Assembly: GCA_000004985.1 (NCBI GenBank)
Contig: GG738912.1
DNA from: Naegleria gruberi
Taxonomy: Eukaryota
Length of the DNA stretch: 64,000 nt
Direction: 5' to 3' (one strand)
Part shown: in pieces, positions 1 through 64,000 of the stretch
Layout of the letters: each line of letters begins with the position of its first letter
Numbering within the stretch: the first letter of the stretch is position 1
Made by a program: the position numbers and the translations under genes
The notes under the pieces: model-generated
Seen by the model: the letters and a program-made list of their open reading frames with translations, nothing else
Databases searched by the model: none
Told to the model about the DNA's origin: nothing

Positions 1-131
1 CTAACCATACTGTTGATTCCTCAGAGTAGCAATATCAGACAAGTTTAAAAGCAAATGGAAAAAATTACGGCATTAATTCTTTATTTGTTTGGTTATGTAC
101 AGGGCTTGGTATATAGTATTATATTATTATA

Positions 132-2696
132 TCAATGAATCATGGTCAACCATAAAAATACAATCATGATTGAAGCAAAACTCATTAAACCAGAAAAGTA
201 ATTGTATGAGTGCATTCCCAACGAAACAATTGGCGAAACTGCACGATTTTGACACTTCTCTCCAGAGGTATTATTCAAGCAAAGGCAAACATTCTTATCA
301 ATACAGATACCAATAGAAGAACACACCTCAGGGCTTGCTTGCATCACATCAAAACACGTAAAATTTTGACAATTATTTCCATAATATCCATCCAAACAAG
401 TGCAATTATTGAAACTTGAACAAAATCCATGTCCAGAGCAAACTCTTGAATCATTCTTTGAGATTCCAAGGCAATCAAATGATTCACATTTTGAGCCGTA
501 ATATCCCTTAGAACATGTACAATTGTTGTGGCTTGAGCATATTCCATGACTAGAACAAGTTGATGGATTTAAAGAACTCAATCCATAACATGAATATTGA
601 CTGCAATCTGAACCTGAATATCCTATAAAGCAAGTACAATTGTTGAAACTGGAGCAAATACCATGTGCGGAGCAGACTGATTCAGCATTCTTGGAAATAT
701 CAAAGCAATTGTAATGTTCACAAGTTGCTCCATAATAACCTTCGAGTTGACATGAGCAGTTATTGTAACTTGAACAAATTCCTCGAGCAGAGCAAACAGT
801 TGGATCATTGGAGGACTTTCCAGAGCAATTAAATTGTTCACAATTAGCTCCATAATATCCATCCTGACACAGACATTGGTCAACTTGTAAACATTTTCCG
901 TGTCCTGAGCAAACAGAAGGATTATCTTGAGGAGTTCCATAACAATTGAATAGTTGACAAGCAGCTCCATAGTAACCATTTGAGCAATTGCAAGTATTAT
1001 AATCAGTGCATAAACCATGGGATGAGCAAACAAGTGAGTCATTTGATTCAAGACCAAAACATTTGAATGATTGGCAAGATTGACCAAAATAACCAGTATT
1101 ACATGAGCAATTATTAAAAGTAACACATTTACCATGAGCAGAACAAACTGAAGGATCCATTGAATTCACACCAAAACAATCAAAGAATTCACAATTAGTT
1201 CCGTAATACCCAGTTGAGCAAGTGCAATTTTCAAGTGAAGAACAAACACCATTTCCAGAACAAACCGATGCATTTCTCCAATTCACTCCATTACAATTGA
1301 AATCTTCACAATTTTCTCCATAATATCCTTCATCAACATTACAAGAACATTGATTATGAGTGGTGCAATTTCCTCTTCCAGAACAAACACCAAAATCTTG
1401 GTTCGTCTTTCCAAAACATTGAACATGACACAATCCATCAATTAGAGCATGTGTTTCCTCACAAAAAGCAGTCAACTTTCTAATAGCATGGTTTCCAGCA
1501 TCTGAGATATAGATTTCACTCAAACTTCTCAATTGTCGTATGGCAAGGTTAACTGGATTATTCAATTGAGCATCAGTTGATAAACCACCATCTCCACTGA
1601 AGCCAACACTTGAAGTTCCTGCAATTGTGACAATGATTCCATTTGAAAAAACTTTTCTAATTCGATTGTTACCAGAATCGGCCAAAAACATTTCACCACT
1701 AGACGAAACAACAAGTCCTTTTGGAGAGGAAAGCTGTGCACTTGTTGCCTGACCACCATCTCCACCAAAACCACTTCCAGTTCCAATAACTGCATTGATA
1801 ATTCCTGAACTTTGTTTAATTCTTCTCACAACATTATATAAACTATCAACAAAGAATACATCGAGGTCTGAATTGACTGCAATTTGATAAGGAATTCCAA
1901 GCCATGCATTAATTCCCAAACCACCATCTCCCAAATATGAATTAGTCTGTCCTCTACCAGAAACATCATACAAGCCATTGGCATAAACCTTTCTGATCAT
2001 GTTATTTTCAGTGTCAGTAAATATCAACTCTCCATTTGGGCTTAAACATAGACCTCGAATGACATTGAACCATCCGAATGCATTACCATCTCCTGGAGAG
2101 GTATATCCTCTACCTCCATCTCCTACAAAAGGTCTAATATAACCAGTATTGAGATCGAGTCTTCTTACTACATTGTTAAAAGTATCGGCAATGTATAAAT
2201 CACTATTTGATGGGCTGAGTGAGAGACCTTGAGGGGAGAAGAATTGGCAGTTTACAGCTGGTCCGTTATCACCAGAATAACCTTGTGTTCTTGATCCAGC
2301 AATAGTTTGAATAGTTCCATTTAAATATACCTTTCGAATAATATTGTTGGTTGAATCTGAGAGGTAAACTTCGCCACTCTCTGAAACAGCAACACCCTGG
2401 GGAGAACTAAGCATTGTCTCAATGGCCAAACCACCATCACCATTATAACCTGCGCTACCTGTCCCAGCAATTGTTGAGATATTGTAACGTGGAGCCATTA
2501 TTTCACATTCAGAACCAAAATAACCAACATTACATGAACATGCGTTATTGGCTTGACATAATCCATTACCAGAGCAGACAGCTGGTTCTTGATCTGTTTT
2601 ACCAAAGCATGTGAAGGTTATGTTGGTAGCTTGCAAAAGCGTGGCCAAAAAGATCAACAATATGATTGTTGAGAGTAAAGAGTTGGCATTTGACAT
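132..2696 (-). CDS. Secreted/membrane EGF-repeat + NHL-repeat (six-bladed beta-propeller) protein with a C-terminal hydrophobic tail. The likely start is the internal Met at 2696, which gives a signal peptide MSNANSLLSTIILLIFLATLLQA.
   Basis: ORF 132..2885 (-). About 13 tenascin-type EGF units (CxxxGxCxxxNxCxCxxGYxGxxC) flank a central run of NHL-like repeats (…NNxIRKV…, …NHAIRKL…). N-terminal signal peptide after the second Met. The C-terminal hydrophobic stretch suggests a TM or GPI anchor. Confidence 0.6.
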   Translation of the reverse strand: MSNANSLLSTIILLIFLATLLQATNITFTCFGKTDQEPAVCSGNGLCQANNACSCNVGYFGSECEIMAPRYNISTIAGTGSAGYNGDGGLAIETMLSSPQGVAVSESGEVYLSDSTNNIIRKVYLNGTIQTIAGSRTQGYSGDNGPAVNCQFFSPQGLSLSPSNSDLYIADTFNNVVRRLDLNTGYIRPFVGDGGRGYTSPGDGNAFGWFNVIRGLCLSPNGELIFTDTENNMIRKVYANGLYDVSGRGQTNSYLGDGGLGINAWLGIPYQIAVNSDLDVFFVDSLYNVVRRIKQSSGIINAVIGTGSGFGGDGGQATSAQLSSPKGLVVSSSGEMFLADSGNNRIRKVFSNGIIVTIAGTSSVGFSGDGGLSTDAQLNNPVNLAIRQLRSLSEIYISDAGNHAIRKLTAFCEETHALIDGLCHVQCFGKTNQDFGVCSGRGNCTTHNQCSCNVDEGYYGENCEDFNCNGVNWRNASVCSGNGVCSSLENCTCSTGYYGTNCEFFDCFGVNSMDPSVCSAHGKCVTFNNCSCNTGYFGQSCQSFKCFGLESNDSLVCSSHGLCTDYNTCNCSNGYYGAACQLFNCYGTPQDNPSVCSGHGKCLQVDQCLCQDGYYGANCEQFNCSGKSSNDPTVCSARGICSSYNNCSCQLEGYYGATCEHYNCFDISKNAESVCSAHGICSSFNNCTCFIGYSGSDCSQYSCYGLSSLNPSTCSSHGICSSHNNCTCSKGYYGSKCESFDCLGISKNDSRVCSGHGFCSSFNNCTCLDGYYGNNCQNFTCFDVMQASPEVCSSIGICIDKNVCLCLNNTSGEKCQNRAVSPIVSLGMHSYNYFSGLMSFASIMIVFLWLTMIH

Positions 2697-3069
2697 TTTT
2701 AATTGATGTTTGTCCTGAATCTTTCCAGTGGAGCTTTTATAACATGGCCATGGATGAACCGTTGAAAGTGAAATTGGACACTTGCAAGTGTCGTTGGAGC
2801 TCAGAAATTGTCGTTTGATTAATGAAAAGTAATTTTTTGGATTGGCATTTCCATTTAATGAAAGCACTTGTTGGTTCATCTTCAACGTTTCATTTTCATG
2901 AAATTACAACGGAAAATCGTTCCATTGTATTCAACTCAATTGATTTTGTATTTTTTCTAATTTCCAAATATGGACTAATTTCTTTTAAGGAAAATATAAA
3001 ACAATACAGAGAAAAACGAGATCTGAAACTGGAGCGAAATGTTGATAGCATTCTATTGATTCATCTGAC

Positions 3070-5655
3070 TCATTCATTTTTCTTCAATATTGCTTCCATC
3101 AACTCATCACTGATTCCATCTTCCAGCTCATCTATTTCCTCTGCATGTCCCATTAAATTCAAAATATACTTAATTCCTGTATAAAACTCTTTCAATGGAA
3201 TTCTGAGAGGTGACTTGTTGATTGAGCAGCACAGTAATCTAGTAATGTAATTTCTCAATTTGATATCAATACTTCCATATAAATTTTCAATGATTTTGCT
3301 GATGAATTGATGAACTTTCTCCTCTTGGTTTAAAATCATCCAATCGAAAAAGGTTTTCTCCTCAACTTCCAAATCAGTATTTATGAGCATGAATAAATAT
3401 ATACATCCTAGAGAGTAGATATCAACTCTTTCATATAAATTATTATTGGAACGTGTTTTTTCGAATAGTTCAGGAGCTGCATATTCTCTTGTGCCTTGAA
3501 CTAGAGTAGTTCTTACAAGATCCAAATCAGCAATTTTACATTCGTCATGATCTGAGATTCGTGGCACCACTTTATCTTCGATTCTGTAGATTAAAATGTT
3601 TTGAGGTTTCAAATCTCTGTGAATTATTCCATTTTGATGTAAATAAATGCATCCCTTGAGAATATCTCTGAATAGCATTGTAATTTCCTTCAGGGATAGG
3701 TTTCTTTGTGACTCTATGTACTGTTTCAAATTTTGTTCAGCTAATTCCATAATTACAAAATAAAAATTATCCAATGATTGATAGACGACATCATATTCCA
3801 AATATCTAACCACATTGGGATGATCAAATTCTTTTGCTTTCTTGAAAGCTTCCATTAGCCTTGTTAAATCATTCATTATTGAACTCTCTCTGTATGTTTT
3901 CAAAGCAACAATACGACCTAGTTTTTTATCCATAACTTTGTCAACCACGCCTTTCCCACATCCTATGCCTCTTTCAAGGAATATAAATCTGTCTTTTTCG
4001 TTGATAATTTTCGTCAAACTACTTTGATAACTTATGAGTGTTGGTATATTATTGAGCTGTATAGTTTCATTCTTATTATTTAATGAAATATCTTGAATTT
4101 CACCTTTCAAGAATTGTAAAACATTCTCCAGAATTGTTTTATACAAATAGCAATTCAACCTTTTGGTTGTATCTCTTTGTATCATTGTAATTATACATCT
4201 ACTCAAGATATCAGTTACTCCAAAATTAGTATTAATTGTCTTGTTGAGTATTTTTCCAATTGCATAATGTAATTTCAATTCCCCATCATTTGTTGTCGAA
4301 ACAGAGGAGAAATATTTTCCAAAGGTAGTAAAATACATGTAATCATCATCATATTTAGATATATCTGAATCATTTAAAAATAGTTCATCTAACTGTAATG
4401 GACAGTTTGTAAATAATTTCAAAAGTATACATCCCAATGAGAACAAATGACCATTGTTAATTTGTTTTTGGTTATTACCATTCCTAGGAGCTTCAACTAA
4501 GCTTTCAGGTGGCATATATGGCACCTTTCTAACTGCCATTAATGGGTAACTATCTATCGCCTTTGCTGTGTTAAAGTTAATGATTTTGTAATAATCTTGA
4601 ACTTTTACAATATTTTTAGGATCCAAATCTCTGTGTAAAGTATAGTGTTCATTAATTGAACTGACAGACGTCAACACCTTGATAAATATCTCAATTATTT
4701 CTATTATTTTATCTTTTGAAATGAATCCATCTCTATAAAACCCTTCTTCATTATTTCTTGTAATATAATCTGATAATGATTGCTCTCCAAGTTCCATCAC
4801 TGAATACAAGTGACCACCAATTGTGTCACATTCAAAGTATTTAATCTTTCCTTCAATGTCTGTTTTCAATAATTTGATGAGCTCTCTTGTTGATTCTTCG
4901 TTTTTTTCAGCTTCGTATTTTAATTTTATGGCCCTCAATGTTTTCGATTTTTTGAGAAATACTTTGAAAACAGTTCCTTCGCCTTCATATCCTAATATTG
5001 ATATAAAATCATAATCACTCTTGAAATGGTTATAAAAAAGATTGAGGCATCTGAATATTCGTGAAAAATCACCAAAATAAATGTCATATTTTGAGAGTTT
5101 GTAATTGTCGAATGTATTCTCAGTCTCCAGCCAGATAGTTGCAAATATTAATATCTGATTGATTTCCTTTTTAGAATAAAATGATTTTTCAAACTTGTCT
5201 GAAATTCTTTCCACACTCCTTTTCAAATCTTTCAAAATGGTTGACTGTGAAGGATTTTCTTCAAGAAATTTATCCAATCTGAAACAAAATAAATAATAAT
5301 CACCTGTTTTTATGGTTGGCAACTCATCAATGGAGGGTTCTAAATTTTTCAACTGTTTCAAGATTTGGAAAATAATTAGTTTTTCAACAAATTCGGACGA
5401 ATAGGTTGGATTCGTAAAATTGAAAAAGGAGTTTCGTTTTGATTTTGGTTCAACATTGGGCAATATGACACAATTGTATAAATCTTTTTCATCACCAAAA
5501 TTTCGAGAATACTTGTCGAGAACATTTCTCGATAATTTTGTGTGAAGATTTTCAACAACTGATTCGTCAATGTCGAGAGAGAATGTTTCATCACGGATTT
5601 GTGTTTGTGGCTGAGCATGATCAAACCAAACCAGTGAAAGAAACTTGTCAAACAT
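3070..5655 (-). CDS. Tandem dual protein kinase. The C-terminal domain looks like an active Ser/Thr kinase and the N-terminal domain looks degenerate (pseudokinase-like).
   Basis: The C-terminal domain has GxGxxG-like GIGCGKGVV, VALK, HRDLKPQNILI and GTREYAAPE. The N-terminal domain has AIKLK and HRDLDPKNIV, but DFG is replaced by NFN and APE by PPE. ATG at 5655 follows an A-run. Confidence 0.75.
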   Translation of the reverse strand: MFDKFLSLVWFDHAQPQTQIRDETFSLDIDESVVENLHTKLSRNVLDKYSRNFGDEKDLYNCVILPNVEPKSKRNSFFNFTNPTYSSEFVEKLIIFQILKQLKNLEPSIDELPTIKTGDYYLFCFRLDKFLEENPSQSTILKDLKRSVERISDKFEKSFYSKKEINQILIFATIWLETENTFDNYKLSKYDIYFGDFSRIFRCLNLFYNHFKSDYDFISILGYEGEGTVFKVFLKKSKTLRAIKLKYEAEKNEESTRELIKLLKTDIEGKIKYFECDTIGGHLYSVMELGEQSLSDYITRNNEEGFYRDGFISKDKIIEIIEIFIKVLTSVSSINEHYTLHRDLDPKNIVKVQDYYKIINFNTAKAIDSYPLMAVRKVPYMPPESLVEAPRNGNNQKQINNGHLFSLGCILLKLFTNCPLQLDELFLNDSDISKYDDDYMYFTTFGKYFSSVSTTNDGELKLHYAIGKILNKTINTNFGVTDILSRCIITMIQRDTTKRLNCYLYKTILENVLQFLKGEIQDISLNNKNETIQLNNIPTLISYQSSLTKIINEKDRFIFLERGIGCGKGVVDKVMDKKLGRIVALKTYRESSIMNDLTRLMEAFKKAKEFDHPNVVRYLEYDVVYQSLDNFYFVIMELAEQNLKQYIESQRNLSLKEITMLFRDILKGCIYLHQNGIIHRDLKPQNILIYRIEDKVVPRISDHDECKIADLDLVRTTLVQGTREYAAPELFEKTRSNNNLYERVDIYSLGCIYLFMLINTDLEVEEKTFFDWMILNQEEKVHQFISKIIENLYGSIDIKLRNYITRLLCCSINKSPLRIPLKEFYTGIKYILNLMGHAEEIDELEDGISDELMEAILKKNE

Positions 5656-5842
5656 TTTTTAACAACTGAAAATTTGCATGCACGACATGTGACTTTCATA
5701 AGAATATTCTCAAGAATTTCCAAAAAGTTTTTAGACGAAATATTTAGGATAGGTTTCCAGCGAGGCTTCTGGAGCCTTTCTCATTGAATAACAACTCAGA
5801 GAGCTCTCATTGTGTGTCTCAGTGATAGATTTTTTTTAAGAT

Positions 5843-5966
5843 GAAACGTGATATTGAGTTTAGTGCAATTTACAAAAAAGCGAAACGTGATCAGCTATCT
5901 TGCAATCTCTTCCAAACATCTGCGTGCGTTTTTAAATTTCATACGAAACGTGATATTGAGTTTAGT
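5843..5966. promoter_or_regulatory. Bidirectional promoter region carrying three copies of GAAACGTGAT (two as a 22-bp repeat gaaacgtgatattgagtttagt). It lies between divergent genes starting at 5655 (-) and 6001 (+).
   Basis: Direct reading: copies at 5843-5864, 5882-5891 and 5945-5966. Confidence 0.4.
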
Positions 5967-6000
5967 CTAACTTTTTCATTCCATTTCAACCTAAAAAAAA

Positions 6001-6918
6001 ATGTTTGAACATAATGATCAAGACAGTGCTGTCACTCTTTCTCTCATCGATTTTCATTCATACATTTCCACCAATTTATTAGAAAAATTCAAAAAGAAAC
6101 TTTGCTCACCTCTTTCTCCCCTGATTGAATTTTCACAGAATTTTACAAAAATTTACAAACTTCCAGAGCCATATGTTTACAATGTGGCAATTTGTCAGGA
6201 GCTTAATTATTTAATTGTCGGCTCGTTTTCAACTATAAATTTTTATAATTTGGTGACTCATGAAGGATTATTTCAAATTCCATTTGATGATGGAATTTAT
6301 GACTTGGATTTGGAGAGGGAAAATTCAGGTCAATTTAATTTGATAGTTTCTAGTAGAAACAATGAGTTATTCAAGTTTAATTTTACTGAAATGATAAAGA
6401 CGAAGGAGTTAGGAGAGCCAATTTGGAAATCTGAAAAGAGATTTAACCAAATTTGGGGTCTAACACGTTTCAAAACTGAAATTTATGTAGTTGATCATAG
6501 AGAGAAAATGTTTGCTTTTGATTTAAAGACAGGAAAATTACGCCATGATATTCAAATCGATCTTTCTGAGAACTTGGTTGATTTGGTTTTCACTCCAGAA
6601 GAGGAAATGATTGTGTGTGGAATAGATCAGTTACACATTTTGAAATTCAATGAAAAATCTAAAGGATGGGAAAAGATTAAAACCTTGGATAACAAAGATC
6701 ATATCATTAACGATTGCTTCAGTGTATGTTATGAAAAAAAGACGAGATTGATCTATCTCACCGACATGTATGGTAAATTATTCATATTCGATAGACAATT
6801 CAACCTATTGAAGGAAGTGGAAGGTTTGTCATATCCATATGGTGTTGCAATTAATGATAAGAATGGAGAATTGTTCCTATGTAACACTGGAGCATGTGAA
6901 ATACTAGTTTACAAATAG
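6001..6918 (+). CDS. Hypothetical protein with NHL-like beta-propeller repeats.
   Basis: Intact 305-aa ORF with A-rich Kozak context. The C-terminal YPYGVAINDKNGELFLCNTGACEILVY resembles an NHL repeat. No other recognisable motif. Confidence 0.45.
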   Translation: MFEHNDQDSAVTLSLIDFHSYISTNLLEKFKKKLCSPLSPLIEFSQNFTKIYKLPEPYVYNVAICQELNYLIVGSFSTINFYNLVTHEGLFQIPFDDGIYDLDLERENSGQFNLIVSSRNNELFKFNFTEMIKTKELGEPIWKSEKRFNQIWGLTRFKTEIYVVDHREKMFAFDLKTGKLRHDIQIDLSENLVDLVFTPEEEMIVCGIDQLHILKFNEKSKGWEKIKTLDNKDHIINDCFSVCYEKKTRLIYLTDMYGKLFIFDRQFNLLKEVEGLSYPYGVAINDKNGELFLCNTGACEILVYK

Positions 6919-6997
6919 GTCAAATCATTTTTTTTACAATTTTATTGAATTTTTCAATAAATCTCAATAATTTCAATCGAATAGATGATTATCAACA

Positions 6998-7103
6998 TAT
7001 TGGAATGCAATCACATCCACTGATTTACAAATTGGATAACAAAATAGATTTATTGGAATGCAATCACATCCACTGATTTACAAATTGGATAACAAAATAG
7101 ATT
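6998..7103. repeat. Perfect 53-bp tandem duplication in the upstream region of the gene at 7137.
   Basis: tattggaatgcaatcacatccactgatttacaaattggataacaaaatagatt occurs twice back to back (6998-7050 and 7051-7103). Confidence 0.8.
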
Positions 7104-7136
7104 TCAAAATTCTCAATTTTTAAAAATTAAAAAAAA

Positions 7137-8288
7137 ATGTCCAAACCATCGGAACAAAAATCATCATCTCCGACTATTGCCGCCACCACTGATGAAAGTA
7201 AACAATCACAGTGTGGATGTAGTGGTCATCATCACCATCAACATCATGAAAAACCACTCAAATTATTTTCCATGTATCCAGAGTTGGAAGAAGTGACCCC
7301 GAAGGATGTTAGTAAATCAGCACTTCATGCCATTTTGGTTGATGATAACAAATTCCTTTGGAGTGGATACAGAAAATTACCAGTTAGTGATTATTGGAGA
7401 TCTTTTCTTTCCGTTTTTACACTCCATAATGAAACTATTAATATTTGGAATCACTTTATACCATCATTGATTTATTGTGTTTTTGCTTTTTATATTAATC
7501 ATTATGTAACTGAGGCTAATCCGAATGCCAAGTTTTTGGATAGAGCAAGTTTTATCTTTTATTGTGTTACTGGTATTTTCACATTTGGATTCAGTGCAAT
7601 GTATCACACTTGGAGAATGAATAGTATTAATGATTATCATTTCTGTTTATTGTGTGATATTAGAGGTATTGTTGTACTTGTTTCAGGTGCCAATGCTTTG
7701 AGTATTACTTTGCAAATTAAGGATTATGAATATTGGCAATGGATTTACTCTACTGTTAATATTGTTTTGGTTGTCTTTTTCATCTTTTGGATTAGAAAGA
7801 TGGTTAGAGAGAGATTGACTAATCAAAGAACAATTTACTTTACCATTTACAGTCTCATTCCTTTATTTACCTTGGTTCATCGTTTCATTTTGCAATCATC
7901 CTCAGTGAATGATTTCTATAGTATGATCAAGTATTGTATCTTGCCAAGATCAACTCACGAATATTTTGGAATTTCTCATGCCCATGTTAATTTGAATATT
8001 AAGGATATCATGTGGCAAGATAATCACTCAACTAATTCTTATTTCCCTAATGGAGTTTTGGATGTTAATTATGAATTAGTTCAACTTTTCATTGTCAATT
8101 ATTTACTTTTAGGTCTTGGAATGTTCATCAGAGGTTACAAGGCACCAGAAAGATGGATTCCTTACAAATTTGATTTATTTGGAGCTAGTCATCAAATCTT
8201 CCATTTCATGTCAGTTTATGCCAGTTTTTTAGTAGTTCACGGATTTTACATTTTATATTCTCAAGGAGCTTTCCCAGATCGTTTGTAA
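7137..8288 (+). CDS. PAQR / hemolysin-III family 7-TM receptor (adiponectin-receptor-like) with an N-terminal His-rich tract.
   Basis: PAQR motifs HNETINIWNHFIP near the N-terminus and HQIFHF in the last TM. Seven predicted hydrophobic segments. Contains CGCSGHHHHQHHEK. Confidence 0.7.
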   Translation: MSKPSEQKSSSPTIAATTDESKQSQCGCSGHHHHQHHEKPLKLFSMYPELEEVTPKDVSKSALHAILVDDNKFLWSGYRKLPVSDYWRSFLSVFTLHNETINIWNHFIPSLIYCVFAFYINHYVTEANPNAKFLDRASFIFYCVTGIFTFGFSAMYHTWRMNSINDYHFCLLCDIRGIVVLVSGANALSITLQIKDYEYWQWIYSTVNIVLVVFFIFWIRKMVRERLTNQRTIYFTIYSLIPLFTLVHRFILQSSSVNDFYSMIKYCILPRSTHEYFGISHAHVNLNIKDIMWQDNHSTNSYFPNGVLDVNYELVQLFIVNYLLLGLGMFIRGYKAPERWIPYKFDLFGASHQIFHFMSVYASFLVVHGFYILYSQGAFPDRL

Positions 8289-8625
8289 ACTATAAATTCC
8301 GTCTTCTTTTGTGTTGTAATGGATTCGAATATAATTTTCAATAATTCAATAAGCAAATTTCAGAACACAAATTTTTATCCAAACCGCAGTCATGTAAATA
8401 ACCTGGGAAGTGATACAAAAGTTTCATTCTGCTGTCTCGAGTCATTCCCCTTTTGCAATAGGGACATTTGAAAAGTGACGCATCATATTTCATCATTAAA
8501 AAAATTAAGCATTTGTTTCGTTTTTAAACCACCGGCGGTTGATTCATCTTCTACAAAATCAACAAACAACAAATACGCGTCCTTGTCGGTTGTGCTTTCA
8601 ATTTTTAAACGAAACTAAACTAAAG

Positions 8626-10101
8626 ATGAAGAGTCTGTTAGTTCTTCTCATGTTATTAGGAGTGGCTACTCTTCTAATGATGATCACTCCAGCAAGCCTT
8701 CAAAAAGAGCTTCCAATTACAATTCAATCATCAACAAAGGACAAGGTTATGGATGAATATTTAAAACAAATTACAGTCGAAACTATTGATTCAAATGATG
8801 ATTCAGGTAACAAGACAGTTAATTGTTGTAATGTTTGCCCAGTTCCAAAGATTATTATTATTCCAAAATATACAACAATCAAAGTTCCAATTAATATTCC
8901 ATATCCAGTATTGAAACCAATTCCACCACATCACGATGATGATGTTGTTGATAAATGTCCATCTGATTATCAATTCGTTCCACCAAACAAGTGTTCTAAA
9001 ACAATAATTATTGAAAAGAAGAAGAATTGTCCAATTGGATTTATTAGAATTGGTGAAACTGAATGTTTGAGATTGGTTATTATTCATAATAATATTCCAC
9101 CAATGAAAGTTGTTTGTCCACCTGGATATATTCCATTTGTAATTTCAAAGAATTCAGAGGAATATTTGAAATTGAAGGATTTACCAAAGGATTTACCTTC
9201 TAATGATTTCTTCTTTAAGAATGATACAAAGAATACTGTTTTAGGATGTAAGAAGAGTAAGAAAATTCATATTGATGAGGAAATTCCACATTGGACTTGT
9301 CCAAAGGGTTATTATTATCATTCTCCTTTCCATTGTGTTAAATCAGTTGAATGTCCAAAGAAGGGTGGTTGGATCAAGTTGACCGATGGTCGTTGCATTC
9401 GTACTTTATTCAAATGTCCACGTGGTTATAAGAAAGTTGGTAGACATGGGTTGACCTGTATCAAGATTAACATGAAATGTCCAAAGGGATACAGACAATC
9501 AAAGAAGAATCCACGTTTATGTTTAAAGACAAAGATCATTGTCAAGATTAAGTGTCCAAAGAAATCAATTTACAGTGAAGAAAAGAAGACCTGTATCTGG
9601 AAGAAATGTGCTACTGTCAGATGTAATGGAGCTTTGAAATGTCCAAAGGGTCAAATCTTGGCTCTCAAATCCAAGAAGGATTGTTGTCCATCATGCGTTC
9701 CATGTGCATGCTCTGCTGAATACCATCCAGTTTGTACCAAGGATGGTGTCACTGTTTTCAATTTGTGTTCTGCCAAATGTTTGGGATTGGAAGTTAAACA
9801 TGAAGGTGAATGTAAGATTACTGAAATTATCAAGATCACCAAGACATGCCCACCATGTGATCAATGTAAGAACGTTCCAAAGAAACCAGTTTGTGGTGTT
9901 GATGGTGTGACCTATCCAAACACTTGTGTTGCCAAGTGTGTCACTTCTGGTAAATTCGAAATGAAGAGAAAGGGCAAATGCAGTCCTGCTGATTGTGACG
10001 AAGCTGAATCCAATAAGACTGTCTCTGAATTCCTTCCATTCTTTGAACGTGTTTTAAAGTCTGAATTGATCAATGCCAAACAAAGAAAGCAAAAGAAATA
10101 A
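8626..10101 (+). CDS. Secreted cysteine-rich protein with two C-terminal Kazal-type inhibitor domains. The likely start is the Met at 8626 preceding the signal peptide.
   Basis: Signal peptide MKSLLVLLMLLGVATLL. Many CPxGY Cys-rich repeats. Kazal signatures CxxEYHPVCTKDGVTVFNLCSAKC and CKNVPKKPVCGVDGVTYPNTCVAKC. Confidence 0.65.
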   Translation: MKSLLVLLMLLGVATLLMMITPASLQKELPITIQSSTKDKVMDEYLKQITVETIDSNDDSGNKTVNCCNVCPVPKIIIIPKYTTIKVPINIPYPVLKPIPPHHDDDVVDKCPSDYQFVPPNKCSKTIIIEKKKNCPIGFIRIGETECLRLVIIHNNIPPMKVVCPPGYIPFVISKNSEEYLKLKDLPKDLPSNDFFFKNDTKNTVLGCKKSKKIHIDEEIPHWTCPKGYYYHSPFHCVKSVECPKKGGWIKLTDGRCIRTLFKCPRGYKKVGRHGLTCIKINMKCPKGYRQSKKNPRLCLKTKIIVKIKCPKKSIYSEEKKTCIWKKCATVRCNGALKCPKGQILALKSKKDCCPSCVPCACSAEYHPVCTKDGVTVFNLCSAKCLGLEVKHEGECKITEIIKITKTCPPCDQCKNVPKKPVCGVDGVTYPNTCVAKCVTSGKFEMKRKGKCSPADCDEAESNKTVSEFLPFFERVLKSELINAKQRKQKK

Positions 10102-10539
10102 ATTCTTCCTCAACTGTTTTGACCCCAATATTGAAAAGATCATAAAAATCTTCGCACCAATCACTTGACTATAAATTATAATGGCTCATATATGAAGTGA
10201 GTTTGAGGAATTTTAAATCTTAAAATCCCTTAACAAATTGTGATGAGCTCCACTACTATCAGTCTGAATTTATTTTACTATGTGCCATCCCGATCTCAAT
10301 TTTTGAATATTAATGTACTTATCGACTTTAAAAAAAATACTTTACGGAACAAGCGTATTCTTGTGGATTTGTTGTTGCGCGAACATGGAACATTAAGAAT
10401 TGTTTGCGATATGTTTGATCAGAAAAAACTGCCAATATTCCAGCTATCATTATTATCATCGTGATGGAGGTAAAACTTGCAGAAGGTTGGTATTTTCTCG
10501 AAGGGTTGTTTTCATAATAATAATAATTAATGAAATGAA

Positions 10540-11124
10540 ATGTTAATAGAGAATGTTATATTTTCGGATGATGTTTGTTTTGAGATAATTTCCATGATTG
10601 ATGATTCTTGGTTTATTTTGAATAATTGTTGTTTAATTTCAAAACAATGGTTTAATGTGATCAAGGAACGTTCAAAACTTGTTATTCAATTTAACGAACA
10701 ATTTACAGAAAATAGAATTGAATTGTTAATGAAAAGTCAATTCATGAATAGTATTGTAAATGTTAAGTTTTCTTATATGTTGCTTAACTCTCCAGATCAA
10801 GTTAAATTCATAACTGAAATGAAACAATTAACATCACTTAGTATTGCTGGCAATCAAATTGGTGTAGAAGGAGCCAAATTTATAAGTGAAATGAAACAAT
10901 TAACATCACTTGATATACATGATAATGGAATTGGTGTAGAAGGAGCCAAATACATTAGTGAAATGAAACAATTAACATCACTAAATATTGCTGACAATCA
11001 AATTCATGTAGAAGGAGCCAAATTTATAAGTGAAATGAAACAATTAACATCACTTAATATATATTATAATGGAATTGGTGTAGAAGGATCCAAGTACATA
11101 AGTGAAATGAAACAATTAGCGTAG
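10540..11124 (+). CDS. F-box-like + RNI-type leucine-rich-repeat protein. It appears C-terminally truncated relative to its paralog at 55480..56667.
   Basis: The N-terminus resembles the F-box-like region of the 55.5 kb gene (…FEIISMIDD…LISKQWFNVIKERS). It is followed by 4.5 near-identical 24-aa LRR units (EMKQLTSLxIxxNxIGVEGAKFIS) and ends abruptly in a stop. Confidence 0.5.
   Translation: MLIENVIFSDDVCFEIISMIDDSWFILNNCCLISKQWFNVIKERSKLVIQFNEQFTENRIELLMKSQFMNSIVNVKFSYMLLNSPDQVKFITEMKQLTSLSIAGNQIGVEGAKFISEMKQLTSLDIHDNGIGVEGAKYISEMKQLTSLNIADNQIHVEGAKFISEMKQLTSLNIYYNGIGVEGSKYISEMKQLA
10816..11124 (+). repeat. Near-identical 72-bp tandem repeat array (4.3 copies) encoding the LRR units of the gene at 10540.
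   Basis: gaaatgaaacaattaacatcact recurs at 10816, 10888, 10960, 11032 and 11104 with exact 72-bp periodicity. Confidence 0.8.
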
Positions 11125-11574
11125 AATAAAACGTGTAACTTTATTAATGTCTTATATCAATAACAGCCTGAGACCAAATCGTTATACTAACTTAGATTCT
11201 TTGCGGGGATTTGGTGTTTTGTTGATATTTAAGGCTGCCTTACATTGTAAAGATTCGTTATTTTAATGGCCTCTCTGTGGAGTATTATGAATGTGATTGA
11301 TTATTTTCCAAACATTGATGAGTTTACGTAAGTCAAACAATTCAGTGATTGGTTTTGAAGCGTTTTCTTGTCACTAAATAGGATGCTCCGATGGTGCTTA
11401 ATAAACTGATGTGCTGTAGTCTTTTCCATAATTATTTAAAGTCAAATTTCTCAAAAAACAATCATTTCTCATACCTTATTACTTCATTACGACTGTCGTG
11501 TTAGATGTTGTTCGTAGACAATTTGATTATTCAACGAACTGGACGATTACGATATTTCACATTTCACAAAAAAA

Positions 11575-12895
11575 ATGATTCAACACCAAGTCATCAAGTG
11601 CATTGTTCTGTTTTTCGTGTTGATTATTGCACAACTGATGCTATTGATGATCAATGTGAATGGCATGACCATCACAACGATGACCACTCCATCTGCATCA
11701 GCATCTTCATCACAATTTCTCAACGCTCAAGCTCCTGAAATTTCCTATCGGAATGGAAGATTTCTCCGAGATAAGAGTGCCATTGTTTTTGATTGGAGTG
11801 GATTCATCATTTCCACACAATTTACTCATCGTGAGAATGCCTCTCAACCTATCAATTCATTAAAGATGGTTGTTCATTTGGATGATCCAGGAAATTTGTA
11901 TAATTGTTACTTGTGGAAAATTAGTGAAAATAAGAGAGTGAAATTGTTGCAGGAAAATGTCTTGACAACTGTTAAGGGAGAAAATGCATTTGGATTGGTG
12001 TTTAATTGGCCTATGGATAAGGATTCTCAATCATATGTTGTTGAAATTGAAATTGAGAAGAGAACTGAAGCTATGGTTGGAGTTGTTCAATTTTATGGAA
12101 TTACCTTTTTACAATCTGTTCAATTAATTCAAAGAAATTCAATGAAATTGAAGGAGAAATCAAGTACTGATCTCAAGATTGAATTCATTGGAGACTCAAT
12201 TACATGTGCATATGGAAATATGGGTAAGCCGCCTTGTGCCTACACTCCTGCCACTCAAAACGTACATGAAAGTTTTGTTGAAAAGACAGCAAGATATGTC
12301 AATGCTAGTGAAATTCACATTGAATGTTGGTCTGGAAAGGGTGTAGTTCGTAATTTTGCAGATAAGAACACTACCAGTGTTGATCCATTCCCAGTTTACT
12401 ATCCAAGAACTTTGGCAAATGATGCAAACAGTGTTTGGGAATTTAGAAAGACATTTATTCCAGATATTGCTGTAATTACTTTGGGAACTAATGATTTCAG
12501 TACTGCTCCTAGACCTAGTTTTGAACAATTCTCAAATGGTTATCAGAAATTCCTTGATTTCATTTTTGGAAAGTATGCTCCAATTAAGGGACCATCTTTC
12601 AAGATTGTAATGGTTGTAAGTTTCATTGTTCAAAATTTCATTTCAATTGTTAATCTATTGGATACTATTGGATATGTAGAGTGTTGTGGCCACTGAAAAT
12701 TATGGAGATTACATTCAAAGTATTGCTGAAAAGCAACCTGGATATGGAAAAAATGTTTTCTTTGCTAATTTGAGAGATGTTTGGCGTGGATTTGGACAAA
12801 ATGATTGGGGATGTTCTGGACATCCAAATGAAAATGGTGATGAAAAGTTGGCTCTTGCTCTCAGCTCTTTCCTTTCCAAAAATGTTTTAAATTAA
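11575..12895 (+). CDS. Secreted SGNH/GDSL-family hydrolase, possibly CE2-type esterase-like. Two exons: 11575..12615 and 12680..12895, with a 64-nt intron at 12616..12679.
   Basis: Signal peptide, then GDSITCAYGN (block I) and GTNDFS (block III). After a GTAAGT…tatgtag intron, the catalytic block V DWGCSGHPNENG falls in frame. Joins ORFs 11575..12696 and 12686..12895. Confidence 0.6.
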
Positions 12896-12966
12896 TTTTT
12901 ATTTAATTTTTATTATAATAATGAATTTATTTTTTATATAATTCAATCTCAAAAATTTATTTACAA

Positions 12967-15900
12967 TTAATTACTGCTTGTTAGATCTTCTTCTTGACCT
13001 TCTTCAGCATTTTCCAAAAGACCTGGGTCATATTGATTCAACCAAGCATCACAACTCATGACAAGTGGAAGTTTAGCTAGTTTTTCCATGGCAATTCTAA
13101 CTTCTGGATTGACAAACTTTGGTTTCTTCTTAAAGAATGCAGAATAATAGTTTTGAGAACAAACTTCATCAAAAACTGGCAAGGCCTTCTTGGAATTGAA
13201 ACAATGACACCAAAATGCATTGAATCTAGTACTCTTAAAGTGATCTGGATCTTCCAACCACAAATCTTCAACTGTAATTTCCTTTTGAACCTTGAAAATT
13301 CCTTCAATGATGAAAGCAACAGCTGGGTTTTGAACTCCACTTCTGGCAATGTCGAGCAGATAATTGAAATTGTAAGCTTCTTCATTTACAAAGAGCTCTG
13401 CTGGATCTTCTTGTGGACCAATGAAGAGAGCTCTGAATGATGGAAGAACAGCTTTTCTCATATAGGCAGAAACGAAATTATCTGAATTAGTTTCGTCACA
13501 CAATGAGGAAAGGGAAACTTGCTTCAATTTTGTTTGAGTATCCAAATATGAAATTAAACAATTCACTTGATTGACAAAGCTTGCAACAAAATGATCTGGA
13601 TCACCCAAATCTGGATATTCCACAGTATCTATTCCAGCAATATTATAATTAATAACAATTTCATCTTCTTCCTCAATGACATCTTCTGGTTCTTGAGTGA
13701 GAGGTTTTTGAGCTTTTGGAGCAGTTGGTTTCTTTGGAGCATCGTCGTCCTCATCTTCATCGCTACTGAAATCGAGAGAGAGGTCACTTTCATCTGAATA
13801 GTCAGAGTGATCATCTTTCTTCGCTTCCTTATCAGATTTGACCACTGTTCCATTACCAATATCCTTATCGACAATCTTTGGTGGTTCAAGTTGGAGAAGG
13901 GAAATGAAACCTTTGGCTCCCTTATTGGAATTTTGCTCGTTTTGTTTTCTTTCCTTCCACATGGCCAATTCATTCTTGGTTAATAAGGATTCGAATTTGG
14001 TTTCGTTCTTATCTCCGAGAGCGAATAAAATCTTCTTCACTCTAACAACTTCTTCCTTATTCATATACTTTTCAGCTACACTCGAGTTGATTGTGTATTC
14101 AATAGTATTGGAGAGTTGACTAACAATACATTTTCCAAGTTTTTCTTGAACCATGGCATTCTTCTTAACATGTTTCAATCCTTGTTTGATAATGAACTGA
14201 GCTACTCTGTACAATGAATTGAATTGATCCTTATTTAACTTTAAAACCAACATGTCTTGATCTCCTTCTTTTCTAACCATTTGATCGATATTGAAAAGAG
14301 CGAAACCCATCAAGGCAATTTCACCAATATTGAGATTGGATTTTGGTTTCACGGCAGAGAATGAAGAAAAGAATTTTCCAAGTAAATTTCCTGAAGATCC
14401 TGATGCATTTTCCTTCTTCTTTCTCTTCATTGGAGCATCATCGTCATCCATACAGAGCTCTTCATCACTTTCTTCCCTGTAGTCTTCATCAAAGAAAAAG
14501 TCCTCGTCCTCATCTGGATCTAATTTCACTTTCCATGCATCCTTGTCCTGTGGATCGTTGGAAATGAGAGCAATTCTCTTCCACACCAATTGTTTGGCCA
14601 AAAGCTCCTTCTTTGACTTTTCCAAGTGTCCAGCATTAATTTCCTGTTCTACCAATTGAATCGACTCGTAGAAAGTCTTGAGGAGATAGGACATTGGACC
14701 ACAATTCTTTCCTGAATTATCCTTCTCTTCCTTAATGACCTTATTATAGAACTTGGCAATGGTTTGATTCTTTTCACTGATAATATCAAGGAGATCGTAG
14801 TGTGGATGCTTTCTCGAGAGTCTTTCAGCTTCTTGTTGTAAAATAGCAGCAATTTCATTTTCAAATTTGGTCTTGGCTTCCATCTCCTTGACAACTTGTT
14901 GAGCTTCATAGGAGAGTGGAGAAACCTCCTCAAAGGTATGATCTCTCACATAATTCATCAACAAACTCAAGTTCTTTTCCTCGATACCTTTTTGAATTTC
15001 CTTCTTTCTTCTGAAAAATTCCTTCAATTGATCTCTTTTACTGACCGCAATTTCTCTGACTTTAATCATTGGTTCTGGACGAACTGAGACAGAGTCTTCT
15101 TCATCCTTCTTCTTTGAATTATCCTTCACAGTACCATAACTATCACAAACAGCAATGATATCATCCAATTCCTTCAAACTCTTTTTCACATTGTAAGCAT
15201 AGAAAATTCTAGAAACCAAGTGAGTACACAATTGACCCAATTCATGTTGTGAAATTTCCATAACAGCTATACATGTTCAATTCAAATTTTGTAGAAACAA
15301 TTCAATAAAATTTGAATCATTCTAATACTTACGAGTATCATCACCAACTTTGTACACAAAAACTCTATAATCCACATTAGAAGCAGCTTCCAAATTTGCT
15401 CCCTTTGTCAAATTAATCATAACACTTATGTGTGCAGTAACTTTCGTTGTAATATTACTTCTTCCATAAATGATAAATCTCTCTGAGAACCAATCAGTAG
15501 TTTGAGCCACTCCATGTGAAACTTCGTGATGCAAATAGGATTTAGTGGCAATTTGAGAAAGATCAACACCACCATCAAGGAATGAAGTTCCCTGCTGAGC
15601 TTCGTTTGGATCATTTTCCTTTTCCTCAAATGCTGAAATTTTCACATTGAGTGGAGTGGATCCATAGGTCATGACTGGATGCACTAGAACTTCATAAATT
15701 CCAGGATCGACATTGGAAACTTGTATTTTCTTGAATTGTTTCAAATTAATTCTTCCAGGAGTTTGATAAACAACATCTTTCTTTTTGAATAATTGGAAAC
15801 CGAAACCAGAAATTGCTCCAACTGTTTGTCTTGACACTTTAATCAGTACAGTAATCAAATTATCCTATTTTCATCATCAACAGCATTCAAACATTCCACA

Positions 15901-16430
15901 AAAATTATAAATTTCGTATTGTCCATATAAAAATTATTACAAAAATTGGAAACTTTACAAAAACTTACTCTTTGCACTTCACCATCTTTTCTAAATAAAT
16001 TAAATTCCTTTGAACATTTTTGTTCTTTTGCAGTCATGACTGCTTCAAAATCCAAACTCAACTCTAAAGCTTCGATATGGATAGAAACAGGTTCGGGATT
16101 CGTATTACTCAACCGATCAAGACAAAGTTTATATCTGCAAGGTTCTAATTTACCATGGAGAATAATTTTCTCATCATCTGTGGCAGAGAAGGTAAATTGT
16201 TCATCTACACCAACTGGGAATAAACCACTTTCGAAAAAACCAAGTGCATTTTGTTGACTTTTACTTTCGAATAATCGTGAGTTTAGTCCAGCTCCGATGT
16301 TTAAAGGTAAATCACCAGATGTTGTAGAAGAAGTATTAGACAAGGTAATTTTCTTTCTTGCTTTGTTTCTCTGTAAATTAGCATAGTCTTCTCCGAGTTC
16401 AGATACTGACTGGGTTGATTTCAAATTCAT
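12967..16430 (-). CDS. Large (~1100 aa) acidic Lys/Glu/Asp-rich protein of unknown function. Three exons: 15969..16430, 15333..15864 and 12967..15266, with introns at 15865..15968 (104 nt) and 15267..15332 (66 nt).
   Basis: Three ORF-track pieces (15855..16430, 15322..15858, 12967..15261) join in frame through canonical GTAAGT donors and AG acceptors. Phases: 0 into exon 2, then 1 (C|CT) across intron 2. ATG at 16430 follows aaaaaaa. I do not recognise the product family. Confidence 0.5.
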
Positions 16431-16639
16431 TTTTTTTGATTGATGACTTGTTTAACTGAACAGTAATGATTGTTGAGAGATGTTTCACTGACAATGAAGT
16501 CTTTCACTGAAGTGATGAACGAACAGCGAATGCAAAGTACTTCATTGTTAATTATGGAAGTTTTGGTATTAATAATTTTACAGAATTTATATATTTAATA
16601 TTTACTATTATACAAAATGAAGGTTGTGATTCAGAAGAT

Positions 16640-17374
16640 TTACTTTCTGAAATTTCTCTTATAGGCAGCAAGACAGCTAATGCTAGGAGTTCTCAACTTG
16701 TCCTTATTGATTTGACTCAAAAATTGTTGTCTTGTCTTTCTCCAATTATTGACAGGTGAAGGTTGAACAGTTTGTTGATTCATTCTAATAAATTCCAATC
16801 TTTTCAAATCCTTAGCAGATAACAATCTCTTCAATTGGGTATTTCCACAAATTCTTTGATGGTATTTCATATATTTAGACTTGTGACATTTGTGGCAGTT
16901 TGGACATTCAACCAATGAGTTCTTTGCAGATTTTTGACATGAAGAACCTTGAGATTTGCACTGAGAAGTTTGACTTCCTTGATGTTTGGCAGTTTTCACT
17001 TTCATTTGAGATTTAACATTCAAGTCAGCAAACAATTTTTCCATTTGCAAAATTCTTCCTTTCAAAATCAAGTTTTCTTCTTGGAGAATTTTCTTTTCTC
17101 TTCTCAAAATTTCGACATGTTTTGAAGATTGCTTCTTCTTTGCTTGTTGTTTTTGTTTCTTCAATACCAAATCAACTCTAATTGACTTTCTTTTCAAGTA
17201 TGGGAAAGGTCCTTGTGGTTTCTTTGAGATTTGGACGAAAGGAGTTGTGGAAGTGGAATTGATGGATTGATTTAATGTTTGAGATGGTGAATTGACTGGA
17301 ATGTCATCAAAGTTTGAAGCATTGTTCTTTTGATTTGTGGCAGTTCTCTTGAAATCGAATTCTTGCATGATCAT
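16640..17374 (-). CDS. Small basic coiled-coil (bZIP-like) protein with a C-terminal CxxC…HxxxC zinc-binding motif.
   Basis: Basic stretch KKQKQQAKKKQ followed by a heptad-like EILRREKKILQEENLILKGRILQMEKL, then CPNCHKCHKSKYMKYHQRIC. ATG at 17374. Confidence 0.4.
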   Translation of the reverse strand: MIMQEFDFKRTATNQKNNASNFDDIPVNSPSQTLNQSINSTSTTPFVQISKKPQGPFPYLKRKSIRVDLVLKKQKQQAKKKQSSKHVEILRREKKILQEENLILKGRILQMEKLFADLNVKSQMKVKTAKHQGSQTSQCKSQGSSCQKSAKNSLVECPNCHKCHKSKYMKYHQRICGNTQLKRLLSAKDLKRLEFIRMNQQTVQPSPVNNWRKTRQQFLSQINKDKLRTPSISCLAAYKRNFRK

Positions 17375-18649
17375 TTTTGTTGTTTTGTTTTGATTTTGTT
17401 ATTGTGGAGTTTAGTGGATTGCTTCTCTGACTATTTATTCGAAAGTTAGTTGACGAATAGACCTACCCAAACTTTCAATAATGGAAACACATCAACAGCT
17501 GTACTTACCAACTGAACGAAAATGGAAAGTCATGTTATCTCTCAACCTATTAATACCCTTAAATACCCCAATCTAAACAAACCAACACACAGGCATTCCA
17601 ATAACAATTTTGTTATTTAGGCTATCAGATGATAAAACCATTTCAAAAAAGACTACAGCACCACAGGTTCCCAAGTTGTCTCCAACCTCAGTACTGATGT
17701 GGCTCGACGATGCTTAACTTCTCAAATCGGACGGGATGAGGTGCATTCATCGTGATATGGCCGTAGCCATTAATTTTCATAACGCCTTAATATTGAATAA
17801 TTTCTGCACATTTCTTGATGTCCAAAGATGATGAAAGTTAGATTTGAAGGAACGACTAATTCTTCATTACTAAGCAGCCTCGGTATTCCATATTCCTTGG
17901 TTATTATTTATTGTTTGGGTCGAAGAATCCATATCGGACCGAAGATACCCTGCCCCATTCTTATATTCCATAATGAGAATAATCTGATCATTGGCAACAT
18001 TGAAATTGTAATCAAGAGTTCCAAGAATATTTGGATGTGAATACTTTCTATGAAATTCAAGCTCACTAATTACATGTTTATAAATACGTAACCTGAAAAT
18101 CTTCTTTACCAGATCAGTCCATGTCTGGGTTTGCTCATATTCTTTTGACTATTGGAAACTCTGATTGCAAGATTGAAACATCACTGCATTACTCATACTT
18201 TTCAAAATCTAAATGTTTCTGTGCAATCGCCGACCACTTCTCAATCTTTTCATTAGTAACATGGAAAATAAGATGAATGGCCACAATTCTTCTTCATATA
18301 TTTCAGTAAGTTGATCGAAACATGTTGAACATTAATCTTTGCAAGTAACTCTCTCGTAAAGGAATTGATTTCTGGAAAGGATTCTGCTAGGGAGAATTTG
18401 AAAATACAGCATTGAACTTCCAATTCCATCCTTCAAAACAAATGGTTAAGGAATCGGTTGAGAGAGCGAAAGGATTCTTCTCAATAGAATTGTTAAACTC
18501 AAAGACTTGCATTTTTAAAATTCGAGTTGTATTAAGCTAATGATTAAATAGTGAGAAAAATAGAGTTTCATGTGTGCAACTTAGAACATCAAAGAACAGT
18601 AGGTTCTTACTGCTAATTATTATTATTGATTTTTTCTGATTACAAAAAA

Positions 18650-19243
18650 ATGATAAAATCGACGTGTTCTGGGTTGAAGCAGCTTGGATTGAATAAATTT
18701 CGATCATCACGAATAAATCTCCTCTTCCGACACCACTCCCCACTACTATTTTCTCAAGTCAACAACAACGATATGAACAATACACTCCAAGAAGAACAGC
18801 AGCAACAACAGGAACAAATAGAAATTTTACCCATCACAGTACCGAGAGTCGGAGAAGGAATTTCCACTCTCCAAATCACCAAGTGGCATAAACAAATTGG
18901 TGATTTGGTTGATTATGGAGATGCTTTGGTGGAGATGAAGGCATCCCAATTGTCGATTGATATTTATGCAGAAAGGAGAGGAATAATGAAGGAGCATTTA
19001 ATGAGAGAGGGAGAGTATGCACATGTTGGAGATGTAGTTTCGTACTTGCAAGTGGAAAGGATGAATAGTGAAGAAGTGAAAAAGGATATTGAAGGAATCA
19101 TGACAAAAACTGATATGACTGCGAAGAAGAAAATAGATTCGAGGGATTTAATAATTGCAATTATAGTTTTAATAGGTTTCTTTTTCGATGATTTTTTAAA
19201 ATTGGTCATGAATTGCTTTGATTATCTTTTCAATGAGAATTAA
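18650..19243 (+). CDS. Small protein with a biotin/lipoyl-attachment-like (single hybrid motif) domain and a C-terminal TM segment.
   Basis: …ITKWHKQIGDLVDYGDALVEMKASQLSIDIYAE…GEYAHVGDVV… resembles biotinyl/lipoyl domains (EAMKM-like VEMKAS). True ATG at 18650; the ORF-track start at 18626 is TTG. Confidence 0.4.
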   Translation: MIKSTCSGLKQLGLNKFRSSRINLLFRHHSPLLFSQVNNNDMNNTLQEEQQQQQEQIEILPITVPRVGEGISTLQITKWHKQIGDLVDYGDALVEMKASQLSIDIYAERRGIMKEHLMREGEYAHVGDVVSYLQVERMNSEEVKKDIEGIMTKTDMTAKKKIDSRDLIIAIIVLIGFFFDDFLKLVMNCFDYLFNEN

Positions 19244-19336
19244 GGAGGTTATTATTCCAACTATAATTGTTTTCCAAGAGGAATATAGTCGATTTTGGAA
19301 TTATTAAGGATCCAATCTGGTCTGTTAATAAACAAA

Positions 19337-20818
19337 TTAAATCTTACGGAGTTTATTAACACAGGGACAAACTCTTCTTCTATGTTCCGAATTTTGACAT
19401 CTGAATCTACTATTTCTCGTGCCTAGCGTACAATAATTTTCATCAAATAAAGGTGATGAAGAATCCAATACAGGATTTCTTTCATAGGTACATTTACAAT
19501 TTGGAGAGAATTTCTTAATTTCCTCACATCGATTAATGTAAGGGAAGAATCTACCATCACAAATAGCACCTCTCTTCTCACAACAAGTTGCACAACTTTC
19601 ACCCTTTTCACATGCAACACTTTCAACATTCTTCAATTCGTAGAGTGAGAATTTGTGAGATGGTGGGGTGGAAGGAAGCGTCAGAGTATCATGAGTAAAG
19701 GCATATTCAGGATCATCCTGAGTGGCTCTACCAGCCATAGCGGAAATAGGAATCGGATTTGTATCATTGCAAGGGAAGAATAAAGAATTTGGACATTGTT
19801 CCGAATGGAACAAGACGTATAATTGTGATTGTGTTTGTGGTTCGAAACAATGAGGGAAATCTACATTATTTCTCTCAATATTTCTCTCGTTACCCACTGA
19901 AGACATGACACCAATATGTTTCATTAATTGGTATCTGTAAAGATAGAATAATCTATCCTTGAAATATTCCTTTCCATAATCGTGGAATCTATGGAAAAAT
20001 TCCTCCAAAAGCCAATCGATAGGTATATTGGTATATTGTTGCAATTCCATGAAATGAATCAGTGCATTGAAATCCTTTCTTTGAATCATTACTCCATTCA
20101 TACCAAAAGAAAAACGTATTCCTGCCCAATCTCTTCCTTCTATTTCCAGTTGTGTTGCCTTCTCGAAAATTAATGAAAGGTGAGAGATTGCTCCAGGACA
20201 CATTATAAAATCATCCTCCATAATAACCACAGGAACATTTGATCTTGTCTTCATATTTTCATGAAACAATCTAATCATATCATAAAAATCGTTTGATTGT
20301 AACCTCTTCCTTTCCGACAAGTCGGAATTCATAAACATATTATAACTATATCGTTTGTGAATTAAATAGGTTTGTGACTCGTGTGTATTTTGTCTCACAG
20401 TTCGTTCCACTTCTTCTCTAAAAGGTTCTCCTTTTGAATTTAGCACCACAATACAAGGGAAGAATAGCCTTTGTTTTACTCTAGCTAGGGAATCGACTGT
20501 CTTTCCGAGATAATAGAATTTATCACCCTCTATTGGTGGTCTTGGTGCAGTCAGAATTAAAAACACAACTTGGCATCTATCATCCAAAATATGCTCTATT
20601 TTGTAATTGTTTTCATCCACTTCAAAAAGCAGATTTGTAGCAGGTGATATTATTGGTTTTAATCTAGGTTTAATCAACACTATTTTCAATATAATAATAA
20701 AAGCAAATAAAAACAGTATTTGTGAAGCAACTAGGAGTAGCAGAGATTTAGTCTTGGTAAAAGTTCGAAATAAAGGTAAATACCTCTGCTTTAAATCATA
20801 TATAAATGTATTTATCAT
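19337..20818 (-). CDS. Type-II membrane glycosyltransferase of the GT54 family (MGAT4 / GlcNAc-transferase IV-like).
   Basis: N-terminal signal anchor. VVIMEDDFIMCPG and …TNIPIDWLLEEFF correspond to MGAT4 YIQLEDDIIV and …KPIDWLLDHIL. Cys-rich C-terminus. Confidence 0.55.
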   Translation of the reverse strand: MINTFIYDLKQRYLPLFRTFTKTKSLLLLVASQILFLFAFIIILKIVLIKPRLKPIISPATNLLFEVDENNYKIEHILDDRCQVVFLILTAPRPPIEGDKFYYLGKTVDSLARVKQRLFFPCIVVLNSKGEPFREEVERTVRQNTHESQTYLIHKRYSYNMFMNSDLSERKRLQSNDFYDMIRLFHENMKTRSNVPVVIMEDDFIMCPGAISHLSLIFEKATQLEIEGRDWAGIRFSFGMNGVMIQRKDFNALIHFMELQQYTNIPIDWLLEEFFHRFHDYGKEYFKDRLFYLYRYQLMKHIGVMSSVGNERNIERNNVDFPHCFEPQTQSQLYVLFHSEQCPNSLFFPCNDTNPIPISAMAGRATQDDPEYAFTHDTLTLPSTPPSHKFSLYELKNVESVACEKGESCATCCEKRGAICDGRFFPYINRCEEIKKFSPNCKCTYERNPVLDSSSPLFDENYCTLGTRNSRFRCQNSEHRRRVCPCVNKLRKI

Positions 20819-21401
20819 CTTTTAAATTGTGTTATTAAATTATATTATTAATGATGATGGAAATATAAATTAAAATAGGTTGCTGATAATATTGGGCGAT
20901 GATACAGCAAAATGTATATGCTCGGATTATATTTCCTCTGTAAATTGTTCAGAGAGAGAAATATTAAATCAAGAACTTCCTGATGTTAAAGATGATAACA
21001 CTCAAATCTTAAGAAGAATGATGATGAACCCAAAAATCCACACTATCCAGATATTGTTAAATATATCAAAATTATCCTCTCCGGTAGTAGAAGAATCGAC
21101 GAATGAGAGAGAGAATATGTTCTTTACTTTTTTTCTCTAAATTTCCTTCATCAACATAATTTGCGATGTGTGTAACACAGAGAGGAACATCACTCGATGC
21201 TTGATTGTTTGTGCGTTTCATTCCCGCCCTTTCTAGAAAATCTTTATAAAACAGGTATAACGATAGGTAGTCGTTGGAACTGTAAGTTTTTGTAAAGTAC
21301 AGATTATTTTGCATTGAAATGAAGATATGAGAGATACACAGTTCAGAACAAGTGTGTTTTTGAAAATCAATTTTTAATTAAATCCTAGAAAAGATGTGAG
21401 T

Positions 21402-22883
21402 TTAAATAATTCCTGGAATGAAAATGTACTTGACAGTTTCACAATATTTGTCCCAATCTTCCTTATACTTTCTCTTACATCTTTCAGAATCTCTGTGATA
21501 ACGATGGATAATCATACAGAAGAAGAAGATGAAATAAAAGTATGGAATGAAACTTCCAAATCCACAGATCAAACCCCATGTCAAGCCCATTGTGGTATCC
21601 ATAGTATAGTTCAATTTACGAGCATAAGCCCACCAACCATCAACCAACAATTCACTACCTGCCTTAGTCTTGAGACATTTGGCATTATCTGGCAAAGTAC
21701 CATATGGCAATTGAGGGAAAGTCTTTCTTTCTCTGAAAGTACCATTCTTCTTCATACGGAATCTGTTACGTTGACTTTGAGCAGTATCCCAGAAATAGTA
21801 AGCAACAAAGAGCAAGATGAAAATACAGAGATTGTACCACCAAGGCATGTTAATTTCTTCACCCTTCTTGTAAATGTAAATGGATGAGAAACAGTAAACG
21901 AATGGAACACCAGCCAAATTCCAGTAAATCAACAACCAACCCCATTTTTCATAAAAGATATCCCATGATGATGGAACACATTCTTCACCCTTCATAATGG
22001 CATTGACATAAATTGTGTGGGCAGTTAACATGAAAATCATTGGTGTGGTAATGTATCCGAGTTCTTCATATTGTTTGGCAGCTGCAGAGAGTGTCAACAA
22101 GAAGAGCAAGACCCATGAAATTCTGGCTTCAGTGAACATTTTCAAATCCAAAGATCCTAATCTAGGATTCAAAACAGCTCCCATGAAAAAGTCATAGAGG
22201 AAACTTCCAGACAATCTGTGTTCATTTCCAGTTGCAATAGTATAGAAATAGGTAAAGATAGCAACAAGATTACTGAAAATAATGGCAACAGTTAAAATTG
22301 GAGCAAAATTATCATAGAGCATTGAGACTGGAGCAATTCCAGTAACATACAAGATACCAATGAGTGGCAATGTAATATACCAGACGTGGATGGCATTACA
22401 ATTGTAAATCAACTTTTTGCCACCTTCATGTTCGAGTGGTAAACCTTCATATAAGTCACCAGGAATTAACCAACCCAAAACACCTTCATAAACGATGAAT
22501 CCCATATAAATATTAAAAGCAGTCCAATTTGGTTGAGCAATTTCCCATGCAGCAGACCAATCTACATCCCAAAACCACACTAATTTAGAATCAGTAAATT
22601 CCAAACAATACCAATAATAGTATGGAATGATATGTGAAATTATCATAACAGCAAGACAACCTATTGGTCCACCAAATTCTCTGGCTGCCATATTCAGTAG
22701 AAGCAAAATTATCAGCAAGATACAAACAATTTCACACGAAACGAAACCGAAACAAAACGAAAAATAATTCACACCAATAAATATTCGAATCAACATTCAC
22801 TCTATAACCTACCTTCCTCCTTCTCTTCCTTCTTATTGACCCTTGTTGTGGCCTTCTCTTGTTGTGTTGTTGTCGAAGCCATT
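21402..22883 (-). CDS. Sterol reductase family protein (delta14-sterol reductase / 7-DHCR, ERG4/ERG24 family). Two exons: 22814..22883 and 21402..22684, with a 129-nt intron at 22685..22813.
   Basis: Family signatures LLVDGWWAYARKLNYTMD and the C-terminal …HRYHRDSERCKRKYKEDWDKYCETVKYIFIPGII. The MASTTTQQEK… exon has aaaaaaATG context and a GTAGGT donor. The acceptor …atggcag joins in phase 1 to give …EEAREFGGP…. Confidence 0.65.
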
Positions 22884-23736
22884 TTTTTAGTACGCCAATC
22901 CATAAAACCCCTCTGCTACTTCTTCAGACGATTCAATGATAAAATTGTTTTTCGTTGTTGGTTCGGTATTTTACGATAAAATCGCAATTCCACAAGATAC
23001 GGTTTCCGAGGGTATGTTTTGTCCTTTCTACAAGTTGTGGAACAGTGGGAAGGGTGTATTAATTGTGCAAATTGTGAAAAGTTTGTTAGCATTGGAGATC
23101 CTGCATGCATATTTGGAGATTGAACCCGTTCGAGTTGTTTGGTTTAGTTTTGTTGTAATGTGTTAGTCTTTGAAAGTGTTATTAGAAATGGAAACAATGT
23201 TTCATTTGTGAAAGTATAATTGTATTCGTTGGAAAGTGAGTATTTGATTGGGTTTAATTGTTATTCTTGAGTTCCATTCTAATTATTGAAAATATTCATT
23301 CGTATTTTAATTCTTGTTACAAAAAATTCCTCCCATGCATTGAACAAGTTTACAATTTTTGAAATTCAATCATGATGTTCTATTCTTCCATTACTTGCTT
23401 AATCCTAAAAAGAAAAGCACACAAATACAACAAATCATCTTCTTCTCTCAATTCGGAACATTCCTTTTCCGTACCAAATAAATCAATAAGAAAAAAACAT
23501 CAAACAACCTTTCATTCTCTCTCTCAATATCATCAAAGCGAAAATTATTTTTAGCCTTTGAAGAAGAACAGCAAACAACAACACTTGTAAATACAAAAAA
23601 GCAACATACAGCAATCAAATAACAACTCTAATATATTGCTTATTGAAGTAACGTTTGGAATACAACAATAACAAACACAGTTTAAAAGAATTATTTTTGT
23701 AAATAGGAAAAGGATTAATAATTAATTATTGGAAGG

Positions 23737-24379
23737 ATGGCACAAAGAAGAGTAATGAAGGATTTGACAACACTGCAACAAGTACCTATTGAAGGATTGA
23801 CTGCTGGACCGATCGGAGATGATGTTTTTAGTTGGAATGGGTATATTGATGGACCTGTAAGTGTTTGATGATTTAAATGTTGGAAATAATTGTATTTACT
23901 TGTTTTGGAACTAATTAGGTGGATACACCATATGAAGATGGAGTTTTTAAAGTCAAAATTACATTTCCAACTGATTATCCTTTCACTGCTCCACGATTGA
24001 GTTTTGGTAAGTTTATTGAACCAGTTGAAAATTCTATAAACTTTAATAGTGACACCAATTTATCATCCAAATGTAAATAGTGACGGGAAAGTTTGTCTCT
24101 CAATACTAGACAAGGACTGGAATCCCTCTGTAAATATATCACAAGTATTAATGAGTAAGTATTCGAAATATTATTTTGAAATATTCACTTGTAACAGCTG
24201 TACAATTACTACTCAAAGAACCAAATCCTGAAAGTGCAGTTCTTCCTAGCATTGGTAAACAATATGAGGATGATCGTGAAGCATTCAATAAGGAAGCTAG
24301 GAAACACACTCAGGAACATGCAAAGAAGAAAACAGAGGAAGAGAACAAAGAGGAAACACAGGAAAAAGAGGAGAAATAA
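23737..24379 (+). CDS. E2 ubiquitin-conjugating enzyme with a Lys/Glu-rich C-terminal tail. Four exons: 23737..23856, 23919..24006, 24050..24154 and 24198..24379.
   Basis: UBC fold motifs are reconstructed across three GTAAGT introns (62, 43 and 43 nt). They include …[14 protein letters not shown]|[35 protein letters not shown]|[15 protein letters not shown]… with the HPN motif and active-site Cys. Confidence 0.75.
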
Positions 24380-24484
24380 ATTTATATATATTAATTAATT
24401 ATTAATTATTAATTAATAATTTAAATAGGCAATTGATCATAAGGAACAAATATTAATAATACAAAAAAAATAGATCGCAACACC

Positions 24485-25810
24485 ATGAGAGAAATTGTCA
24501 GTCTTTTTATTGGAGGATGTGGTAACAGGATTGGAAATTGTTTTTGGAAGGGTATTATGAGGGAACACAATATTGATACAAATACAGGAGAGAGGATTGA
24601 AGGATTTGAAGATGTTGAAGAAAATTTAAATATTTTCCTTGATGAGAGGGAAGATAAATTTGTGCCAAGAGTTGTGATGGCCGATCTGGAGGCTGAAACT
24701 ATTGAATCAATGATTAAGAATGAGAATTTATTGGAATCAAAGTTTGCTTCCTTTCAAAGATGTGGAAATGGAAATTGTTTCTCTAGGGGAATGTACACTG
24801 ATGGAGCTCTGCTTATTCGAAATATAATGGATCAAGCAAGGAAGAGTGTAGAACAGTGTGATTTCTTTGAAGGATTTCAAATGTTTCATTCCATAATTGG
24901 TGGATCTGGATCAGGGCTTGGTTCATTAGTTGTTTCGAAACTCAGAGAAGAATTCCCTGACAAAATGATGGCAACTGCTACTGTATTGCCATCAAATAAG
25001 GATGACTATGGATCTAGGTCTCTTTCACATTATAATGCTGGTCTATCCATGCATTATTTGGTAGAGAATACTGATTTTGTAACTTGTCTAAATAATGAGG
25101 CTCTTGGAAATATCTGTAATAGCAAATTAGGACTGGAGAATTATGGCTATGAACATATGAATAATTTAATCACTCAAGCAATTTGTGGTTTTACTAGTCC
25201 ATTAAGATTTTCAGGAATTTTAAATTCTTCATACAGAAAGCTTTCAACCAACCTCGTTCCATTTCCAAGACTACACTTTTTCACTGTATCTCACTCACCC
25301 TTCTGTCTGGGTGATACTGAACCAACAGTTGAGGGATTAACAAGTGATGTTTTTAATCAGACCAATCTACTGATAAGTATGGATCCAAGTTTAGGCCGTT
25401 ACATGACCAATATCATTACTTATCGTGACAATGAGCCGAATATTTCCATGATTGAGGAATATGTAAGAAAATTCAAAAAGGATAATGAAGCTATTTTCAA
25501 AGAATGGGTGCCAAACAATATTCACACTTCAGTATGTAAATCTATTTCACCAGATTGTCCAACCAAGAGCTCAGCAACAATGGTATCCAATACCAGTGCA
25601 ATCAAAACAGTTTTTAACAAGATTTCCGACCAATTTACTGTAATGTTCAGAAGAAGGGCGTTTCTGCACCAATATTTAGAAGATGGTATGGATGAGATGG
25701 AGTTTACAGAAGCGGAATCAAACTTTAATGATCTTCAATCTGAATATTATGATGATTGGGGTGCGTGGTGTGAAGAAGAGGAAGAAGGAGAGTATGATGA
25801 AGAGCCTTAG
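24485..25810 (+). CDS. Divergent tubulin-family protein with a beta-like MREIV N-terminus and an acidic C-terminal tail.
   Basis: MREIVSLFIGGCGNRIGNCFWKG corresponds to tubulin MREIVHIQAGQCGNQIG. GGSGSGLGSLVVSKLREEFPDKMM is the tubulin GGGTGSG…EEYPDRIM block. Acidic EEEEEGEYDEEP tail. Strongly divergent from canonical alpha/beta/gamma tubulins. Confidence 0.7.
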   Translation: MREIVSLFIGGCGNRIGNCFWKGIMREHNIDTNTGERIEGFEDVEENLNIFLDEREDKFVPRVVMADLEAETIESMIKNENLLESKFASFQRCGNGNCFSRGMYTDGALLIRNIMDQARKSVEQCDFFEGFQMFHSIIGGSGSGLGSLVVSKLREEFPDKMMATATVLPSNKDDYGSRSLSHYNAGLSMHYLVENTDFVTCLNNEALGNICNSKLGLENYGYEHMNNLITQAICGFTSPLRFSGILNSSYRKLSTNLVPFPRLHFFTVSHSPFCLGDTEPTVEGLTSDVFNQTNLLISMDPSLGRYMTNIITYRDNEPNISMIEEYVRKFKKDNEAIFKEWVPNNIHTSVCKSISPDCPTKSSATMVSNTSAIKTVFNKISDQFTVMFRRRAFLHQYLEDGMDEMEFTEAESNFNDLQSEYYDDWGAWCEEEEEGEYDEEP

Positions 25811-26027
25811 AACTAATAAACATGAAGCAACATTTTCTTGCAACTCAACCTCTCATTACTAATTAAGCCAATTGGGGATTGATATTAATTTTCAAACAAT
25901 AACAAAAACTTCACTAGTACTTTACTGTTCTGATCCTTCTTACTCATGTTAATAAAAACCAAACTTTCAAACACTTTCTCTTCTCCACGATTTGTCCAAA
26001 ACCAAAATCATATGGCTCGCCACGTTA

Positions 26028-26098
26028 CCGTCTCGGGAGGAATCGAACCTCCGTCAATGGATTCAAAGTCCACTATGCTACCATTACACCACGAGACG
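26028..26098 (-). tRNA. tRNA-Gln, anticodon UUG.
   Basis: Minus-strand sequence CGTCTCG-TG-GTGT-AATGGTA-GCAT-A-GTGGA-CTTTGAA-TCCAT-TGAC-GGAGG-TTCGATT-CCTCC-CGAGACG-G. It has a perfect 7-bp acceptor stem, a GG-containing D-loop, a TTCGATT T-loop, and TTG in the anticodon loop. No intron. Confidence 0.8.
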
Positions 26099-26362
26099 AG
26101 CACATTAAGGTTGATTATAATTTAGTTATTACACTCATGACCATTTTCAATCTGTACTGTATTTGCGTTTCATGTCCCTTTGCTAAATTACATTGTATAA
26201 GAAAGGACTTGGAACATATTGCCATTTACAATTCAAAACGTAGAAACATTTTTTCTTGCTCTTCCTCATTACTTATTAAGGCAATAGAAGATTTGGCGCC
26301 TTTAAAATTCACACTTTCAAACAATTTTTCACAAACAAAAAAACAACAACACCACAACCAAT

Positions 26363-27433
26363 ATGAACAGAAAGGCCATGATTTCACTTTCCCCACTTTT
26401 ACTGTGTACAGTGCTGTGTACAGCCCTCACACAGGTCACACCCTCCTCACCTGACACCACAAATTATTATTTTCTATCAAGAGAGCCATCGTCATCAATT
26501 CTTAATATTATCCATCAAGAACACACTGATAATATTATAATAATTAATGATTGGCTTAATGATCTTGCCATCTCCTATTGTGTGATGTTAATTTACGCAC
26601 TCATCATGCTAGCCATGTCCCTCCAGAATCATCTTTCCACAGGAGAGCAATTTCTCAATGATGAAGAAGTATCCTCATCAATAGAGACTCAACACACATC
26701 TTCTCAGATAACAACAGAGGAGAGTGAAGGCAATGATCATGGCGATAAGGAGGTGGACGATCTGAATATGAGTATGATCGAAATGGTACCCGAGATTGTT
26801 GAAGAAGGTGGCTCCCAAGATTTTCCATCCATTGAAACACAGAATCCTCTCACCATCTCAACTCTCTACTCCCATTCCAAGATAACAGAAGGTAATGATG
26901 ATAAGGAAGGTGAAGATTCTGATACGCTCGAAGAAAGTTCCTTTGATTTATCTTACATTGAAACACCACGAAGAGAATCAAAAGACTTGCATCATGATTA
27001 CAGTCCTAGTGATGCATCAACCATAACTCCAAGAAGCCAATCAGATTTGGATCGCTCAGACCTCAGTATTGTGTCCTCTCCAAATGATGAAGAATCAACG
27101 TTACTAGATTGTTCTCTCAATCATGATGATTTTGAAATCAATGAACAATTTACTGAACCACCACCATCAGAAACAACTTCTTTTGAAGAATTAATGGCAA
27201 GAAACCTTGAACGTATCACATCATTAAACAGTGAAGTAATGAATGAATTTGCAAAGGAAGCAAGTATAATCCTTGCACAACTTCAAGACATTAAGGGTTA
27301 CAATAATGTGGAAGAAGTTGAGAAAGAAGAATTTCTTTTCAGCCTTGCAATGGAAATCTATGAAACAAGATTAATCAGAATGGATGTGGAGGCCCAAAGA
27401 ATTAATCTCAAAATTCAAAACCTTACAATTTAG
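26363..27433 (+). CDS. Hypothetical acidic Ser/Asp/Glu-rich protein with a hydrophobic N-terminus.
   Basis: Intact 356-aa ORF with ATG context caaccaatATG. Low-complexity acidic sequence, no recognisable domain. The exon structure is uncertain. Confidence 0.35.
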   Translation: MNRKAMISLSPLLLCTVLCTALTQVTPSSPDTTNYYFLSREPSSSILNIIHQEHTDNIIIINDWLNDLAISYCVMLIYALIMLAMSLQNHLSTGEQFLNDEEVSSSIETQHTSSQITTEESEGNDHGDKEVDDLNMSMIEMVPEIVEEGGSQDFPSIETQNPLTISTLYSHSKITEGNDDKEGEDSDTLEESSFDLSYIETPRRESKDLHHDYSPSDASTITPRSQSDLDRSDLSIVSSPNDEESTLLDCSLNHDDFEINEQFTEPPPSETTSFEELMARNLERITSLNSEVMNEFAKEASIILAQLQDIKGYNNVEEVEKEEFLFSLAMEIYETRLIRMDVEAQRINLKIQNLTI

Positions 27434-27989
27434 GAAATTGTATTGTATTTGATAAACTATCTTCAATTTTCATTATAATTTCATAAATTTGTGTTTCTCT
27501 TTTCCAAGTTTCATCAATTCCAATCGCTTCAACATATGGAGATGGATCAGGAACAATCCATGATGTTTGGCATCACATCCATCTGGGTCTTCTCACTATG
27601 TTTATTATCATGTGAAGTTTGTTAAAAATGTGTGTCCCATCTCCAACTATGGAGCACATGGAATGGCTGGAACACTAGGAACATTAACAATGTTTGTTGA
27701 TGTTCTGGTTTCAATGATTAGAAGTGTCAAAGGTATTATTTACAATGGAATTGAAAAGTATCGTGTTACTTTCTTTTAACATATCTTTCAACTCGCTTCT
27801 GTTGTAAACTAAAAACGCCATTTGTTAAAAACGACACTTTTCAAAAATGTACCTACTTAAAAATCTCCAAATTTGAACAATTACAATATTCTTCCATAAT
27901 TGTTCACTGACAAGTGTCAAATAAATAGAAGCTTCCACCTGCCATCCATCACTTTTTCACAAACAAAAACAAAAACAAATACAACAAAC

Positions 27990-28349
27990 ATGTCCTATCC
28001 AATTCCAACTCCATACGAATGGTCAACCACTCTCGATATTGGCAATGCTGAATTAAACGAACAACATAAGAAACTCTTCACTTTAATCAATGCCTTGGAT
28101 GCCAAGAGAAGTTGTGGCACAACATTGAAGGAATTATTAGATTACGTTGTTTTCCACTTCAAGACTGAAGAAGATTTGTTTGCTAAGGCTGGTTGGTCTG
28201 AATCTGCCTCTCATAAGGAAACTCATGATAAGTTTGTTCAGGATGCTTTGGCATTGACAAGCGTTGGAGATGGTGAGATGCAATTTATTAAGCAATGGTT
28301 GATTACTCACATTTGTGCCTCTGATATGAAGTATAAGGGTGTTATTTAA
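27990..28349 (+). CDS. Hemerythrin (O2/iron-binding HHE-domain protein), about 119 aa.
   Basis: Aligns along its full length to metazoan hemerythrin: …YEWSTTLDIGNAELNEQHKKLF…HF.TEE.LF…HKETHDKFV…WLITHICASDMKYKGVI, including the conserved His/Glu iron ligands. Start is the internal Met at 27990 (acaaacATG). Confidence 0.75.
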   Translation: MSYPIPTPYEWSTTLDIGNAELNEQHKKLFTLINALDAKRSCGTTLKELLDYVVFHFKTEEDLFAKAGWSESASHKETHDKFVQDALALTSVGDGEMQFIKQWLITHICASDMKYKGVI

Positions 28350-28600
28350 ATATTATCCTTTTTTGTAATTTTAGTAAAAAAACAATTTTGTAAATTAGTT
28401 TATTTTTTGATATTGTCGGCAAAAGTGTTCGAAATAGTCTTCCTCTGATTCATGTCTCACTCTGATTGTTCATATGAAATTGGAACGGTTATTAGAAAGC
28501 TCATCTAAAACAAGAGGTTAATGGACATATTAGATTTGTTTTGAATAAATGCAATTAAAGAACTCAATTAGACTTAAGTATTTAAAATTTACTGGAATTT

Positions 28601-30513
28601 TCAGGTTAATGACATTTTATACCAACAATTGATTTCTTCTAATTTTTTTTCAATAGAACTCAAAGTCAAATGTTCTTGTAAAGTTTCAACAAACGTTTCA
28701 CAATTGCGCAAAGTAGTGTTTGCTTGATGGGTGTTACCAAATACTTTTTGTTTGATTACTGACATCTTACCTTTAACAAAGTATACCTTCTCAGTCAATT
28801 CATGCAATTTTTCCCACATTTCAGAATTTTCCTCTGGTTGACTGAGTGAAATCTGATTGTTACTGAATGTGAATTTTTCACTGAAGAATGTTGACCTACT
28901 CACTACATCATGTACATTAACAGTAAACACGCCGTCTTGGTCAACTCTGCATTCAACACATATTTTATGGTTAGAGGCAGGCTTTTGATCAATTTTTATG
29001 ATTGAATTGGTTAGTAATTCTAACATTGAGCTAATTTCAGATTCTCCCTCTCTGAAGGTCAAATTAATCTCTTTCGTTTCGTCTGATGAATTTGTAACTG
29101 CCAATAGTTTTTTACAAGGCAAAGGTGTTCCCTTTTCCAGAACCTTAATTAAGGAATTATTTTGATATTCCTTAATTCGAATAGTTCTTGAAAGACATTC
29201 AGTAATAGGAATGGCTTGTTTTTGATAAAGATCATGAGCCAAGTAGGCAGCTCCATAACTAACGATATAAATTATGTCACTATTTTGTGGTCTAGTAATT
29301 GTCTTTAACAAGTCAACTCACTGTCAAGTTATTAAATCTTACTTACAACTCCAGGTAGTTCATCTTGCACCCAATCTTTCACAAATGGAATAAGAGATGA
29401 TCCTCCAACCATAAGAACCTCATTAATATCACATCCAAGTTCTTTAAATTTTGAAATTAAGGTCTGGACCCTTTTTTGGAACGCCTCCTCACAATCTCTC
29501 TTAAATTGCTCATAATTCACAGAAATAATCAAAGATAAATCATTCTCAGGAATCTCAATACTAAAGTATTCAACATTTCGTCTAGTTGAACATAAGGTTT
29601 CTTTCAAAATTCTTGCCTTTGCACTCAACTTGTGTTTAACTTCTTTCTTTAAATTATTCAACTGAGATGTCAATGATTTTTCTTCGAGTGTCATGGAAGA
29701 TGCTCCAAACCAAACAGGTTTAATGTAATTTTGGAAAACCAAATTATCAACATCAACACCTCCCAAAGTAGAATCTCCCTCAACCCATTTCACAATAAAT
29801 TCCAATTGACTATCATGATTTTTACAAACTTGAATGAGTGAAATGTCCAAAGTTCCACCACCAAAATCAAATACCAAGTAATTACCTTCCCCTCTTTGAG
29901 GATCTTTCTTAAAATAGTAATAGGCAGCTGCGGATGGTTCTGGTAATAATTTCAAAACCTTAATGTTTGATTTTCTAGCTGCTTCCAAAGTTGCATTCTT
30001 TTGGAAAACTCCAAATTCAGCTGGAACTGTAATGACTGCTGGAATTTCTTGATCTTTTCTAAATACGGTTACATTTTCAAGAATTTTTTGAGCTACCAAT
30101 TCTGGAGAAATGTCAAGAAACTTTCCGTTTTCAAATACGAAACGACATGTGGCAAGTTGGTTCTCTTGATTAGCAACTATTTTGTAATCTAATTTCTTTT
30201 CATTTTCTTGAATGACGGCCACTTGATTGTCTTTTCTATCCAAACATTAAGAATAGTCAAAGTTTCGTCAACTAACTTACCTTTTACCAATGATTCGTTT
30301 AGTTTCTGTAGCGTAGAGAACACCATTAACATCTTCCAATTCTCCAACACCAGTTTGAAATGATTCTCCGTTTATACAGCTTACATTCACAACAGAGTTT
30401 TGGAAATTACATGATCCTTGTGAAATATATTTCGTATATCCAAATTCATCAATGTACGAAACAATGGTTGTGCTAGTACCTAGATCAATACCAATACACT
30501 TAATATCACTCAT
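28601..30513 (-). CDS. Divergent Hsp70-like protein (A). Three exons: 30281..30513, 29347..30235 and 28601..29302, with introns at 30236..30280 (45 nt) and 29303..29346 (44 nt).
   Basis: Motifs IGIDLGTSTTIVSY, …IIGKR|KDNQVAV…, AVITVPAEF, LLPEPSAAAYYY, LVFDFGGGTLDISL, LGGVDVD, LMVGGSSLIPFV and …NSDIIYIVSYGAAYLA are kept in frame by GTAAGT donors and AG acceptors. Joins ORFs 30277..30654, 29332..30243 and 28601..29311. Confidence 0.7.
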
Positions 30514-30562
30514 TTTTTTTAAAAGAAACACATACTTCACATCATGCATGACATATAAACTA

Positions 30563-30626
30563 TCACGTTTTCGAATAAACCCACTCACGTTTCGAAATTT
30601 AGAGTTTACAATATTCACGTTTCGAA
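30563..30626. promoter_or_regulatory. Promoter of Hsp70-like gene A, containing three copies of TCACGTTT(T)CGAA (reverse complement of …GAAACGTGA).
   Basis: Copies at 30563-30575, 30585-30596 and 30615-30626, immediately upstream of the ATG at 30513. Confidence 0.4.
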
Positions 30627-30634
30627 TCAATCTT

Positions 30635-32101
30635 TTAATTGATATTTTTAACAAACGAAACCTTATAATTTCTAATCATCAGCTCCCTCAGAATACAACC
30701 AACAGAAATCATACTGCCATTATTCAAATATCTACGATTTTCTCCCTTTTTGAATTTTGACAAGCTTGGAATATTCCACAATCCTCCAACAAGTAGTAAT
30801 TGATTACTGTTAAATATTGGCATATTTTCATCAAGAGTTAATTCAGGAAATTCGCTTCTTTTGATAAAAACTGGTCCTTCAAGACTATCCTCTCCAAAAA
30901 TCATTCTAATAGTTTCGGATATAGAAATTTCGTCATCTTGACCATATTGATACATATTCATCATGAGTTTGTTCATTTGAAATGTAAATTTTGCACTTCT
31001 TTCGTCTTTGATATCATTCGTTTTCAATTCTCCATTTTCATACCTGTAATTCAATTTGCAACGAACCAAGATTCGATTACAAAAATCTGAAAGTATTTTA
31101 ACTCCACTAAAACTGAAGCTATATAATACTGTGGATTCGAATACTAGGGAATTGGAATCTTTCCTCACTATACATTGATAGGTGCCTGTACCTGATAAAT
31201 TGAAAATGCTGAACTGAATGCTCATTTCTTTGAATTGTTGCAGAGACGTTTCGTCAGGTTCTTTTTTAAAATCTAACTGATAGAATTGAGCTACATAATA
31301 TGAAATTACAGCCTCGTGCTCAAAACAAGTAGAATTGTTTACAATCTTACTGTCACAATGAAGCTCCCATCCGTATGGAATGGCTGTAATAAATTTCTTA
31401 TTCGAATCTTCATCAATTTGTTTTGAAAATGCTCCAATTAAATGATATATTAAATTACTATTCAATTTTCTTTCTGGAATATTTGAGAATTTTCTGAAAT
31501 ATTCAATGGAAAGCGCTGGTTGACCTTCTGTGATCTCTAACACTTGTTCTCCAATCATATTAGAATAAAATACAGAGGTTATTCTTGTTGAATACAGATC
31601 ATTAATTTTTGATGAACCAATGTTATGATAACTTGCTTGTGAATAAAAAGTTCCACAATCAATTCCAATAATTTGATGAATTTTGTATTCACTTTCCTCC
31701 ATAATTGGTTCCACAGGGTTCTCATTTGAATTTTTCTCGATAGATGTTTGGGTTTCATAATTTTCAACAATTACTTGGACATCCCCTTCCAAATTTTCAT
31801 TCATTTTACAATAGTTAATATGGTTTTCTTCTTCTTTTGGCTCCTCAATTGACATTCTCTTCTCCGTCTTAATTTTACAATCACTTTCATCATTCATAAC
31901 CCATTCTCCCATAATTTCATTCCTCATATGAACTATTTTTAAATCCTTTACATTAGTTTGCTGAGTTCTACATTGTTTGTAATCATCAAATGCACTATCG
32001 TCATCCGTGCTGTGTTGACTCGTAATAATTAATTTTTTGATAGACCTTTTGAATGTTGTGGCTGATCTTTTAATTTTTTGAAACGCCATTTTCTTTTGCA
32101 T
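30635..32101 (-). CDS. Highly divergent Hsp70/actin-fold ATPase-like protein (B) with a ~160-aa N-terminal extension.
   Basis: IIGIDCGTFYSQASY (phosphate-1), FNLSGTGTYQCIV (DLGGGTFD-like) and LLLVGGLWNIPSL (VGGSTRIP-like). The ATG at 32101 is the first true ATG; the ORF-track start at 32140 is TTG. Confidence 0.5.
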   Translation of the reverse strand: MQKKMAFQKIKRSATTFKRSIKKLIITSQHSTDDDSAFDDYKQCRTQQTNVKDLKIVHMRNEIMGEWVMNDESDCKIKTEKRMSIEEPKEEENHINYCKMNENLEGDVQVIVENYETQTSIEKNSNENPVEPIMEESEYKIHQIIGIDCGTFYSQASYHNIGSSKINDLYSTRITSVFYSNMIGEQVLEITEGQPALSIEYFRKFSNIPERKLNSNLIYHLIGAFSKQIDEDSNKKFITAIPYGWELHCDSKIVNNSTCFEHEAVISYYVAQFYQLDFKKEPDETSLQQFKEMSIQFSIFNLSGTGTYQCIVRKDSNSLVFESTVLYSFSFSGVKILSDFCNRILVRCKLNYRYENGELKTNDIKDERSAKFTFQMNKLMMNMYQYGQDDEISISETIRMIFGEDSLEGPVFIKRSEFPELTLDENMPIFNSNQLLLVGGLWNIPSLSKFKKGENRRYLNNGSMISVGCILRELMIRNYKVSFVKNIN

Positions 32102-32243
32102 AAAAAACGTGAAGTTTACAAAAAGTTGGTCAACCAGCAATCACGTAATCACGTTTGTTATTAATAGAAAATATAAAACGTGAAACCTGTGGAAATAATC
32201 GATTTTTGCAATCAACACTTTCTAATAATTATTTCAAAAGAAA
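32102..32243. promoter_or_regulatory. 142-bp bidirectional promoter between Hsp70-like genes B (-) and C (+), carrying several ACGTGA-core motifs.
   Basis: AAAACGTGAAG (32103-13), TCACGTAATCACGTTTG (32141-57) and AAAACGTGAAAC (32176-87). Confidence 0.4.
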
Positions 32244-34058
32244 ATGATCACCCCAATCTTAGTTGGTATCGATTATGGAACTACCAATACCAAAGCAAGC
32301 ATTCGTGAAGAATACATCTGTAACCAACCTAAATGCATTGAATTTGTAAGTGGTAAAAACTATCTTTCATCAGAGATTGCCATCAACAAGAAAGATAAAT
32401 CTTGCATTGTTGGCTTGGAGGATGGCGAATCAACATATTACAAGATTGCCGAATCCAAACGATTGATTGGCAGAGCCTACAAGTCTGTAATGAATAAGGA
32501 AGATTTTAGTACAAGACTTGGTTACCATGTTGCAAATGTTGATGGAATGGCAAACATTAGAATCAACTCAACCACAGATGGTAGCAATGATGTTGAAATT
32601 ATTGATATCGATCCAAGATTAGTTACTGCTGACATTCTTAAAAAAGTCAAAAAGCATATCATTGATACCAACAACTATCCAGATGATACAATTGTTCAAG
32701 CTGTGGTTACTGTCCCAGCTAATTATGGATATAGTCAGAAATCTGCAACAATGGAAGCTGCCGAGTTGAGTGGATTGCAAGTTCTACTGTTAATCCCAGA
32801 ACCAACAGCAGCTGCACTTGCTTTCTTAGATTCCAAGAAATTCTCTGATGGTTATTATCTTGTAATTGACTTTGGTGGTGGCACTCTCGATCTCTCACTT
32901 GTCCATCTGGAAGGTAAGAAAGTCATTGTAAAGAAAGTGTTTGGTAACATGTTTTTGGGAGGAGGAGATGTCGATCAAGCCATTGCAGAAGTGTTGAAAA
33001 CCAAGATTGACCCAGCACTTGAAATTCCAGTTCAGATTGAGAACATCTTTAGTAAGACTACAGAAATTGTCAATTTCAACAATGCTATTCTAAAGAAAAA
33101 ATCCAAAACACTCAAGGAAATGCTGAGCGAAGGAACCAACGAAGAAATTTCTTTGAGTATTAATTTGAAAGGTTATAGTGGTATGAAAATTGTCAATCTG
33201 TCATTTTCCAAACAAGAACTTTGTGCAGTTTTGAATTCAAAGTTTAGAGAACCTTTTGAAAAGGTCTTGAAAGAATGTAAGAATGGAATGGAGTGTGAAT
33301 TAGATGGTATTCTCCTTGCTGGTGGCTCATCTAAACTACCAACCATTGAATCTTGGACTAGAAATGTGTTTGAACAAGTTACAATTCATACACATGCACA
33401 TGATGTTCAAACTCTTGTTGCAAGAGGAGCTTTCTTAGCAGCAGAGTCAATCAGAAATGGCACAAATCAACTAGAGAATTTGCAAGTGATGGAAGAAGTA
33501 ACCGCAACCCATTTGGGAATTGAGACAAAGAATGTGGTGACTGATAAAGTAGAATTCACAACATTAATTCCAATGCACAGCCCTTTAAAAACTTCCTTTA
33601 CAAAGACCTTTACAAACGTTGTTGATGATCAAGAGAAAGCGAAAATTAGAGTATTGGAAAATTTGTCAGAATCTTTTGAAGATTCTACTGAAATATCCAG
33701 TTTGGTAATCAATATCATGAAAAGAAAGAAGGGAGAAACCAAGATTGATGTTACTTTTTCTGTTGATTTGAATGGTATCCTTCAGGTTGCCATTGTAGAA
33801 CAAGGAAGAGATTCTGATAATAAGCACGAAATCAAAACTACGTTGACCAATTTGTGGACTCCTGAACAAATAGAAGAGTTTCGTAAAAGAAAACATTTTA
33901 GTGTCCAAGAGGTAACTAAGGTTGCAGCACAACAAGTACCAAGCTTGAGTCAAAATCTTAGTAGTCAAATTCAATTTGACCTCTTAGATGAATTATTCAA
34001 AGGTCCAAATAAGCAAGTTCTCATTTTGGATACAGGTGCCAATAAACCATTATTATAA
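32244..34058 (+). CDS. Divergent Hsp70-like protein (C) with both nucleotide-binding and substrate-binding-like regions.
   Basis: VGIDYGTTNTKAS, VVTVPANYGYSQKSATMEAAELSGLQVLLLIPEPTAAALAF, LVIDFGGGTLDLSLV, LGGGDVD, ILLAGGSSKLPTI and VARGAFLAAE. Confidence 0.7.
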   Translation: MITPILVGIDYGTTNTKASIREEYICNQPKCIEFVSGKNYLSSEIAINKKDKSCIVGLEDGESTYYKIAESKRLIGRAYKSVMNKEDFSTRLGYHVANVDGMANIRINSTTDGSNDVEIIDIDPRLVTADILKKVKKHIIDTNNYPDDTIVQAVVTVPANYGYSQKSATMEAAELSGLQVLLLIPEPTAAALAFLDSKKFSDGYYLVIDFGGGTLDLSLVHLEGKKVIVKKVFGNMFLGGGDVDQAIAEVLKTKIDPALEIPVQIENIFSKTTEIVNFNNAILKKKSKTLKEMLSEGTNEEISLSINLKGYSGMKIVNLSFSKQELCAVLNSKFREPFEKVLKECKNGMECELDGILLAGGSSKLPTIESWTRNVFEQVTIHTHAHDVQTLVARGAFLAAESIRNGTNQLENLQVMEEVTATHLGIETKNVVTDKVEFTTLIPMHSPLKTSFTKTFTNVVDDQEKAKIRVLENLSESFEDSTEISSLVINIMKRKKGETKIDVTFSVDLNGILQVAIVEQGRDSDNKHEIKTTLTNLWTPEQIEEFRKRKHFSVQEVTKVAAQQVPSLSQNLSSQIQFDLLDELFKGPNKQVLILDTGANKPLL

Positions 34059-34781
34059 ATCTTCAGTAAATATTCTACCAAACAATACAATAAAAAGAGC
34101 CGTTAGTGGATAGAAAAGCACTATCGCTAGCACAGTTAGAATGATGAAAAATACAAAACTAGAAAGGTCAATCTTCTTTTGGAAACCATAGGTCAAGCTA
34201 AACAATCCATTATCATGATAATAACAATCGTGCAGACCTTCTTTCTTTCGAATTATTTCACTAACATTTACACAACCGTAGCGATAGAATTTTTCAATAT
34301 CATATTCTTCGTCAACATTTCTGAGTGTGGAATTGTAAACTGTTATGGAAACGTTTAGGTAGAGTACATCTGTGTATTTGATACAGTCATCATACCAATC
34401 ATAATCCACACAACGTTGTTTCACATAAACCATACATTCAGATACTGGACATTGTTGCAATGGGGTTGAGAATAAAGTTATCAGAAAGAAGAGCACTAAA
34501 AACAACGCAATGAAATGAGCAAAAAAATTCAGTAACATTGAAATGAAATAAATCGTGAATACCTTCCAAGGGAAACGTTCAATATCAAATTTAGAACGAT
34601 ATTTACGATAGTAATAGGCATTATGTTGTTCACGCCAGAATCCTGATTTTTCAACTAGACTATGGCATTGTCTATTAACATGGGAGAAGGATGCATAGCC
34701 TGTTCTAGGAATGAATGTGAATACCACTGAAAGCTCATCAGAATTAAGAGGTCTCAGCTTGTTTCGAATATTATTCTTCAT
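34053..34781 (-). CDS. Hypothetical multi-pass membrane protein.
   Basis: Intact ORF with aaaaaaATG context and several hydrophobic segments. Its stop overlaps the convergent stop of the Hsp70-like C gene by 6 nt. No recognisable family motif. Confidence 0.35.
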   Translation of the reverse strand: MKNNIRNKLRPLNSDELSVVFTFIPRTGYASFSHVNRQCHSLVEKSGFWREQHNAYYYRKYRSKFDIERFPWKVFTIYFISMLLNFFAHFIALFLVLFFLITLFSTPLQQCPVSECMVYVKQRCVDYDWYDDCIKYTDVLYLNVSITVYNSTLRNVDEEYDIEKFYRYGCVNVSEIIRKKEGLHDCYYHDNGLFSLTYGFQKKIDLSSFVFFIILTVLAIVLFYPLTALFIVLFGRIFTEDL

Positions 34782-35593
34782 TTTTTTCTTGTTGATTATT
34801 ATGATGTTTCTTGGCTTTACCTATTTAAATGATATTTAAAAGATAATATTAGTCTTCTAATTACAAGTCCCACCACAGGTTCCTGGTACAAAGAGCTCAA
34901 TCAAAAAAGTACACGTTTACAATAAATAATTTGATTAATATTGAAAATAAAGGTATTAATATCTTAATCTTCAATATTAATAGAATACAATGGCTTCTCA
35001 CACTAGAATGTCTTTTTATAGGACTTCATTTTGTTTAATTTATAGATGATGAATATCTAGTAGTATTGGGTTTTACATCCAACCCCATCATGAAAAGACT
35101 TTGATCCGATGATGATAAAATTTAATGGTGATGATAAATTTGCTCCAGTGCTACATATATCCTGTTCGGAATTTTTTAAAAAATAATTTAAAAAATAGGT
35201 TTGGAACGAATTATGGTGTTTTATTTGTCAAGCCTGTAGCTAAATTGCTAAAACCTTTCAACAAATTCTTGCGTATTTAATTGCAAATACTTCACCATCA
35301 TCATCAATATTAAAATTACAACACATGATTGAAGAATTTAAATTAGTATTGGTTGGGTCCGATCCACCATGTAAATTTACAAATCATTGAAAATATTATG
35401 AAATTTAAAAATTCAATTTTTCATAGTATTGTGTATGGATTGGATTTGGAAATTGTATTACAAAATTATTGCCAATTATGAAATCATAAAGGAATAATTA
35501 TGAGATGATCAGAGGAAAATTTGTGCCTTGTTGACTTTGAATCTCATACCTTTTCCAGATAATAAACATCATATTTCCATCAGAAAAAGAAAA

Positions 35594-36777
35594 ATGCAAG
35601 ATCTGTTGGAAAAAGCGCAACACCATCACGAAAAATTAACATCTGATCTGTTGAATATTAAAAAACAACATTTAAACAAAGAGGAAGAGGAATACGAAAA
35701 GTTTCGAATAACAAATTTGGCAAATATTAGCAATGTAAAGTTGCGGATGAAAAAGAGACGAATATTTGCCATGGACAGTTCGATTTATGGAATTTCTTGG
35801 TCTAGAGATTCATCACTGGTTGTGTCTGTAGCGAGAGGAGGAAATTTAGCAGTAAGTTTTCAAACTGAATGAAGAATAATTTAATTTAGTATAGTTTTGG
35901 AGAACTAGAGAAAATAAGAAAATCGCTGAAATGATGGTTTTGGATTATTGGACAATGTGCTGCAGTTTAAGTCCTTCTGGAAGGTTGATAGCAACTGGAG
36001 GAACCAGAAATGATGTTTATGTTGGTAAGTGATTGGAATATTGGATTCTAAACTGAACTATTTCAGATATTGTTAAAGAAGGAACGTATAAACAAATAAT
36101 TACTCCAACATTTAGAAACATGAGTGGACACCGTGGTTATTTGAGTAGTTGTGAATTTATTGATGAAATTCAACTAGTAACAAGTTCTGGCGATGGGTAT
36201 TGTATTTTGTGGGATGTGGAAATGGGAAGAGCTGTTCATTATTTCAAAGTATGTTGGAATTATTTGGAATCTGATTTAATTAAAAATATTATAGAAACAC
36301 AAATCGGATTGCATGTCAGTTTCTGTAAATCCAATTGATAGGAATTTGTTCATTAGTGGCTCGTGTGATATGAAAGTTTGCTTGTGGGATTTGAGAATGA
36401 AAAAATGTGTGAATTCATTTAAGGGTCATCATTCACATGATATCAATGCTGTGAAATTTTTTCCAAATGGATTGGGTTTCGTAACTGGATCAGAAGATCT
36501 TACCTGTAAACTATTCGATTTAAGGGTTGAAAGACCACTAACGACATTCTCAAATGATGAACTAAATGAGCCAATATCAAGTGTATGTTTCAGCAAGTCG
36601 GGTAGAATTCTATTTGCAAGCCATGGTCCAAGTATTATTGCTTGGGATACCTTAACAGGAAAAATGAATTGTGAAATTGCCAAACTGAATATCAAGTGTT
36701 CTTGCTTGGAAGTTTCTCCTGATGGAAGTGCATTGGCTGCAGGTTCTTGGGATCACTTTCTCCGAATATTTGCTTGA
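35594..36777 (+). CDS. Heterotrimeric G-protein beta subunit (WD40), about 350 aa. Four exons: 35594..35851, 35895..36024, 36067..36248 and 36295..36777, with introns of 43, 42 and 46 nt.
   Basis: The exons align end to end with canonical G-beta: …VVSVARGGNLA|FWRTRENKK…YWTMCCSLSPSGRLIATGG…|D|IVKEGTYK…GHRGYLSSCEF…VTSSGDGYCILWDVEMG…|KHKSDCMSVSVNPIDRNLFISGSCD…FFPNG…GSWDHFLRIFA. Donors are GTAAGT or GTATGT and acceptors are AG. Confidence 0.8.
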
Positions 36778-37122
36778 AGCTATTATGGATAATTTCAGTT
36801 AGAAGGGAAGTTTGAATATTCGAAAGATGAGTGGAACTGAATCATCGTTACAACAGCTAGTTTTACAAATGATTAGCATTTGAAACAGATTAACATTGAA
36901 ACAAAGCTTAAACGAGTGAATAATATGCAAAATGAAAAATAATATTGAAGCATCATGATTAAGGTGGAATCAAAGACATCTGGTAATGTTTCTAAAACAT
37001 TCGATCTTCCATTAGACCAATATATGAATAAGAACACAATTTAAAATTCCGAATCCATCATATCCGTATGTCTATTAAAAAAGAGAATTAAGAAAACACA
37101 AAAATCAACTAACATTAAAAAA

Positions 37123-39538
37123 ATGCCCAACAGAGGACAAGGAAATAACTCCTCTGCTTTATTCGGTGCACCTCCTCCAACATCATCATTATCATCTCTA
37201 ATAACAAATTCCGCCATGATGAATAATAATAATTTATTGTTAATGCAGCAACAACAGCAACAGCAGCAACAAGTGGGAAATAAGGATCCTGCTACATCAT
37301 ATAATAATAATAATAATAACAATAATAATAATATTGAAAGTGAAACTAGTAATGATAACGAAGATAGTCAACAAGGAGGAAAGTTTGCTAGTATTGCCTG
37401 TACCTCGTGCAGAAAGCTGCATCGGTATGTATTCTGTAGAATTAACTATTAATTTAAATAATAATGAATAATGAATATTTATATGTGATTACGTTATGTT
37501 GATATTTAAATAATATAGTAAATGTGATAAAACTCTTCCTTGCTGCGCATATTGTGTCAAGACTGGAAAACAATGTGTCTATCCATCACCAAGACGTGGA
37601 AAACAATTTCAACAACAGAAAAAAGCAAATCAATCATCATCCGATGCTCATTCACAACTATTTAATAATCCTTCCGTGGAATCAATGGAAGGTCCTTCAC
37701 TAACTATTCCTACTTCATCTTTTAAACACATTTCTAGTACAAGTTCAATTGATAGTCAGAGTTCAACCTCGTCATCGAATGATGCCTCACCAATACACTA
37801 TACTCCGTATGATACCGGAAAGACTCAACATGAACTCAATTATAAATATGTAGCTACACAGAGTTTAGATATCTACTATAGTGTATTGTGTTACGGATAT
37901 CCACTCATAGAGAGGGAAAGATTACAATCACTAATTGATGGAGGAAAACAAAAAAAGAATGGTCAAAATACGCCACTCTTTGTTTGGCAAAGTAAATTGG
38001 ATCAAGAAAAGGATTATGGACTATTGTACACAATGCAGGCCTTGTGTCTTCAACAATTGGGCCACAAGGATATTTCTTCACAACTCTTCCTTAAAGGAAA
38101 ACAAATAGTTGGTAAATTCTTTGATGAAGTTGACACGTTGAACATTCCGATTGCCATGAAGTTTATGGCTGAATATTTACTAGGCTCAGGAGAAAAGAAG
38201 AAGGCACGAGTGCTGACATCTACTATTAGAACAAATATTGCACCATATCTCAAAGGTAGTGGGCTCATCAACCCTAATAATATGGATAAGGACTTTGGTT
38301 GGATAGATAAGGAACCAAGACTTTTCCCATCTGTTCTATTGGAGAGTCAACTCAAATATTTGGAATTCTTTTTAACAGAGGAAGAATCTCCACAAACATT
38401 TATTTTCGAAGAATTGGAAATTTTAGGCCACAACAAGATGAAATTAGACCTCTCAAAAGTTGGACCAACCTGTAAGAACCTTAATGAAGAAAACAAACAA
38501 AAACTTTTAGCAATCATCAAGACGTATGAGTGTTTCACCGATTTGGTATTTAATACTTTAGCAAAGAAGGATGCACTTGTCTACCTGATAGCTCAACTCA
38601 CAAACAAACAAGTTCATTTGGAAATTTTGCTAAACTGCAGTCCTCAAATAATGGACATTGGTGAGATGCTCAAAATTTCTTACCAAATTATTGAACTTAC
38701 AAAGAACAACTTTTTCACATATATTCCTATTTTCTCTACCAAAGCCATAGTGCTGGCTTGTAGTGTTAGACTGAAATATAATAATCAAGGGCTGAATCCA
38801 CATGGTTTTATAGATTTTAGAGATGATTTAAGAGCTTTAAGAGTGCTGGCTAACCGATTTACTCTCATTCAAAAGGAACATGCCCAGCTCATCAAGACAA
38901 TTGAAAGCGTTTTATATACACAGTCGCTGACACAATCCCACAAGGATATTCCATTTGGCGGTCAACCATCATTCACCTCGGAAGAAAATCCATTCCAAGC
39001 CTTGTTAAATAATCCATCTTCTTCATTCTCTCCAGAGGCTGCCATCTCTGATATTTTACCACCTAACGGATACTATGATGATTTTCTGGATCATGAACAT
39101 GATATTGGACTTTATTCCCAGGGTGATTTGTTTGCCAGCCATCTTTTGGATACTTTCTATGAAAATAATGTGTATGAAACTCGATATAGAAGAATGATGG
39201 AAGATGTTATGGAAGGTTCGGAGAGATTCTCCATTTCCATTCAAAATATGATCAAACAACAACAAGCTCAACAACTTCCAGATGCCCTCCAAAGAGCTGA
39301 GGGTTTAAAGAAGCTACGATTGGATTTGGCAAACCAAATGATAGATATTGCCAAACAACATAACGATATTCCTAGTGTTATTGAGGCTGAGCTCTTCAGA
39401 AGGCAAGTTATTGCTGCCAATGTCAATACACAACAAGCTATACAACTACAACAAAATATAAGAGACAATCATCAACAATTTTCACAATTCTTGGAAACTG
39501 ATTCGAACTTTATGGATGAATATCCTTTTGAAATGTAA
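37123..39538 (+). CDS. Zn(II)2Cys6 binuclear-cluster transcription factor (1), about 773 aa. Two exons: 37123..37424 and 37519..39538, with a 94-nt intron.
   Basis: The intron splits the zinc cluster: …ACTSCRKLHR|KCDKTLPCCAYCVKTGKQCVYPSPRRGKQ… (GTATGT donor, phase 2; aatatAG acceptor). Poly-Q/N N-terminus. Joins ORFs 37123..37452 and 37676..39538. Confidence 0.7.
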
Positions 39539-39808
39539 ATTGTAAATTACCTATTTATTGAATCATGTAAATAATGAAACTGAACTTAATAAAACTGAAG
39601 AAAATTTCAGCATCTCATATTTTAAGGAGAATGTGATAGTAGTGTCTATTTATTTCAAATGTTTTTTAAAAAACAAATTAAATGGATCACAATTTTAACC
39701 ATAAGCGCACATTTATTTCCTCTGTGGACTAATTAAAATCAGTTAGCGGATGAATTGATGAGAGGACATTAAACAGCCATCTTCCTCGCCAAAATTCAAA
39801 TCAAAAAA

Positions 39809-41639
39809 ATGGATTCATTAGAGTTTTCACCATTTAGTCCTTCATCGTGTCTTTCTCTGGGAGGAGAGGTAATACAAACGTCAACAACAAACACTGCAAC
39901 AAGTAGTAACAGTCATGATTCACCATCAAAACTATCAATCGAAGAAGAAAAAGAAATTGATGTGGATAATAGTGATAAGGGAGGAAAACATCCGATTGCA
40001 TGTGCTCGTTGTAGAAAACTGCACAAAAAGGTATGTGATGCTTCTTTGCTTTCTGGTGGTAATCAATAATAATTTAGTGTGACAAAAAGTTGACTGGTTG
40101 TTCGAAATGTGCAAATGCAGGAGTTGATTGTGTGGTAAGTGAATGAAAGCAATTTTCATTAATTTTCTTGAATAATATTCGAAATAGTATAAAACTCCTC
40201 AAAAGAGAGGAAAAGGAGCTGAGCTTTATGCTCAAAATCCATCAAAAAAGAAAAAGAAATCATCAGAATCAATCTCTTTACCTTCAACAGAAATTCAATT
40301 GGAAAAGAAGGGTGTCTTGACAGGAATTACAATGACTGATGTGTATTTTACCTTTGTTTGTGGAATTCATCCAATGATTGAAAAGGAAAAATTGAAATAT
40401 TTTGTAAATAATTGTCTTTATCAATTTGAAAACAAATCAACAGGAGAGGAATTAATACTGGAAGATAATATTTGGATCAAATCAATTGGAGAAATGAAAT
40501 GTTTATATGCTTTATATTTAGCATTGATGAGCGTATCATCTCAAATTGTTGCAGATTTGGAAACAGTTGACAAATGCTTGAGGAAGGCAGAGATAGAGGT
40601 TGCTCTCCTTTCAATAGATTATTCCACAGAGTTTTACTGGGCTGTTGCTTGTCATTATATTAATGTTGCTTACATTGGAGATGGGGATCAGTACAAATCG
40701 AGGTATTACCTTTCCAAAGTGAATTTTTATCTTGAGAATCATTCAGAAAATTCGAATCCATTTTACAGAGTTCTCTACACACACAGTGGAGTTATTTCTT
40801 CGAGATTTAGGAATGAAACATTCTCTTTACAGACACTGCTGAATGGAACAAAGAATATGTTTGAATATTTCACGAATCGTAAAGTGGAAGATGTGTTTCT
40901 TCCAGGAACGTGGGAATACATGATGAATACGAAAATATCTCAACAAAATTATTTACTATTCAAACAGGTTTCTGATTACATTTTCAAAGTGATTGGAGAA
41001 CACAAATTTCAAGCTCAACGAAGTTTGACAGATTGTCACAGCACTGAATATTTCAAAATTCAGAGATTATTCACATGCATGTTAACAGAGGGTTTTTCAT
41101 TCATGTTCATGAAACAAATTCCTGAGATTAGTTTCAATGTAATGGAAGAAATTGCATTGAAAATTACTCTAATGACAGAAAATGAAATGTTTCCATTCCT
41201 AGTTCTTGGAACAATCAATATAGTTGTGGAAACAACTGAATTCCATCTTGGTATTTGTAAAAAGATTGATCTAGGACTTAAACCAAAGCTGGGAACTGTC
41301 AGAACATCCCCATCTAAATCAGTGACTTTTGATTATTTCTCAATTTTAGAAAAAGATTTGAGAGCTCTCAAAATATTGGCAGCTCGATATAGAAGAGTTA
41401 TGAAACTATATCCAAATTTAATTAGTGACATAACCGAACTTATAGAACGAAACAAAATGAAAGATCAAGTTTCATCTACTTTACTTTCCGTATCTGAAAT
41501 ACCTCCATTCTTTGCTCCACCACAACAAGATGAAATTCTGAGAAAGCAATTGGAACAAGCATTCAAAAGGCCAGAGGATGTTGATTCTTATTTTGCTGAG
41601 CAATCACTAGGGGATTGGGAAGAATTATTCAATTTTTAA
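39809..41639 (+). CDS. Zn(II)2Cys6 transcription factor (2). Three exons: 39809..40030, 40078..40134 and 40188..41639.
   Basis: …ACARCRKLHKK|CDKKLTGCSKCANAGVDCV|YKTPQKRGK… Introns have GTATGT and GTAAGT donors (47 and 53 nt). The C-terminal region is highly similar to the gene at 44944. Confidence 0.7.
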
Positions 41640-41722
41640 TAAAATATTTAGAAAACTTTGAAATCAAATATTTTAACAAATTCCATATTTAGAAAATTTA
41701 GAAATTACAATTTTTTTATTAT

Positions 41723-43123
41723 TTATTTGAAAACAAGAACAACATTCTTTTCTGCAAAACCACAGTAAAGTTCTCCAGTAGCACTGTCCAAAGCAATTAC
41801 CATTCCACTTCCAGCATGATATAAACCAAACTTGTAAGGACTATTCTCATTCATGAAAGAAGTGAGACAGGTTCCATCTTCCTTCATAGAATCAATACCA
41901 TATTGAACACAATAAATCTTATTAGTATTTGGTTCAAATTGTGGACATTTTTGAGTGTAGGTTCTTTGCTTGTCAAATTTCTTTAAGATTTTTCCATTCT
42001 TGTTAGTTACCAAGATGGTATCTTCATTGATAAGGACAAGTTCGTTATTGACATTAATACCCATACAATCAATTCTGCTCAATCCAAAAACATTGTTTCC
42101 TTGAATGTTTTGTCTCAAAGTCTTGATAATTTTACCAGTGTCAGGTGACAAAAAGTCAACTCCTCCATTTTGAGCAATGTAAATAGTACCATCAACCTTA
42201 TCAACAGCCATACTATAAATCATACCAGTGCCATCATTTTCCCAGAATACCATCTTACCATTTCTAGAAATTTTCACAATGGTTGATGCACAACATCTGT
42301 CAATAACATAAACAAGTGCCTTATCCTTGGTATCATAACAGAGATGCATATTATCTCTGTCTTGAGGTTCCTTGAAGTGATTCTTCAACATTTTAGTCTT
42401 TAAATCAAATTCAAAGAAAGTCCAACGATCAGCAACGAAAATGGTACGATTGACTGGATCAATTGCAAGACCAGCAACTCCAGCAAATTCAAAATTAAAA
42501 TCTTCATTCTCACCCAAAGTACCAATATGATTATAATTTCCACTGAATGGAACAAAACCACCAGAAGAAGCAGCAACAGATGAACCAGAACCACCAGAGG
42601 AAGAACCTGCACTAGTCAACTCTGAAACATCATTAACATGAGATTTGGTCTTGTTTGATGAATTGTGCAATTTCAAGTGATTTTCACACATGTGAGCATT
42701 ACATTGTTTACAATGATGAGTTGCCAAAACTTTCTCTTCATCATCAGTCAAACACTTGTCACAATTCTTTGCAGCAGAAACTTGACTTTCAATTGGAACC
42801 ACTGAAGAAGCATGTGATTTAGTCTTATTGGAAGTATTGTGAAGATTCAAGTGGTTTTCACAAAAGCACATATTACAGCTAGGACAGGAATGAGTAGCTG
42901 GAATAGTTTCGTCTTCATCCTTTAAACATTTATCACAGTTTCGAATAGTGGATGCTGCAGATAATTCAACAAGATCACTAACGTGTGATTTAGTCTTGTT
43001 TGAAGTATTGTGAAGATTTAAGTGATTATCACAATAGTTCATTTTACATTGCTTGCAGTTGTGAGTTGCAGGCACAGTTTCGTTTTCGTCCTTCAAACAT
43101 TTATCGCAATTGACAACTTTCAT
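41723..43123 (-). CDS. Three B-box-type zinc fingers followed by an NHL-repeat beta-propeller (TRIM-NHL-like architecture without a RING).
   Basis: Three copies of CDKCLxDExExVxATHxCxxCxxxxCxNHLxLHNxSNKTKSH (B-box-like C/H spacing), a Ser/Gly linker, and a C-terminal region with NHL-like repeats (…TIFVADR…, …YVIDR…, …IYIAQNG…). Confidence 0.6.
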   Translation of the reverse strand: MKVVNCDKCLKDENETVPATHNCKQCKMNYCDNHLNLHNTSNKTKSHVSDLVELSAASTIRNCDKCLKDEDETIPATHSCPSCNMCFCENHLNLHNTSNKTKSHASSVVPIESQVSAAKNCDKCLTDDEEKVLATHHCKQCNAHMCENHLKLHNSSNKTKSHVNDVSELTSAGSSSGGSGSSVAASSGGFVPFSGNYNHIGTLGENEDFNFEFAGVAGLAIDPVNRTIFVADRWTFFEFDLKTKMLKNHFKEPQDRDNMHLCYDTKDKALVYVIDRCCASTIVKISRNGKMVFWENDGTGMIYSMAVDKVDGTIYIAQNGGVDFLSPDTGKIIKTLRQNIQGNNVFGLSRIDCMGINVNNELVLINEDTILVTNKNGKILKKFDKQRTYTQKCPQFEPNTNKIYCVQYGIDSMKEDGTCLTSFMNENSPYKFGLYHAGSGMVIALDSATGELYCGFAEKNVVLVFK

Positions 43124-43442
43124 GTTTAGTTTCTGATATTTTTTAAAGTTTTTGATTTGTGTTTAAAGAGATGTGTTTGCTCACTTTTATACTTGGTTGA
43201 GAACCGCCCTCACACTCTCGACCTTTCAATTCTGAGCAAGTTTCGAATAGTTTCATTAAGAGACAATTTTTTGCCTACCAGTTTAAAAAGACAACCCAAT
43301 GAACATGTCGAGAACACAACAAGGAAGAGAGCTTTTTTGGAAAGGGTGATATTGCGTTTTACACATGAGTAAACTTTCGAGAGTTTTTTTGAACTAATTG
43401 CTGAAGTTTCGCATAAATTAAAAAAATAGAGAAACGTTTCAG

Positions 43443-44735
43443 ATGGCAAACTTTTCATTTAGTTTGAATGGTGTATTGAACAATCTACCAAGCTCCTTGT
43501 CATCCATTGGATACAAGGCTAAGAATGCACTCAGTAGAAAGTTAAAAAGTTCAAACGAAGGTAAACGAAACCCACATGCACCTTCAGATAACGATTTTGA
43601 TGAAAATGACTCATCAAATAATAACAATAATAAGAAACCATCCTCTTCATCATCCAACAGATTGGATAATTCATCATCTTCAAAGGCAACTATCAAATCG
43701 TCCAATAAGAAACCAAGAGTAAAGAAACCGAAAGTTGAAGTCAAGTATTGTGATAAATGCTTGAAAGATGAAGAAGAAAAAGTCCAAGCCACTCATTATT
43801 GCTCTGGTTGTTCCATGAATTATTGTGAAGCACACATAAATCTTCACAATTCGGCCAACAAGACGAAAGGTCATGCCGAAAGTGGTCAAGTTTCAAGTCT
43901 AGCTGCTGCACATGTTCCACTTGCTCTCTTACCAGACTTGCAACAAATTTGTGTGCTTCCCAATCCAGATAGCCCATTTTCATGCACAATTGACCATGGT
44001 TATGGTTCTCTATTCGTTCTTGATGGAGATATGTTTATGGAATATGATTTAACAACTAAAGAATTGGTAAATCATTTCAGAGAACCTCAAGAAAGACGTG
44101 CAGTTCGTGTCTGTTACGATTCCAATGATGATACTCTCATTTATGTACTTGACAGATGTGCTTCACATGATATTGTAAAAACTTCAAGAGATGGAAAGAT
44201 GATTCATTGGCAATTGGATGATCAATCACCAATTCGTGATATGAGTGTCGATCCAATTGATGGAACTATTTATACAGTTCAAAATGATGGAATTGTTTGT
44301 GTGAAGGATGGAAAAGTTTCGTCCACATTGAGAGAAAACATTAATGGAAATAACATGTTTGTGGACACCTATGACAATATTTGTGGAGTGACAACTAATC
44401 ATGAAAATAACTTGATAGTTGTTTCGAATAGATATATTATTACTTGTAATAAGAAGGGAAAGATATTTAGCAAAGTTGAAAAGGTCAGTTCTGGTGCAAG
44501 TAAGAGAATTCATTTGGATCCAAGTGGAGAACACATGTACTTTATTGGAGACAGTGGAATTGAGTCAACCAAATTGAATGGAACTTGTCGTACAGAATTT
44601 AGAAATGACAAGGTTGACTATGATCATAAATTTGAAGTTTCTAGAGGAGAAGGAATAGACATGGCCATTGATTTCACATCTGGAGAAGTTTATGTTGTCA
44701 ATCCTCACAAATCAAAAGTTCAAGTATTCAAATAA
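43443..44735 (+). CDS. Single B-box-type zinc finger + NHL-repeat protein, a paralog of the 41723 gene transcribed divergently from it.
   Basis: N-terminal S/N-rich low complexity, then YCDKCLKDEEEKVQATHYCSGCSMNYCEAHINLHNSANKTKGH and a C-terminal region homologous to that of the 41723 gene (…LIYVLDRC…, …GTIYTVQNDG…). Confidence 0.6.
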   Translation: MANFSFSLNGVLNNLPSSLSSIGYKAKNALSRKLKSSNEGKRNPHAPSDNDFDENDSSNNNNNKKPSSSSSNRLDNSSSSKATIKSSNKKPRVKKPKVEVKYCDKCLKDEEEKVQATHYCSGCSMNYCEAHINLHNSANKTKGHAESGQVSSLAAAHVPLALLPDLQQICVLPNPDSPFSCTIDHGYGSLFVLDGDMFMEYDLTTKELVNHFREPQERRAVRVCYDSNDDTLIYVLDRCASHDIVKTSRDGKMIHWQLDDQSPIRDMSVDPIDGTIYTVQNDGIVCVKDGKVSSTLRENINGNNMFVDTYDNICGVTTNHENNLIVVSNRYIITCNKKGKIFSKVEKVSSGASKRIHLDPSGEHMYFIGDSGIESTKLNGTCRTEFRNDKVDYDHKFEVSRGEGIDMAIDFTSGEVYVVNPHKSKVQVFK

Positions 44736-44943
44736 ATGTAATTTTACTCAATTACCACCACCAATTAATTCATATAAATCTACAAGTAGTATCCAATTGC
44801 AATAATAAAGAATGACTGAATTGCAATCTCTACTTGAATACTGTGATGTGTAAATATCAAGTAGAGATGGAAGCGGACATTTTATTGTGAAGGCGCACGT
44901 ATAGTTGGAGATTTTCAAACAATTTCCCACGTTATGAAAAAAA

Positions 44944-46611
44944 ATGGTTGAGGATTCAACAGAGATGGTATTAAACAATTCCTCATCAGAATCATCGGAG
45001 GGAAAACATTCTATTGCATGTGCTCGTTGTAGAAAATTGCACAAAAAGGTATGTGATGCTTCTTTGCTATCAGTTGATAATAATTGTAAACTGTATTTTA
45101 GTGTGACAAAAAGTTGACTGGTTGTTCGAAATGTGCAAATGCAGGTGTTGATTGTGTGGTAGGTTCCAAATAATACTAATTTCAATTCTAATAGAGTTTA
45201 GTATAAAACTCCTCAAAAAAGAGGAAAGGCCTCAGAGCACTATTCTCTACATCCAGCTAAAAGGAAGAAGAAACTTTCAAAATCTTCATCTATTACTGAT
45301 CAACAAGATAAAGTGCTAACTCCCAATACAATGATTGATGTGTATTTCACATGTGTATGTGGAATTCATCCAATGATTGAAAAGGAAAAATTGAAATATT
45401 TTGTAAATACTTGTCTTTATCAATTTGAAAACAAATCAGCAGGAGAGGAATTAATACTGGAAGATAATATTTGGATCAAATCAATTGGAGAAATGAAATG
45501 TTTATATGCTTTATATTTAGCATTGATGAGCGTATCATCTCAAATTGTTGCAGATTTGGAAACAGTTGACAAATACTTGAAGAAGGCAGAGATAGAGATT
45601 GCAACTATTTCTGTTGAACATTCTACAGAGTTTTACTGGGCTGTTGCATGTCATTACTTATTTATTGGATTTGTTGGTGAAGGAGATCAGTACAAATTGG
45701 GATATTACCTTGCTAAAGTGAACTATTTCATTGAAAGTCAATCAGAAACTTGTACGAATCCATTTTTAAAAATTTTGTGTGCAAATTCTAATTTAATTTC
45801 ATCACGATACAAGACTGAAATATTTACTTTACAGACATTGTTGGAGGGAACGAGGAATATGTTTCATTTCTTTACTAATCGTAAAGTGGAGGATGTGCTT
45901 CTTCCAGGAACATGGGATTACATGATGAATACGAAACTATCTCAACAAAACTATTTACTTTTCAAGCAGGTGTTAGATTTCATTTTCAAAGTGTTTAATC
46001 ATTGCAAACACGATATCACCAAAAGTGTGAAAGATTGTCATGGTGAGGATTTTTTCAAAATTCAGAGATTGTTTGCATGTTTACTTTCAGAAGGTTTCGC
46101 ATTCATGTTTATGAAGCAAATTCCTGAGATTAGTTTCAATGTAATGGAAGAAATTGCATTGAAAATTACTCTAATGACTGAACATGAATTGTTTCCTGTT
46201 CTATTTCTTGCAACAGTCGGATTTGCTATTGAGGCTGGAGAATTTCATCTCCAAATTTGTAAAGAAATTGAAATGGGGCTCAAACCAAGAACTGGTGCTG
46301 TGAAGGGAGTTTCAGGAAGGTTAATTACATTCGATTACTTTTCAATACTTGAAAAAGATTTGAGAGCTCTCAATTTATTGGCGGCTAGATATAGAAGAAT
46401 CACCAAATTCTATTCGAAACTCATGACTGAAATGAGTCAAATAATTGAGAGAAACAAGACAATAGATATGCTAGTTCATACAATTTCTTATTCTGAAATT
46501 CAAACTACAAGTAGTCAACCTCCTCAACAAGATGAAATCCTCAGAAAACAATTAGAGCAAGCAGATTTCGAATCATTTCTAACAGACTATCCGCTAGGTG
46601 ATGAATTGTGA
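44944..46611 (+). CDS. Zn(II)2Cys6 transcription factor (3), a recent paralog of gene (2). Three exons: 44944..45048, 45102..45158 and 45202..46611.
   Basis: …ACARCRKLHKK|CDKKLTGCSKCANAGVDCV|YKTPQKRGK… with identical exon-2 sequence and intron positions to the 39809 gene. Long near-identical stretches (e.g. CGIHPMIEKEKLKYFVN…ILEDNIWIKSIGEMKCLYALYLALMSVSSQIVADLETVDK). Confidence 0.7.
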
Positions 46612-46725
46612 GTTAACATTTCACATACTACCCACAAAAGCTAGCTCTGGATTAAATATATTTTATTCAATTCAGGTTTTTGATGTTTCTATGAAAGTTT
46701 CGTCTAAGTGCCGAAACATCCAATA

Positions 46726-48381
46726 TTAATACAAGAATTCTGCAAACAATGGCAAGTGATCAGAGCCATGATCTTCATCAGGAATACTTGATTTTGGAAC
46801 GAATTCCAAACAAGGTCCACTATCTTTCACTTGCAAACTTGGAGAATGCCATATGTAATCAACTATTGAATTTCTACCAGTCGTTCCACAACAAGTCCAA
46901 AACTCCTGAACTGTATCATGACTCTTTTGCAGTGGAATACTTTCACAAGCTTCAATTAATTGTATTGGTTTCTCGTGTGGACTTGTATTGAAATCTCCAA
47001 ACCAAATAATACTTGTCTTTTGAGGATCAGCAATTTTTCCAATTTGATTCAAAATTTCATTCACTTGTTTTTCTCTTGGGCCAGTATCACGAGGTTGGAA
47101 TGTCAAATGACAATTTATAATACAGAAGAATCGACCTTTCACTCTATCCCTTGCAATAACGTATTGAAATACTTCAGGATACTCCTTCACTAAGGTCTTT
47201 TCTCCCTTATTGAATATTTCAAATTTGGTATTTCTAATAGCAAGTATCAAGCCGTCCTTCTTTGGATAATTCTTATACGAATGGTAAACTGAAAATCCTT
47301 CTTGTTCCAGAAAGAATTGAATTTGAGAAGCATGTTGATTATCAATTTCTTGTAGACCAATTATATCAAATCTTCTCTCCTTCAAGACGGAAAATATTTT
47401 ATACTTTCGTATTTCCCAATCCAGATATTTCTGATTGGTAATATTCGAATATCTACTCAAAGAAATGTAACATTGTGCCAAAATATTATAGGAACAGACC
47501 AGAATAGTTGGTGGAGGAAAGGACAGATTAGTTTGTGGTAGATTTTCTGATCTTGATCCAATGATGACCTGATTATTCTGGACTGGAGAAACATGAAAAT
47601 GTTGAAATTGCTTTCCAGAATTTTGAGGATTGTAAAAATTTTGAGGAGGATAATTTTGAATTGCTTGATTTGGATAATTTGCAATTGGTTGTAAAATTTT
47701 GGGATTTGCATATTGAATTGGAGGAGGTTGATTTTGTTGGTGGTGTTGTTGATGACTATTAGAAACTGAACTAGTTCCTTTCTGATTATTACCATAATGA
47801 GCTTGATAGGTAGTTTGATTTTTGGCAGGTTTTTGACTACTTGACTGATTAGTAGAATCAATCTGCTTCTTCTTCTTCTCATTCACCCCATGACATTCCT
47901 TCCACACAGGTTCATCACTTCCATGTATAAAACAATATCTATGCCATCTTTCCTTATTATAGCATTTTTCACCATATTTGCACGGATGATGAAACTTGAA
48001 TTTGTGTGAAAATTCCTTATTTTCATCCAGTAATGATTTACAATTTAGTCCATACTTGCACGGATGATAAAATTGAAAATTATGATTGGAATCATTGGTG
48101 AGTTTACAATTTTCCCAATTTGGACATCTCAAAGAAACTAATTGTTCATCATCAATCCCTTGAATTACATTCGAAACATCTGAAAAAAAGTGTTTGGCCT
48201 TTCGAATAATTTCTTTCGAAAAATTAGTTTCATGTTTAAAAGTTAAATTGTGTTTCTTATTGGTGAGGAGAGAACAATCCTTCCCGAATGGACAGGTATG
48301 GATGAAATAATGTGTATGATTGGAGTCAAATAGATTATAACAATTTTCATCGTATTGACAAACTGTAAGTTTTGATGACAT
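46726..48381 (-). CDS. Protein with five PBZ-type (poly-ADP-ribose-binding) zinc fingers, a Q/N/P-rich linker, and a C-terminal CCR4/nocturnin-type endonuclease-exonuclease-phosphatase (EEP) domain.
   Basis: PBZ-like CxxxxxC-x7-HxxxFxH motifs: CQYDENCYNLFDSNHTHYFIH, CPFGKDCSLLTNKKHNLTFKH, CPNWENCKLTNDSNHNFQFYH, CKYGLNCKSLLDENKEFSHKFKFHH and CKYGEKCYNKERWHRYCFIH. EEP motifs VCSYNILAQCY…W.IR…DIIGLQEIDN, …GDFNTSP and …GSDHLP. True ATG at 48381 (caaaaaaaATG). Confidence 0.65.
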   Translation of the reverse strand: MSSKLTVCQYDENCYNLFDSNHTHYFIHTCPFGKDCSLLTNKKHNLTFKHETNFSKEIIRKAKHFFSDVSNVIQGIDDEQLVSLRCPNWENCKLTNDSNHNFQFYHPCKYGLNCKSLLDENKEFSHKFKFHHPCKYGEKCYNKERWHRYCFIHGSDEPVWKECHGVNEKKKKQIDSTNQSSSQKPAKNQTTYQAHYGNNQKGTSSVSNSHQQHHQQNQPPPIQYANPKILQPIANYPNQAIQNYPPQNFYNPQNSGKQFQHFHVSPVQNNQVIIGSRSENLPQTNLSFPPPTILVCSYNILAQCYISLSRYSNITNQKYLDWEIRKYKIFSVLKERRFDIIGLQEIDNQHASQIQFFLEQEGFSVYHSYKNYPKKDGLILAIRNTKFEIFNKGEKTLVKEYPEVFQYVIARDRVKGRFFCIINCHLTFQPRDTGPREKQVNEILNQIGKIADPQKTSIIWFGDFNTSPHEKPIQLIEACESIPLQKSHDTVQEFWTCCGTTGRNSIVDYIWHSPSLQVKDSGPCLEFVPKSSIPDEDHGSDHLPLFAEFLY

Positions 48382-48414
48382 TTTTTTTGACAAGTGAATT
48401 CTGACAGATAAAAA

Positions 48415-49302
48415 ATGGTAGCATCAAGCGAAGAAGAACACGATCAGGAAACATCAACAACAGCTGCATCACTTTCGATATCAAGTGTTGTTGGTGGAAT
48501 TAAAAATTTACTTGGTGAATTATTTGACAAGGCATCAACTGAAGAAATTGATCATGTAATTGCATTGACAGGATTTAATGCATTGAAAGCTTATACATGT
48601 TTATTGGAAAAGTATCCTCCACCTACTGTTCCGGTGTCAAATGTTGTGGAACAGCAGCCATCTGTCAGTAGTCAAAATATTCCCCTGACACAACAATATT
48701 TTCAACCATCACAATTACCAATTCAACATGTTCATCAAAATATTGATCCGATGATGATGAGCCAATTTATGATGCAAAATCAATTTATGCCTGTCGGATG
48801 TCAACAATTCAATCAAATTCCTCAATTTCAACAACAGCAACCTATGAATCAATCTACATGTATTTTGATGAATGATGGAATGGGAAGACAATATTATATG
48901 ATTTCTGATCCAAGTCAAATGTCAAGTAATAATTCAATGATGGTCAGCAGTGGAATTACAACTTCCAACCCAACTCCTCAACCATCTTCTACATCAATTA
49001 CAGCATCTACTTCAATTGCAACTCAAACATCTACTTCTAATACACCTGCCACATCAACGCAACCTGCCACCACTCATGTCACCATTGACAAGAAGAAGAA
49101 ATGTAAAGATTGGGACAAATGTACTCAAACTGGCGACCAAACACACGTTGAGAAATTCTTCCATCCATGCAGAAATGGATCTCATTGCAAGAATATTGAA
49201 AATGTCATTCATCAAAATAGATTTGTTCATCCTTGTAAAGATGGAAAGCAATGTAAGAAGAAGGATGATAATTTACACAATATTATGTTTACTCATAAAT
49301 AA
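48415..49302 (+). CDS. UBA/CUE-like N-terminal domain, a Q/M/S/T-rich low-complexity region, and three C-terminal PBZ-type zinc fingers.
   Basis: EEIDHVIALTGFNALKAYTCLLEKY is UBA-like. PBZ motifs CKDWDKCTQTGDQTHVEKFFH, CRNGSHCKNIENVIHQNRFVH and CKDGKQCKKKDDNLHNIMFTH. ATG at 48415 with aaaaATG context, only 33 bp from the divergent start at 48381. Confidence 0.55.
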   Translation: MVASSEEEHDQETSTTAASLSISSVVGGIKNLLGELFDKASTEEIDHVIALTGFNALKAYTCLLEKYPPPTVPVSNVVEQQPSVSSQNIPLTQQYFQPSQLPIQHVHQNIDPMMMSQFMMQNQFMPVGCQQFNQIPQFQQQQPMNQSTCILMNDGMGRQYYMISDPSQMSSNNSMMVSSGITTSNPTPQPSSTSITASTSIATQTSTSNTPATSTQPATTHVTIDKKKKCKDWDKCTQTGDQTHVEKFFHPCRNGSHCKNIENVIHQNRFVHPCKDGKQCKKKDDNLHNIMFTHK

Positions 49303-49369
49303 AATCAATGCTTTTGCTTGTCAAATTGTGAATTCACTTGTCAAATCATCGTTTTACCTGTCAAAAAAA

Positions 49370-51100
49370 ATGTTACCTTATCGTCCGCCTATTGTTCAGC
49401 CAATTCAACAGTTAATTCCGGTGTATTCCTACATGCCATCAACTTCATCATCGCCTGCCACTCCAACCAATGATCAATCACATCAATCAACTGCCACAAA
49501 TCAAAATAATCAGCAAAGTATTTGCAAATTTGGTCCAAATTGTCCCAACTATGACCAATGTACCTCTCTTCATCCATGCCGTTACGGAGAAGATTGCAGA
49601 AGAATTTCAAGAGTTGTTAACAAGACTCAGAAATTACAAGACATTGTTCACTGTTCCAAATGTTTCCATATTTGTAAATGGGGTGAGAAGTGCAAATATT
49701 TGAATGATGAAGAACATGTAAATATGTTTCTTCACACGTGTACTAAATCAAATTGTAAAGATGAAGTTCACAAAGAGAGATTTAGACATAAATGCAAATA
49801 TGGAAAAAATTGTCGTTCCTTAGATGGAAAATATGAAAATTGGGAACATTATGTCAAGTTTATTCATCCTAGGACTAATGGAGTTATGAGACATGTAGAA
49901 AAACAAATGTATTATCTATTTTCTGAAATATCTAATGATGAAAGCAATTCAAAAACTGCTCAATCTGACATTCCTGGTTTGACACTTGTAAAGAAGAGTA
50001 CACTCAAACCACAAGTGAAAGATAGAAAACGATCTGCCAAATGTGAAATTTCCACAATCGATGGTAAATCCACAGAGTATTATTTCATTGGGTATGAGAA
50101 GGGTGCTGGAAATTCGTCAACTTCAAAAGTCGTTTGTTTTAAAGAGACTGGAAAGGGAGTTTTTGAAGGTCATATTAAGGTAGTTGCAGAATCTAGTTGT
50201 GTATTTGATGGAAATGCAAAGATTGAACAACCTTGGTATCATTCAAAAGTTAATGTTTATAGAAATACTGTCATTAGTCAAGTATTTGATGAAATTTTGA
50301 AACAAGGTTTGAATGGAGTGAGCCCAAATGCTACCTATATCGATGTTATGAAATACATGATAGAACAGCATGATATTCCAATATTTATTGTTGGAGGAGC
50401 TGTCAGAGATGTCATTCGAGAAGTGATTGTTGAAAAAAAGACCAATGCCTTACAAATTATGAATAATATTAAGGATATTGATATTGGATTTGGTTGTGAT
50501 CCACAGACATTTCATGGACGCCTCACTCGAAAATATAAATCAGGTGTTCCAATTCCTGGACCTCGTGGACTAGTTCAAGTAGGAAGCTCCAATGGTTCTG
50601 ATCTATTCCTGGAAGGTAAAGCCATTAATGGTTTAAATAATGATAATAAGAGTGTGAAAGCACAAATTGCTCAATGTTATGGAACTAATCTGAGAGGAGA
50701 AAACATTTGTAGAGATTTCACATGTAATTCTCTTTGGTATGATCCAATCAATAAGTGCATTATTGATACTATTGGAAATGGGCAAGGAATTAAGGACGTA
50801 ATTTCAAAAAATTTACGAATTCCTGTAAAACCAAGAGATTGGGAATTTTGGGTTTCTGGCAATCCAACAAAGTTGATGAGATTTTACAAATTCCTTTTGA
50901 AGGGATATTCTGCAGATGCCAAAACTAAATCATTCATAATTGAACAAGTTAAAAGTGGTAAATTTATTAGTGATATGGAAATTAGAACTCAATACACAAA
51001 AGGAATTGGAAAAGCCAACAAAGCAAGGTTGGAGAATTTGTTGAGAAGTGATTTTGGTGATCAGTTTTACAATAATTATTTCGCTAATCATATTAAATAA
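49370..51100 (+). CDS. N-terminal PBZ-type zinc fingers fused to a class-II nucleotidyltransferase head domain (CCA-adding enzyme / poly(A)-polymerase PcnB-type).
   Basis: PBZ-like CKWGEKCKYLNDEEHVNMFLH and CKYGKNCRSLDGKYENWEHYVKFIH plus partial copies. NTase motifs FIVGGAVRDVI…DIDIGFG and RDFTCNSLWYD (class-II GGAVRD / RDFT[IV]NA). Start is taken at the ATG at 49370 (caaaaaaaATG) inside ORF 48950..51100. Confidence 0.6.
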   Translation: MLPYRPPIVQPIQQLIPVYSYMPSTSSSPATPTNDQSHQSTATNQNNQQSICKFGPNCPNYDQCTSLHPCRYGEDCRRISRVVNKTQKLQDIVHCSKCFHICKWGEKCKYLNDEEHVNMFLHTCTKSNCKDEVHKERFRHKCKYGKNCRSLDGKYENWEHYVKFIHPRTNGVMRHVEKQMYYLFSEISNDESNSKTAQSDIPGLTLVKKSTLKPQVKDRKRSAKCEISTIDGKSTEYYFIGYEKGAGNSSTSKVVCFKETGKGVFEGHIKVVAESSCVFDGNAKIEQPWYHSKVNVYRNTVISQVFDEILKQGLNGVSPNATYIDVMKYMIEQHDIPIFIVGGAVRDVIREVIVEKKTNALQIMNNIKDIDIGFGCDPQTFHGRLTRKYKSGVPIPGPRGLVQVGSSNGSDLFLEGKAINGLNNDNKSVKAQIAQCYGTNLRGENICRDFTCNSLWYDPINKCIIDTIGNGQGIKDVISKNLRIPVKPRDWEFWVSGNPTKLMRFYKFLLKGYSADAKTKSFIIEQVKSGKFISDMEIRTQYTKGIGKANKARLENLLRSDFGDQFYNNYFANHIK

Positions 51101-51142
51101 CTAATGTAAATCAAAATTCAACACTTTTTAGGTCATTAACTT

Positions 51143-54100
51143 TTAATTTTTTCTATTCCTTTTTGGTTTAGAAACAAATGTTGGGACTCTTGTGAGTGAT
51201 TGTTTTTCATATTCAAACTCTATCGCGGAAAAATGGTTATATTGTTCACCAAAGTATCCTCTAGCTTCTTGGTTTCCATTTTTAGCAGCTTTCAACAACC
51301 AGAGTGTTCCTTGTGTTACATCTGTTTCACATAATAACTTTCCCAACGCCAACTCTGCATCTGAATTTTGTTGTTGAGCAGCTTTGAGCAACCATGAATG
51401 TGCAAGCTTAATGTTTTTCGGGACAACCTTATCAAGTCCATACATATAAATCATTCCAAGAGAATATTGTGCATTTGAATTTCCTTGATTAGCAGATTTG
51501 CAATACCACTCAAAAGCAAGTGAATAATTGGGTGTTTGGATGATATTAAGTGTATGATGATAAATGCAAGCTACTTCATATTGGGCTTCATTATTTCCAA
51601 GTTCAGCAGCTTTTTGATAGTAATCCCATGCTTTTTGATTATCCTTTAATTCTTTATAGAGATATCCTAAACGAAAGAGTGCTTCTGAATTCTTCACATC
51701 AGATTCTACTGCTTTTAGATACCATATAATGGCCTCATGTTTATCCAATAAAACACCATCACCCAGCTCATACATTTCTCCAATATCATATTGTGAATCA
51801 GAATCATTGAATTTTGTAGATGCTTCCAAATACAATTCGTGTGCTTCTTGATAATTACCCTTATTAAAAAACATTCTAGCCACATTTCTAAGAGCTTCAA
51901 TATGCGTACTTATTATTTCAGCTTCTCTAAAAATAAGTTTTCTATATTCTTCATCAATTTCCATTCTTTTTAAATTCATATTATTACCTAATATAATGTG
52001 TTCGCCAGAAACTAAGATATCTGTAGTAATAGTAGAAAGCTTTTGCTTGGATAAATCGAGTGCTTTTTGGTAAAGTTTAAATGCCAACAATTCATTACTT
52101 GATATTCCATTATCACCATCTTCAAGCATTGATGCAACATAATTAATGGCAGGAATATAGTTACTATCATATACTTTCTTAAATAGCTCAAAAGTTTCGG
52201 TATTGTTTGTTTTGGAATAATGAATAGCTTGTTGGAATAATTTCTCCCCTTTATCATTACTAACTTCCAAAATCATATCCAATTGACTTGCAGAATATAA
52301 AACTCCATATTCCACGCCTTCCATTTCTAAAGTATTAACGTTCATCTCATATTGGTTTCTTCTTTGAGCATCTTCTATAAAATAAGAAATCAATTTTCTT
52401 TTTTGAGAATCATTATTTAACACTAAAGAGTAGAGAGTGTAATTATTTTGCTCTGATTTCTCCATTTCTAAAATGTGAGAGGAGAAGTTTGGGATTAGAA
52501 TAAATCTGCTTTTGTCTTTGATTAAATGGCCCATTTTTAAACCAAATTGTGTGACAGATTTTAGAGAGGAATTTAGAGAAATAATATGCACCTCCTTGTC
52601 CTTAAGAAATAATACAAAAAATCTCCAAAAAAGGTCCATCATTTCCGAGACCATTTGAACTCGCTGTTTCTTTTTGTTAATCTGTTTGAAAATAGTTTGA
52701 AATAATTCCTTATAAATATCTTCCATCCTTTTTTGATAATCATTTGGTTTCGTGTTGTTTTTGAAAATATTTGCTATCTTGTACTTGATAAATGTGATTA
52801 AATGTTGTCTGTCATCTACACGTGCTATTTGAGAATTTGGGTCTTTAAACTCTAATTTTTGAGAAACTAACAATTGCATACTATCATATAATTTACCAAC
52901 TAGAGAAACACTGCGCCTCAATGGACCATGTTTGTTCTTGTGGTAGTGTGGAAAGCCAGGGAATTTTTCAAGTAGTTCTAAATCTTGTGCATTTACAGCA
53001 ACACTGTAGTTGCCTTTTTTGGGAGCGTCGATAGCCCTGTTGATGAGAGTACATAATCTTTCCATGTTATTCCAGTATTTTCGTGACCATTGATTTCCAT
53101 AAAAATCAGCAAACAAATGACGAATTCCAATCAAGTCTTTGAATATATCAGGATCGAATGATCGTGTCTCATTGTAGTCGTCATCAAAAGATCCTGGATC
53201 GAACTCTACTAATGATTCTACTAGTTCGTTATCCCAACATGCAAAATATTGATCTCCATCTAGATCAGATCCTGCAATCATATTTGTTATTGGTCTACTT
53301 CCTTTTGTAGGAAAAACAATAACATCGTAAAGAAAATTCAATTCAGGAATGTTGACTGCCTCTAATTTTCTCAGGTCACCACGATGTAAGCATGGCTCTT
53401 TAGTGACAATCACAGTATTCTCAATTACATTCTTCTTCTTTGGATCATTTAGAGAGGAAACTTGAATAAATATTTGACCTTCTTTGAGTACTCCGAAAGG
53501 ATCTGCTATTCCGTACAACCTTCTAGAACTGTAACAAGGAATTCTCAAGGAGAGTATTTGGTTTCTGTAGGGGCCTGTCAGGAAAGCAAGCTTTTTGCTT
53601 TTTAGAATGGAAAGAACGTTAAGAGAGGCATAGTCTCCTTGTTTTACGTACTGATCAAAAACCTTGTCAATGTCCGATTCTGAAATATAGTTTTTCATCA
53701 AATTTTCAATATGTTTACAGGCCTTTTGGTTTAGTATTTCGAATATCTTTCCTTGTTTTGTTTCATCTTCACACCCTTCTAAAATGTGCATAATTGTCGA
53801 ATTGATTCTAGCAAAATCACAGGGGCTTGAATAACCTACGATGCATAAATTATTAATTATATCATCATCAGTGTTTGGGTGTTCAATTTTCATCATTGAT
53901 TTCCTTAGCACTAAATGGTGACCATACACCTTTTCCGCATTTGGATGGATGTAAACCATGCCTTTGGCTCCTCTAAATCTTATTTGGTATGCACAGGGAA
54001 GATATTCATTGACTAGAAACTCTACTCCATCATTTTCTTCGTAGATACCATCTTCATCCATCGATTGTTTGCTCTGGTATTTCAATAAATTTTTAGATTT

Positions 54101-55297
54101 ACGAACAATTTCATAAACTTTCATAGCCAATTCAAGAGAAATAAATCCACATCCATCGGTGAAAAGTCCCTCATCATTAATAACAGTGTATTCTGAAACT
54201 CCAATAGTAGGAATAACAGGAGTATTAAATAAAGCCAGTCTTAAACTTTGCTTTAATTTGTTATTCTCAAAATAAAGATCCCTGTTCAATGTATCTGGAA
54301 TGGCCCATGTTTTTACATCATGTATTGATAGGGAAGAATTGTTTGGAAGTTTGGAAAGATCAGGACACATGTAAATAAATCGATAAGAATGCATTCCACT
54401 CGTATTTTGACACAGTTTCTGGAATGTAAATCCAGCAATATGTAAAGGCTCTTCTCTTTCTATATATGGCTCTATTAGCCTGAATGATTGGTTATCCATT
54501 AACACTCTGCTAATGTGCTTTTGGTCTTTCATTAATTTCAATGTTTCCTCATCGAATTTTCCTTCCTTGAATTGATTTAAATATTGTCTCAATAATACTA
54601 TATCTCCATGATCCTCTGATTTTGATTCCATAGCCACTTGATCCTTCAATTCAATATTATTTAAAATTTCAGGGTGCTCTCCAGTAGATTCAAGAATCAT
54701 TTGAGATTTGAAACCCATTCTCAAAAAGCTAAATCCAACATTCAACACTGTATTCACACCAAATTTTTGTCTAAACCTACTCTGTAGCCATCTATCTTGT
54801 TGTGAGCTGTTGAATCGAATGGCAAGAATGGGTGATATCTTTGGTTTGTAAAAACAATATAAGGTTGCTGTTCTAGTCCTAAACATTGTCTCTGATTCGT
54901 CCAATTCTTCTGTTGTTTGCTTACTTGGAGATGAAAGGTTTAAATTCTGATGATCCTCTTCCTTCTCTGTTATTGTTGCTAACAACCACCGATGAAGAGC
55001 CTCTAATCCTATCGGATAGGCAATCACTGCCATCCTAGAAACTCTCTTTAATATTTCATAGCGATCGACGAAGGACATTCCACAATACTTTTCCCCTCTC
55101 ACATTTTTGAAATTAAATTCCAAATATTTGGTACAATCATCAAAATTTCTAATGATCGGAATGGATTCAATCATGTAATAAGTTGCCAATAAATCCTTTA
55201 CGTAATTTTCATCTTGTCTATTCATAAACTTTAACTCTTCAAGTTGTTGAATCTTTTCAAGCTTTGAGAACCCAGAAACAAAAGACAATACGGACAT
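51143..55297 (-). CDS. Eukaryotic cellular RNA-dependent RNA polymerase (RDR family, about 930 aa) fused to a C-terminal array of Sel1-like (TPR-like) repeats, about 450 aa.
   Basis: RdRP catalytic motifs …IVTKEPCLHRGDLRKLEAV… and …AGSDLDGDQYFACWD…. The C-terminus has at least 6 Sel1-type units (e.g. NSNAQYSLGMIYMYGLDKVVPKNIKLAHSWLLKAAQQQNSDAELALGKLL, AIIWYLKAVESDVKNSEALFRLGYLY). Single 1384-codon ORF. Confidence 0.8.
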   Translation of the reverse strand: MSVLSFVSGFSKLEKIQQLEELKFMNRQDENYVKDLLATYYMIESIPIIRNFDDCTKYLEFNFKNVRGEKYCGMSFVDRYEILKRVSRMAVIAYPIGLEALHRWLLATITEKEEDHQNLNLSSPSKQTTEELDESETMFRTRTATLYCFYKPKISPILAIRFNSSQQDRWLQSRFRQKFGVNTVLNVGFSFLRMGFKSQMILESTGEHPEILNNIELKDQVAMESKSEDHGDIVLLRQYLNQFKEGKFDEETLKLMKDQKHISRVLMDNQSFRLIEPYIEREEPLHIAGFTFQKLCQNTSGMHSYRFIYMCPDLSKLPNNSSLSIHDVKTWAIPDTLNRDLYFENNKLKQSLRLALFNTPVIPTIGVSEYTVINDEGLFTDGCGFISLELAMKVYEIVRKSKNLLKYQSKQSMDEDGIYEENDGVEFLVNEYLPCAYQIRFRGAKGMVYIHPNAEKVYGHHLVLRKSMMKIEHPNTDDDIINNLCIVGYSSPCDFARINSTIMHILEGCEDETKQGKIFEILNQKACKHIENLMKNYISESDIDKVFDQYVKQGDYASLNVLSILKSKKLAFLTGPYRNQILSLRIPCYSSRRLYGIADPFGVLKEGQIFIQVSSLNDPKKKNVIENTVIVTKEPCLHRGDLRKLEAVNIPELNFLYDVIVFPTKGSRPITNMIAGSDLDGDQYFACWDNELVESLVEFDPGSFDDDYNETRSFDPDIFKDLIGIRHLFADFYGNQWSRKYWNNMERLCTLINRAIDAPKKGNYSVAVNAQDLELLEKFPGFPHYHKNKHGPLRRSVSLVGKLYDSMQLLVSQKLEFKDPNSQIARVDDRQHLITFIKYKIANIFKNNTKPNDYQKRMEDIYKELFQTIFKQINKKKQRVQMVSEMMDLFWRFFVLFLKDKEVHIISLNSSLKSVTQFGLKMGHLIKDKSRFILIPNFSSHILEMEKSEQNNYTLYSLVLNNDSQKRKLISYFIEDAQRRNQYEMNVNTLEMEGVEYGVLYSASQLDMILEVSNDKGEKLFQQAIHYSKTNNTETFELFKKVYDSNYIPAINYVASMLEDGDNGISSNELLAFKLYQKALDLSKQKLSTITTDILVSGEHIILGNNMNLKRMEIDEEYRKLIFREAEIISTHIEALRNVARMFFNKGNYQEAHELYLEASTKFNDSDSQYDIGEMYELGDGVLLDKHEAIIWYLKAVESDVKNSEALFRLGYLYKELKDNQKAWDYYQKAAELGNNEAQYEVACIYHHTLNIIQTPNYSLAFEWYCKSANQGNSNAQYSLGMIYMYGLDKVVPKNIKLAHSWLLKAAQQQNSDAELALGKLLCETDVTQGTLWLLKAAKNGNQEARGYFGEQYNHFSAIEFEYEKQSLTRVPTFVSKPKRNRKN

Positions 55298-55479
55298 TTT
55301 TTTCTGGGTTTAAAATCAAAATTGAACTCACAACAAAAACAAGGATTGCAAAGGGTTTAGCATTAAATTTATTGTAAAAACAAATATCAACTTGGAATTA
55401 CTAGATACGTGTACCAATTCTCTGATCTACCTTTTATGAGATTAGCTGTCTATGAACTCTCTCAAATCTAAATCAGTAA

Positions 55480-56667
55480 TTACCACCAAAATACTATGTC
55501 AGTATTAGTCTGTTTGGAAAATTCATCACTAATTTTGTTTCCACTCACGTCTAATAATTGTAAATTCTTCATTTGTGTGATTGCCTTAAGTCCTTCATCC
55601 GTTATTTCATTGTTATTTACATATAAAATAGATAATTTCTCTAATTCACTAATGTAGTGTGCTCCTTCGTCTTGAATATCATTGAGTGAAATATCTAGTT
55701 CAGTTACGCGTTGCATTTTGCTGATAAATTTTGCTCCAGTTGGGCCAATTTCGCAATTATTGATCAAAAGTGTTGTCAATTGTTCAAGTTCACCGATTGA
55801 TTCTGCTCCTTGTTGTCCAATTAAATTGAAACCAACATTGATAAATGTCAAGCCTTTCAGTTGGCTAATTGAATTGGCTCCTTCCTCTCCAATTCCATTA
55901 CTACTAACATCTAGTTTGGTTAAATTCTTCATATGGCTTATTGAATACATTCCTTCATCACCAATGTTATTGCTGCCAATGAAAAGCTCTCTTAATTGAT
56001 CTAATTGTGCAATGAGTTCTGCTCCTTGTATTCCAAGATCATTATCATTAATTCTGAGAGAGGTTAAATTTCTCATCCCACTAACTACCTCCACATCCAA
56101 ACATTTGAGCTTAGTGTATGACATGTCCAGAATAGTCAATTGCTTCATATCTTTAATTTTACAAACTGATTCAAAACTAAATCTATTTCCAGAAACATTA
56201 AGTTCTTTCAATTGCTTCATTTGTGAAATTACACTGATTTCTCTATCAGAAATTTTACAAAACACAACATGAAGCCTCCTTAAATGCTCGCATCGTGCAA
56301 TGCTCTCTATTGCATCAATAGTTATTTCATTCTTGTTATTAATAACAAGAGAATTCAGCCTTTGTGCCATTTCAATTCCATTCCAAAATCTTTCATTCTG
56401 AATTCTTGCTCTGACTTCAATATTCGTAAAATATGATAACCATTCAAAATGTTCAATATTAGAATGTCTATTAATTATTACTATTGAAAGAATCGATCGT
56501 TCCCTAATTACATTCATCCATTGTTTAGAAATTAATAAACAATTCTTCAATAGGAATTTGTGATCCGCGTCTACAAAGGAGAGAATTTCAAAAATTACAT
56601 CATCAGAAAATAATTCTTGATGTTGTGATTTGATGCGGGTGGAATCTTCTACGTGATTGTTGAGCAT
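55480..56667 (-). CDS. F-box-like + RNI-type leucine-rich-repeat protein; the full-length paralog of the 10540 gene.
   Basis: The N-terminus …VIFEILSFVDADHKFLLKNCLLISKQWMNVIRERS is F-box-like. About 12 LRR units follow with an LxxLxIxxNxIGxEGAxxIS pattern. aaaaaaaATG context. Confidence 0.6.
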   Translation of the reverse strand: MLNNHVEDSTRIKSQHQELFSDDVIFEILSFVDADHKFLLKNCLLISKQWMNVIRERSILSIVIINRHSNIEHFEWLSYFTNIEVRARIQNERFWNGIEMAQRLNSLVINNKNEITIDAIESIARCEHLRRLHVVFCKISDREISVISQMKQLKELNVSGNRFSFESVCKIKDMKQLTILDMSYTKLKCLDVEVVSGMRNLTSLRINDNDLGIQGAELIAQLDQLRELFIGSNNIGDEGMYSISHMKNLTKLDVSSNGIGEEGANSISQLKGLTFINVGFNLIGQQGAESIGELEQLTTLLINNCEIGPTGAKFISKMQRVTELDISLNDIQDEGAHYISELEKLSILYVNNNEITDEGLKAITQMKNLQLLDVSGNKISDEFSKQTNTDIVFWW

Positions 56668-58005
56668 TTTTTTTTAATTTTTTTAAAAAAACATTAATGG
56701 AAATTTCAGAGACCAAATAACTTGAACGATCAAAGGCAGAATCTACAACTGAGAATGACTTGGTTTGAGAATCGTATCCAGTGGCCAAAACGAAATGTTC
56801 AGTCTTCTTTCCAGGTGGTTTGATTAGTTTCAAGATGACCATTCTTCCTTCACACAAGTTTCGAATAGTTACAGACATGTCAGTGGTTATCCCTGAGAAT
56901 TTCACACCAAATTGTTTGTTAATGGATGCCCAGATAAATAAGTTTCCATCCTTGAAACCACGATTTTTCTTCAACCATTCGTTCATTTCTTTTGGTGTCC
57001 ATTCGGTTCTTCCCAAACCTTTCAATCCAGAAGTAATGGCCGAAAGAAGACAACCAGCTTTACAAATTGTTGAACTTCCACTTCCTAATTTGAGAGATCC
57101 CCATCTTGTATCACATTGCTTAAAGACTGTGAATTGAGTATGAACATATCCTGGATAACATTCCTTTTTTGGAGGATTAGGTTTTATGGATATTTCTGGT
57201 TTTGGAGGAATTGGAATAGGTCTTGGAGATTCTTGTGGAATTGGAACAGGATTAGGTCTAGGAGAAGGTCTAGGATCTGGATGTGGTTTAGGAGAAGGAA
57301 CTGGTGGCACAGGTTTTGGTGATTCATGTGGCACTGGTGGAACAGGTTTTGGTGAAGGGATTGGATTTGGAGGAATTGGCTTTGGTGAAGGAATTGGAAT
57401 TGGTGGAGTTGGAGGATTCGGTTGGGGTGGATTTGGAATTGGTGGGACTGGATTTGGACTGGAGGAATTGGAATAGGTCTTGGTCCTCTACAACATGGTC
57501 TGGCACAGTTGTTTCCTTGTTGTGGAATTTTCAAATCCAAATTGACATTGACGTTTTGTCTACTTCCTCCATTGGAAGATGCTGAGCTGGAGGAAGAAGC
57601 AGAGGCAGATGCAGGTTGTTGGATAATGATTGTTTGAGGAGGTGGTATAATTGGTTTAATCATTGGAACATTGAGAATGATATTTTGAGGAGGGAAGAAA
57701 CACTTAGGTTTCTTGCAAGGTTTAGTTGGTTTTCTAATTGGTTTCTTACATGGTTTCTTTGGTTTCTTTCCAATCACATGGACAATAAATCCAGGACTCT
57801 TGTTATTTCTACACTTGAGTCTTCTAATATTGGATCTAATCTTTCGAGATTTGGACGAAATTCTTTCAGTGTCCAAAGTAATCACTTGGACACTTCTTCT
57901 TTCATGATTTGCTGAGTCGCTTGCCAACACAGCAGCACTAAAGAAACAAATTAACAATAGTGTGGCCAACAAGAAAGCTGTTTTCACAATCAAATTGCTG
58001 AACAT
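56603..58005 (-). CDS. Secreted protein with a signal peptide, a Lys/Pro-rich basic region, a Pro-rich linker, and a C-terminal papain-like (NlpC/P60 / CHAP / C39-like) cysteine-peptidase-fold domain. The reading frame is interrupted by a -1 frameshift near 57455-57475 in a CCA/CCT repeat.
   Basis: ORF 57184..58104 has signal peptide MFSNLIVKTAFLLATLLLICFFSAAVLA and KKPKKPCKKPIRKPTKPCKKPKC. ORF 56603..57486 in the -1 frame continues the Pro-rich linker (…PNPVPPIPNPPQPNPPTPPIPIP…) into a domain with candidate catalytic Cys (STICKAGCLLSA) and His (EHFVLATGYD). The two frames overlap 57184-57486 and no splice signal is present, so this is an assembly indel or a pseudogene. Confidence 0.45.
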
Positions 58006-58223
58006 TTTTTTGATGGTTTTGGTCAATTGGCTTGAATCTCCTAGAAGAAATAGGTTTCGAATGGTTGAGTAGTTTCTGATATCATCACAGAAACCTTGAC
58101 TCACTGATTCCTAGGTCTCTACAGGTATTGCAACTTTACAAAACATGTCAGGTCAAGCTTTGTTCCTGATAGTTCAGGGTTTATGCAAAAAAGGAAATGG
58201 AACTTTCGTTTATTCTTTGAAAA

Positions 58224-59360
58224 TTATTGGTTGGAAATATTAGAGCATGTGGACAAACAGCGATTATCATCCCCATCTTCGTTGATAGTTGTCATTGGTG
58301 TGGAAGTTTGAATCTGTAGTTGACCTTCCTCAACATTAACTGAACTTGAAATATTACTATTTGCATTATCATGATCAATTAAATGTTTCAATACCACCTT
58401 TCTGATTTGGAAGAGCACAAACCATGATAATCTTATCATGACCAATACCAAGGAAATCTTGATAGTTTCTCCTGGTAAGAATGGAACTAAACCCTTCTCA
58501 ATTCCCTTAGAGAGTCCAAGATTTGGCACTCCGAATGCCAACCATCCACATCCAAATACAAATGTAACAGCATTCGATAGACACAACATGAGGAGATTCA
58601 TCATGATGGTACGATCTGAAGCCATTTTGGAGCAAAACCAACCACAAATCAGTGCACTAAAGACAAAACCAATGAGGAAACCACTACTACTCGACTGGAA
58701 CAAGACCAGATTTCCATGTGTTTGATTGGAAAACCAAGGAATATCAAGAACAGAACCACAGAATAAATAGAGGAGAATACTGAGTGGAGCAATGACAAAA
58801 CCAGTTAAGGAGCCAAGCCACAAGACACCAAAAGTTTGTCCAGTGATTGGAACGGCACTAATGGAGGAAGGGAGTGAAATGGAAATTTGAGCACAAACTC
58901 CCATCAAGCATGCTCCAAAGATAACCAACAACATGTTGGAAATGAAGGGAACGACAGCATTGGAAACGATTGTTTTCAAAAGTGGATGGCATGTGCCAAG
59001 TTTCAAATGCCACTTTTTTACAAGATCAAATCTTCTCTCACTCTTGATAAGAATGAGATCAAAAACTGAACGCATGAGTGCCATGTATGCATCCAAGAAT
59101 GAAGGATACCAACTTGGGTTGACCAAGATTTTCACAGGAGGTTCCTCTTCAACCATTGGTGTAGAAGTGCTGCCAATTCTACCAATTGAGTGGTCTTGTC
59201 CTCTTCTTCTTCTAATCTGTGATATATTTTCAGATTCAATGGTGAGATGTTGCTGAGAAACTTTATATCCAAGCTTTCTTTCAATTTCCTTGCCCAAATC
59301 ATCAATTCTGCTTGACGATTCAAATGACTCACCAAGTGGGGACACTACAAGATATTGCAT
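58224..59360 (-). CDS. BioY-family (biotin ECF-transporter S-component-like) membrane protein with a ~150-aa N-terminal hydrophilic extension.
   Basis: …ISAVPITGQTFGVLWLGSLTGFVIAPLSILLYLFCGSVLDIPWFS… matches the BioY core (VPITLQTLAVLLAG…LLYLLLGAIGLPVF). About 6 TM segments. True ATG at 59360 (aaaaacaccATG); the ORF-track start is TTG. Confidence 0.5.
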   Translation of the reverse strand: MQYLVVSPLGESFESSSRIDDLGKEIERKLGYKVSQQHLTIESENISQIRRRRGQDHSIGRIGSTSTPMVEEEPPVKILVNPSWYPSFLDAYMALMRSVFDLILIKSERRFDLVKKWHLKLGTCHPLLKTIVSNAVVPFISNMLLVIFGACLMGVCAQISISLPSSISAVPITGQTFGVLWLGSLTGFVIAPLSILLYLFCGSVLDIPWFSNQTHGNLVLFQSSSSGFLIGFVFSALICGWFCSKMASDRTIMMNLLMLCLSNAVTFVFGCGWLAFGVPNLGLSKGIEKGLVPFLPGETIKISLVLVMIRLSWFVLFQIRKVVLKHLIDHDNANSNISSSVNVEEGQLQIQTSTPMTTINEDGDDNRCLSTCSNISNQ

Positions 59361-59733
59361 GGTGTTTTTTTTGTATTGTTTTTCTCTCAAGATCTTGTGA
59401 GGAGAGAACTCGAAGCTCAATAGAATTTGATTCTTCTAAGTGTTTGGGGAGACCGAAATATTCGGAAGTTTTGAAAAGATCCGTTTAATGTGTAAGCAAT
59501 TCTGAACCTTCTTTAAGGATTTTTAATAATCACGAACGACTCCCCGAATACAATATGGTTTCACACATTGTAAATTTAACAGAGTTACGAATATTAAATT
59601 ATAATTAATCTAATTAATAATAAAGCATCAATATATTGCTAACTAGATTGCTAATCAATCATGCATGGATTTGAAACTAGATCCAATATCTATCACGTAA
59701 ATATTCAAAACTCATTAATAAAACATGAATTGT

Positions 59734-61437
59734 TTAATAACGTGAGGTGGTGAAGCCATCATCCTCATTGAGCATTCTAAGCTTGTACTTTTGATATTCT
59801 TTTCCCATTTTGAATCTAGTGTAGGTATCTTTCATGACATGTTCAATTTCTGTGAGTGCTTCCTTGTAGAGGAGTACTACATTGGCAACATTATCAAAAT
59901 CAGTGTCAAATTCATCTTTGAATTTGGCCAATAATTTGCTTGGAAGATTTAACTGGTAGACTGAAGTGGATGGAATGAATAATTGGTAGAGTTTCAGAGC
60001 TAGGGCTCTTTGTTCTTCTTCTGATAAAAAGATTGAATTCAAAAATTTCAAAACTTCCTCATAAAAGATAATATTCTCTTGTGAATATTCATCTTTGGAG
60101 AAGGTTTTGAATTGTTCTCTCATGTAGGTGTCTCTTAAAAATTCTGAGAGTGAGGATCTACGAGATGTGGAAGGAAGATCAGCAGATGGAGTTTTTTTAG
60201 CAAAACTGAATCTTCTTGGAGATTCGAATAACTCTTCATCTGAATCTTTAGAGTTAGGGATTGGGTTTTCATTTCTGTTAAGTACAGAAAATTGGATTTC
60301 AAATGGTTCACTAATTTCAACAACTGTTGATTTTGCAGAATTAATTTCTGATTCGTGATTCATTAGATTGTTAAAATTCAACTTTGGAATAATGAGCTGA
60401 TTGAGCATAAGGGTATTTCTTCTACTCTTTCGGTTAATGTTGAATGAATGGGATTTGTTAGGAGGTGTTAAATTATCCACAATGGGACTACTTGAGCTAG
60501 AACTAGTACTAGCTCTGGCTGATCTGATATAACCAATTGGGAGTTCATGTTCATCATATTCATCTTCACTTTCCTCTGCTTCTTTAACTTCTTTACTTTC
60601 GTGAACTTTCTTCAAGTTAAGTGATAAGGCAAGTGAAATTGACTTTCTGAAAGAATTGGAATGTGAACTATTAGCTTCCAATTTGGAAGTTGGGGTTGAT
60701 GGTGTTTGGATTTTGGCCGAGTAATCATTTCTAAAATCAGACTCTGCTTGTTTCAAATTTTTACAAAGTCCATAAAATGAATTATTGGAATCTTTGAATT
60801 GTTTCTTGTGAGTCATGTGGAAAATAAATTTGTAATTCAACAAGATTTGACAAAAGCATTGACTGAATAGTCTAATCTCATCGGATTGAGAAAGTCCAAA
60901 CCCATTATTTGACTCCACAATTGTCTCTGCCTTAATGATCTGACTAATCAATAATGTTGAATCCTTTCCTGTGAAACTTTCCTTAAAAGACTTGAGTAAA
61001 TATCTATTATCTTTCACTGAAATTTCAGAGTGGAATTGTTTAGCAAGGTCAATAATAAATTCCACGGAAAGAACCTTCTTTGATAGGCAAAAATCCACAA
61101 AGCTAGTCAAATGGTTTCTCTTTCTTTTCAATAATTGATTGGATGAATGTTTTCTTGGTGAAAGAGGTGTCATTGGACTTGTCATTGGTGACTCAACAAT
61201 CAATGGATTACTGGCAGATGATTTTGGAGAAGTATTTGGAGATGAGAAGAGAGAATCGTCATCATCCTTCAAATAACCACAAAAATCCTCATAAAATCTC
61301 ACAAGACAATTATGATGACTTGTTGATTGGTCGATCAAATCTGTCAATTTTGTAACAACTGACAATTCATTGGTTGCAGAGTCCTGAGCAGGATCTTCCT
61401 CATGCATTTGTGTTCCGTTATTCTTGTTTTTGTTCAT
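59734..61437 (-). CDS. Protein with an S/N-rich N-terminus and a C-terminal RGS (regulator of G-protein signalling) domain.
   Basis: The C-terminal …LSEFLRDTYMREQFKTFSKDEYSQENIIFYEEVLKF…LKLYQLFI…DTYTRF… fits the RGS-box consensus (F..FL..E.S.ENI.FW..V..F / Y.RF). True ATG at 61437. Confidence 0.65.
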   Translation of the reverse strand: MNKNKNNGTQMHEEDPAQDSATNELSVVTKLTDLIDQSTSHHNCLVRFYEDFCGYLKDDDDSLFSSPNTSPKSSASNPLIVESPMTSPMTPLSPRKHSSNQLLKRKRNHLTSFVDFCLSKKVLSVEFIIDLAKQFHSEISVKDNRYLLKSFKESFTGKDSTLLISQIIKAETIVESNNGFGLSQSDEIRLFSQCFCQILLNYKFIFHMTHKKQFKDSNNSFYGLCKNLKQAESDFRNDYSAKIQTPSTPTSKLEANSSHSNSFRKSISLALSLNLKKVHESKEVKEAEESEDEYDEHELPIGYIRSARASTSSSSSSPIVDNLTPPNKSHSFNINRKSRRNTLMLNQLIIPKLNFNNLMNHESEINSAKSTVVEISEPFEIQFSVLNRNENPIPNSKDSDEELFESPRRFSFAKKTPSADLPSTSRRSSLSEFLRDTYMREQFKTFSKDEYSQENIIFYEEVLKFLNSIFLSEEEQRALALKLYQLFIPSTSVYQLNLPSKLLAKFKDEFDTDFDNVANVVLLYKEALTEIEHVMKDTYTRFKMGKEYQKYKLRMLNEDDGFTTSRY

Positions 61438-61886
61438 TCTCTGTATCACTGTGATTGCAAAATTGTGATATCGTTAGGAAGGAAAAATTGTTGTAATCTA
61501 AATTTTGTTGATGATTATAATCCCTCGGCTTAGAAGGGTTTATTATTCGAAACTTACGTTAGTGTTGTGTGGTTTGCTGTGTGTGTGGATCAGAAACAAA
61601 TGGTCTCGAAAGACTCTTTTGTTGTTGTGTGAGGAGTGAGAGGGAGGTTTGTGGTGTTTTTTTTCAAAATCAAAAAACGTTTCGATGAAAAAACATGTGA
61701 AATTCATGCTTGGGTGAATGTTGATGATTAATGTGATGTTTTTGAAAGTTATGCATGAAGACGAAAGGACCAAATCACCGGACTCTTGGAGTTAATTAAA
61801 CATTTGGAAAGTAGCAACAAGCATTATTGTGCAAATGGCCGAAATGTTTAGAATAATACATAAGAATTTATCCTCTTACTTCATTT

Positions 61887-63443
61887 CTAATGAGTACTTT
61901 CAAATATTACTTTGGGTTTCTTAGATTTTGATTGTACATAAAGGATGCCATCTGTATCAAGTCCAAACGTGAGTGAAATATTACTAGAAGATAACTCTGT
62001 TATCTCAGTAATCTTTACAATTCCAATCAGCTCATTATCACTTGCTTTTTTCGAATCACCTTCATATATTTTGAGTGAAACTGCTTTCTTTTGATTGTTT
62101 GGATTTGGCGGGAGGGAGAATTCTCTTTCTGAACTACAGGGAATGGAATTGTCCTTTTTAAGGAGTATCATTAAATCTCCTCCTATACTAATCTCACATC
62201 CAATGTTTCGGCTTGTAACTTCAATGAGGAGAAGATCTTTTTCAAAATTTGCTAATATACCACCTTGGATAGCAGCTCCAAAAACAACTGGATTTGGATA
62301 AATAGGTCTTGGATGGATGGATTTACAAAAATAGGTTGTAATGAGTTGTTTTAGTTTTGGTATTTCACATCCTCCTCCAATAATTATTGCATCGGCTATT
62401 TCTTCCTTGGAACAATTTGCTCTTCGAATGACCTTATCAGCAAGGGATAAACATTTTGAAAAGAAATCAGTATTCAAATCCTCAAATTTAGAACGAGTTA
62501 GCACAATCTCAAAATCAATTCCATCCATTAGTGATTTGATAGATAGTTGTGTTTGCAATTCAGTAGATAATTTCTTCTTGGCTTCCTCGCATGCAACTTG
62601 CATCTTCCTCATTGAAACAGGATTCTCCTGTAGTCGTTTCTTGAATAATTTATAAAATTCCTCACAACAATAGCTCACTAAACTTTCGTCTAGCTTTGCA
62701 CCACCATGGTTAGGGAGACCATCACTACTTTTTGTATCCACAACTCCATTGTCCACCAAGAACACTGAAGCAGAGCATCCTGACCTTCCCAAATCAAATA
62801 CGAAAACCCTCTTTTCCCCTCTGTATTTCCAAATATACTGGAAGCAAGCTGCAGATGTATCATGAACGAGTCTACTGTTTGTCACTCCAATACTTTCCAC
62901 GACTTTCTTCATTTCAATTCTCTGATGATTCGAAAAGTAATTCGGAATTGAAACCACCAAATCCGTCACTGCTCGTTTCAAATATCTTTCAGCATCCTCC
63001 TTCAATTGTTTAAGAATTAATCCAATCATTTCATTAACAGATATTTCCTCATACTCCTCCTCTTTACAAACACTCAAACGAATTGTCTTGTCCTGCTTTC
63101 TAATAATTCTGAATGGCCACTCATTACTTTTCAATATTAATTCGTCATCTTCATCATCACAAGCCTTTCCAATTAATTGTTTAAAATCCCAGAATAAACA
63201 ATATGGATCCTCCGATTTACTATAAAACTCCAAAGCCTCCTCTCCAATTAATATTCTACTATTACTCATAGATGAGTCATCCAATAATGAAGAGGAAGAA
63301 ACAAAGGCTATACACGTTGGAGTTTCATAATTTCCCAATTTATTTGGAATGTATTCAACATGATCTTCGAGATAGACAGCCACTCGACAATGTGATCCTC
63401 CGAAATCAATGGCAACAATTCCGTGATTGAGATGAGAAAACAT
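61887..63443 (-). CDS. Divergent Hsp70-like protein (D).
   Basis: VAIDFGGSHCRVAV (phosphate-1), VFVFDLGRSGCSASVFLV (DLGGGTFD-like) and AIIIGGGCEIPKL (VGGSTRIP-like). True ATG at 63443 (aaaaaaaATG). Confidence 0.6.
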   Translation of the reverse strand: MFSHLNHGIVAIDFGGSHCRVAVYLEDHVEYIPNKLGNYETPTCIAFVSSSSLLDDSSMSNSRILIGEEALEFYSKSEDPYCLFWDFKQLIGKACDDEDDELILKSNEWPFRIIRKQDKTIRLSVCKEEEYEEISVNEMIGLILKQLKEDAERYLKRAVTDLVVSIPNYFSNHQRIEMKKVVESIGVTNSRLVHDTSAACFQYIWKYRGEKRVFVFDLGRSGCSASVFLVDNGVVDTKSSDGLPNHGGAKLDESLVSYCCEEFYKLFKKRLQENPVSMRKMQVACEEAKKKLSTELQTQLSIKSLMDGIDFEIVLTRSKFEDLNTDFFSKCLSLADKVIRRANCSKEEIADAIIIGGGCEIPKLKQLITTYFCKSIHPRPIYPNPVVFGAAIQGGILANFEKDLLLIEVTSRNIGCEISIGGDLMILLKKDNSIPCSSEREFSLPPNPNNQKKAVSLKIYEGDSKKASDNELIGIVKITEITELSSSNISLTFGLDTDGILYVQSKSKKPKVIFESTH

Positions 63444-64000
63444 TTTTTTTAATGGTTGATCCAATTTTAAAAGTTTACAATTTTAAATAATTTAATTGTT
63501 TGTGATATATGATGATACTAAATTCTGATGATTGTAAGAATGCATTCATTTTGTATTGATATTAAAGAAAATTTTTAATAATTAAGTGTTGTAAACAACT
63601 GATACCAAAATGGATTGGAACTAACTTTGGGAATTTTAATTTACGCATGAATTTCACAATTCAAGGTTATTTGCATCATTTTTCGGTTACTCAGTATTTT
63701 ATACAATGAATTGTAAAATGATCAAATAGTTTACAATAGCCGATTGCAACTTTGAAATATAACTTCCAAAATGATTTAAAGATGAAAGCAAGCATACACC
63801 ATGAATCTGTATTATTCAACATCTCTTTCTGAATCTACCATAGAAATCAAGGTCATCACAGGTCTTGCAGGAAGTGACTGATTTCAAGCCTTCTTTAAAA
63901 CAATCAGAATTAATAATATAATTAAAACATTAATAAACAAAATTATTTTTAATGGAACCAGGTTAGTAATTGTTTGAGATTTCTCTAATTGAGCTGTACC

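What the first reader, a model, noticed from the sequence alone, without database searches (positions are those of the whole stretch)
5843..32243. Recurring GAAACGTGA motif in several promoters, including all three clustered Hsp70-like genes
Eight or more copies of an ACGTGA-core element with a conserved GAAA 5' flank occur in three short intergenic promoters: three at 5843-5966 (kinase / NHL-like bidirectional promoter), three at 30563-30626 (Hsp70-like A promoter, reverse orientation), and three at 32102-32243 (Hsp70-like B/C bidirectional promoter). Two of the 5.8 kb copies are a perfect 22-bp repeat. In the 30.5 kb set the motif is followed by TTCGAA. This clustering is unlikely by chance in AT-rich intergenic DNA and suggests a common transcription-factor site, possibly stress-related. 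It is not a canonical HSE spacing.
Basis: seen in the sequence. Interest (0 to 1): 0.5.

Follow-up and report, generated by a model that had tools for sequence, protein, structure and literature searches.

The report
Clustered AAACGTGA promoter element in Naegleria
Four neighbouring, fast-evolving genes of the amoeba Naegleria gruberi carry three to four copies each of the same 8-base word (AAACGTGA) just upstream of their start codons, which is most likely the docking site of one transcription factor that switches them on together, but the factor and the trigger remain unknown.

Summary
The window is Naegleria gruberi nuclear DNA. Ten ACGTGA copies, nine of them the 8-mer AAACGTGA, lie in three short intergenic regions (5843-5953, 30563-30622, 32105-32183). 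In 14.5 kb of non-coding DNA, 0.58 copies of the 8-mer are expected (P about 1e-8). It is the most over-represented of all 8-mers in an unbiased scan.

Corrections:
- The G of GAAACGTGA is present in only 5 of 10 copies, and in none at 32.1 kb.
- The 32.1 kb region holds four ACGTGA copies, not three.
- Gene 'B' is an orphan with no demonstrable Hsp70 domain.
- The motif sits next to the beta-propeller gene, not the kinase.

The flanks differ between copies. The copy nearest each gene ends 47, 48, 60 and 61 nt before the four ATGs. A PWM finds no other promoter in the window with a site.

The best reading is a homotypic cluster of binding sites for one ACGT-core transcription factor (bZIP or bHLH type). 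No canonical heat-shock element is present and a stress link is unsupported. A genome-wide test was not possible with these tools. It is a new member of a known kind, of moderate interest.

The parts
5844..5851 (+). AAACGTGA copy 1 of the 5.8 kb cluster (GAAACGTGA from 5843). It is the first arm of the 22-bp perfect repeat 5843-5864. Its 3' end is 150 nt before ATG 6001.
5883..5890 (+). AAACGTGA copy 2 (CGAAACGTGAT), 111 nt before ATG 6001
5946..5953 (+). AAACGTGA copy 3, the proximal copy. It is the second arm of the 22-bp repeat 5945-5966. Its 3' end is 48 nt before ATG 6001. It has the highest PWM score (18.9).
6001..6918 (+). Target gene NAEGRDRAFT_74253 (305 aa), a probable beta-propeller with a weak NHL signal
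3070..5655 (-). Divergently transcribed protein kinase gene (861 aa). The motif copies are 190-300 nt upstream of its ATG and antisense to it, so it is probably not the primary target.
30563..30570 (-). AAACGTGA proximal copy of the A promoter (TTCGAAAACGTGA). Its 3' end is 47 nt before ATG 30516.
30585..30592 (-). AAACGTGA middle copy (TTCGAAACGTGA), 69 nt before ATG 30516
30615..30622 (-). AAACGTGA distal copy (TTCGAAACGTGA), 99 nt before ATG 30516. It lies only about 13 nt beyond B's stop codon, within the expected 3' UTR of B.
28601..30516 (-). Hsp70-like gene A: three exons and two GTAAG-type introns. It forms the C-terminal part of the fused NCBI model NAEGRDRAFT_74267.
30635..32089 (-). 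Gene B (484 aa), an orphan protein. It contains IGIDCGT, FNLSGTGT and LLVGGLWNIP, which resemble the Hsp70 nucleotide-binding motifs, but homology is not demonstrable.
32105..32112 (+). AAACGTGA copy in the orientation of gene C, 132 nt before ATG 32244 and 18 nt from B's ATG
32141..32148 (-). Variant copy TTACGTGA, directly abutting the next copy (ACGTGATT ACGTGATT). PWM score is 10.4.
32149..32156 (-). AAACGTGA copy in the orientation of gene B. Its 3' end is 60 nt before ATG 32089.
32176..32183 (+). AAACGTGA copy in the orientation of gene C. Its 3' end is 61 nt before ATG 32244.
32087..32098 (-). 12-nt leader CAAAAGAAAATG ending in B's ATG. It is a perfect inverted repeat of the leader of C.
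   Evidence: (I1)
32235..32246 (+). 12-nt leader CAAAAGAAAATG ending in C's ATG
   Evidence: (I1)
32244..34058 (+). Hsp70-like gene C = NAEGRDRAFT_81760 (604 aa; Pfam HSP70 E 1e-62)

Best explanation
AAACGTGA (extended consensus [C][G/A]AAACGTGA[T]) is a cis-regulatory DNA element of Naegleria gruberi. It occurs as homotypic clusters of three to four copies in the 85-345 bp upstream regions of four genes: the beta-propeller gene NAEGRDRAFT_74253, Hsp70-like A, orphan B, and Hsp70-like C (NAEGRDRAFT_81760).

Inferred mechanism: one sequence-specific activator that reads an ACGT core binds the copies. It is most plausibly a bZIP or a bHLH(-Zip) protein contacting a TCACGT half-site plus an A/T-rich second half. 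The copy nearest the gene sits about 50-60 nt before the ATG, roughly where a factor would need to be to recruit the basal machinery in these very short promoters. The four genes would therefore be switched on together.

Shown: the enrichment, the clustering, the discreteness of the word, its orientation and position relative to the ATGs, and its absence from the other roughly 33 promoters in the window.

Inferred: protein binding, the class of the factor, co-regulation, and the inducing condition, which is unknown.
For: (1) Enrichment. There are 9 AAACGTGA in 14.5 kb of non-coding DNA against 0.58 expected (P about 1e-8). It is the top 8-mer in an unbiased scan. The 9-mer occurs 5 times against 0.46 expected.

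(2) Confinement. All copies lie in 3 of 38 non-coding segments. PWM scores of the sites are 13.9-18.9, while every other non-coding position scores 9.9 or less, so no other promoter in the window has a site.

(3) A discrete element, not a duplicated promoter. In an alignment of the 10 sites with 20 nt on each side, only AAACGTGA is invariant. Pairwise local alignments of the four upstream regions do not exceed the shuffled nulls beyond the motif. A and C are only 32% identical as proteins, and the fourth gene is unrelated and 24 kb away.

(4) Orientation. In the only tandem intergenic region (B then A), 3 of 3 copies are in sense to the downstream gene. At 5.8 kb, 3 of 3 point to the nearer gene. 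In the B/C divergent region, the copy nearest each gene points to that gene.

(5) Position. The proximal copy ends 48, 47, 60 and 61 nt before the ATGs of the beta-propeller gene, A, B and C. B and C form a mirrored promoter with identical 12-nt leaders.

(6) Conservation. In a 98.96%-identical strain (metagenome contig L001), all 7 cores in the two intergenic regions it covers are intact. The 5 substitutions and 2 indels in these regions fall outside the cores.

(7) Precedent. ACGT-core words are bound by bZIP and bHLH factors. The yeast bHLH Pho4 uses both CACGTG and CACGTT as core sites (PMC1131890), and the reverse complement of the motif is TCACGTTT.
Against: There is no expression, TSS or binding data. 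Only one 64 kb window (0.15% of the genome) plus one near-identical strain could be examined, so genome-wide enrichment upstream of genes is untested.

Three of the four target genes are adjacent. Some copies are clearly recent local duplicates: the 37-nt unit at 5.8 kb and the mirrored B/C arrangement. The number of independent occurrences is therefore smaller than 9.

The strain comparison has almost no power: 1.4 changes are expected in the cores, and P(0) is about 0.2.

The motif is not palindromic, which is unusual for homodimeric bZIP or bHLH sites.

The NCBI gene model treats the 30.5 kb region as an intron, not a promoter.

The closest homologues of C elsewhere have no such cluster upstream.
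Confidence: 0.6

Rival explanations
1. The motif is a core-promoter or TSS-positioning element, a TATA/initiator substitute used by a subclass of Naegleria genes, rather than an activator site. The proximal copy fixes the start site and the extra copies are redundant.
For: The proximal copy is at a nearly fixed distance from four ATGs (47, 48, 60 and 61 nt). It is strictly oriented towards the gene. The promoters are extremely short: 118 bp between B's stop and A's ATG. N. gruberi UTRs are very short (median 3' UTR 39 nt; PMC11529991), so -50 from the ATG could correspond to about -30 from a TSS.
Against: Only 4 of about 37 genes in the window have it. Each promoter has 3-4 copies spread over 50-110 nt, which is typical of activator sites and not of a positioning element. 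The distances fall into two classes (47/48 and 60/61) rather than one.
Confidence: 0.15
2. The pattern has no function. It is a by-product of local sequence duplication (copied promoter pieces of tandemly duplicated genes) plus post hoc selection of a word by the reader.
For: Two of the 5.8 kb copies belong to a 37-nt duplicated unit, with 22 nt identical. The B/C region is mirrored, with identical 12-nt leaders. A, B and C are adjacent. NHL_up and A_up share a weak 38-column similarity around one copy (score 28 against null 18.2 +/- 2.6, maximum 33).
Against: The word ranks first among all 32,896 8-mers without prior choice. The flanks differ between regions. A and C diverged to 32% protein identity, so neutral promoter DNA from that duplication should be unrecognisable, yet the 8-mer is exact in 9 copies. 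The 5.8 kb gene is unrelated to the Hsp70-like genes. Orientation and distance to the ATG are non-random.
Confidence: 0.12
3. The motif acts at the RNA level. The copies lie in the 5' UTRs (or, at 30.5 kb, in an intron or 3' UTR) and act on mRNA stability, translation or processing.
For: All copies are in sense to a downstream gene. The NCBI model NAEGRDRAFT_74267 places the 30.5 kb cluster in an intron of a fused B-A gene. The distal 30.5 kb copy lies within about 13-20 nt of B's stop codon, inside the expected 3' UTR of B.
Against: The fused model's intron starts GTTAAA, whereas the two real introns of A start GTAAGT and GTAAGA. B has its own stop, followed by ATTAAA. A has its own ATG in the A-rich context typical of the window's genes. 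In the B/C region, copies of both orientations would have to lie in two opposed 5' UTRs that overlap each other. 5' UTRs of 100-150 nt would be needed in a genome with very short UTRs.
Confidence: 0.06
4. The motif is a heat-shock or unfolded-protein response element, so that these are classical stress-induced chaperone genes.
For: Two of the four genes encode Hsp70-family proteins. The ACGTGA core equals the 3' part of the mammalian UPRE TGACGTGA (my own knowledge, not tested). The 30.5 kb copies overlap TTCGAA, which contains GAA/TTC triplets.
Against: None of these promoters contains an nGAAnnTTCnnGAAn trimer; the three matches in the window are all in coding sequence and at chance level. 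A and C lack signal peptides at their N-termini (MSDIKCIGIDLGT and MITPILVGIDYGT) and are about 30% identical to DnaK, so they are not canonical Hsp70 or BiP. B and the beta-propeller protein are not chaperones.
Confidence: 0.07

Closest known systems
E-box variants read by bHLH(-Zip) factors: TCACGTGA of the Cbf1/USF/TFE class, and the Pho4 core sites CACGTG and CACGTT in yeast PHO promoters
   Same: The reverse complement of the motif is TCACGTTT, which is a perfect TCACGT half of the TCACGTGA palindrome and contains the Pho4 'CACGTT' core (PMC1131890). As in PHO promoters, several copies sit in one short promoter.
   Different: The second half is AAAC instead of TCAC, so the site is not a CANNTG E-box and not palindromic. 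No bHLH protein of Naegleria has been linked to it, and the regulated genes are unrelated to phosphate metabolism. The resemblance to Cbf1/USF/TFE sites is recalled from memory.
ACGT-core elements of bZIP factors (plant G-box/ABRE ACGTG; mammalian UPRE TGACGTGA)
   Same: It shares the ACGTG(A) core. These elements are typically found as multiple copies within 200 bp of the start of inducible genes.
   Different: The 5' half is AAAC, not TGAC or CCAC. It is oriented rather than (pseudo)palindromic. The factor is unknown, and no link to abscisic acid, ER stress or similar could be tested. The comparison rests on my own knowledge.
Heat-shock element (inverted nGAAn repeats bound by HSF)
   Same: It lies upstream of Hsp70-family genes. 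The 30.5 kb copies are embedded in TTCGAAA.
   Different: There is no nGAAnnTTCnnGAAn arrangement. The TTCGAA flank is present at only one of the three regions. The conserved part (ACGTGA) has no counterpart in an HSE.
Short positional promoter words of compact genomes (for example the mimivirus early motif AAAATTGA, or Entamoeba and Trichomonas core motifs)
   Same: It is an exact 8-mer, oriented, within about 50-150 nt of the ATG in very short intergenic regions.
   Different: Those motifs mark a large share of all genes. Here only 4 of about 37 genes carry it, and each has several copies. This comparison is from my own knowledge.

Membership tests
Homotypic cluster of transcription-factor binding sites in a promoter | Three or more copies of one short word within about 150-200 bp upstream of a gene, more than composition predicts | tested here: met
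   There are 3, 3 and 3(+1) copies in regions of 345, 118 and 154 bp, 9 observed against 0.58 expected. It is the top 8-mer of the non-coding DNA.
Homotypic cluster of transcription-factor binding sites in a promoter | The word is conserved while flanking sequence is not (a discrete element) | tested here: met
   Only AAACGTGA is invariant in the alignment of 10 sites. The upstream regions share nothing else above the shuffled null.
Homotypic cluster of transcription-factor binding sites in a promoter | Conservation of the sites in orthologous promoters of other strains or species | tested here: inconclusive
   All 7 cores are intact in a 98.96%-identical strain, but only about 1.4 changes were expected. 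No orthologues exist in more distant genomes.
Homotypic cluster of transcription-factor binding sites in a promoter | Genome-wide enrichment upstream of genes, and co-expression of the genes that carry it | not testable with these tools
No expression tables are held.
Homotypic cluster of transcription-factor binding sites in a promoter | Specific binding by a protein | not testable with these tools
   This needs EMSA, DAP-seq or one-hybrid assays.
E-box (bHLH site, CANNTG) | CANNTG hexamer, usually CACGTG | tested here: not met
   The sites read CACGTT. CACGTG occurs 3 times in the window, all in coding sequence.
bZIP ACGT-core site (G-box, C-box, UPRE) | ACGT core with (pseudo)palindromic half-sites | tested here: not met
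   The ACGT core is present in 10 of 10 copies, but the halves are AAAC and TCAC. TGACGT occurs only 3 times in the window, once in non-coding DNA.
Heat-shock element | At least three alternating nGAAn units | tested here: not met
   GAANNTTCNNGAA and TTCNNGAANNTTC each give 3 hits, at chance level and all in coding regions. None is in the motif promoters.
   There is no Pfam hit even at E<=1 and no BLASTP similarity to C. The only hit in the PDB sequence search is an unrelated one at E = 1.2. There is no homologue in 1.84e9 representatives, and the AF2 model is unusable (pLDDT 31). hhalign places LLLVGGLWNIP on VLLVGGSSRIP and IKRSEFPEL on ITRxxFExL, but with probability 7.9%.
Hsp70 family (genes A and C) | Significant match to Pfam HSP70 | tested here: met
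   C has E 1.2e-62 over profile positions 2-516. The exons of A have E 1.5e-29 and 9.4e-08.

The most novel reading that the evidence does not exclude
AAACGTGA is the recognition word of a Naegleria-specific regulon made of rapidly evolving, lineage-restricted genes: divergent Hsp70-like ATPases, an orphan that may be a degenerate Hsp70 domain, and a beta-propeller protein. These genes would be induced together by a condition other than classical heat shock, for example contact with prey or pathogens, encystment or differentiation. The element would work as an oriented, distance-constrained site that doubles as the core promoter in intergenic regions so short that the upstream gene's 3' end overlaps the next gene's promoter. 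If so, it would be, as far as my limited literature search shows, the first defined gene-specific cis-regulatory code in Heterolobosea.
Probability: 0.2. Interest if true: 0.55.

Novelty: new member of a known kind. Interest (0 to 1): 0.35.

Why it matters
Very little is known about gene-specific transcriptional control in Naegleria or in Heterolobosea generally. My searches found no described promoter motif for this organism.

A short, exact, oriented word shared by a handful of lineage-specific genes gives a concrete handle:
- It can be counted across the genome.
- It can be matched against existing heat-shock, mitosis and differentiation RNA-seq.
- It can be used as bait to fish out the factor.

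It also bears on annotation. The motif cluster, the stop codon followed by ATTAAA, and the non-canonical 'intron' together argue that NAEGRDRAFT_74267 is two genes, not one.

Beyond that it is an ordinary kind of object, a candidate transcription-factor site, and its importance depends on a genome-wide test that could not be run here.

Tried and rejected
(1) Sampling more of the N. gruberi genome through paralogues of the adjacent kinase. Twelve N. gruberi paralogues were found, but the look-up of encoding contigs holds no N. gruberi NCBI genes. No genome-wide or paralogue test was possible.

(2) Scanning IMG/VR for GAAACGTGA pairs, and JGI metagenomes for three AAACGTGA copies 6-36 nt apart. 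The metagenome hits are mostly G+C-rich bacterial 7-nt tandem repeats (GTGAAAC/GTGATGC), plus coding tandem repeats. No locus resembles the window by blastn or tblastn. This was a dead end.

(3) Upstream regions of the closest non-self homologues of C (L242, L243-245). There is no AAACGTGA cluster.

(4) Literature. String searches for the motif return only shRNA scramble sequences. The locus tags and accessions appear in no paper. The N. gruberi heat-shock/mitosis RNA-seq preprint has no supplement held.

(5) Fold of B. The AF2 model has pLDDT 31. The only hit in the PDB sequence search is unrelated, at E = 1.2.

(6) HSE reading: rejected.

(7) TTGTAAAC as a poly(A) signal: rejected. N. gruberi uses AAUAAA or AUUAAA, with UGUA as an upstream auxiliary element (PMC11529991).

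(8) Dispersed repeat or mobile-element relic: rejected, because only 8 nt are shared.

(9) Known RNA genes in the motif regions: none.

(10) My first dinucleotide-shuffle script timed out. It was replaced by Markov-model expectations.


Full report
**Origin of the window.** The 604-aa product of 32244-34058 (+) is 100% identical to 'predicted protein [Naegleria gruberi]' (NAEGRDRAFT_81760), on a 238,573-bp scaffold. G+C is about 33% throughout. The genes are closely packed, with small GTAAG-type introns. This is nuclear DNA of the amoeboflagellate N. gruberi.

**The observation.** GAAACGTGA occurs five times against 0.46 expected: 5843, 5882 and 5945 on +, 30585 and 30615 on -. The bare 6-mer ACGTGA is not enriched window-wide (15 against 11.9). 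But 10 of the 15 copies lie in three intergenic stretches:
- 5846, 5885 and 5948 (+)
- 30563, 30585 and 30615 (-)
- 32107 (+), 32141 (-), 32149 (-) and 32178 (+)

Aligning the ten sites in one orientation shows that the invariant word is AAACGTGA. Nine of ten sites have it, and 32141 reads TTACGTGA. Position -3 is G in five sites, A in four and C in one. Position +1 is T in six.

I masked ORFs to obtain 14.5 kb of non-coding DNA in 38 segments. In that DNA the 8-mer is seen 9 times against 0.58 expected (Poisson P about 1e-8). A scan of all 8-mers with a second-order background puts it first (P 1.7e-8, about 6e-4 after correction for 32,896 words). All nine copies lie in three segments that total 584 bp.

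A PWM built from the sites separates them cleanly. Sites score 13.9-18.9 and the variant scores 10.4. Everything else in the window scores 11.4 or less, apart from one coding-sequence hit at 61967. So the motif is real and highly non-random, and within this window it is restricted to these three regions.

They need correction on three points. The 9-mer is absent from the 32.1 kb region, that region holds four ACGTGA copies, and the 'GAAA' flank is really 'AAA'.

**The genes.**
- Left of the 5.8 kb cluster lies a protein kinase gene (3070-5655, -; Pfam Pkinase E 3e-52). It has 12 N. gruberi paralogues.
- Right of the cluster lies NAEGRDRAFT_74253 (6001-6918, +; 305 aa). It has only sub-threshold Pfam hits to beta-propeller and NHL families. 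A single-sequence AF2 model is all-beta with four-stranded blades (pTM 0.52). That model matches WD40, NHL and BamB propellers in the PDB.
- The three copies point to this gene and end 150, 111 and 48 nt before its ATG. They are 190-300 nt from the kinase ATG and antisense to it.
- Gene C (32244-34058, +) and gene A (28601-30516, -; three exons) are Hsp70-family proteins. They are only 32% identical to each other and about 30% identical to DnaK.
- Gene B (30635-32089, -; 484 aa) is not demonstrably Hsp70-like. It has no Pfam hit at E<=1, no BLASTP similarity to C, only an unrelated hit at E = 1.2 in the PDB sequence search, an unusable AF2 model (pLDDT 31), and no homologue among 1.84 billion representatives other than a 98% twin.
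- B does carry IGIDCGT, FNLSGTGT and LLVGGLWNIP in the order and approximate spacing of the Hsp70 phosphate-1, phosphate-2 and adenosine motifs. hhalign aligns its C-terminal third to the right part of an Hsp70-like profile, but with only 7.9% probability. I treat it as an orphan that may be a degenerate Hsp70 nucleotide-binding domain.

**Is the 30.5 kb region a promoter?** The NCBI model NAEGRDRAFT_74267 (1081 aa) joins B to A and treats about 30502-30649 as an intron. I think this is a mis-fusion, for these reasons:
- B's reading frame ends in its own stop codon at 30635-30637.
- An ATTAAA follows about 12 nt later. N. gruberi uses AAUAAA or AUUAAA 15-20 nt before the cleavage site, and its median 3' UTR is 39 nt (PMC11529991).
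- A has its own ATG at 30516, in the A-rich context shared by most genes of the window, followed by the canonical Hsp70 N-terminus MSDIKCIGIDLGT.
- The proposed intron begins GTTAAA, whereas the two genuine introns inside A begin GTAAGT and GTAAGA.

On this reading, B's mRNA ends inside the motif cluster, and A's promoter is squeezed into about 80-118 bp.

**Architecture.** In the B-to-A tandem region, the only one where orientation is informative, all three copies are in sense to A. They end 47, 69 and 99 nt before its ATG.

The B/C divergent region is mirrored:
- Both genes start with the identical 12-nt leader CAAAAGAAAATG, a perfect inverted repeat.
- Each gene has a sense-oriented copy ending 60 nt (B) or 61 nt (C) before its ATG.
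- Each gene has a TTTTTGYAAWC block between that copy and the ATG.

The proximal copies thus end 48, 47, 60 and 61 nt before the four ATGs. Spacings between copies are irregular (8, 22, 30, 39 and 63 nt). Outside the 8-mer the four upstream regions share nothing above shuffled controls, with one exception. There is a weak 38-column resemblance between the 5.8 kb repeat unit and the distal A copy, which may hint at a longer composite element (CGAAACGTGA-ATATTG-...TCTAA-TTT).

**Comparative evidence.** The only related sequence obtainable was a 3,942-bp contig from an ENA metagenome (ERZ929261). It is 98.96% identical to 30511-34455. All seven ACGTGA cores in both intergenic regions are intact there. 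The five substitutions and two indels in these regions lie outside the cores, and one substitution changes the TTCGAA flank of the proximal A copy to TTTGAA. With about 1.4 changes expected in the cores, this is compatible with constraint but does not prove it.

B has no other relatives. C has none above 31% identity. The upstream regions of C's nearest homologues carry no such cluster.

Attempts to reach other parts of the N. gruberi genome failed. Pattern scans of viral and metagenome collections returned only unrelated tandem repeats.

**Interpretation.** The simplest account is a homotypic cluster of binding sites for one sequence-specific transcription factor that co-regulates these four genes. 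The supporting features are:
- a short exact word
- several copies per promoter
- varying flanks
- orientation towards the gene
- a constrained proximal position
- absence from the other roughly 33 promoters of the window

The ACGT core points to bZIP or bHLH(-Zip) proteins. The reverse complement TCACGTTT is one perfect half of the TCACGTGA palindrome of Cbf1/USF/TFE-type factors (my knowledge). It also contains CACGTT, one of the two core sites of the yeast bHLH Pho4 (PMC1131890). Membership in either site class fails on the defining features. The word is not a CANNTG E-box, and it is not (pseudo)palindromic. The factor class is therefore a lead, not a finding.

The near-constant distance of the proximal copy allows a second reading, as a positioning or core-promoter element.

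Chance plus local duplication is unlikely. The word ranks first without prior choice, it survives in promoters of genes that have diverged to 32% identity, and it occurs at an unrelated gene 24 kb away. But within-region duplication (the 37-nt unit, the mirrored B/C promoter) does inflate the count.

An RNA-level role is disfavoured by the opposed orientations within the 154-bp B/C region and by the short UTRs of this organism.

The stress idea has no support. No canonical HSE occurs in these promoters, and the products are not canonical chaperones.

**Verdict.** The motif is a real, statistically robust, oriented and positioned candidate cis-regulatory element, AAACGTGA. It is shared by two divergent Hsp70-like genes, an orphan between them, and a beta-propeller gene of N. 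gruberi. It is a new instance of a familiar kind of feature. The binding factor, the inducing condition and the genome-wide extent are unknown, and all three can be tested directly with existing public data.

Noticed in passing
window 28601-32089 (-): The NCBI model NAEGRDRAFT_74267 (1081 aa) fuses orphan B and Hsp70-like A across a 'GTTAAA...AG' intron. B has its own stop followed by ATTAAA, A has its own ATG, and the real introns of A start GTAAGT and GTAAGA. The locus is probably two genes.
   Followed up: yes
window 32087-32246: The B/C divergent promoter is mirror-symmetric. It has identical 12-nt leaders CAAAAGAAAATG at both ATGs, sense-oriented motif copies 60 and 61 nt upstream of each, and a shared TTTTTGYAAWC block in between.
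   Followed up: partly
window 6998-7104: A perfect 53-bp tandem duplication (2.0 copies, 100% match) lies in the upstream region of the HlyIII-family gene at 7137-8288 (+). Each copy contains TTTACAAATTGG.
   Followed up: no
window, non-coding segments generally: Two other words are over-represented in non-coding DNA and spread over many different intergenic regions. AGTTTACAA/TTGTAAACT occurs 7 times in 6 segments (0.44 expected). TATTCGAAA occurs 7 times in 7 segments (0.44 expected). TTGTAAA often sits at or just after stop codons in sense, which is compatible with the UGUA upstream poly(A) element reported for N. gruberi. It also occurs in divergent promoters.
   Followed up: partly
window 17650-17768 (-) and 26027-26099 (-): A 5S rRNA gene (Rfam 105 bits) and a tRNA-Gln(TTG) gene are embedded among the protein-coding genes.
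   Followed up: no
L001 (ENA ERZ929261, contig k127_31882): An environmental metagenome contains a Naegleria strain 98.96% identical to the window over 3.9 kb. It has indels only in the intergenic DNA.
   Followed up: partly
L242 (JGI 3300062347, Ga0606064_0156, 45 kb): One of the closest non-self homologues of Hsp70-like C (29% identity) lies on an AT-rich (33% G+C), gene-dense contig with no apparent introns. The contig also encodes ubiquitin, EF-hand, IBR, VWA and S8 peptidase proteins. It could be a giant virus or a compact protist; the origin was not determined.
   Followed up: no
window 40299-41639 / 45313-46611; 41723-43123 / 43443-44735; 10540-11124 / 55480-56667; 51143-55297: The window contains several local paralogue pairs: two unknown proteins 65% identical, two B-box-like proteins 40% identical, and two LRR proteins. 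It also contains an RNA-dependent RNA polymerase fused to Sel1/TPR repeats.
   Followed up: no
window 3070-5655 (-) and P0126-P0137: The kinase next to the 5.8 kb cluster belongs to an N. gruberi-specific family of at least 13 members (37-57% identity, most with DUF4116). Five members are on one 573-kb scaffold.
   Followed up: no
L122-L241 (metagenome scan): Triplets of AAACGTGA in metagenomes are dominated by G+C-rich bacterial heptanucleotide tandem repeats (GTGAAAC/GTGATGC, period 7 or 14). This is unrelated to the Naegleria element.
   Followed up: partly

Follow-up and report, generated by a model that had tools for sequence, protein, structure and literature searches.

Structure of the locus

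The stretch of Naegleria gruberi DNA analysed here (64,000 nucleotides, hereafter the window; GC content 33.6%) carries a hemerythrin gene on its plus strand, accompanied by further protein-coding genes, RNA genes and tandem repeats. The following features were located:

6998-7104: perfect tandem duplication of 53 bp
10804-11118: tandem array of a 72-bp unit (24 codons, LRR-like) in 4.4 copies
17650-17768, minus strand: complete 5S rRNA gene (Rfam RF00001, 105 bits)
21402-22796: ERG4/ERG24 sterol reductase
24485-25810, plus strand: tubulin-family gene, ORF of 441 aa (153 bits on the Tubulin GTPase domain)
26027-26099, minus strand: tRNA-Gln, anticodon TTG (ARAGORN and Rfam), 1.9 kb upstream of the hemerythrin gene
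27990-28349, plus strand: hemerythrin coding sequence NAEGRDRAFT_83311 / XP_002670726.1, intronless, 119 codons and TAA
28065-28067, plus strand: codon of the diiron ligand H26
28155-28157, plus strand: codon of the diiron ligand H56
within 27990-28349, plus strand: codons of the remaining diiron ligands E60, H75, H79, H107 and D112
28601-30654, minus strand: Hsp70-like gene in three ORF pieces, presumably interrupted by introns
32244-34058, plus strand: Hsp70-like gene

The hemerythrin ORF is intact and has no intron: it starts with the ATG at 27990, ends with the TAA at 28347-28349 and translates without internal stops into a single-domain, 13-kDa product of 119 residues (MSYPIPTPYEWSTTLDIGNAELNEQHKKLFTLINALDAKRSCGTTLKELLDYVVFHFKTEEDLFAKAGWSESASHKETHDKFVQDALALTSVGDGEMQFIKQWLITHICASDMKYKGVI). 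In a mechanical list of open reading frames the same frame appeared with 149 aa, starting from a TTG at 27900. This start was rejected as a mere in-frame upstream extension; every homolog begins at the methionine of the ATG and an A/C-rich leader precedes this codon, therefore 27990-28349 is regarded as the real coding sequence.

A GT18-like glycosyltransferase is also encoded in the window. The score of only 153 bits suggests that the tubulin-family ORF represents a divergent tubulin class and not a canonical alpha- or beta-tubulin. The two Hsp70-like genes are divergent and flank an ORF of 501 aa (30635-32140, minus strand), for which no Pfam match was obtained. The 5S rRNA gene is isolated, with protein-coding genes around it, and the hemerythrin gene lies about 10 kb away.

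Family assignment and predicted structure

The original prediction had recognized a hemerythrin along the whole length of the product and had proposed the Pfam profile as a check. The hit to PF01814 spans positions 4-124 of the 127 in the profile and, at 37.2 bits (E 4.8e-9), lies above the gathering score of 25.3. The best sequence matches among solved structures were Themiste myohemerythrin (2MHR/1A7D, E 2.5e-15), which aligned end to end over residues 3-118, and the sipunculan hemerythrins, followed by the bacteriohemerythrin of M. capsulatus and by DcrH. Full-length alignment was also obtained with Themiste hemerythrin (1HMD). The family match is far beyond chance.

The NCBIfam model of the hemerythrin domain (TIGR02481) was passed with a score of 88.1 (cut-off 51.75), and so was the bacteriohemerythrin model NF033749 (93.2, cut-off 84), although the architecture of the window protein is not bacterial; this domain model evidently captures the core common to both types. 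The animal hemerythrin model TIGR00058 was matched over its full length (1-115 of 115, E 2.8e-35) with 121.4 bits, below its trusted cut-off of 131.85, a near miss, as would fit a protein that is related to the animal clade but does not come from an animal.

According to the multiple alignment the ligands of the diiron site are kept at all seven positions: H26, H56, E60, H75, H79, H107 and D112 correspond to H25, H54, E58, H73, H77, H106 and D111 of myohemerythrin. The ligand string read originally from the sequence (H..H..E..H..H..D) is present as a pattern but it omitted one His, since the true set consists of five His together with a bridging Glu and a bridging Asp. The fifth His is H75, which stands in the column of His73 of myohemerythrin; this residue (named His74 in PMC3730353) tells the respiratory clade B apart from clade A, which is that of the FBXL5 type. 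The announced tail WLxxHIxxxDxKYKG fits residues 103-117 (W103-L-I-T-H107-I-C-A-S-D112-M-K-Y-K-G117). The residues lining the O2 pocket could be aligned as well: L29, F57, W103, L104 and I108 correspond to I28, F55, W102, L103 and I107 of myohemerythrin, and these five pocket residues are kept in the window protein and in nearly all of its relatives.

An AlphaFold2 model calculated from an alignment of 27 sequences (pLDDT 94.1, pTM 0.88) predicts helices at residues 20-38, 43-67, 72-87 and 94-115 with an N-terminal arm in front of them. When this predicted model was searched with Foldseek, the first match was 2MHR (TM 0.93, rmsd 1.2 Å over 118 columns), an up-down four-helix bundle, and the bacterial 4XPX stood behind it with a TM of 0.84. 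Judged on the alignment and on the predicted model, ligands, pocket and fold all agree with the classical O2-binding type, and the assignment made in the original prediction is confirmed at this level. A disulfide or redox switch between C42 and C109 was also considered and set aside: the up-down topology would place C42, in the A-B loop, and C109, towards the end of helix D, far apart at the two ends of the bundle.

Animal-type architecture and evolutionary origin

In an exhaustive HMMER scan 7498 representatives were collected at E ≤ 1e-3, and the architecture was compared in roughly 100 single-domain matches, among which two architectures separate cleanly:

Animal type: arm IPxP[FY]xW present, ligand spacings about 29 and 27; the window protein, all Naegleria-like sequences, Themiste Hr and mHr, and two foraminiferans from EukProt
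Bacterial type: N-terminal arm absent, ligand spacings about 36 and 35; most other matches

The spacings between the ligands are 29, 14 and 27 in the window protein, 28, 14 and 28 in myohemerythrin, and 36, 14 and 35 in the bacterial matches. With its N-terminal arm and short inter-helix loops the window protein combines the features by which the animal type is recognized, and as far as sequence and model can tell, it is a hemerythrin of the animal and not of the bacterial type.

The phylogeny proposed earlier for distinguishing vertical from horizontal origin was run as a crude neighbor-joining tree (Kimura distances, 50 resamplings). Forty-two short-type sequences, Themiste Hr and mHr included, formed one clade and 47 long-type sequences stood apart from it. 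The short-type clade has a support of only 64%, without resolution of its internal nodes; the tree yielded the grouping with the Themiste proteins, and an ancient transfer would fit it as well as an ancient origin followed by loss. The grouping itself agrees with the published trees, in which the Naegleria sequences were basal to the animal clade (Bailly 2008, PMC2556348), fell into the respiratory 'clade B', for which an ancient origin with many losses was favoured (Martín-Durán 2013, PMC3730353), or were grouped with Nematostella in sub-group lambda (Alvarez-Carreño 2016, PMC4919030). Hemerythrins had been called sporadic in eukaryotes, which is borne out by the presence of the O2-binding type in 4 of 135 genomes (Alvarez-Carreño 2016, PMC4919030).

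The two foraminiferal sequences (P0039 and P0042) come from the EukProt transcriptomes of the benthic species Nonionella stella and Bolivina argentea; both are single-domain hemerythrins of the animal type, with identities to the window protein of 55% and 47%, and contamination of the transcriptomes is possible. No description of foraminiferal hemerythrins was found in the literature searched. Tandem forms were observed among environmental sequences: a Logan contig encodes a protein of 391 aa (P0034) with three tandem hemerythrin domains after a hydrophobic, signal-like N-terminus, and a marine metatranscriptome contains a protein of 697 aa (P0035) with at least six tandem domains of the animal type.

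Paralogs in Naegleria

The product is identical over its full length to the N. gruberi protein EFC37982.1 / XP_002670726.1 (NAEGRDRAFT_83311, UniProt D2VYW3), and the record EFC37982.1 sits on a contig of 238,573 bp. NAEGRDRAFT_83311 was listed by its locus tag, together with 36233, 83016, 81770 and 44819, as one of the five O2-binding hemerythrins of N. gruberi (Alvarez-Carreño 2016, PMC4919030), and five hemerythrins had been counted in this genome already by Bailly 2008 (PMC2556348). The locus is therefore already known: it is annotated and catalogued, and the family has been studied biochemically. The taxonomic surprise which the original prediction attached to it does not hold, since Naegleria hemerythrins have been on record since 2001, when Nfa1 was recognized as a myohemerythrin homolog, and since the survey of Bailly 2008.

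The gene had also been described as stand-alone, a term that suits the domain architecture but not the copy number, as it is one of five paralogs, some of them only one residue apart. The 'myohemerythrin' NAEGRDRAFT_44819 (XP_002670631.1, UniProt D2V6E6) is identical in 118 of 119 residues with G95A as the sole change, and the sequence with A95 stands on three contigs under the accessions EFC37887.1, EFC38044.1 and EFC47558.1. The two proteins belong to the same species and share the single-domain architecture of 119 aa; they differ in their chromosomal locus and in residue 95, where helix D (94-115) begins in the model of the window protein. The identity to the window protein is 77% for 36233, 77% for the fifth gene, EFC46050.1, and 60% for the ortholog of N. 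lovaniensis. No second hemerythrin copy was detected by tblastn within the 64-kb window.

The 5' flank

The flank upstream of the ATG was aligned with those of four related environmental loci (from GCA_050043615.1, SRR26782601, ERZ4903137 and ERZ929261), and the following putative elements could be delineated:

27722-27728, 27833-27839 and within 27908-27919: AAGTGTC in three copies, clustered in the roughly 200 bp before the ATG
27908-27989, plus strand: core promoter and 5' leader, as suggested by the alignment of the 5' flanks
27908-27919, plus strand: palindrome TGACAAGTGTCA, common to the window and locus L002
27919-27927, plus strand: TATA-like AAATAAATA, 63-71 nt before the ATG, common to the window and loci L003 and L004
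up to the ATG, plus strand: A/C-rich leader, common to the window and all four related loci

The DNA similarity to L002 reaches about 180 bp upstream of the ATG, and no synteny with the four environmental loci was detected downstream. The third copy of AAGTGTC is a half-site inside the palindrome, and the two proximal copies are kept in L002. Across the whole window neither AAGTGTC (11 observed, 9.0 expected) nor the 12-mer palindrome with one mismatch (2 observed, 0.7 expected) is enriched. The local cluster of three sites, a motif picked post hoc, is suggestive of a candidate regulatory element, and it is counted as a lead on account of the reported regulation of Hr by iron at the mRNA level.

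Proposed role of the protein

We are highly confident that the gene is a functional nuclear gene of Naegleria gruberi which encodes a 13-kDa single-domain protein of the myohemerythrin type, one of the five catalogued paralogs, and that the protein would serve as a cytosolic buffer of O2, NO and reactive species and as a holder of non-heme iron. The four-helix bundle is predicted to set five His, one Glu and one Asp around a diiron centre next to the hydrophobic pocket, where O2 would be bound reversibly as established for the hemerythrin family. In such sites the deoxy form, Fe(II)-Fe(II), reacts reversibly with O2 to give a hydroperoxo-Fe(III)-O-Fe(III) form with the hydroperoxide on the five-coordinate iron. 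By analogy with close Naegleria paralogs NO would be consumed as well, and the protein may function as a stoichiometric buffer in the cytosol; it may also hold a large share of the non-heme iron, which the cell would surrender when iron is scarce.

The literature on Naegleria gives this proposal its frame. Hr is abundant in iron-replete cells and about 7000-fold down in iron-starved N. fowleri, with a decrease at the mRNA level too (PMC7326272; PMC7578549); the N. gruberi protein is likewise iron-regulated according to Mach 2018, as cited in PMC7326272 and PMC7578549. The level of Hr rises under copper stress or copper limitation (PMC7578549). The recombinant N. fowleri paralog is monomeric and has the absorption bands of oxy-Hr (330, 380 and 500 nm); each protein consumes about 3 NO (PMC11964265), and the N. 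gruberi protein is described as a monomer of the O2-binding family by Malych 2022, as cited in PMC11964265. The roles proposed in the primary literature are debated and include an iron pool, defence against ROS, NO scavenging and, in the case of Nfa1, phagocytosis and virulence.

Alternative explanations

O2-binding hemerythrins are far commoner in bacteria, the 7498 matches are mostly of the bacterial type, and the subgroup which contains the Naegleria sequences holds proteobacterial sequences too (Alvarez-Carreño 2016, PMC4919030), all of which could point to a bacterial contaminant or to a very recent horizontal acquisition. However, the neighbours are eukaryotic and include intron-split genes, the tRNA and the 5S rRNA; the GC content and the codon usage of the gene fit these neighbours (A/T-ending codons, e.g. 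GAT 8/8 and GAA 8/9); orthologs exist in N. lovaniensis and among N. fowleri-like sequences; and the architecture is that of the animal type. Two circumstances had been named from the outset in which the original prediction would fail, loss of the iron ligands in an alignment and absence of the gene from other assemblies (a contaminant contig). Neither applies: the ligands are kept, and four assemblies of independent origin (GCA_050043615.1, SRR26782601, ERZ4903137 and ERZ929261) carry variants whose DNA is 77-86% identical. Contamination is excluded on the combined ground of eukaryotic flanks, matching codon usage and these close variants, and a bacterial intruder or a very recent transfer is scarcely credible. 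At least three other accessions, on three contigs, hold a sequence that deviates in one residue only (G95A), and this could instead mean that the locus is a surplus haplotype of the assembly or a silent copy of NAEGRDRAFT_44819, and not an independently functioning gene; the 64-kb window is without a second copy, and copies one residue apart are poorly separated by proteomics or antibodies, which leaves room for a silent duplicate or an allelic haplotype. We find this quite unlikely: the reading frame is intact, several other Naegleria-like sequences (P0006, P0008, P0009 and P0010) naturally have G at position 95, the locus has its own unique eukaryotic flanks, and even an allelic copy would still encode a working hemerythrin. 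Among the related sequences a Logan protein of 146 aa (P0024) was also seen, whose first ~44 residues are 79-85% identical to the hemerythrin before the sequence becomes divergent and whose N-terminal extension is unrelated; a related amoeba probably has here a paralog with an intron or a frameshift.

As for the function, the protein is among the most strongly iron-regulated ones and is abundant when iron is replete, and a cytosolic iron pool or buffer was proposed outright by Arbon 2020 and Grechnikova 2020 (PMC7326272; PMC7578549), so that its main role could be that of an iron reservoir or sink against Fenton chemistry, with ligand binding being incidental. This is a tenable though doubtful option: with only two Fe per 13-kDa chain the protein stores iron poorly for its size, O2 and NO are both bound in vitro by the close paralog (PMC11964265), and selection on ligand binding is suggested by the O2 pocket, which is kept strictly in the sequences of Naegleria, foraminifera and animals. 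An iron store overlaps with the buffer explanation and does not exclude it. The original prediction had thought of oxygen or iron sensing, and hemerythrin domains do serve as sensors in other systems, where, as in FBXL5, DcrH or Bhr-DGC, the state of the domain controls an output. For the window protein a sensor of this kind is highly improbable, since the domain of 119 aa stands alone between non-coding flanks at both sides, closed by a stop codon and with no fused output domain; moreover its architecture and fold are nearest to the carrier and storage proteins myoHr and Hr, and its high abundance is atypical for a sensor. Because the literature describes an abundant, iron-regulated protein which binds O2 and NO, and because an output domain is lacking, a stoichiometric buffer of O2, NO and iron appears more likely than a sensor by analogy with the proteins studied so far, and the sensing role suggested originally was not retained.

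Wider implications

The locus itself is of little import, as it is annotated, it appears in three published hemerythrin surveys and the family is covered by Naegleria proteomics and spectroscopy. The wider question, why one aerobic amoeba has five copies of an animal-type O2-binding diiron protein, is of moderate interest; it touches on how hemerythrin ties iron economy to the handling of O2, NO and ROS, and on whether respiratory hemerythrins reach back to early eukaryotes. The ortholog Nfa1 of the pathogen N. fowleri is in addition a candidate virulence factor and vaccine antigen.

Besides Heterolobosea, two foraminifera (Nonionella and Bolivina) and environmental tandem poly-hemerythrins were seen to have hemerythrins of the animal type. 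One may speculate that the near-identical N. gruberi copies were amplified for dosage and have an iron-responsive cis element in common (with AAGTGTC / TGACAAGTGTCA as the candidate), and that hemerythrins of this type are much wider in hypoxia-tolerant protists than the literature records; as a joint proposal this seems rather unlikely to us. If it were true, the wide spread in protists would favour an ancient eukaryotic origin of the 'respiratory' hemerythrin over an animal innovation or a bacterial transfer.

Comparison with known systems

Among the closest known relatives are Nfa1 and its paralog 'Nf hemerythrin' (A0A6A5BXL4) of N. fowleri, myohemerythrin-like proteins of 119 aa and 13.1 kDa encoded by 360-bp genes, the iron ligands of which are identical to those of the window protein. 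The Nfa1-like sequence P0004 shares 73% of its residues with the window protein and resembles the recombinant N. fowleri paralog; Cys42 and Cys109 of the window protein are replaced by Ser and Lys in the N. fowleri-like sequence. Nfa1 of the pathogenic N. fowleri is also described as a food-cup and pseudopod antigen and as a virulence factor, a role the evidence for which does not extend to N. gruberi.

DcrH-Hr of Desulfovibrio (2AVK) and human FBXL5 share the hemerythrin-like diiron four-helix bundle, and DcrH is matched at E about 1e-9. In both of them the domain belongs to a larger fusion with signalling or ubiquitin-ligase modules, whereas the window protein consists of one Pfam domain alone, and the FBXL5-type proteins form the separate, non-respiratory clade A (PMC3730353). 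The bacteriohemerythrin of Methylococcus capsulatus (4XPX; NF033749) has the same diiron site and fold as the window protein, but the bacterial proteins are without the N-terminal IPxPFxW arm and their A-B and C-D connections are longer.

The animal hemerythrins compared here serve for storage or transport of O2 in muscle and coelom, and the coelomic Hr is octameric whereas the Naegleria Hr is reported to be monomeric. The identity of the Themiste and sipunculan proteins to the window protein is about 32-34%; nevertheless, Themiste zostericola myohemerythrin (2MHR) and the sipunculan hemerythrins (1HMD, 1I4Y) have the same length, N-terminal arm, four-helix bundle, ligands and pocket as the hemerythrin of this amoeba.

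What the first reader, a model, noticed from the sequence alone, without database searches (positions are those of the whole stretch)
28601..34058. Cluster of three highly divergent Hsp70-like genes, with a fourth at 61887-63443
Four genes carry the phosphate-1, phosphate-2 and adenosine-binding motifs of the Hsp70 nucleotide-binding domain, and two also have SBD-like regions. They are far more diverged than canonical cytosolic, ER or mitochondrial Hsp70. Three are contiguous: A and B on the minus strand, and B and C sharing a 142-bp bidirectional promoter. This looks like a lineage-specific expansion of atypical Hsp70-family ATPases rather than housekeeping chaperones.
Basis: partly seen in the sequence, partly recalled or inferred. 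Interest (0 to 1): 0.55.

Follow-up and report, generated by a model that had tools for sequence, protein, structure and literature searches.

The report
Divergent Hsp70 gene cluster in Naegleria
This stretch of the Naegleria gruberi genome carries three real but very diverged Hsp70 chaperone genes and one orphan gene that only faintly resembles an Hsp70 ATPase domain; they are unusual members of a well-known family, not a new kind of system.

Summary
The window is Naegleria gruberi nuclear DNA. The coordinates given are correct. Genes A (28601-30513, minus strand, three exons), C (32244-34058, plus) and D (61887-63443, minus) belong to Pfam HSP70, but score only 152, 212 and 292 bits against 871 for a canonical cytosolic Hsp70. 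They are at most about 30% identical to any other Hsp70.

- **A and C** keep every catalytic residue and have a beta substrate-binding domain. They group with only two environmental proteins (95% bootstrap in a neighbour-joining tree).
- **D** has no lid and an altered phosphate-2 loop. A 54%-identical N. gruberi paralog shares these changes.
- **B** (30635-32101, minus) is a real coding ORF but an orphan. No Pfam, NCBIfam or PDB match was found, and no relative among 1.84 billion representative proteins. Only its phosphate-1 and adenosine segments match an Hsp70 profile, in the right order. It is probably a decayed, inactive ATPase-domain copy, but this is not proven.

The public annotation fuses B and A into one 1081-aa protein; I think they are two genes. 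Clusters of three AAACGTGA motifs lie upstream of A, between B and C, and upstream of one unrelated gene. None is upstream of D. This suggests co-regulation. These are not Hsp110, Grp170, DnaK or HscA orthologs. Interest is modest.

The parts
28601..30513 (-). Gene A: divergent Hsp70, 607 aa. Exons 30513-30281, 30235-29347 and 29302-28601. Introns 30280-30236 (45 nt) and 29346-29303 (44 nt), both GTAAGT..AG.
   Evidence: Splicing restores one frame. PF00012 scores 152 bits over residues 7-548. All catalytic motifs are intact. The best PDB matches are BiP and Hsc70, at about 1e-33.
30563..30622 (-). Three copies of CGAAACGTGA, 57-109 nt upstream of the A start codon. This is a candidate promoter element. 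It lies inside the 154-nt 'intron' (30652-30499) that the public model uses to fuse B to A.
   Evidence: Searches give the motif statistics. One search shows the fused model P0242. One search shows the motifs are conserved in the second allele, L001.
30635..32101 (-). Gene B: orphan ORF of 488 aa (484 aa from the Met at 32089). It has a charged N-terminal region of about 140 aa, then about 350 aa that is probably a decayed Hsp70-type nucleotide-binding domain.
   Evidence: Codon usage is coding-like. The ORF is intact in a second allele. There is no family or PDB hit. No relative exists among 1.84e9 representatives apart from its own allele. Only the phosphate-1 segment (z about 8) and the adenosine segment (z about 3.5) match an Hsp70 NBD profile, and they do so in the right order. 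AlphaFold2 from the single sequence was unusable (pLDDT 31).
32102..32243 (.). Divergent intergenic region between B and C, 142 bp. It holds AAACGTGA at 32105-32112 (+), 32149-32156 (-) and 32176-32183 (+).
   Evidence: Apart from a small indel, the region is conserved in L001.
32244..34058 (+). Gene C: divergent Hsp70, 604 aa, no introns. It is NAEGRDRAFT_81760 (XP_002670727).
   Evidence: PF00012 scores 212 bits. It is 100% identical to an N. gruberi predicted protein. Catalytic residues are intact. The best PDB match is Hsc70, 2e-39.
61887..63443 (-). Gene D: Hsp70 without a lid, 518 aa (NBD plus SBD-beta), with altered phosphate-1, phosphate-2 and EPT motifs. It is NAEGRDRAFT_74282.
   Evidence: PF00012 scores 292 bits. 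The AlphaFold2 model has pLDDT 88.9 and TM 0.9 to ATP-state BiP, DnaK and Ssb. Motif changes are shown. The paralog P0123 is 54% identical.
5844..5953 (+). Third cluster of three (C)GAAACGTGAT motifs, 55-157 nt upstream of an unrelated 305-aa ORF (6001-6918).

Best explanation
The locus holds old, fast-evolving paralogs of the Hsp70 chaperone family in Naegleria gruberi.

- **A and C** are probably working ATP-driven Hsp70s in the cytosol or nucleus. They have a full catalytic set, a beta substrate-binding domain, a shortened helical tail and no targeting signals. They belong to a small, deep clade with two environmental proteins. In this clade the NBD residues that DnaK uses to dock the J-domain (R167 and N170 equivalents) are replaced, so coupling to J-proteins may differ. 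That last point is inferred.
- **B**, lying between A and C, is a real protein-coding orphan gene. It is most likely a third copy of the ATPase domain that has decayed beyond normal detection. It has lost the phosphate-2 catalytic loop and the whole substrate-binding domain, so it would be a pseudo-ATPase at best.
- **D** is a separate Hsp70 without a lid. It is most similar to cytosolic Hsp70. Its altered catalytic loop is conserved in a second N. gruberi copy, so it probably binds nucleotide but hydrolyses it poorly.
- **Regulation.** A, B and C each lie just downstream of clustered AAACGTGA motifs. This points to a shared, non-HSF transcriptional control, meaning a specialised (stress- or stage-specific) role rather than a housekeeping one.

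Shown here: family membership, residues, gene models and motif enrichment. Inferred: enzymatic activity, B's ancestry, co-regulation and biological role.
For: - **Organism.** C and D are 100% identical to N. gruberi predicted proteins.
- **Family.** PF00012 scores are A 152, C 212 and D 292 bits, against 871 for SSA1. Other actin-like families are far weaker.
- **Catalytic columns.** A and C keep the D10, K71, E175, D199, GGGT and D206 equivalents. D has GS for TT, DTS for EPT and RSGCSA for GGGTFD. The paralog P0123 has the same changes.
- **D structure.** The model has pLDDT 88.9 and TM 0.9 to ATP-state BiP, DnaK and Ssb, and it ends after SBD-beta.
- **A/C clade.** A, C, P0003 and P0004 group with 95% neighbour-joining bootstrap. 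A scores 204 bits to P0004 but only 131 bits to C.
- **No close orthologs.** None was found elsewhere.
- **B is coding.** Codon usage is coding-like and the ORF is intact in a 99%-identical allele.
- **B resembles an NBD.** The phosphate-1 segment scores 31.6 against 11.4+/-2.5 for shuffles. The adenosine segment scores 20.5 against 12.0+/-2.4, with 0 of 40 shuffles reaching it. Both land at the correct, collinear profile positions. The extended alignment is collinear across about 320 columns, with Sum_probs z of 2.9.
- **Motif.** AAACGTGA occurs 10 times against 1.9 expected, and 0 of 100 shuffles reach 10. Nine copies form three promoter-proximal clusters, oriented towards the downstream genes.
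- **No heat-shock elements.** No canonical HSE lies in these promoters.
Against: - Outside phosphate-1, B's similarity to Hsp70 is weak. A global profile alignment of the remainder scores no better than shuffles (z 0.41), and the phosphate-2 segment is not significant.
- There is no usable structure model of B.
- dN/dS for B between the two alleles is 0.77, from only 13 differences. Constraint on B is therefore not shown.
- No expression, ATPase or binding data were available. No paper mentions these genes.
- The neighbour-joining tree uses few reference subfamilies and long branches. The A/C clade or the D placement could be long-branch artefacts.
- The function of the motif is untested.
Confidence: 0.6

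Rival explanations
1. B is an unrelated orphan gene. It is either de novo or too diverged to assign. Its IGIDCGT and VGGxxxIP strings are chance look-alikes, so the cluster holds only two Hsp70 genes.
For: - No hit in Pfam, NCBIfam or PDB.
- No relatives among 1.84e9 representatives.
- The Hsp70 HMM does not find B at E<=10.
- hhalign probability is only 18-25%.
- The remainder of the domain is not significant in a global alignment.
Against: - Two separate segments beat all shuffles, and both fall at the right, collinear profile positions.
- The relaxed alignment is collinear over about 320 columns.
- B lies directly between two Hsp70 genes.
Confidence: 0.3
2. B and A are one gene, as in the public annotation (NAEGRDRAFT_74267, 1081 aa). 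That protein would have a decayed N-terminal NBD-like domain fused to a complete Hsp70.
For: The public model P0242 joins ...KVSF to CIGIDLG... by removing 30652-30499. B and A are on the same strand, only about 120 nt apart.
Against: - The proposed 154-nt intron starts GTTAAA. The two clear introns in A are 44-45 nt and start GTAAGT.
- The model removes an in-frame stop and a well-placed ATG that sits the usual 5-6 residues before the phosphate-1 motif, as in C and D.
- The 'intron' holds three copies of the motif that otherwise sits 55-160 nt upstream of start codons.
- Pfam sees the HSP70 domain only in residues 481-1021 of the fused model.
Confidence: 0.2
3. D and its paralog are the N. 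gruberi versions of the ribosome-associated, non-hydrolysing Hsp70 (HSPA14/Ssz1 type) that pairs with Zuotin/DNAJC2. That would make D an ordinary conserved component.
For: - D is 518 aa and ends after SBD-beta, and its catalytic loop is degenerate. By my own knowledge, both are typical of HSPA14/Ssz1.
Against: - D scores higher to cytosolic SSA1 (250 bits) than to the recalled HSPA14 (162 bits).
- The 52% grouping joins long branches.
- No ortholog above about 33% identity was found in any other organism, which is unexpected for a conserved ribosome factor.
- The HSPA14 sequence is unverified, and no HSPA14 structure is in the PDB copy.
Confidence: 0.2
4. A and C were acquired by horizontal transfer, for example from a giant virus or another protist, rather than by old duplication inside the Naegleria lineage.
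For: Their nearest relatives are environmental proteins. P0004 lies on a compact 45-kb AT-rich contig with ubiquitin, EF-hand, IBR, VWA and S8 protease genes. That mix would fit a giant virus or a protist.
Against: - Identity to these relatives is only about 30%.
- A has spliceosomal introns.
- Base composition and codon usage match the host.
- No relatives were found in the IMG/VR viral collection.
Confidence: 0.08

Closest known systems
Canonical cytosolic Hsp70 (Hsc70/HSPA8, yeast Ssa)
   Same: A, C and D have the same two-domain plan: an actin-like NBD followed by SBD-beta. A and C keep all catalytic residues. Hsc70, BiP, DnaK and Ssb are the best PDB matches.
   Different: - Only 26-31% identical.
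- PF00012 scores are 152-292 bits against 871.
- No EEVD tail, and the lid is truncated (A, C) or absent (D).
- The NBD positions equivalent to DnaK R167 and N170 are changed in A and C.
- D has an altered phosphate-2 loop.
HSPA14 / Ssz1 (ribosome-associated complex Hsp70)
   Same: For D only: about 510-540 aa, truncated after SBD-beta, with a degenerate catalytic centre. The description of the family is from my own knowledge. D's features are shown.
   Different: D shows no specific sequence affinity to an HSPA14 sequence recalled from memory (162 bits against 250 to SSA1). D has a species-specific paralog, and no detectable orthologs elsewhere.
Hsp110 / Grp170 (Sse1, HSPA4, HYOU1)
   Same: Diverged members of the Hsp70 superfamily.
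   Different: Sse1 is only 18% identical to D and ranks below all Hsp70s in the fold search. It is not among the best 60 PDB sequence hits for A, C or D. A, C and D are 518-607 aa, without the long SBD insertions and C-terminal extension of Hsp110/Grp170.
Bacterial DnaK / HscA equivalogs
   Same: These are the best NCBIfam matches, with the same domain order.
   Different: Scores are 162-250 bits against curated cut-offs of 620-1019 bits. A has spliceosomal introns, so it is a eukaryotic gene.
Environmental proteins P0003 (692 aa) and P0004 (743 aa)
   Same: They group with A and C at 95% neighbour-joining bootstrap. They share DFGGGTLD, xEPTAAA without the Asn, VPANF and a short helical tail.
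   Different: Only 28-31% identical to A and C. Their organisms are unknown. They have extra N- or C-terminal extensions and a low-complexity insert.

Membership tests
Hsp70 family (Pfam PF00012) | Whole-protein score above the Pfam gathering threshold (20.6 bits), with HSP70 as the best-scoring family. | tested here: met
   A 152, C 212 and D 292 bits. MreB, ParM and FtsA are far weaker. This row covers A, C and D only.
Hsp70 family (Pfam PF00012): gene B | Detectable homology to the Hsp70 NBD by HMM or profile-profile search. | tested here: inconclusive
   No Pfam, NCBIfam or PDB hit. hmmsearch --max finds nothing at E<=10. hhalign probability is 18-25%. Even so, the phosphate-1 and adenosine segments beat all shuffles at collinear positions.
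Catalytically active Hsp70 NBD | Conserved Asp10, Lys71, Glu175, Asp199, GGGT loop and Asp206 (Hsc70 numbering). | tested here: met
   Met for A and C. Not met for D (GS for TT, DTS for EPT, RSGCSA for GGGTFD), nor for B under the relaxed alignment (FNLSGTGT).
Canonical cytosolic Hsp70 (Hsc70/Ssa) | Full alpha-helical lid and a C-terminal EEVD motif. | tested here: not met
   The C-termini read ...CWYKMSLT (A)...GANKPLL (C) and ...VIFESTH (D). PF00012 coverage stops at profile positions 522, 516 and 488 of 599.
ER (BiP) or mitochondrial Hsp70 | N-terminal signal peptide plus a C-terminal HDEL/KDEL, or an N-terminal presequence. | tested here: not met
   The phosphate-1 motif starts at residues 7-13 of A, C and D, leaving no extension. 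There is no HDEL or KDEL. This was read from the sequence; no targeting predictor was run.
Hsp110 / Grp170 | Better match to Hsp110 than to Hsp70, plus an extended SBD with long insertions (more than 690 aa). | tested here: not met
   Sse1 is at rank 45 or lower, with 18% identity, for D. It is absent from the best 60 PDB hits for A, C and D. Lengths are 518-607 aa.
DnaK / HscA equivalogs (NCBIfam) | Score above the curated equivalog cut-off. | tested here: not met
   162-250 bits against cut-offs of 620-1019.
HSPA14 / Ssz1 type (gene D) | SBD truncated after the beta-sandwich, and a degenerate catalytic centre. | tested here: met
   These features are not unique to this family.
HSPA14 / Ssz1 type (gene D) | Specific phylogenetic grouping with HSPA14/Ssz sequences. 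| tested here: inconclusive
   Only an HSPA14 sequence recalled from memory was available. It gave 162 bits against 250 to SSA1 and a neighbour-joining grouping at 52%. The afdb50 fold library was unavailable.
HSPA14 / Ssz1 type (gene D) | Stable complex with Zuotin/DNAJC2 on the ribosome. | not testable with these tools
   This needs biochemistry.
HSPA12 / HSPA13 atypical Hsp70s | Grouping with verified HSPA12 or HSPA13 sequences. | not tested
   No reference sequences for these subfamilies could be obtained with the searches that remained.

The most novel reading that the evidence does not exclude
A and C, with two environmental proteins, could define a deep Hsp70 subfamily that has not been described. 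It would have a re-modelled J-domain docking surface. In N. gruberi it would work as a module with an adjacent pseudo-ATPase partner (B). B would be transcribed divergently from C, and the whole set would be controlled by a new ACGT-core promoter element (AAACGTGA) instead of heat-shock elements.
Probability: 0.2. Interest if true: 0.5.

Novelty: new member of a known kind. Interest (0 to 1): 0.3.

Why it matters
Hsp70 is among the most conserved protein families. Copies that keep the catalytic centre but have drifted to about 27-30% identity show how far the fold can change while probably still working. A neighbouring copy that may have decayed into a pseudo-ATPase is a small natural experiment in how a chaperone paralog is lost or re-used.

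There are two practical results. The public gene model that fuses B and A is probably wrong. The AAACGTGA promoter clusters also give a concrete starting point for studying gene regulation in Naegleria, where promoters are poorly known. None of this changes the general picture of Hsp70 biology.

Tried and rejected
- **AlphaFold2 on B from the single sequence.** pLDDT was 31, so the model is unusable. I did not feed B a forced Hsp70 alignment, because that would be circular.
- **Full HMMER search of 1.84e9 representatives with B.** It found only B's own allele.
- **Global profile alignment of B without the phosphate-1 segment.** It scored no better than shuffles.
- **The afdb50 fold library.** It was not available, so D's nearest annotated relatives could not be read from AlphaFold DB.
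- **PDB search using an HSPA14 sequence typed from memory.** No HSPA14 entry was found. That sequence is unverified and was used only for rough comparison.
- **Viral-collection scans with C and P0004.** No relatives were found.
- **Metagenome scan with the A/C-clade alignment.** It returned only generic Hsp70s at 23-30% identity.
- **Canonical heat-shock elements.** Their number is at chance level, and none lies in the relevant promoters.
- **Literature searches** for Naegleria Hsp70 expansions and for the gene identifiers. Nothing relevant was found. The Mimivirus/Naegleria Hsp70 paper concerns canonical Hsp70.
- **Look-up of the contig for paralog P0123.** It is not on record.
- **Rejected readings.** Hsp110/Grp170 orthologs, DnaK/HscA orthologs and other actin-like ATPase families were all rejected.


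Full report
**Source and gene models**

The window is nuclear DNA of the amoeboflagellate Naegleria gruberi. Proteins C and D are 100% identical to N. gruberi predicted proteins on a 238,573-bp scaffold: NAEGRDRAFT_81760 (XP_002670727) and NAEGRDRAFT_74282 (XP_002670776). G+C is uniform at about 33%.

- **A** is on the minus strand. Two short introns interrupt it: 30280-30236 (45 nt) and 29346-29303 (44 nt), both GTAAGT..AG. Splicing gives one 607-aa protein from ATG 30513 to the stop at 28601.
- **B** runs from 32101 to 30635 on the minus strand (488 aa). The public models start four codons later, at 32089.
- **C** is 32244-34058 on the plus strand (604 aa).
- **D** is 63443-61887 on the minus strand (518 aa).
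- The B-C intergenic distance is 142 bp, as stated.

**A, C and D are true but extreme members of the Hsp70 family**

| Protein | Pfam HSP70 (PF00012) score |
|---|---|
| Canonical yeast-type SSA1 (P0067) | 871 bits |
| D | 292 bits (9e-87) |
| C | 212 bits (1e-62) |
| A | 152 bits (2e-44) |

MreB, ParM and FtsA models score far lower. The best solved-structure matches are Hsc70, BiP, mortalin, DnaK and Ssb: C 2e-39, A 9e-34 and D 6e-75. Against NCBIfam the three score 162-250 bits on DnaK and HscA models whose curated cut-offs are 620-1019 bits. They are therefore not orthologs of those chaperones.

Among themselves they are very distant. A and C are 27.5% identical. A-D and C-D are about 22%. 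A six-frame scan with an Hsp70 profile finds no further copy in the window.

**Catalytic and architectural features**

In an alignment with SSA1 and DnaK, A and C keep the equivalents of Hsc70 Asp10, Lys71, Glu175, Asp199, the GGGT loop and Asp206. They are therefore probably active ATPases; this is an inference.

D keeps Asp10 and Lys71 but differs elsewhere:
- DFGGSH in place of DLGTTY;
- HDTSAA in place of NEPTAAA;
- DLGRSGCSAS in place of DLGGGTFDVS.

The 54%-identical N. gruberi paralog P0123 (NAEGRDRAFT_74325, on another scaffold) has the same substitutions. The altered site is therefore older than the duplication and has been kept.

D ends right after it. Its AlphaFold2 model (pLDDT 88.9, pTM 0.89) superposes on ATP-state BiP, DnaK and Ssb at TM 0.9 and about 2.2 A. 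Sse1 (Hsp110) is only 18% identical and ranks lower.

None of the three has an N-terminal extension, an HDEL or KDEL signal, or an EEVD tail. This points to the cytosol or nucleus and to a missing or shortened lid.

In A and C the residues aligned with DnaK R167 and N170 are K/L and P. In their relatives P0003 and P0004 they are Q and A/S. From my knowledge of the DnaK-DnaJ interface, these positions contact the J-domain, so J-protein coupling may be altered. That is an inference only.

**Relatives**

C's next-best hits after itself are two environmental proteins at about 30% identity, P0003 and P0004. Everything else is generic Hsp70 at 25-32%. A scores 204 bits to P0004, 156 to P0003, 131 to C and 124 to SSA1.

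In a neighbour-joining tree (523 columns, 100 bootstraps), A, C, P0003 and P0004 form a clade at 95%. D and P0123 join at 100%. D's position relative to the other Hsp70s is unresolved.

P0004 lies on a 45-kb, 33% G+C metagenome contig with ubiquitin, EF-hand, IBR, VWA and S8 protease genes. Its organism is unknown. Viral-collection scans found no relatives. A metagenome scan found nothing above 30% identity.

So A and C are not a recent tandem duplication. They look like old, fast-evolving members of a small clade. Only D and P0123 look like an N. gruberi-specific duplication.

**Gene B**

B is a real coding ORF. Its in-frame codon usage resembles that of other genes in the window (+0.14, against -0.21 and -0.27 out of frame). 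The 484-codon frame is intact in a 99%-identical allele on a metagenome contig, L001. That contig has the same B-C arrangement. With only 13 differences, dN/dS of 0.77 says little.

B is nevertheless an orphan:
- no Pfam, NCBIfam or PDB match;
- only its own allele in the word-indexed search;
- only its own allele in a full HMMER search of 1.84 billion representatives;
- an Hsp70 HMM does not report it even at E<=10.

Profile-profile comparison aligns confidently only 26 columns around IIGIDCGTFYSQASY, at 18-25% probability.

Shuffle tests give a mixed picture:
- The phosphate-1 segment scores 31.6 against 11.4+/-2.5 for shuffles.
- The last 67 residues (LLLVGGLWNIPSL...ISVGCIL) score 20.5 against 12.0+/-2.4, and 0 of 40 shuffles reach that score. 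This segment lands on the adenosine-motif and C-terminal-helix columns, which is the correct collinear place.
- The phosphate-2 segment and the middle of the domain are not significant.
- With a relaxed threshold the alignment is collinear over about 320 columns. Its posterior sum exceeds that of all 80 partial shuffles (z 2.9).
- A global alignment without the phosphate-1 segment is at chance (z 0.41).

AlphaFold2 from the single sequence failed (pLDDT 31).

My reading is that B's C-terminal 350 residues or so are probably a strongly decayed Hsp70-type NBD. It lacks a functional phosphate-2 loop and has no SBD. A charged region of about 140 residues, with no recognisable domain, precedes it. 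I put this at roughly 60-65%. The main alternative is an unrelated orphan.

**Annotation conflict**

The public model NAEGRDRAFT_74267 (P0242, 1081 aa) joins B to A by removing 30652-30499. This deletes B's stop codon and A's first five codons. I favour two genes, for these reasons:
- The proposed 154-nt intron begins GTTAAA. A's two clear introns are 44-45 nt and begin GTAAGT.
- A's ATG sits the usual few residues before the phosphate-1 motif, as in C and D.
- The removed segment contains a motif cluster that elsewhere lies upstream of start codons (see below).

Only transcript data can settle this.

**A shared promoter motif**

AAACGTGA occurs 10 times in the window against 1.9 expected; 0 of 100 shuffles reach 10. 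Nine copies form three clusters of three:
- 30563-30622, which is 57-109 nt upstream of A's ATG, on A's strand;
- 32105-32183 in the B-C intergenic region, with two copies facing C and one facing B;
- 5844-5953, which is 55-157 nt upstream of an unrelated 305-aa ORF at 6001-6918.

Even the 6-mer ACGTGA occurs only 15 times, and 10 of those are in these clusters. The motifs are kept in the L001 allele, while nearby intergenic bases vary. D has no such cluster upstream. Canonical heat-shock elements occur at chance frequency and not in these promoters. This suggests, but does not show, that A, B and C are co-regulated by an unknown factor that binds an ACGT core.

**Context**

The rest of the window is an ordinary mixed chromosomal neighbourhood. 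It holds EGF/NHL, protein kinase, HlyIII, Kazal, sterol reductase, tubulin, hemerythrin, RdRP-Sel1/TPR, LRR, BioY and RGS/DEP genes. No J-domain, GrpE or BAG gene lies nearby.

**Comparison with known families**

The proteins do not score better to other actin-like ATPase families, and they are not Hsp110/Grp170 orthologs.
- They are also not canonical cytosolic, ER or mitochondrial Hsp70s, nor DnaK or HscA.
- D shares the lidless, degenerate-site design of HSPA14/Ssz1. The 52% neighbour-joining grouping with that sequence is weak. The PDB copy holds no HSPA14 entry, and the AlphaFold DB library was unavailable. This question stays open.
- HSPA12 and HSPA13 could not be tested.
- No paper in the library mentions these genes or a Naegleria Hsp70 expansion.

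**Verdict**

These are new, highly diverged members of a known family, and three of them are already flagged with PF00012 in public databases. The modest added value is the probable pseudo-NBD gene, the likely mis-fused gene model, the small A/C clade and the promoter motif. Interest is 0.3.

Noticed in passing
window 5844-5953, 30563-30622, 32105-32183: The motif (C)GAAACGTGA(T/A) occurs 10 times against 1.9 expected. Nine copies lie in three promoter-proximal clusters of three, upstream of A, B/C and an unrelated ORF at 6001-6918. This is a candidate cis-regulatory element of an unknown regulon.
   Followed up: partly
window 30499-30652: The public model NAEGRDRAFT_74267 (1081 aa) fuses genes B and A through a 154-nt GTTAAA..AAG 'intron'. 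That segment contains B's stop codon, A's ATG and three promoter-like motifs. The model is probably a mis-annotation.
   Followed up: partly
window 58224-59420 (-): An ORF with a BioY-family domain (PF02632, 5e-26). BioY is a bacterial-type biotin transporter component, which is unusual in a eukaryotic genome. This could be an old gene transfer.
   Followed up: no
window 51143-55297 (-): A 1384-aa ORF that combines a eukaryotic RNA-dependent RNA polymerase domain (PF05183, 2e-78) with C-terminal Sel1/TPR repeats.
   Followed up: no
window 24485-25810 (+): A tubulin-family gene with fairly low Pfam scores (Tubulin 1e-44, Tubulin_C 1e-19). It may be a divergent, non-alpha/beta tubulin.
   Followed up: no
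window 27990-28349 (+): A small hemerythrin-domain gene (PF01814, 5e-09) just downstream of gene A, about 250 bp beyond its stop codon.
   Followed up: no
window 3070-5655 (-) and 6001-6918 (+): An 861-aa protein with two kinase-domain matches is transcribed divergently from the motif-bearing 305-aa ORF. That ORF has no Pfam hit but looks like a beta-propeller/NHL repeat protein by eye.
   Followed up: no
L001 (ENA metagenome ERZ929261, contig k127_31882, 3942 bp): An environmental contig about 99% identical to window 30.5-34.5 kb. It carries the same B-C divergent pair, so a close N. gruberi strain is present in that metagenome. The intergenic regions carry small indels, while the motifs are kept.
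   Followed up: yes
L005 (JGI 3300062347, Ga0606064_0156, 45 kb): The contig carrying P0004, the nearest relative of gene A, is 33% G+C and densely packed with ubiquitin, EF-hand, IBR, VWA and S8 protease genes. It could be a protist or a giant virus; the organism was not identified.
   Followed up: partly
P0016, P0028 (tardigrade proteins, 514-518 aa): Tardigrade 'Hsp70' proteins of about 515 aa are among C's better hits. By their length they probably lack a lid as well. If so, lidless divergent Hsp70s have arisen more than once.
   Followed up: no

What the first reader, a model, noticed from the sequence alone, without database searches (positions are those of the whole stretch)
37123..46611. 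Zn2Cys6 transcription-factor paralog block around a divergent B-box+NHL gene pair, with a recent duplication
Three Zn(II)2Cys6 genes lie at 37123, 39809 and 44944. Each has an intron inside or next to the zinc-cluster coding region. Genes 2 and 3 share an identical 57-nt second exon, identical intron positions, and long near-identical stretches further downstream, so they are a very recent duplicate. Between them sit two divergently transcribed RING-less B-box + NHL-propeller genes. Gene 1 is an older, more diverged copy. B-box+NHL without a RING is reminiscent of metazoan TRIM-NHL RNA regulators but lacks the E3 module. The co-clustering suggests a locally expanding regulatory gene family.
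Basis: seen in the sequence. Interest (0 to 1): 0.6.

Follow-up and report, generated by a model that had tools for sequence, protein, structure and literature searches.

The report
Naegleria zinc-cluster and B-box–NHL gene block
This stretch of the amoeba Naegleria gruberi carries three Gal4-type transcription-factor genes and a head-to-head pair of B-box plus NHL-propeller genes; the two "recently duplicated" factors are really old copies that keep overwriting patches of each other, so the block is real and tidy but mostly ordinary.

The parts
37123..39538 (+). Gene 1: Zn2Cys6 transcription factor, 773 aa. Exons 37123-37424 and 37519-39538, with one phase-2 intron inside the zinc-cluster coding region.
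   Evidence: The spliced model equals the deposited N. gruberi protein EFC37985 / P0084 exactly. Pfam Zn_clus scores 31 bits against a cut-off of 21. Orthologs exist in N. fowleri, N. lovaniensis and Willaertia.
39809..41639 (+). Gene 2: Zn2Cys6 plus a Cep3-like helical domain, 576 aa. Exons 39809-40030, 40078-40134 and 40188-41639.
41723..43123 (-). A-type gene: three tandem B-box-like zinc modules, a 28-residue Ser/Gly linker and a six-bladed NHL-type propeller. 466 aa, single exon, with no deposited gene model.
43124..43442 (.). 319-bp head-to-head intergenic region of the A/B pair; presumed bidirectional promoter.
   Evidence: Its coordinates follow from the two start codons. Intergenic regions of comparable length (323 and 368 bp) separate the pairs in L001 and L002. 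It holds three copies of AASTTTCG and no CGG-Nx-CCG site.
43443..44735 (+). B-type gene: basic low-complexity N-terminus, one B-box-like module and an NHL-type propeller. 430 aa, single exon.
   Evidence: Equals the deposited EFC37987 / P0004 exactly. It is 40% identical to the A-type gene. Pfam hits are sub-threshold: ANCHR-like_BBOX 19.8 bits and NHL 14.6 bits.
44944..46611 (+). Gene 3: Zn2Cys6 plus a helical domain homologous to gene 2's Cep3-like domain, 523 aa. Exons 44944-45048, 45102-45158 and 45202-46611.
   Evidence: The spliced model is in frame with canonical GT..AG introns at the same positions as gene 2. Zn_clus scores 33.3 bits. The deposited model EFC37988 / P0008 (426 aa) starts at Met98 and lacks the zinc cluster.
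39983..40134 (+). Conversion tract 1, paired with 45001-45158. It covers the zinc-cluster coding sequence: the end of exon 1, the first 20 nt of intron 1, and exon 2.
   Evidence: dS is 0.15 with 25/25 identical residues. Exon 2 is 56/57 identical. Sliding identity is 48-57 of 60.
40337..40601 (+). Conversion tract 2, paired with 45336-45600. It encodes gene 2 residues 143-231, the first helices of the helical domain.
   Evidence: dS is 0.00-0.17. It contains a 135-nt perfect run (40441-40575 = 45440-45574), longer than the maximum of 60 seen in 10000 permutations. It also has 81 consecutive identical third positions against a permutation maximum of 39. The tract is present in the second strain as well.
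40875..40949 (+). Conversion tract 3, paired with 45877-45951; older or shorter than tract 2.
   Evidence: dS is 0.25, against 0.84-1.48 in the flanking 25-codon windows. Identity is 69/75.
41100..41176 (+). Conversion tract 4, paired with 46102-46178. It encodes the most conserved motif of the family (ALKITLxTE).
   Evidence: dS is 0.18 with 25/25 identical residues. It contains a 62-nt perfect run.

Best explanation
The interval is a compact stretch of Naegleria gruberi chromosome with five genes from two lineage-restricted families.

(1) The transcription factors. Three Gal4-type transcription factors each have an N-terminal Zn2Cys6 DNA-binding cluster. For gene 2, a large all-helical domain is predicted to fold like the middle homology domain of yeast Cep3. 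This is the fungal 'Zn2C6-MHD' layout in a heterolobosean.

(2) Genes 2 and 3. They are old paralogs in direct orientation, 3.3 kb apart. Repeated short-tract interlocus gene conversion has overwritten four patches: the DNA-binding exons, the first helices of the helical domain, and two short motifs. The rest of the regulatory domain has diverged to about 55% protein identity. By inference, the two factors keep the same DNA-binding specificity but differ in their regulatory domain.

(3) Gene 1. It is a separate, ancient member of the family, conserved across Naegleria and Willaertia.

(4) The pair between genes 2 and 3. These two genes encode B-box plus six-bladed NHL-propeller proteins with no RING and no coiled coil. 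The multi-B-box 'A' type and single-B-box 'B' type diverged first. The head-to-head A/B unit was then copied, giving at least three loci. By inference, the 319-bp shared region acts as a bidirectional promoter. Also by inference, the A and B proteins act together, with B-boxes mediating assembly and the propellers binding a ligand.

(5) Adjacency. The neighbourhood of the two families looks coincidental rather than functional.

Shown: gene structures, domain content, the conversion mosaic, recurrence of the pair, and purifying selection on the unannotated gene. Inferred: DNA binding, co-regulation, heteromer formation and the ligand.
For: - Organism and models: three of the five proteins equal deposited N. 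gruberi entries.
- Zinc cluster: Pfam Zn_clus is above its cut-off in all three genes. A family profile hits PUT3, LAC9, HAP1 and GAL4 DNA-binding domains.
- Conversion, divergence: dS is 0.00-0.25 in the four tracts and about 0.5-2 elsewhere. A control window with 22/25 identical residues still has dS 1.0.
- Conversion, run lengths: the 135-nt perfect run and the 81 consecutive identical third positions exceed all 10000 permutations.
- Conversion, age of the split: outside the tracts, gene 2 vs gene 3 identity (55-58%) equals their identity to the dispersed paralog P0009 (47-57%).
- Conversion, second strain: an independent assembly shows the same main tract. In the 135-nt core the two paralogs differ at 0 sites, while gene 3 differs at 4 sites between strains.
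- B-box: the ligand pattern is C-x2-C-x12/13-C-x2-C-x4-C-x2-H-x3-H-x8-H. It aligns in register with KAP1 B-box 1. The profile reaches proteins that pass zf-B_box. One paralog is named 'B box-type domain-containing protein' by UniProt.
- Pair recurrence: L001 and L002 carry head-to-head A/B pairs. A-types group with A-types (46-55% identity) and B-types with B-types (36-51%), against 30-40% between A and B.
- The unannotated gene is real: between strains its CDS differs by 0.8% with omega 0.17, while the intergenic region is 93% identical.
Against: - The helical-domain assignment rests on a predicted model (mean pLDDT 69.6). Pfam Fungal_trans gives no hit.
- No window protein reaches the Pfam cut-off for any B-box or NHL model.
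- The three paired intergenic regions share no clear motif, so common regulation is unproven.
- The introns flanking the nearly identical exon 2 are diverged. This requires either very short conversion tracts or fast intron turnover.
- The contigs carrying the other pairs are about 3 kb long, so their wider neighbourhoods are unseen.
- No expression data were available.
Confidence: 0.75

Rival explanations
1. One reading: genes 2 and 3 are a very recent duplicate, and the identical stretches are what remains of that duplication.
For: Shared intron positions, exon 2 at 56/57 identity, and a stretch of about 240 nt at 97-99% identity.
Against: dS is about 0.5-2 over roughly 70% of the coding sequence. 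Most of the intron sequence and the 5' and 3' flanks are not alignable. Outside the tracts the two genes are no closer to each other than to P0009 on another contig. A window with 22/25 identical residues has dS 1.0, so protein-level constraint does not lower dS here.
Confidence: 0.03
2. The near-identical tracts are kept by selection on the nucleotide sequence itself, for example an embedded RNA, a splicing enhancer for the 57-nt micro-exon, or a regulatory element, rather than by gene conversion.
For: Exon 2 is conserved while its flanking introns are not. Exon 2 is 57/57 identical between strains.
Against: No Rfam family hits the tracts. Tract 1 runs 20 nt into intron 1. Four separate tracts with different dS values fit repeated conversion better. 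A 135-nt perfect match inside a coding helix region has no obvious RNA role. Within the core the paralogs (0 differences) are closer than the two strains' copies of gene 3 (4 differences), which is expected from ongoing exchange.
Confidence: 0.05
3. The block is a functional unit like a fungal gene cluster with its own pathway-specific zinc-cluster regulator: the flanking Zn2Cys6 factors control the B-box/NHL pair.
For: Tight physical adjacency, with 83-bp and 208-bp gaps to the pair. Fungal Zn2Cys6 genes often sit next to their targets (established knowledge).
Against: The 319-bp promoter region has a single CGG and no CGG-Nx-CCG site, and the same holds for the two paralogous pairs. The other Zn2Cys6 paralogs are recorded on contigs of 304373, 209908, 348446 and 381539 bp. 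The other family members are on contigs of 665159, 418085, 747259 and 342059 bp. The adjacency therefore does not recur. The 7-kb contig L004, which carries a relative, has no Zn2Cys6 hit.
Confidence: 0.08
4. The B-box/NHL proteins are true relatives of animal TRIM-NHL RNA regulators (Brat, Lin-41, Mei-P26) and repress mRNAs through their NHL propeller.
Against: There is no RING and no coiled coil. Both propellers are acidic overall (pI 5.9 and 5.25), whereas to my recollection RNA-binding NHL domains use a basic face; surface charge could not be mapped. Sequence identity to TRIM-NHL propellers is 14-17%, and other six-bladed propellers score nearly as well. B-box and NHL are both widespread domains, so independent fusion is plausible.
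Confidence: 0.15
5. The identical tracts are an assembly artefact, with reads from two paralogs collapsed or chimerically joined.
For: Near-identical repeats can mislead assemblers.
Against: An independent metagenome assembly of a second strain (L006, 98.3% identical to the window) carries the same tract in gene 3, 229/240 identical to gene 2. Reading frames are intact in both copies.
Confidence: 0.01

Closest known systems
Fungal Gal4-type Zn2Cys6-MHD ('CeGAL') transcription factors, with Cep3 as the structural reference
   Same: - The six-cysteine cluster has canonical spacing and sits at the N-terminus, and Pfam Zn_clus is passed.
- A large all-helical domain follows. In gene 2 its best structural match is Cep3.
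- As reported for fungal genomes in PMC10141177, 'MHD-only' gene models here come from missed 5' exons: gene 3's deposited model lacks its zinc cluster. P0009 and P0010 also carry no Zn_clus in their deposited models and may have the same cause, which was not checked.
   Different: - The host is a heterolobosean (Discoba), not a fungus.
- The helical domain is too diverged for Pfam Fungal_trans.
- No coiled-coil dimerisation element is evident after the cluster (residues 97-134 have low confidence).
- DNA targets are unknown.
- Zinc-cluster factors outside fungi are already recorded for Acanthamoeba (22) and Dictyostelium (3) (PMC4053784).
RING-less TRIM-NHL proteins of animals (Drosophila Brat, C. 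elegans NCL-1) and Lin-41/TRIM71
   Same: - N-terminal B-box zinc modules followed by a C-terminal six-bladed NHL propeller.
- No RING, as in Brat (from memory).
- The NHL domains of Mei-P26, Brat, Lin41 and TRIM2 are the best structural matches.
   Different: - No coiled coil: a 28-residue Ser/Gly linker joins the B-boxes to the propeller.
- All B-boxes are of one type-1-like kind, present in one to three copies.
- The propellers are acidic.
- Only 14-17% identity to the animal NHL domains.
- The genes are organised as head-to-head A/B pairs.
- The host lies outside animals, whereas TRIM-NHL subfamily C is listed as animal-only (PMC3503706).
Interlocus (ectopic) gene conversion between linked paralogs
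   Same: Direct-orientation paralogs a few kb apart. Short tracts of near identity lie in a diverged background. Synonymous sites are homogenised. Different tracts have different ages.
   Different: Nothing unusual. The only notable point is that the tracts cover the DNA-binding exons and conserved motifs. That could reflect either a bias in where conversion initiates or selection retaining those events.

Membership tests
Zn(II)2Cys6 binuclear cluster (Gal4-type) DNA-binding domain | Six cysteines spaced C-x2-C-x6-C-x5-12-C-x2-C-x6-8-C, and recognition by Pfam PF00172 above its cut-off | tested here: met
   All three genes score 31-33 bits against a cut-off of 21. The spacing can be read from the spliced translations. 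A family profile hits PUT3 at 2.6e-7, and also LAC9, HAP1 and GAL4.
Zn2C6-MHD ('CeGAL') transcription factors | Middle homology domain recognised by Pfam Fungal_trans (PF04082) or Fungal_trans_2 | tested here: not met
   No hit for genes 1-3 at E<=0.1. No hit for the ten aligned family members at E<=1.
Zn2C6-MHD ('CeGAL') transcription factors | All-alpha domain with the Cep3 MHD fold, C-terminal to the cluster | tested here: met
Zn2C6-MHD ('CeGAL') transcription factors | Sequence-specific binding to CGG-containing sites, usually as a dimer | not testable with these tools
   No binding data exist. No coiled coil is evident in the low-confidence linker at residues 97-134.
B-box zinc finger | Recognition by Pfam zf-B_box (PF00643) or a related B-box model above its cut-off | tested here: not met
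   No PF00643 hit at E<=0.1. ANCHR-like_BBOX scores 21.5 and 19.8 bits against a cut-off of 27.
B-box zinc finger | Eight Cys/His ligands in B-box type 1 spacing, and homology to known B-boxes | tested here: met
   The pattern C-x2-C-x12/13-C-x2-C-x4-C-x2-H-x3-H-x8-H is present in all ten units. The units align in register with KAP1/TRIM28 B-box 1 (6o5k), at E 0.004 with the full profile and 0.036 with the unit profile. The family profile hits P0027 and P0028, which pass zf-B_box at 30.6 and 92 bits. Paralog P0006 is named 'B box-type domain-containing protein' by UniProt.
NHL repeat propeller | Recognition by Pfam NHL (PF01436) above its cut-off | tested here: not met
   The A-type gene has no hit. 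The B-type gene scores 14.6 bits against a cut-off of 20.
NHL repeat propeller | Six-bladed propeller homologous to recognised NHL domains | tested here: met
TRIM / RBCC (tripartite motif) family | N-terminal RING finger | tested here: not met
   The A-type protein starts five residues before its first B-box. The B-type N-terminus (residues 1-99) has no Cys/His pattern. The 319-bp intergenic region has no room for a RING exon and no RING-like ORF.
TRIM / RBCC (tripartite motif) family | Coiled coil after the B-box(es) | tested here: not met
   A 28-residue Ser/Gly-rich, low-confidence linker (170-195) joins B-box 3 to the propeller. No helix is predicted there.
Interlocus gene conversion | Tracts of near identity at synonymous sites in an otherwise heavily diverged paralog pair, beyond chance and not an assembly artefact | tested here: met
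   dS is 0.00-0.25 in the tracts and about 0.5-2 outside. No permutation of 10000 reaches the observed runs. A second-strain assembly shows the same main tract. Outside the tracts the pair is as diverged as from a dispersed paralog.

The most novel reading that the evidence does not exclude
Heteroloboseans (Naegleria, Willaertia) carry genuine relatives of the animal TRIM-NHL lineage. The B-box-(coiled coil)-NHL layout would then predate animals or have been transferred between lineages. The Naegleria A/B pairs would be a stripped-down heteromeric version that regulates mRNAs or protein partners through the propeller. In parallel, the 'fungal-specific' Zn2C6-MHD transcription-factor architecture would be an old eukaryotic invention that is also retained in Discoba.
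Probability: 0.15. Interest if true: 0.6.

Novelty: new variant of a known kind. Interest (0 to 1): 0.33.

Why it matters
Several modest points follow.

- **Architecture outside its reported range.** The Zn2C6-plus-MHD layout is described as fungal-specific (PMC10141177). Here it appears in a heterolobosean, with a helical domain too diverged for Pfam. Claims of fungal specificity for the MHD may therefore partly reflect model sensitivity.
- **Range of B-box/NHL proteins.** Proteins combining B-box and NHL are listed as animal-only within the TRIM family (PMC3503706). A small, almost Naegleria-restricted family has the same two domains, and a Willaertia relative has a fuller layout. This gives a non-animal comparison point for how these modules combine.
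- **A methodological caution.** Near-identical exons between neighbouring paralogs were read as a recent duplication, when they are conversion tracts on old copies.
- **Annotation fixes for N. gruberi.** One gene is missing (41723-43123, minus strand), and one transcription factor model lacks its DNA-binding exons (gene 3).

None of this overturns current understanding.

Tried and rejected
- **Exact look-ups.** Look-ups of the A-type protein, P0004 and P0006 in the assembly index found nothing. The other NEG-M contigs could not be read, so the neighbourhoods of the other pairs in the reference genome remain unseen.
- **Shared promoter motifs.** Among the three head-to-head intergenic regions nothing of 8 nt or more is shared by all three, and there is no Gal4-type CGG pair. 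The AASTTTCG enrichment was picked after looking at the sequence, so it is only a lead.
- **Rfam scan of 36.5-47.5 kb.** It gave only a sub-threshold, evidently chance CRISPR-DR6 hit inside the B-box repeats.
- **Literature searches.** Naegleria combined with Zn2Cys6, Zn_clus, or B-box/NHL returned nothing. The pan-eukaryote transcription-factor survey I wanted (PubMed 24277850) is not held.
- **Donor scenario.** I considered that the divergent segments of genes 2 and 3 were imported from other paralogs after a recent duplication. I rejected it because neither gene is unusually close to P0009 or P0010 in those segments.
- **Net charge of the propellers.** This is only a weak proxy for RNA binding.


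Full report
**What the sequence is.** The window is AT-rich (about 33% GC) with short GT..AG introns. The 430-aa ORF at 43443-44735 equals a deposited Naegleria gruberi protein residue for residue (P0004 / EFC37987, contig of 238,573 bp). My spliced models of gene 1 (773 aa) and gene 2 (576 aa) also equal deposited proteins exactly (P0084 and P0007). Deposited accessions run consecutively: EFC37985 (gene 1), EFC37986 (gene 2), EFC37987 (the plus-strand B-box gene) and EFC37988 (gene 3).

**The three Zn2Cys6 genes.**
- All three pass Pfam Zn_clus (31-33 bits, cut-off 21). A family profile hits the PUT3, LAC9, HAP1 and GAL4 DNA-binding domains in the PDB.
- Genes 2 and 3 have two phase-0 introns at identical positions, before the third cysteine and after the sixth.
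- Gene 1 has one phase-2 intron, 4 nt away from the first of these, and no second intron.
- The deposited model of gene 3 (P0008, 426 aa) starts at Met98 of my 523-aa model and lacks the zinc cluster. This is the same annotation error that the CeGAL study reports for 'MHD-only' fungal factors (PMC10141177).
- Pfam Fungal_trans gives no hit in any of ten family members.
- The architecture is therefore the Zn2C6-MHD layout, with the caveat that this rests on a prediction. Zinc-cluster factors outside fungi are already recorded in Amoebozoa (PMC4053784).

**Genes 2 and 3 are not a recent duplicate.**
- Exon 2 is 56/57 identical, not identical.
- Overall coding identity is 76% over 1554 nt, and protein identity is 67%.
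- Identity is mosaic. In 25-codon windows, Nei-Gojobori dS is 0.00 for 40425-40574, 0.17 for 40350-40424, 0.15 for the zinc-cluster window, 0.25 for 40875-40949 and 0.18 for 41100-41174. Elsewhere it is about 0.5-2.
- A control window (41325-41399) has 22/25 identical residues and still dS 1.0. Protein-level constraint therefore does not explain the low-dS tracts.
- The longest perfect run is 135 nt (40441-40575 = 45440-45574). There are 81 consecutive identical third codon positions. No permutation of 10000 reaches either value; the permutation maxima are 60 and 39.
- Outside the tracts, genes 2 and 3 are 55-58% identical in protein. That is the same as either is to P0009, a paralog recorded on a contig of different length (47-57%). 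The duplication is therefore about as old as the spread of this N. gruberi-specific subfamily.
- A metagenome assembly of a second, 98.3%-identical strain (L006) has the same main tract in gene 3 (229/240 identical to gene 2), which rules out an assembly artefact.
- In the 135-nt core the two paralogs differ at 0 sites, while the two strains' copies of gene 3 differ at 4 sites. This suggests exchange about as recent as, or more recent than, the strain split, though the numbers are small.
- The tracts encode gene 2 residues 59-93 (the DNA-binding cluster), 143-231 (the first helices of the helical domain), 323-347 and 398-423 (the ALKITLxTE motif).
- I infer that the two factors retain one DNA-binding specificity while their regulatory domains differ.

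**Gene 1.** It has clear orthologs in N. fowleri (67%), N. lovaniensis (58%) and Willaertia magna (41%). It is only about 20% identical to gene 2 beyond the cluster. It is an ancient separate lineage of the family, not an older local copy of the gene 2/3 pair. By contrast, gene 2's closest relative in another species is only 26% identical.

**The divergent pair.**
- Layout: the minus-strand ORF (41723-43123, 466 aa, 'A-type') has three tandem zinc modules. The plus-strand gene (430 aa, 'B-type') has one, preceded by a basic low-complexity N-terminus containing KKPRVKKPK. The two proteins are 40% identical.
- Direct Pfam evidence is weak. zf-B_box gives no hit, ANCHR-like_BBOX scores 21.5 and 19.8 bits (cut-off 27), and NHL scores 14.6 bits (cut-off 20) in one gene.
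- B-box evidence: every unit has the type-1 ligand spacing C-x2-C-x12/13-C-x2-C-x4-C-x2-H-x3-H-x8-H and aligns in register with KAP1/TRIM28 B-box 1.
- Exhaustive search: a profile search of 1.84 billion representatives finds only 62 proteins at E<=1e-3 and 15 at E<=1e-10. Of the ten top non-query hits I looked up, eight clusters carry a name: seven are Naegleria and one is an Acinetobacter repeat protein.
- Bridging members: N. lovaniensis P0019 matches over its full length (E 1e-45). It carries the same B-box and passes Pfam NHL at 73.6 bits. The B-box columns reach proteins that pass zf-B_box, and the profile also reaches TRIM71-like proteins.
- What is absent: there is no RING and no coiled coil. 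A 28-residue Ser/Gly linker joins the B-boxes to the propeller.

**The pair is a recurring unit.** Two short contigs from the same second-strain sample carry further head-to-head pairs. L001 holds P0005 and P0003, separated by 323 bp. L002 holds P0016 and P0002, separated by 368 bp. A-types group with A-types (46-55% identity) and B-types with B-types (36-51%), against 30-40% between the types. The A/B split therefore came first, and the pair was then copied as a unit. L003 is the same locus as the window in the second strain (97.5% nucleotide identity). Between strains the A-type CDS differs at 0.8% of sites with omega 0.17, while the intergenic region is 93% identical. The unannotated gene is therefore under purifying selection. 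Co-regulation from a bidirectional promoter and an A/B heteromer are inferences. The three intergenic regions share no clear motif.

**Is the co-clustering meaningful?** The evidence says probably not. Other Zn2Cys6 relatives and other B-box/NHL members are recorded on contigs of different lengths. A 7-kb contig carrying a relative has no zinc-cluster gene. The pair's promoter region has no Gal4-type site. The contigs with the other pairs are too short to settle this.

**Comparison with known families.** The transcription factors work like, and structurally resemble, fungal Zn2C6-MHD factors. They fail the sequence model for the MHD. The pair resembles RING-less TRIM-NHL proteins such as Brat in domain order and propeller fold. 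It fails two defining TRIM features, the RING and the coiled coil, so I do not file it as a TRIM. Marin's survey lists the TRIM-NHL subfamily as animal-only (PMC3503706). Willaertia P0049 (615 aa) has, in order:
- the same signature B-box (40% identical to a unit of the A-type protein);
- a second B-box scoring 24.0 bits, against a cut-off of 24.1;
- an Asn/Leu/Lys-rich stretch that looks coiled-coil-like by eye;
- NHL repeats scoring 61.8 bits.

A fuller B-box/NHL layout thus exists in Heterolobosea. My data cannot distinguish common descent, transfer and convergence. Both propellers are acidic (pI 5.9 and 5.25), which argues weakly against RNA binding.

**Verdict.** The headline interpretation of a very recent duplication is wrong and is replaced by gene conversion on old paralogs. 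The B-box/NHL call holds after testing, at the level of fold and transitive homology. The block is a tidy example of lineage-specific families in a protist, with two annotation corrections. It is of moderate interest to specialists in TRIM or zinc-cluster evolution and is otherwise ordinary.

Noticed in passing
window 41723-43123 (-): The three-B-box A-type gene has no deposited N. gruberi model: accessions EFC37986 and EFC37987 flank it directly. It is intact and constrained between strains. The A-type partner of the L001-type locus (P0003) also has only ENA members. In NEG-M, the neighbour of its B-type partner is a different 784-aa double-propeller protein.
   Followed up: partly
window 44944-45201: The deposited model of gene 3 (EFC37988, 426 aa) omits the two 5' exons that encode the zinc cluster. 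The paralogs P0009 (374 aa) and P0010 (320 aa) also lack Zn_clus in their deposited models and may be truncated in the same way.
   Followed up: partly
window 43238, 43372, 43404 (all +); also 46695 and 11 other sites: The octamer AASTTTCG occurs 15 times in the window against 3.0 expected (maximum 8 in 100 shuffles). Three copies lie inside the 319-bp head-to-head promoter region. It was chosen after looking at the sequence, so it is only a lead for a Naegleria promoter element.
   Followed up: partly
window 46726-48393 (-): A 555-aa ORF lies tail-to-tail with gene 3. Its C-terminal part passes Pfam Exo_endo_phos at 61.6 bits. By eye, its N-terminal part carries several C-x-[FY]-G-x2-C...H-x3-[FY]-x-H motifs that look like PAR-binding (PBZ) zinc fingers. 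Pfam reported no zinc-finger family for them at E<=0.01.
   Followed up: partly
window 36313-36777 (+): This is the last exon of a G-protein beta-like WD40 gene, upstream of gene 1. WD40_Gbeta scores 146 bits on the 154-aa fragment.
   Followed up: partly
Willaertia magna protein P0049 (ABK040_005426): A 615-aa protein with the Naegleria-type B-box, a second B-box (24.0 bits against a cut-off of 24.1), an Asn/Leu/Lys-rich stretch that looks coiled-coil-like by eye, and NHL repeats (61.8 bits). This is a Brat/Lin-41-like layout without a RING in a heterolobosean.
   Followed up: partly
L001, L002, L003, L006 (ENA ERZ929261, PRJEB11402): A sample labelled as a metagenome contains a Naegleria gruberi-like genome. 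Two of its contigs, L003 and L006, are 97.5% and 98.3% identical to the window. It served as a second strain for divergence and conversion dating.
   Followed up: yes
N. gruberi proteins P0075 (EFC40534, DUF7932 + B-box-like region) and P0077 (EFC40535): Two adjacent genes on another N. gruberi contig both fall in clusters hit by the family profile. One combines DUF7932 with B-box-like modules. This may be another paired locus.
   Followed up: no
window 40031-40077 / 45049-45101 and 40135-40187 / 45159-45201: The introns flanking the nearly identical 57-nt exon 2 are largely unalignable, apart from the first 20 nt of intron 1. Possible causes are very short conversion tracts, rapid intron indel turnover, or nucleotide-level constraint on the micro-exon. 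This is unresolved.
   Followed up: partly
window 42786-42834 (-): A sub-threshold Rfam CRISPR-DR6 match (28.2 bits against a gathering score of 39, E 0.016) lies inside the B-box coding repeats. It is evidently a chance hit in a eukaryotic coding region.
   Followed up: yes
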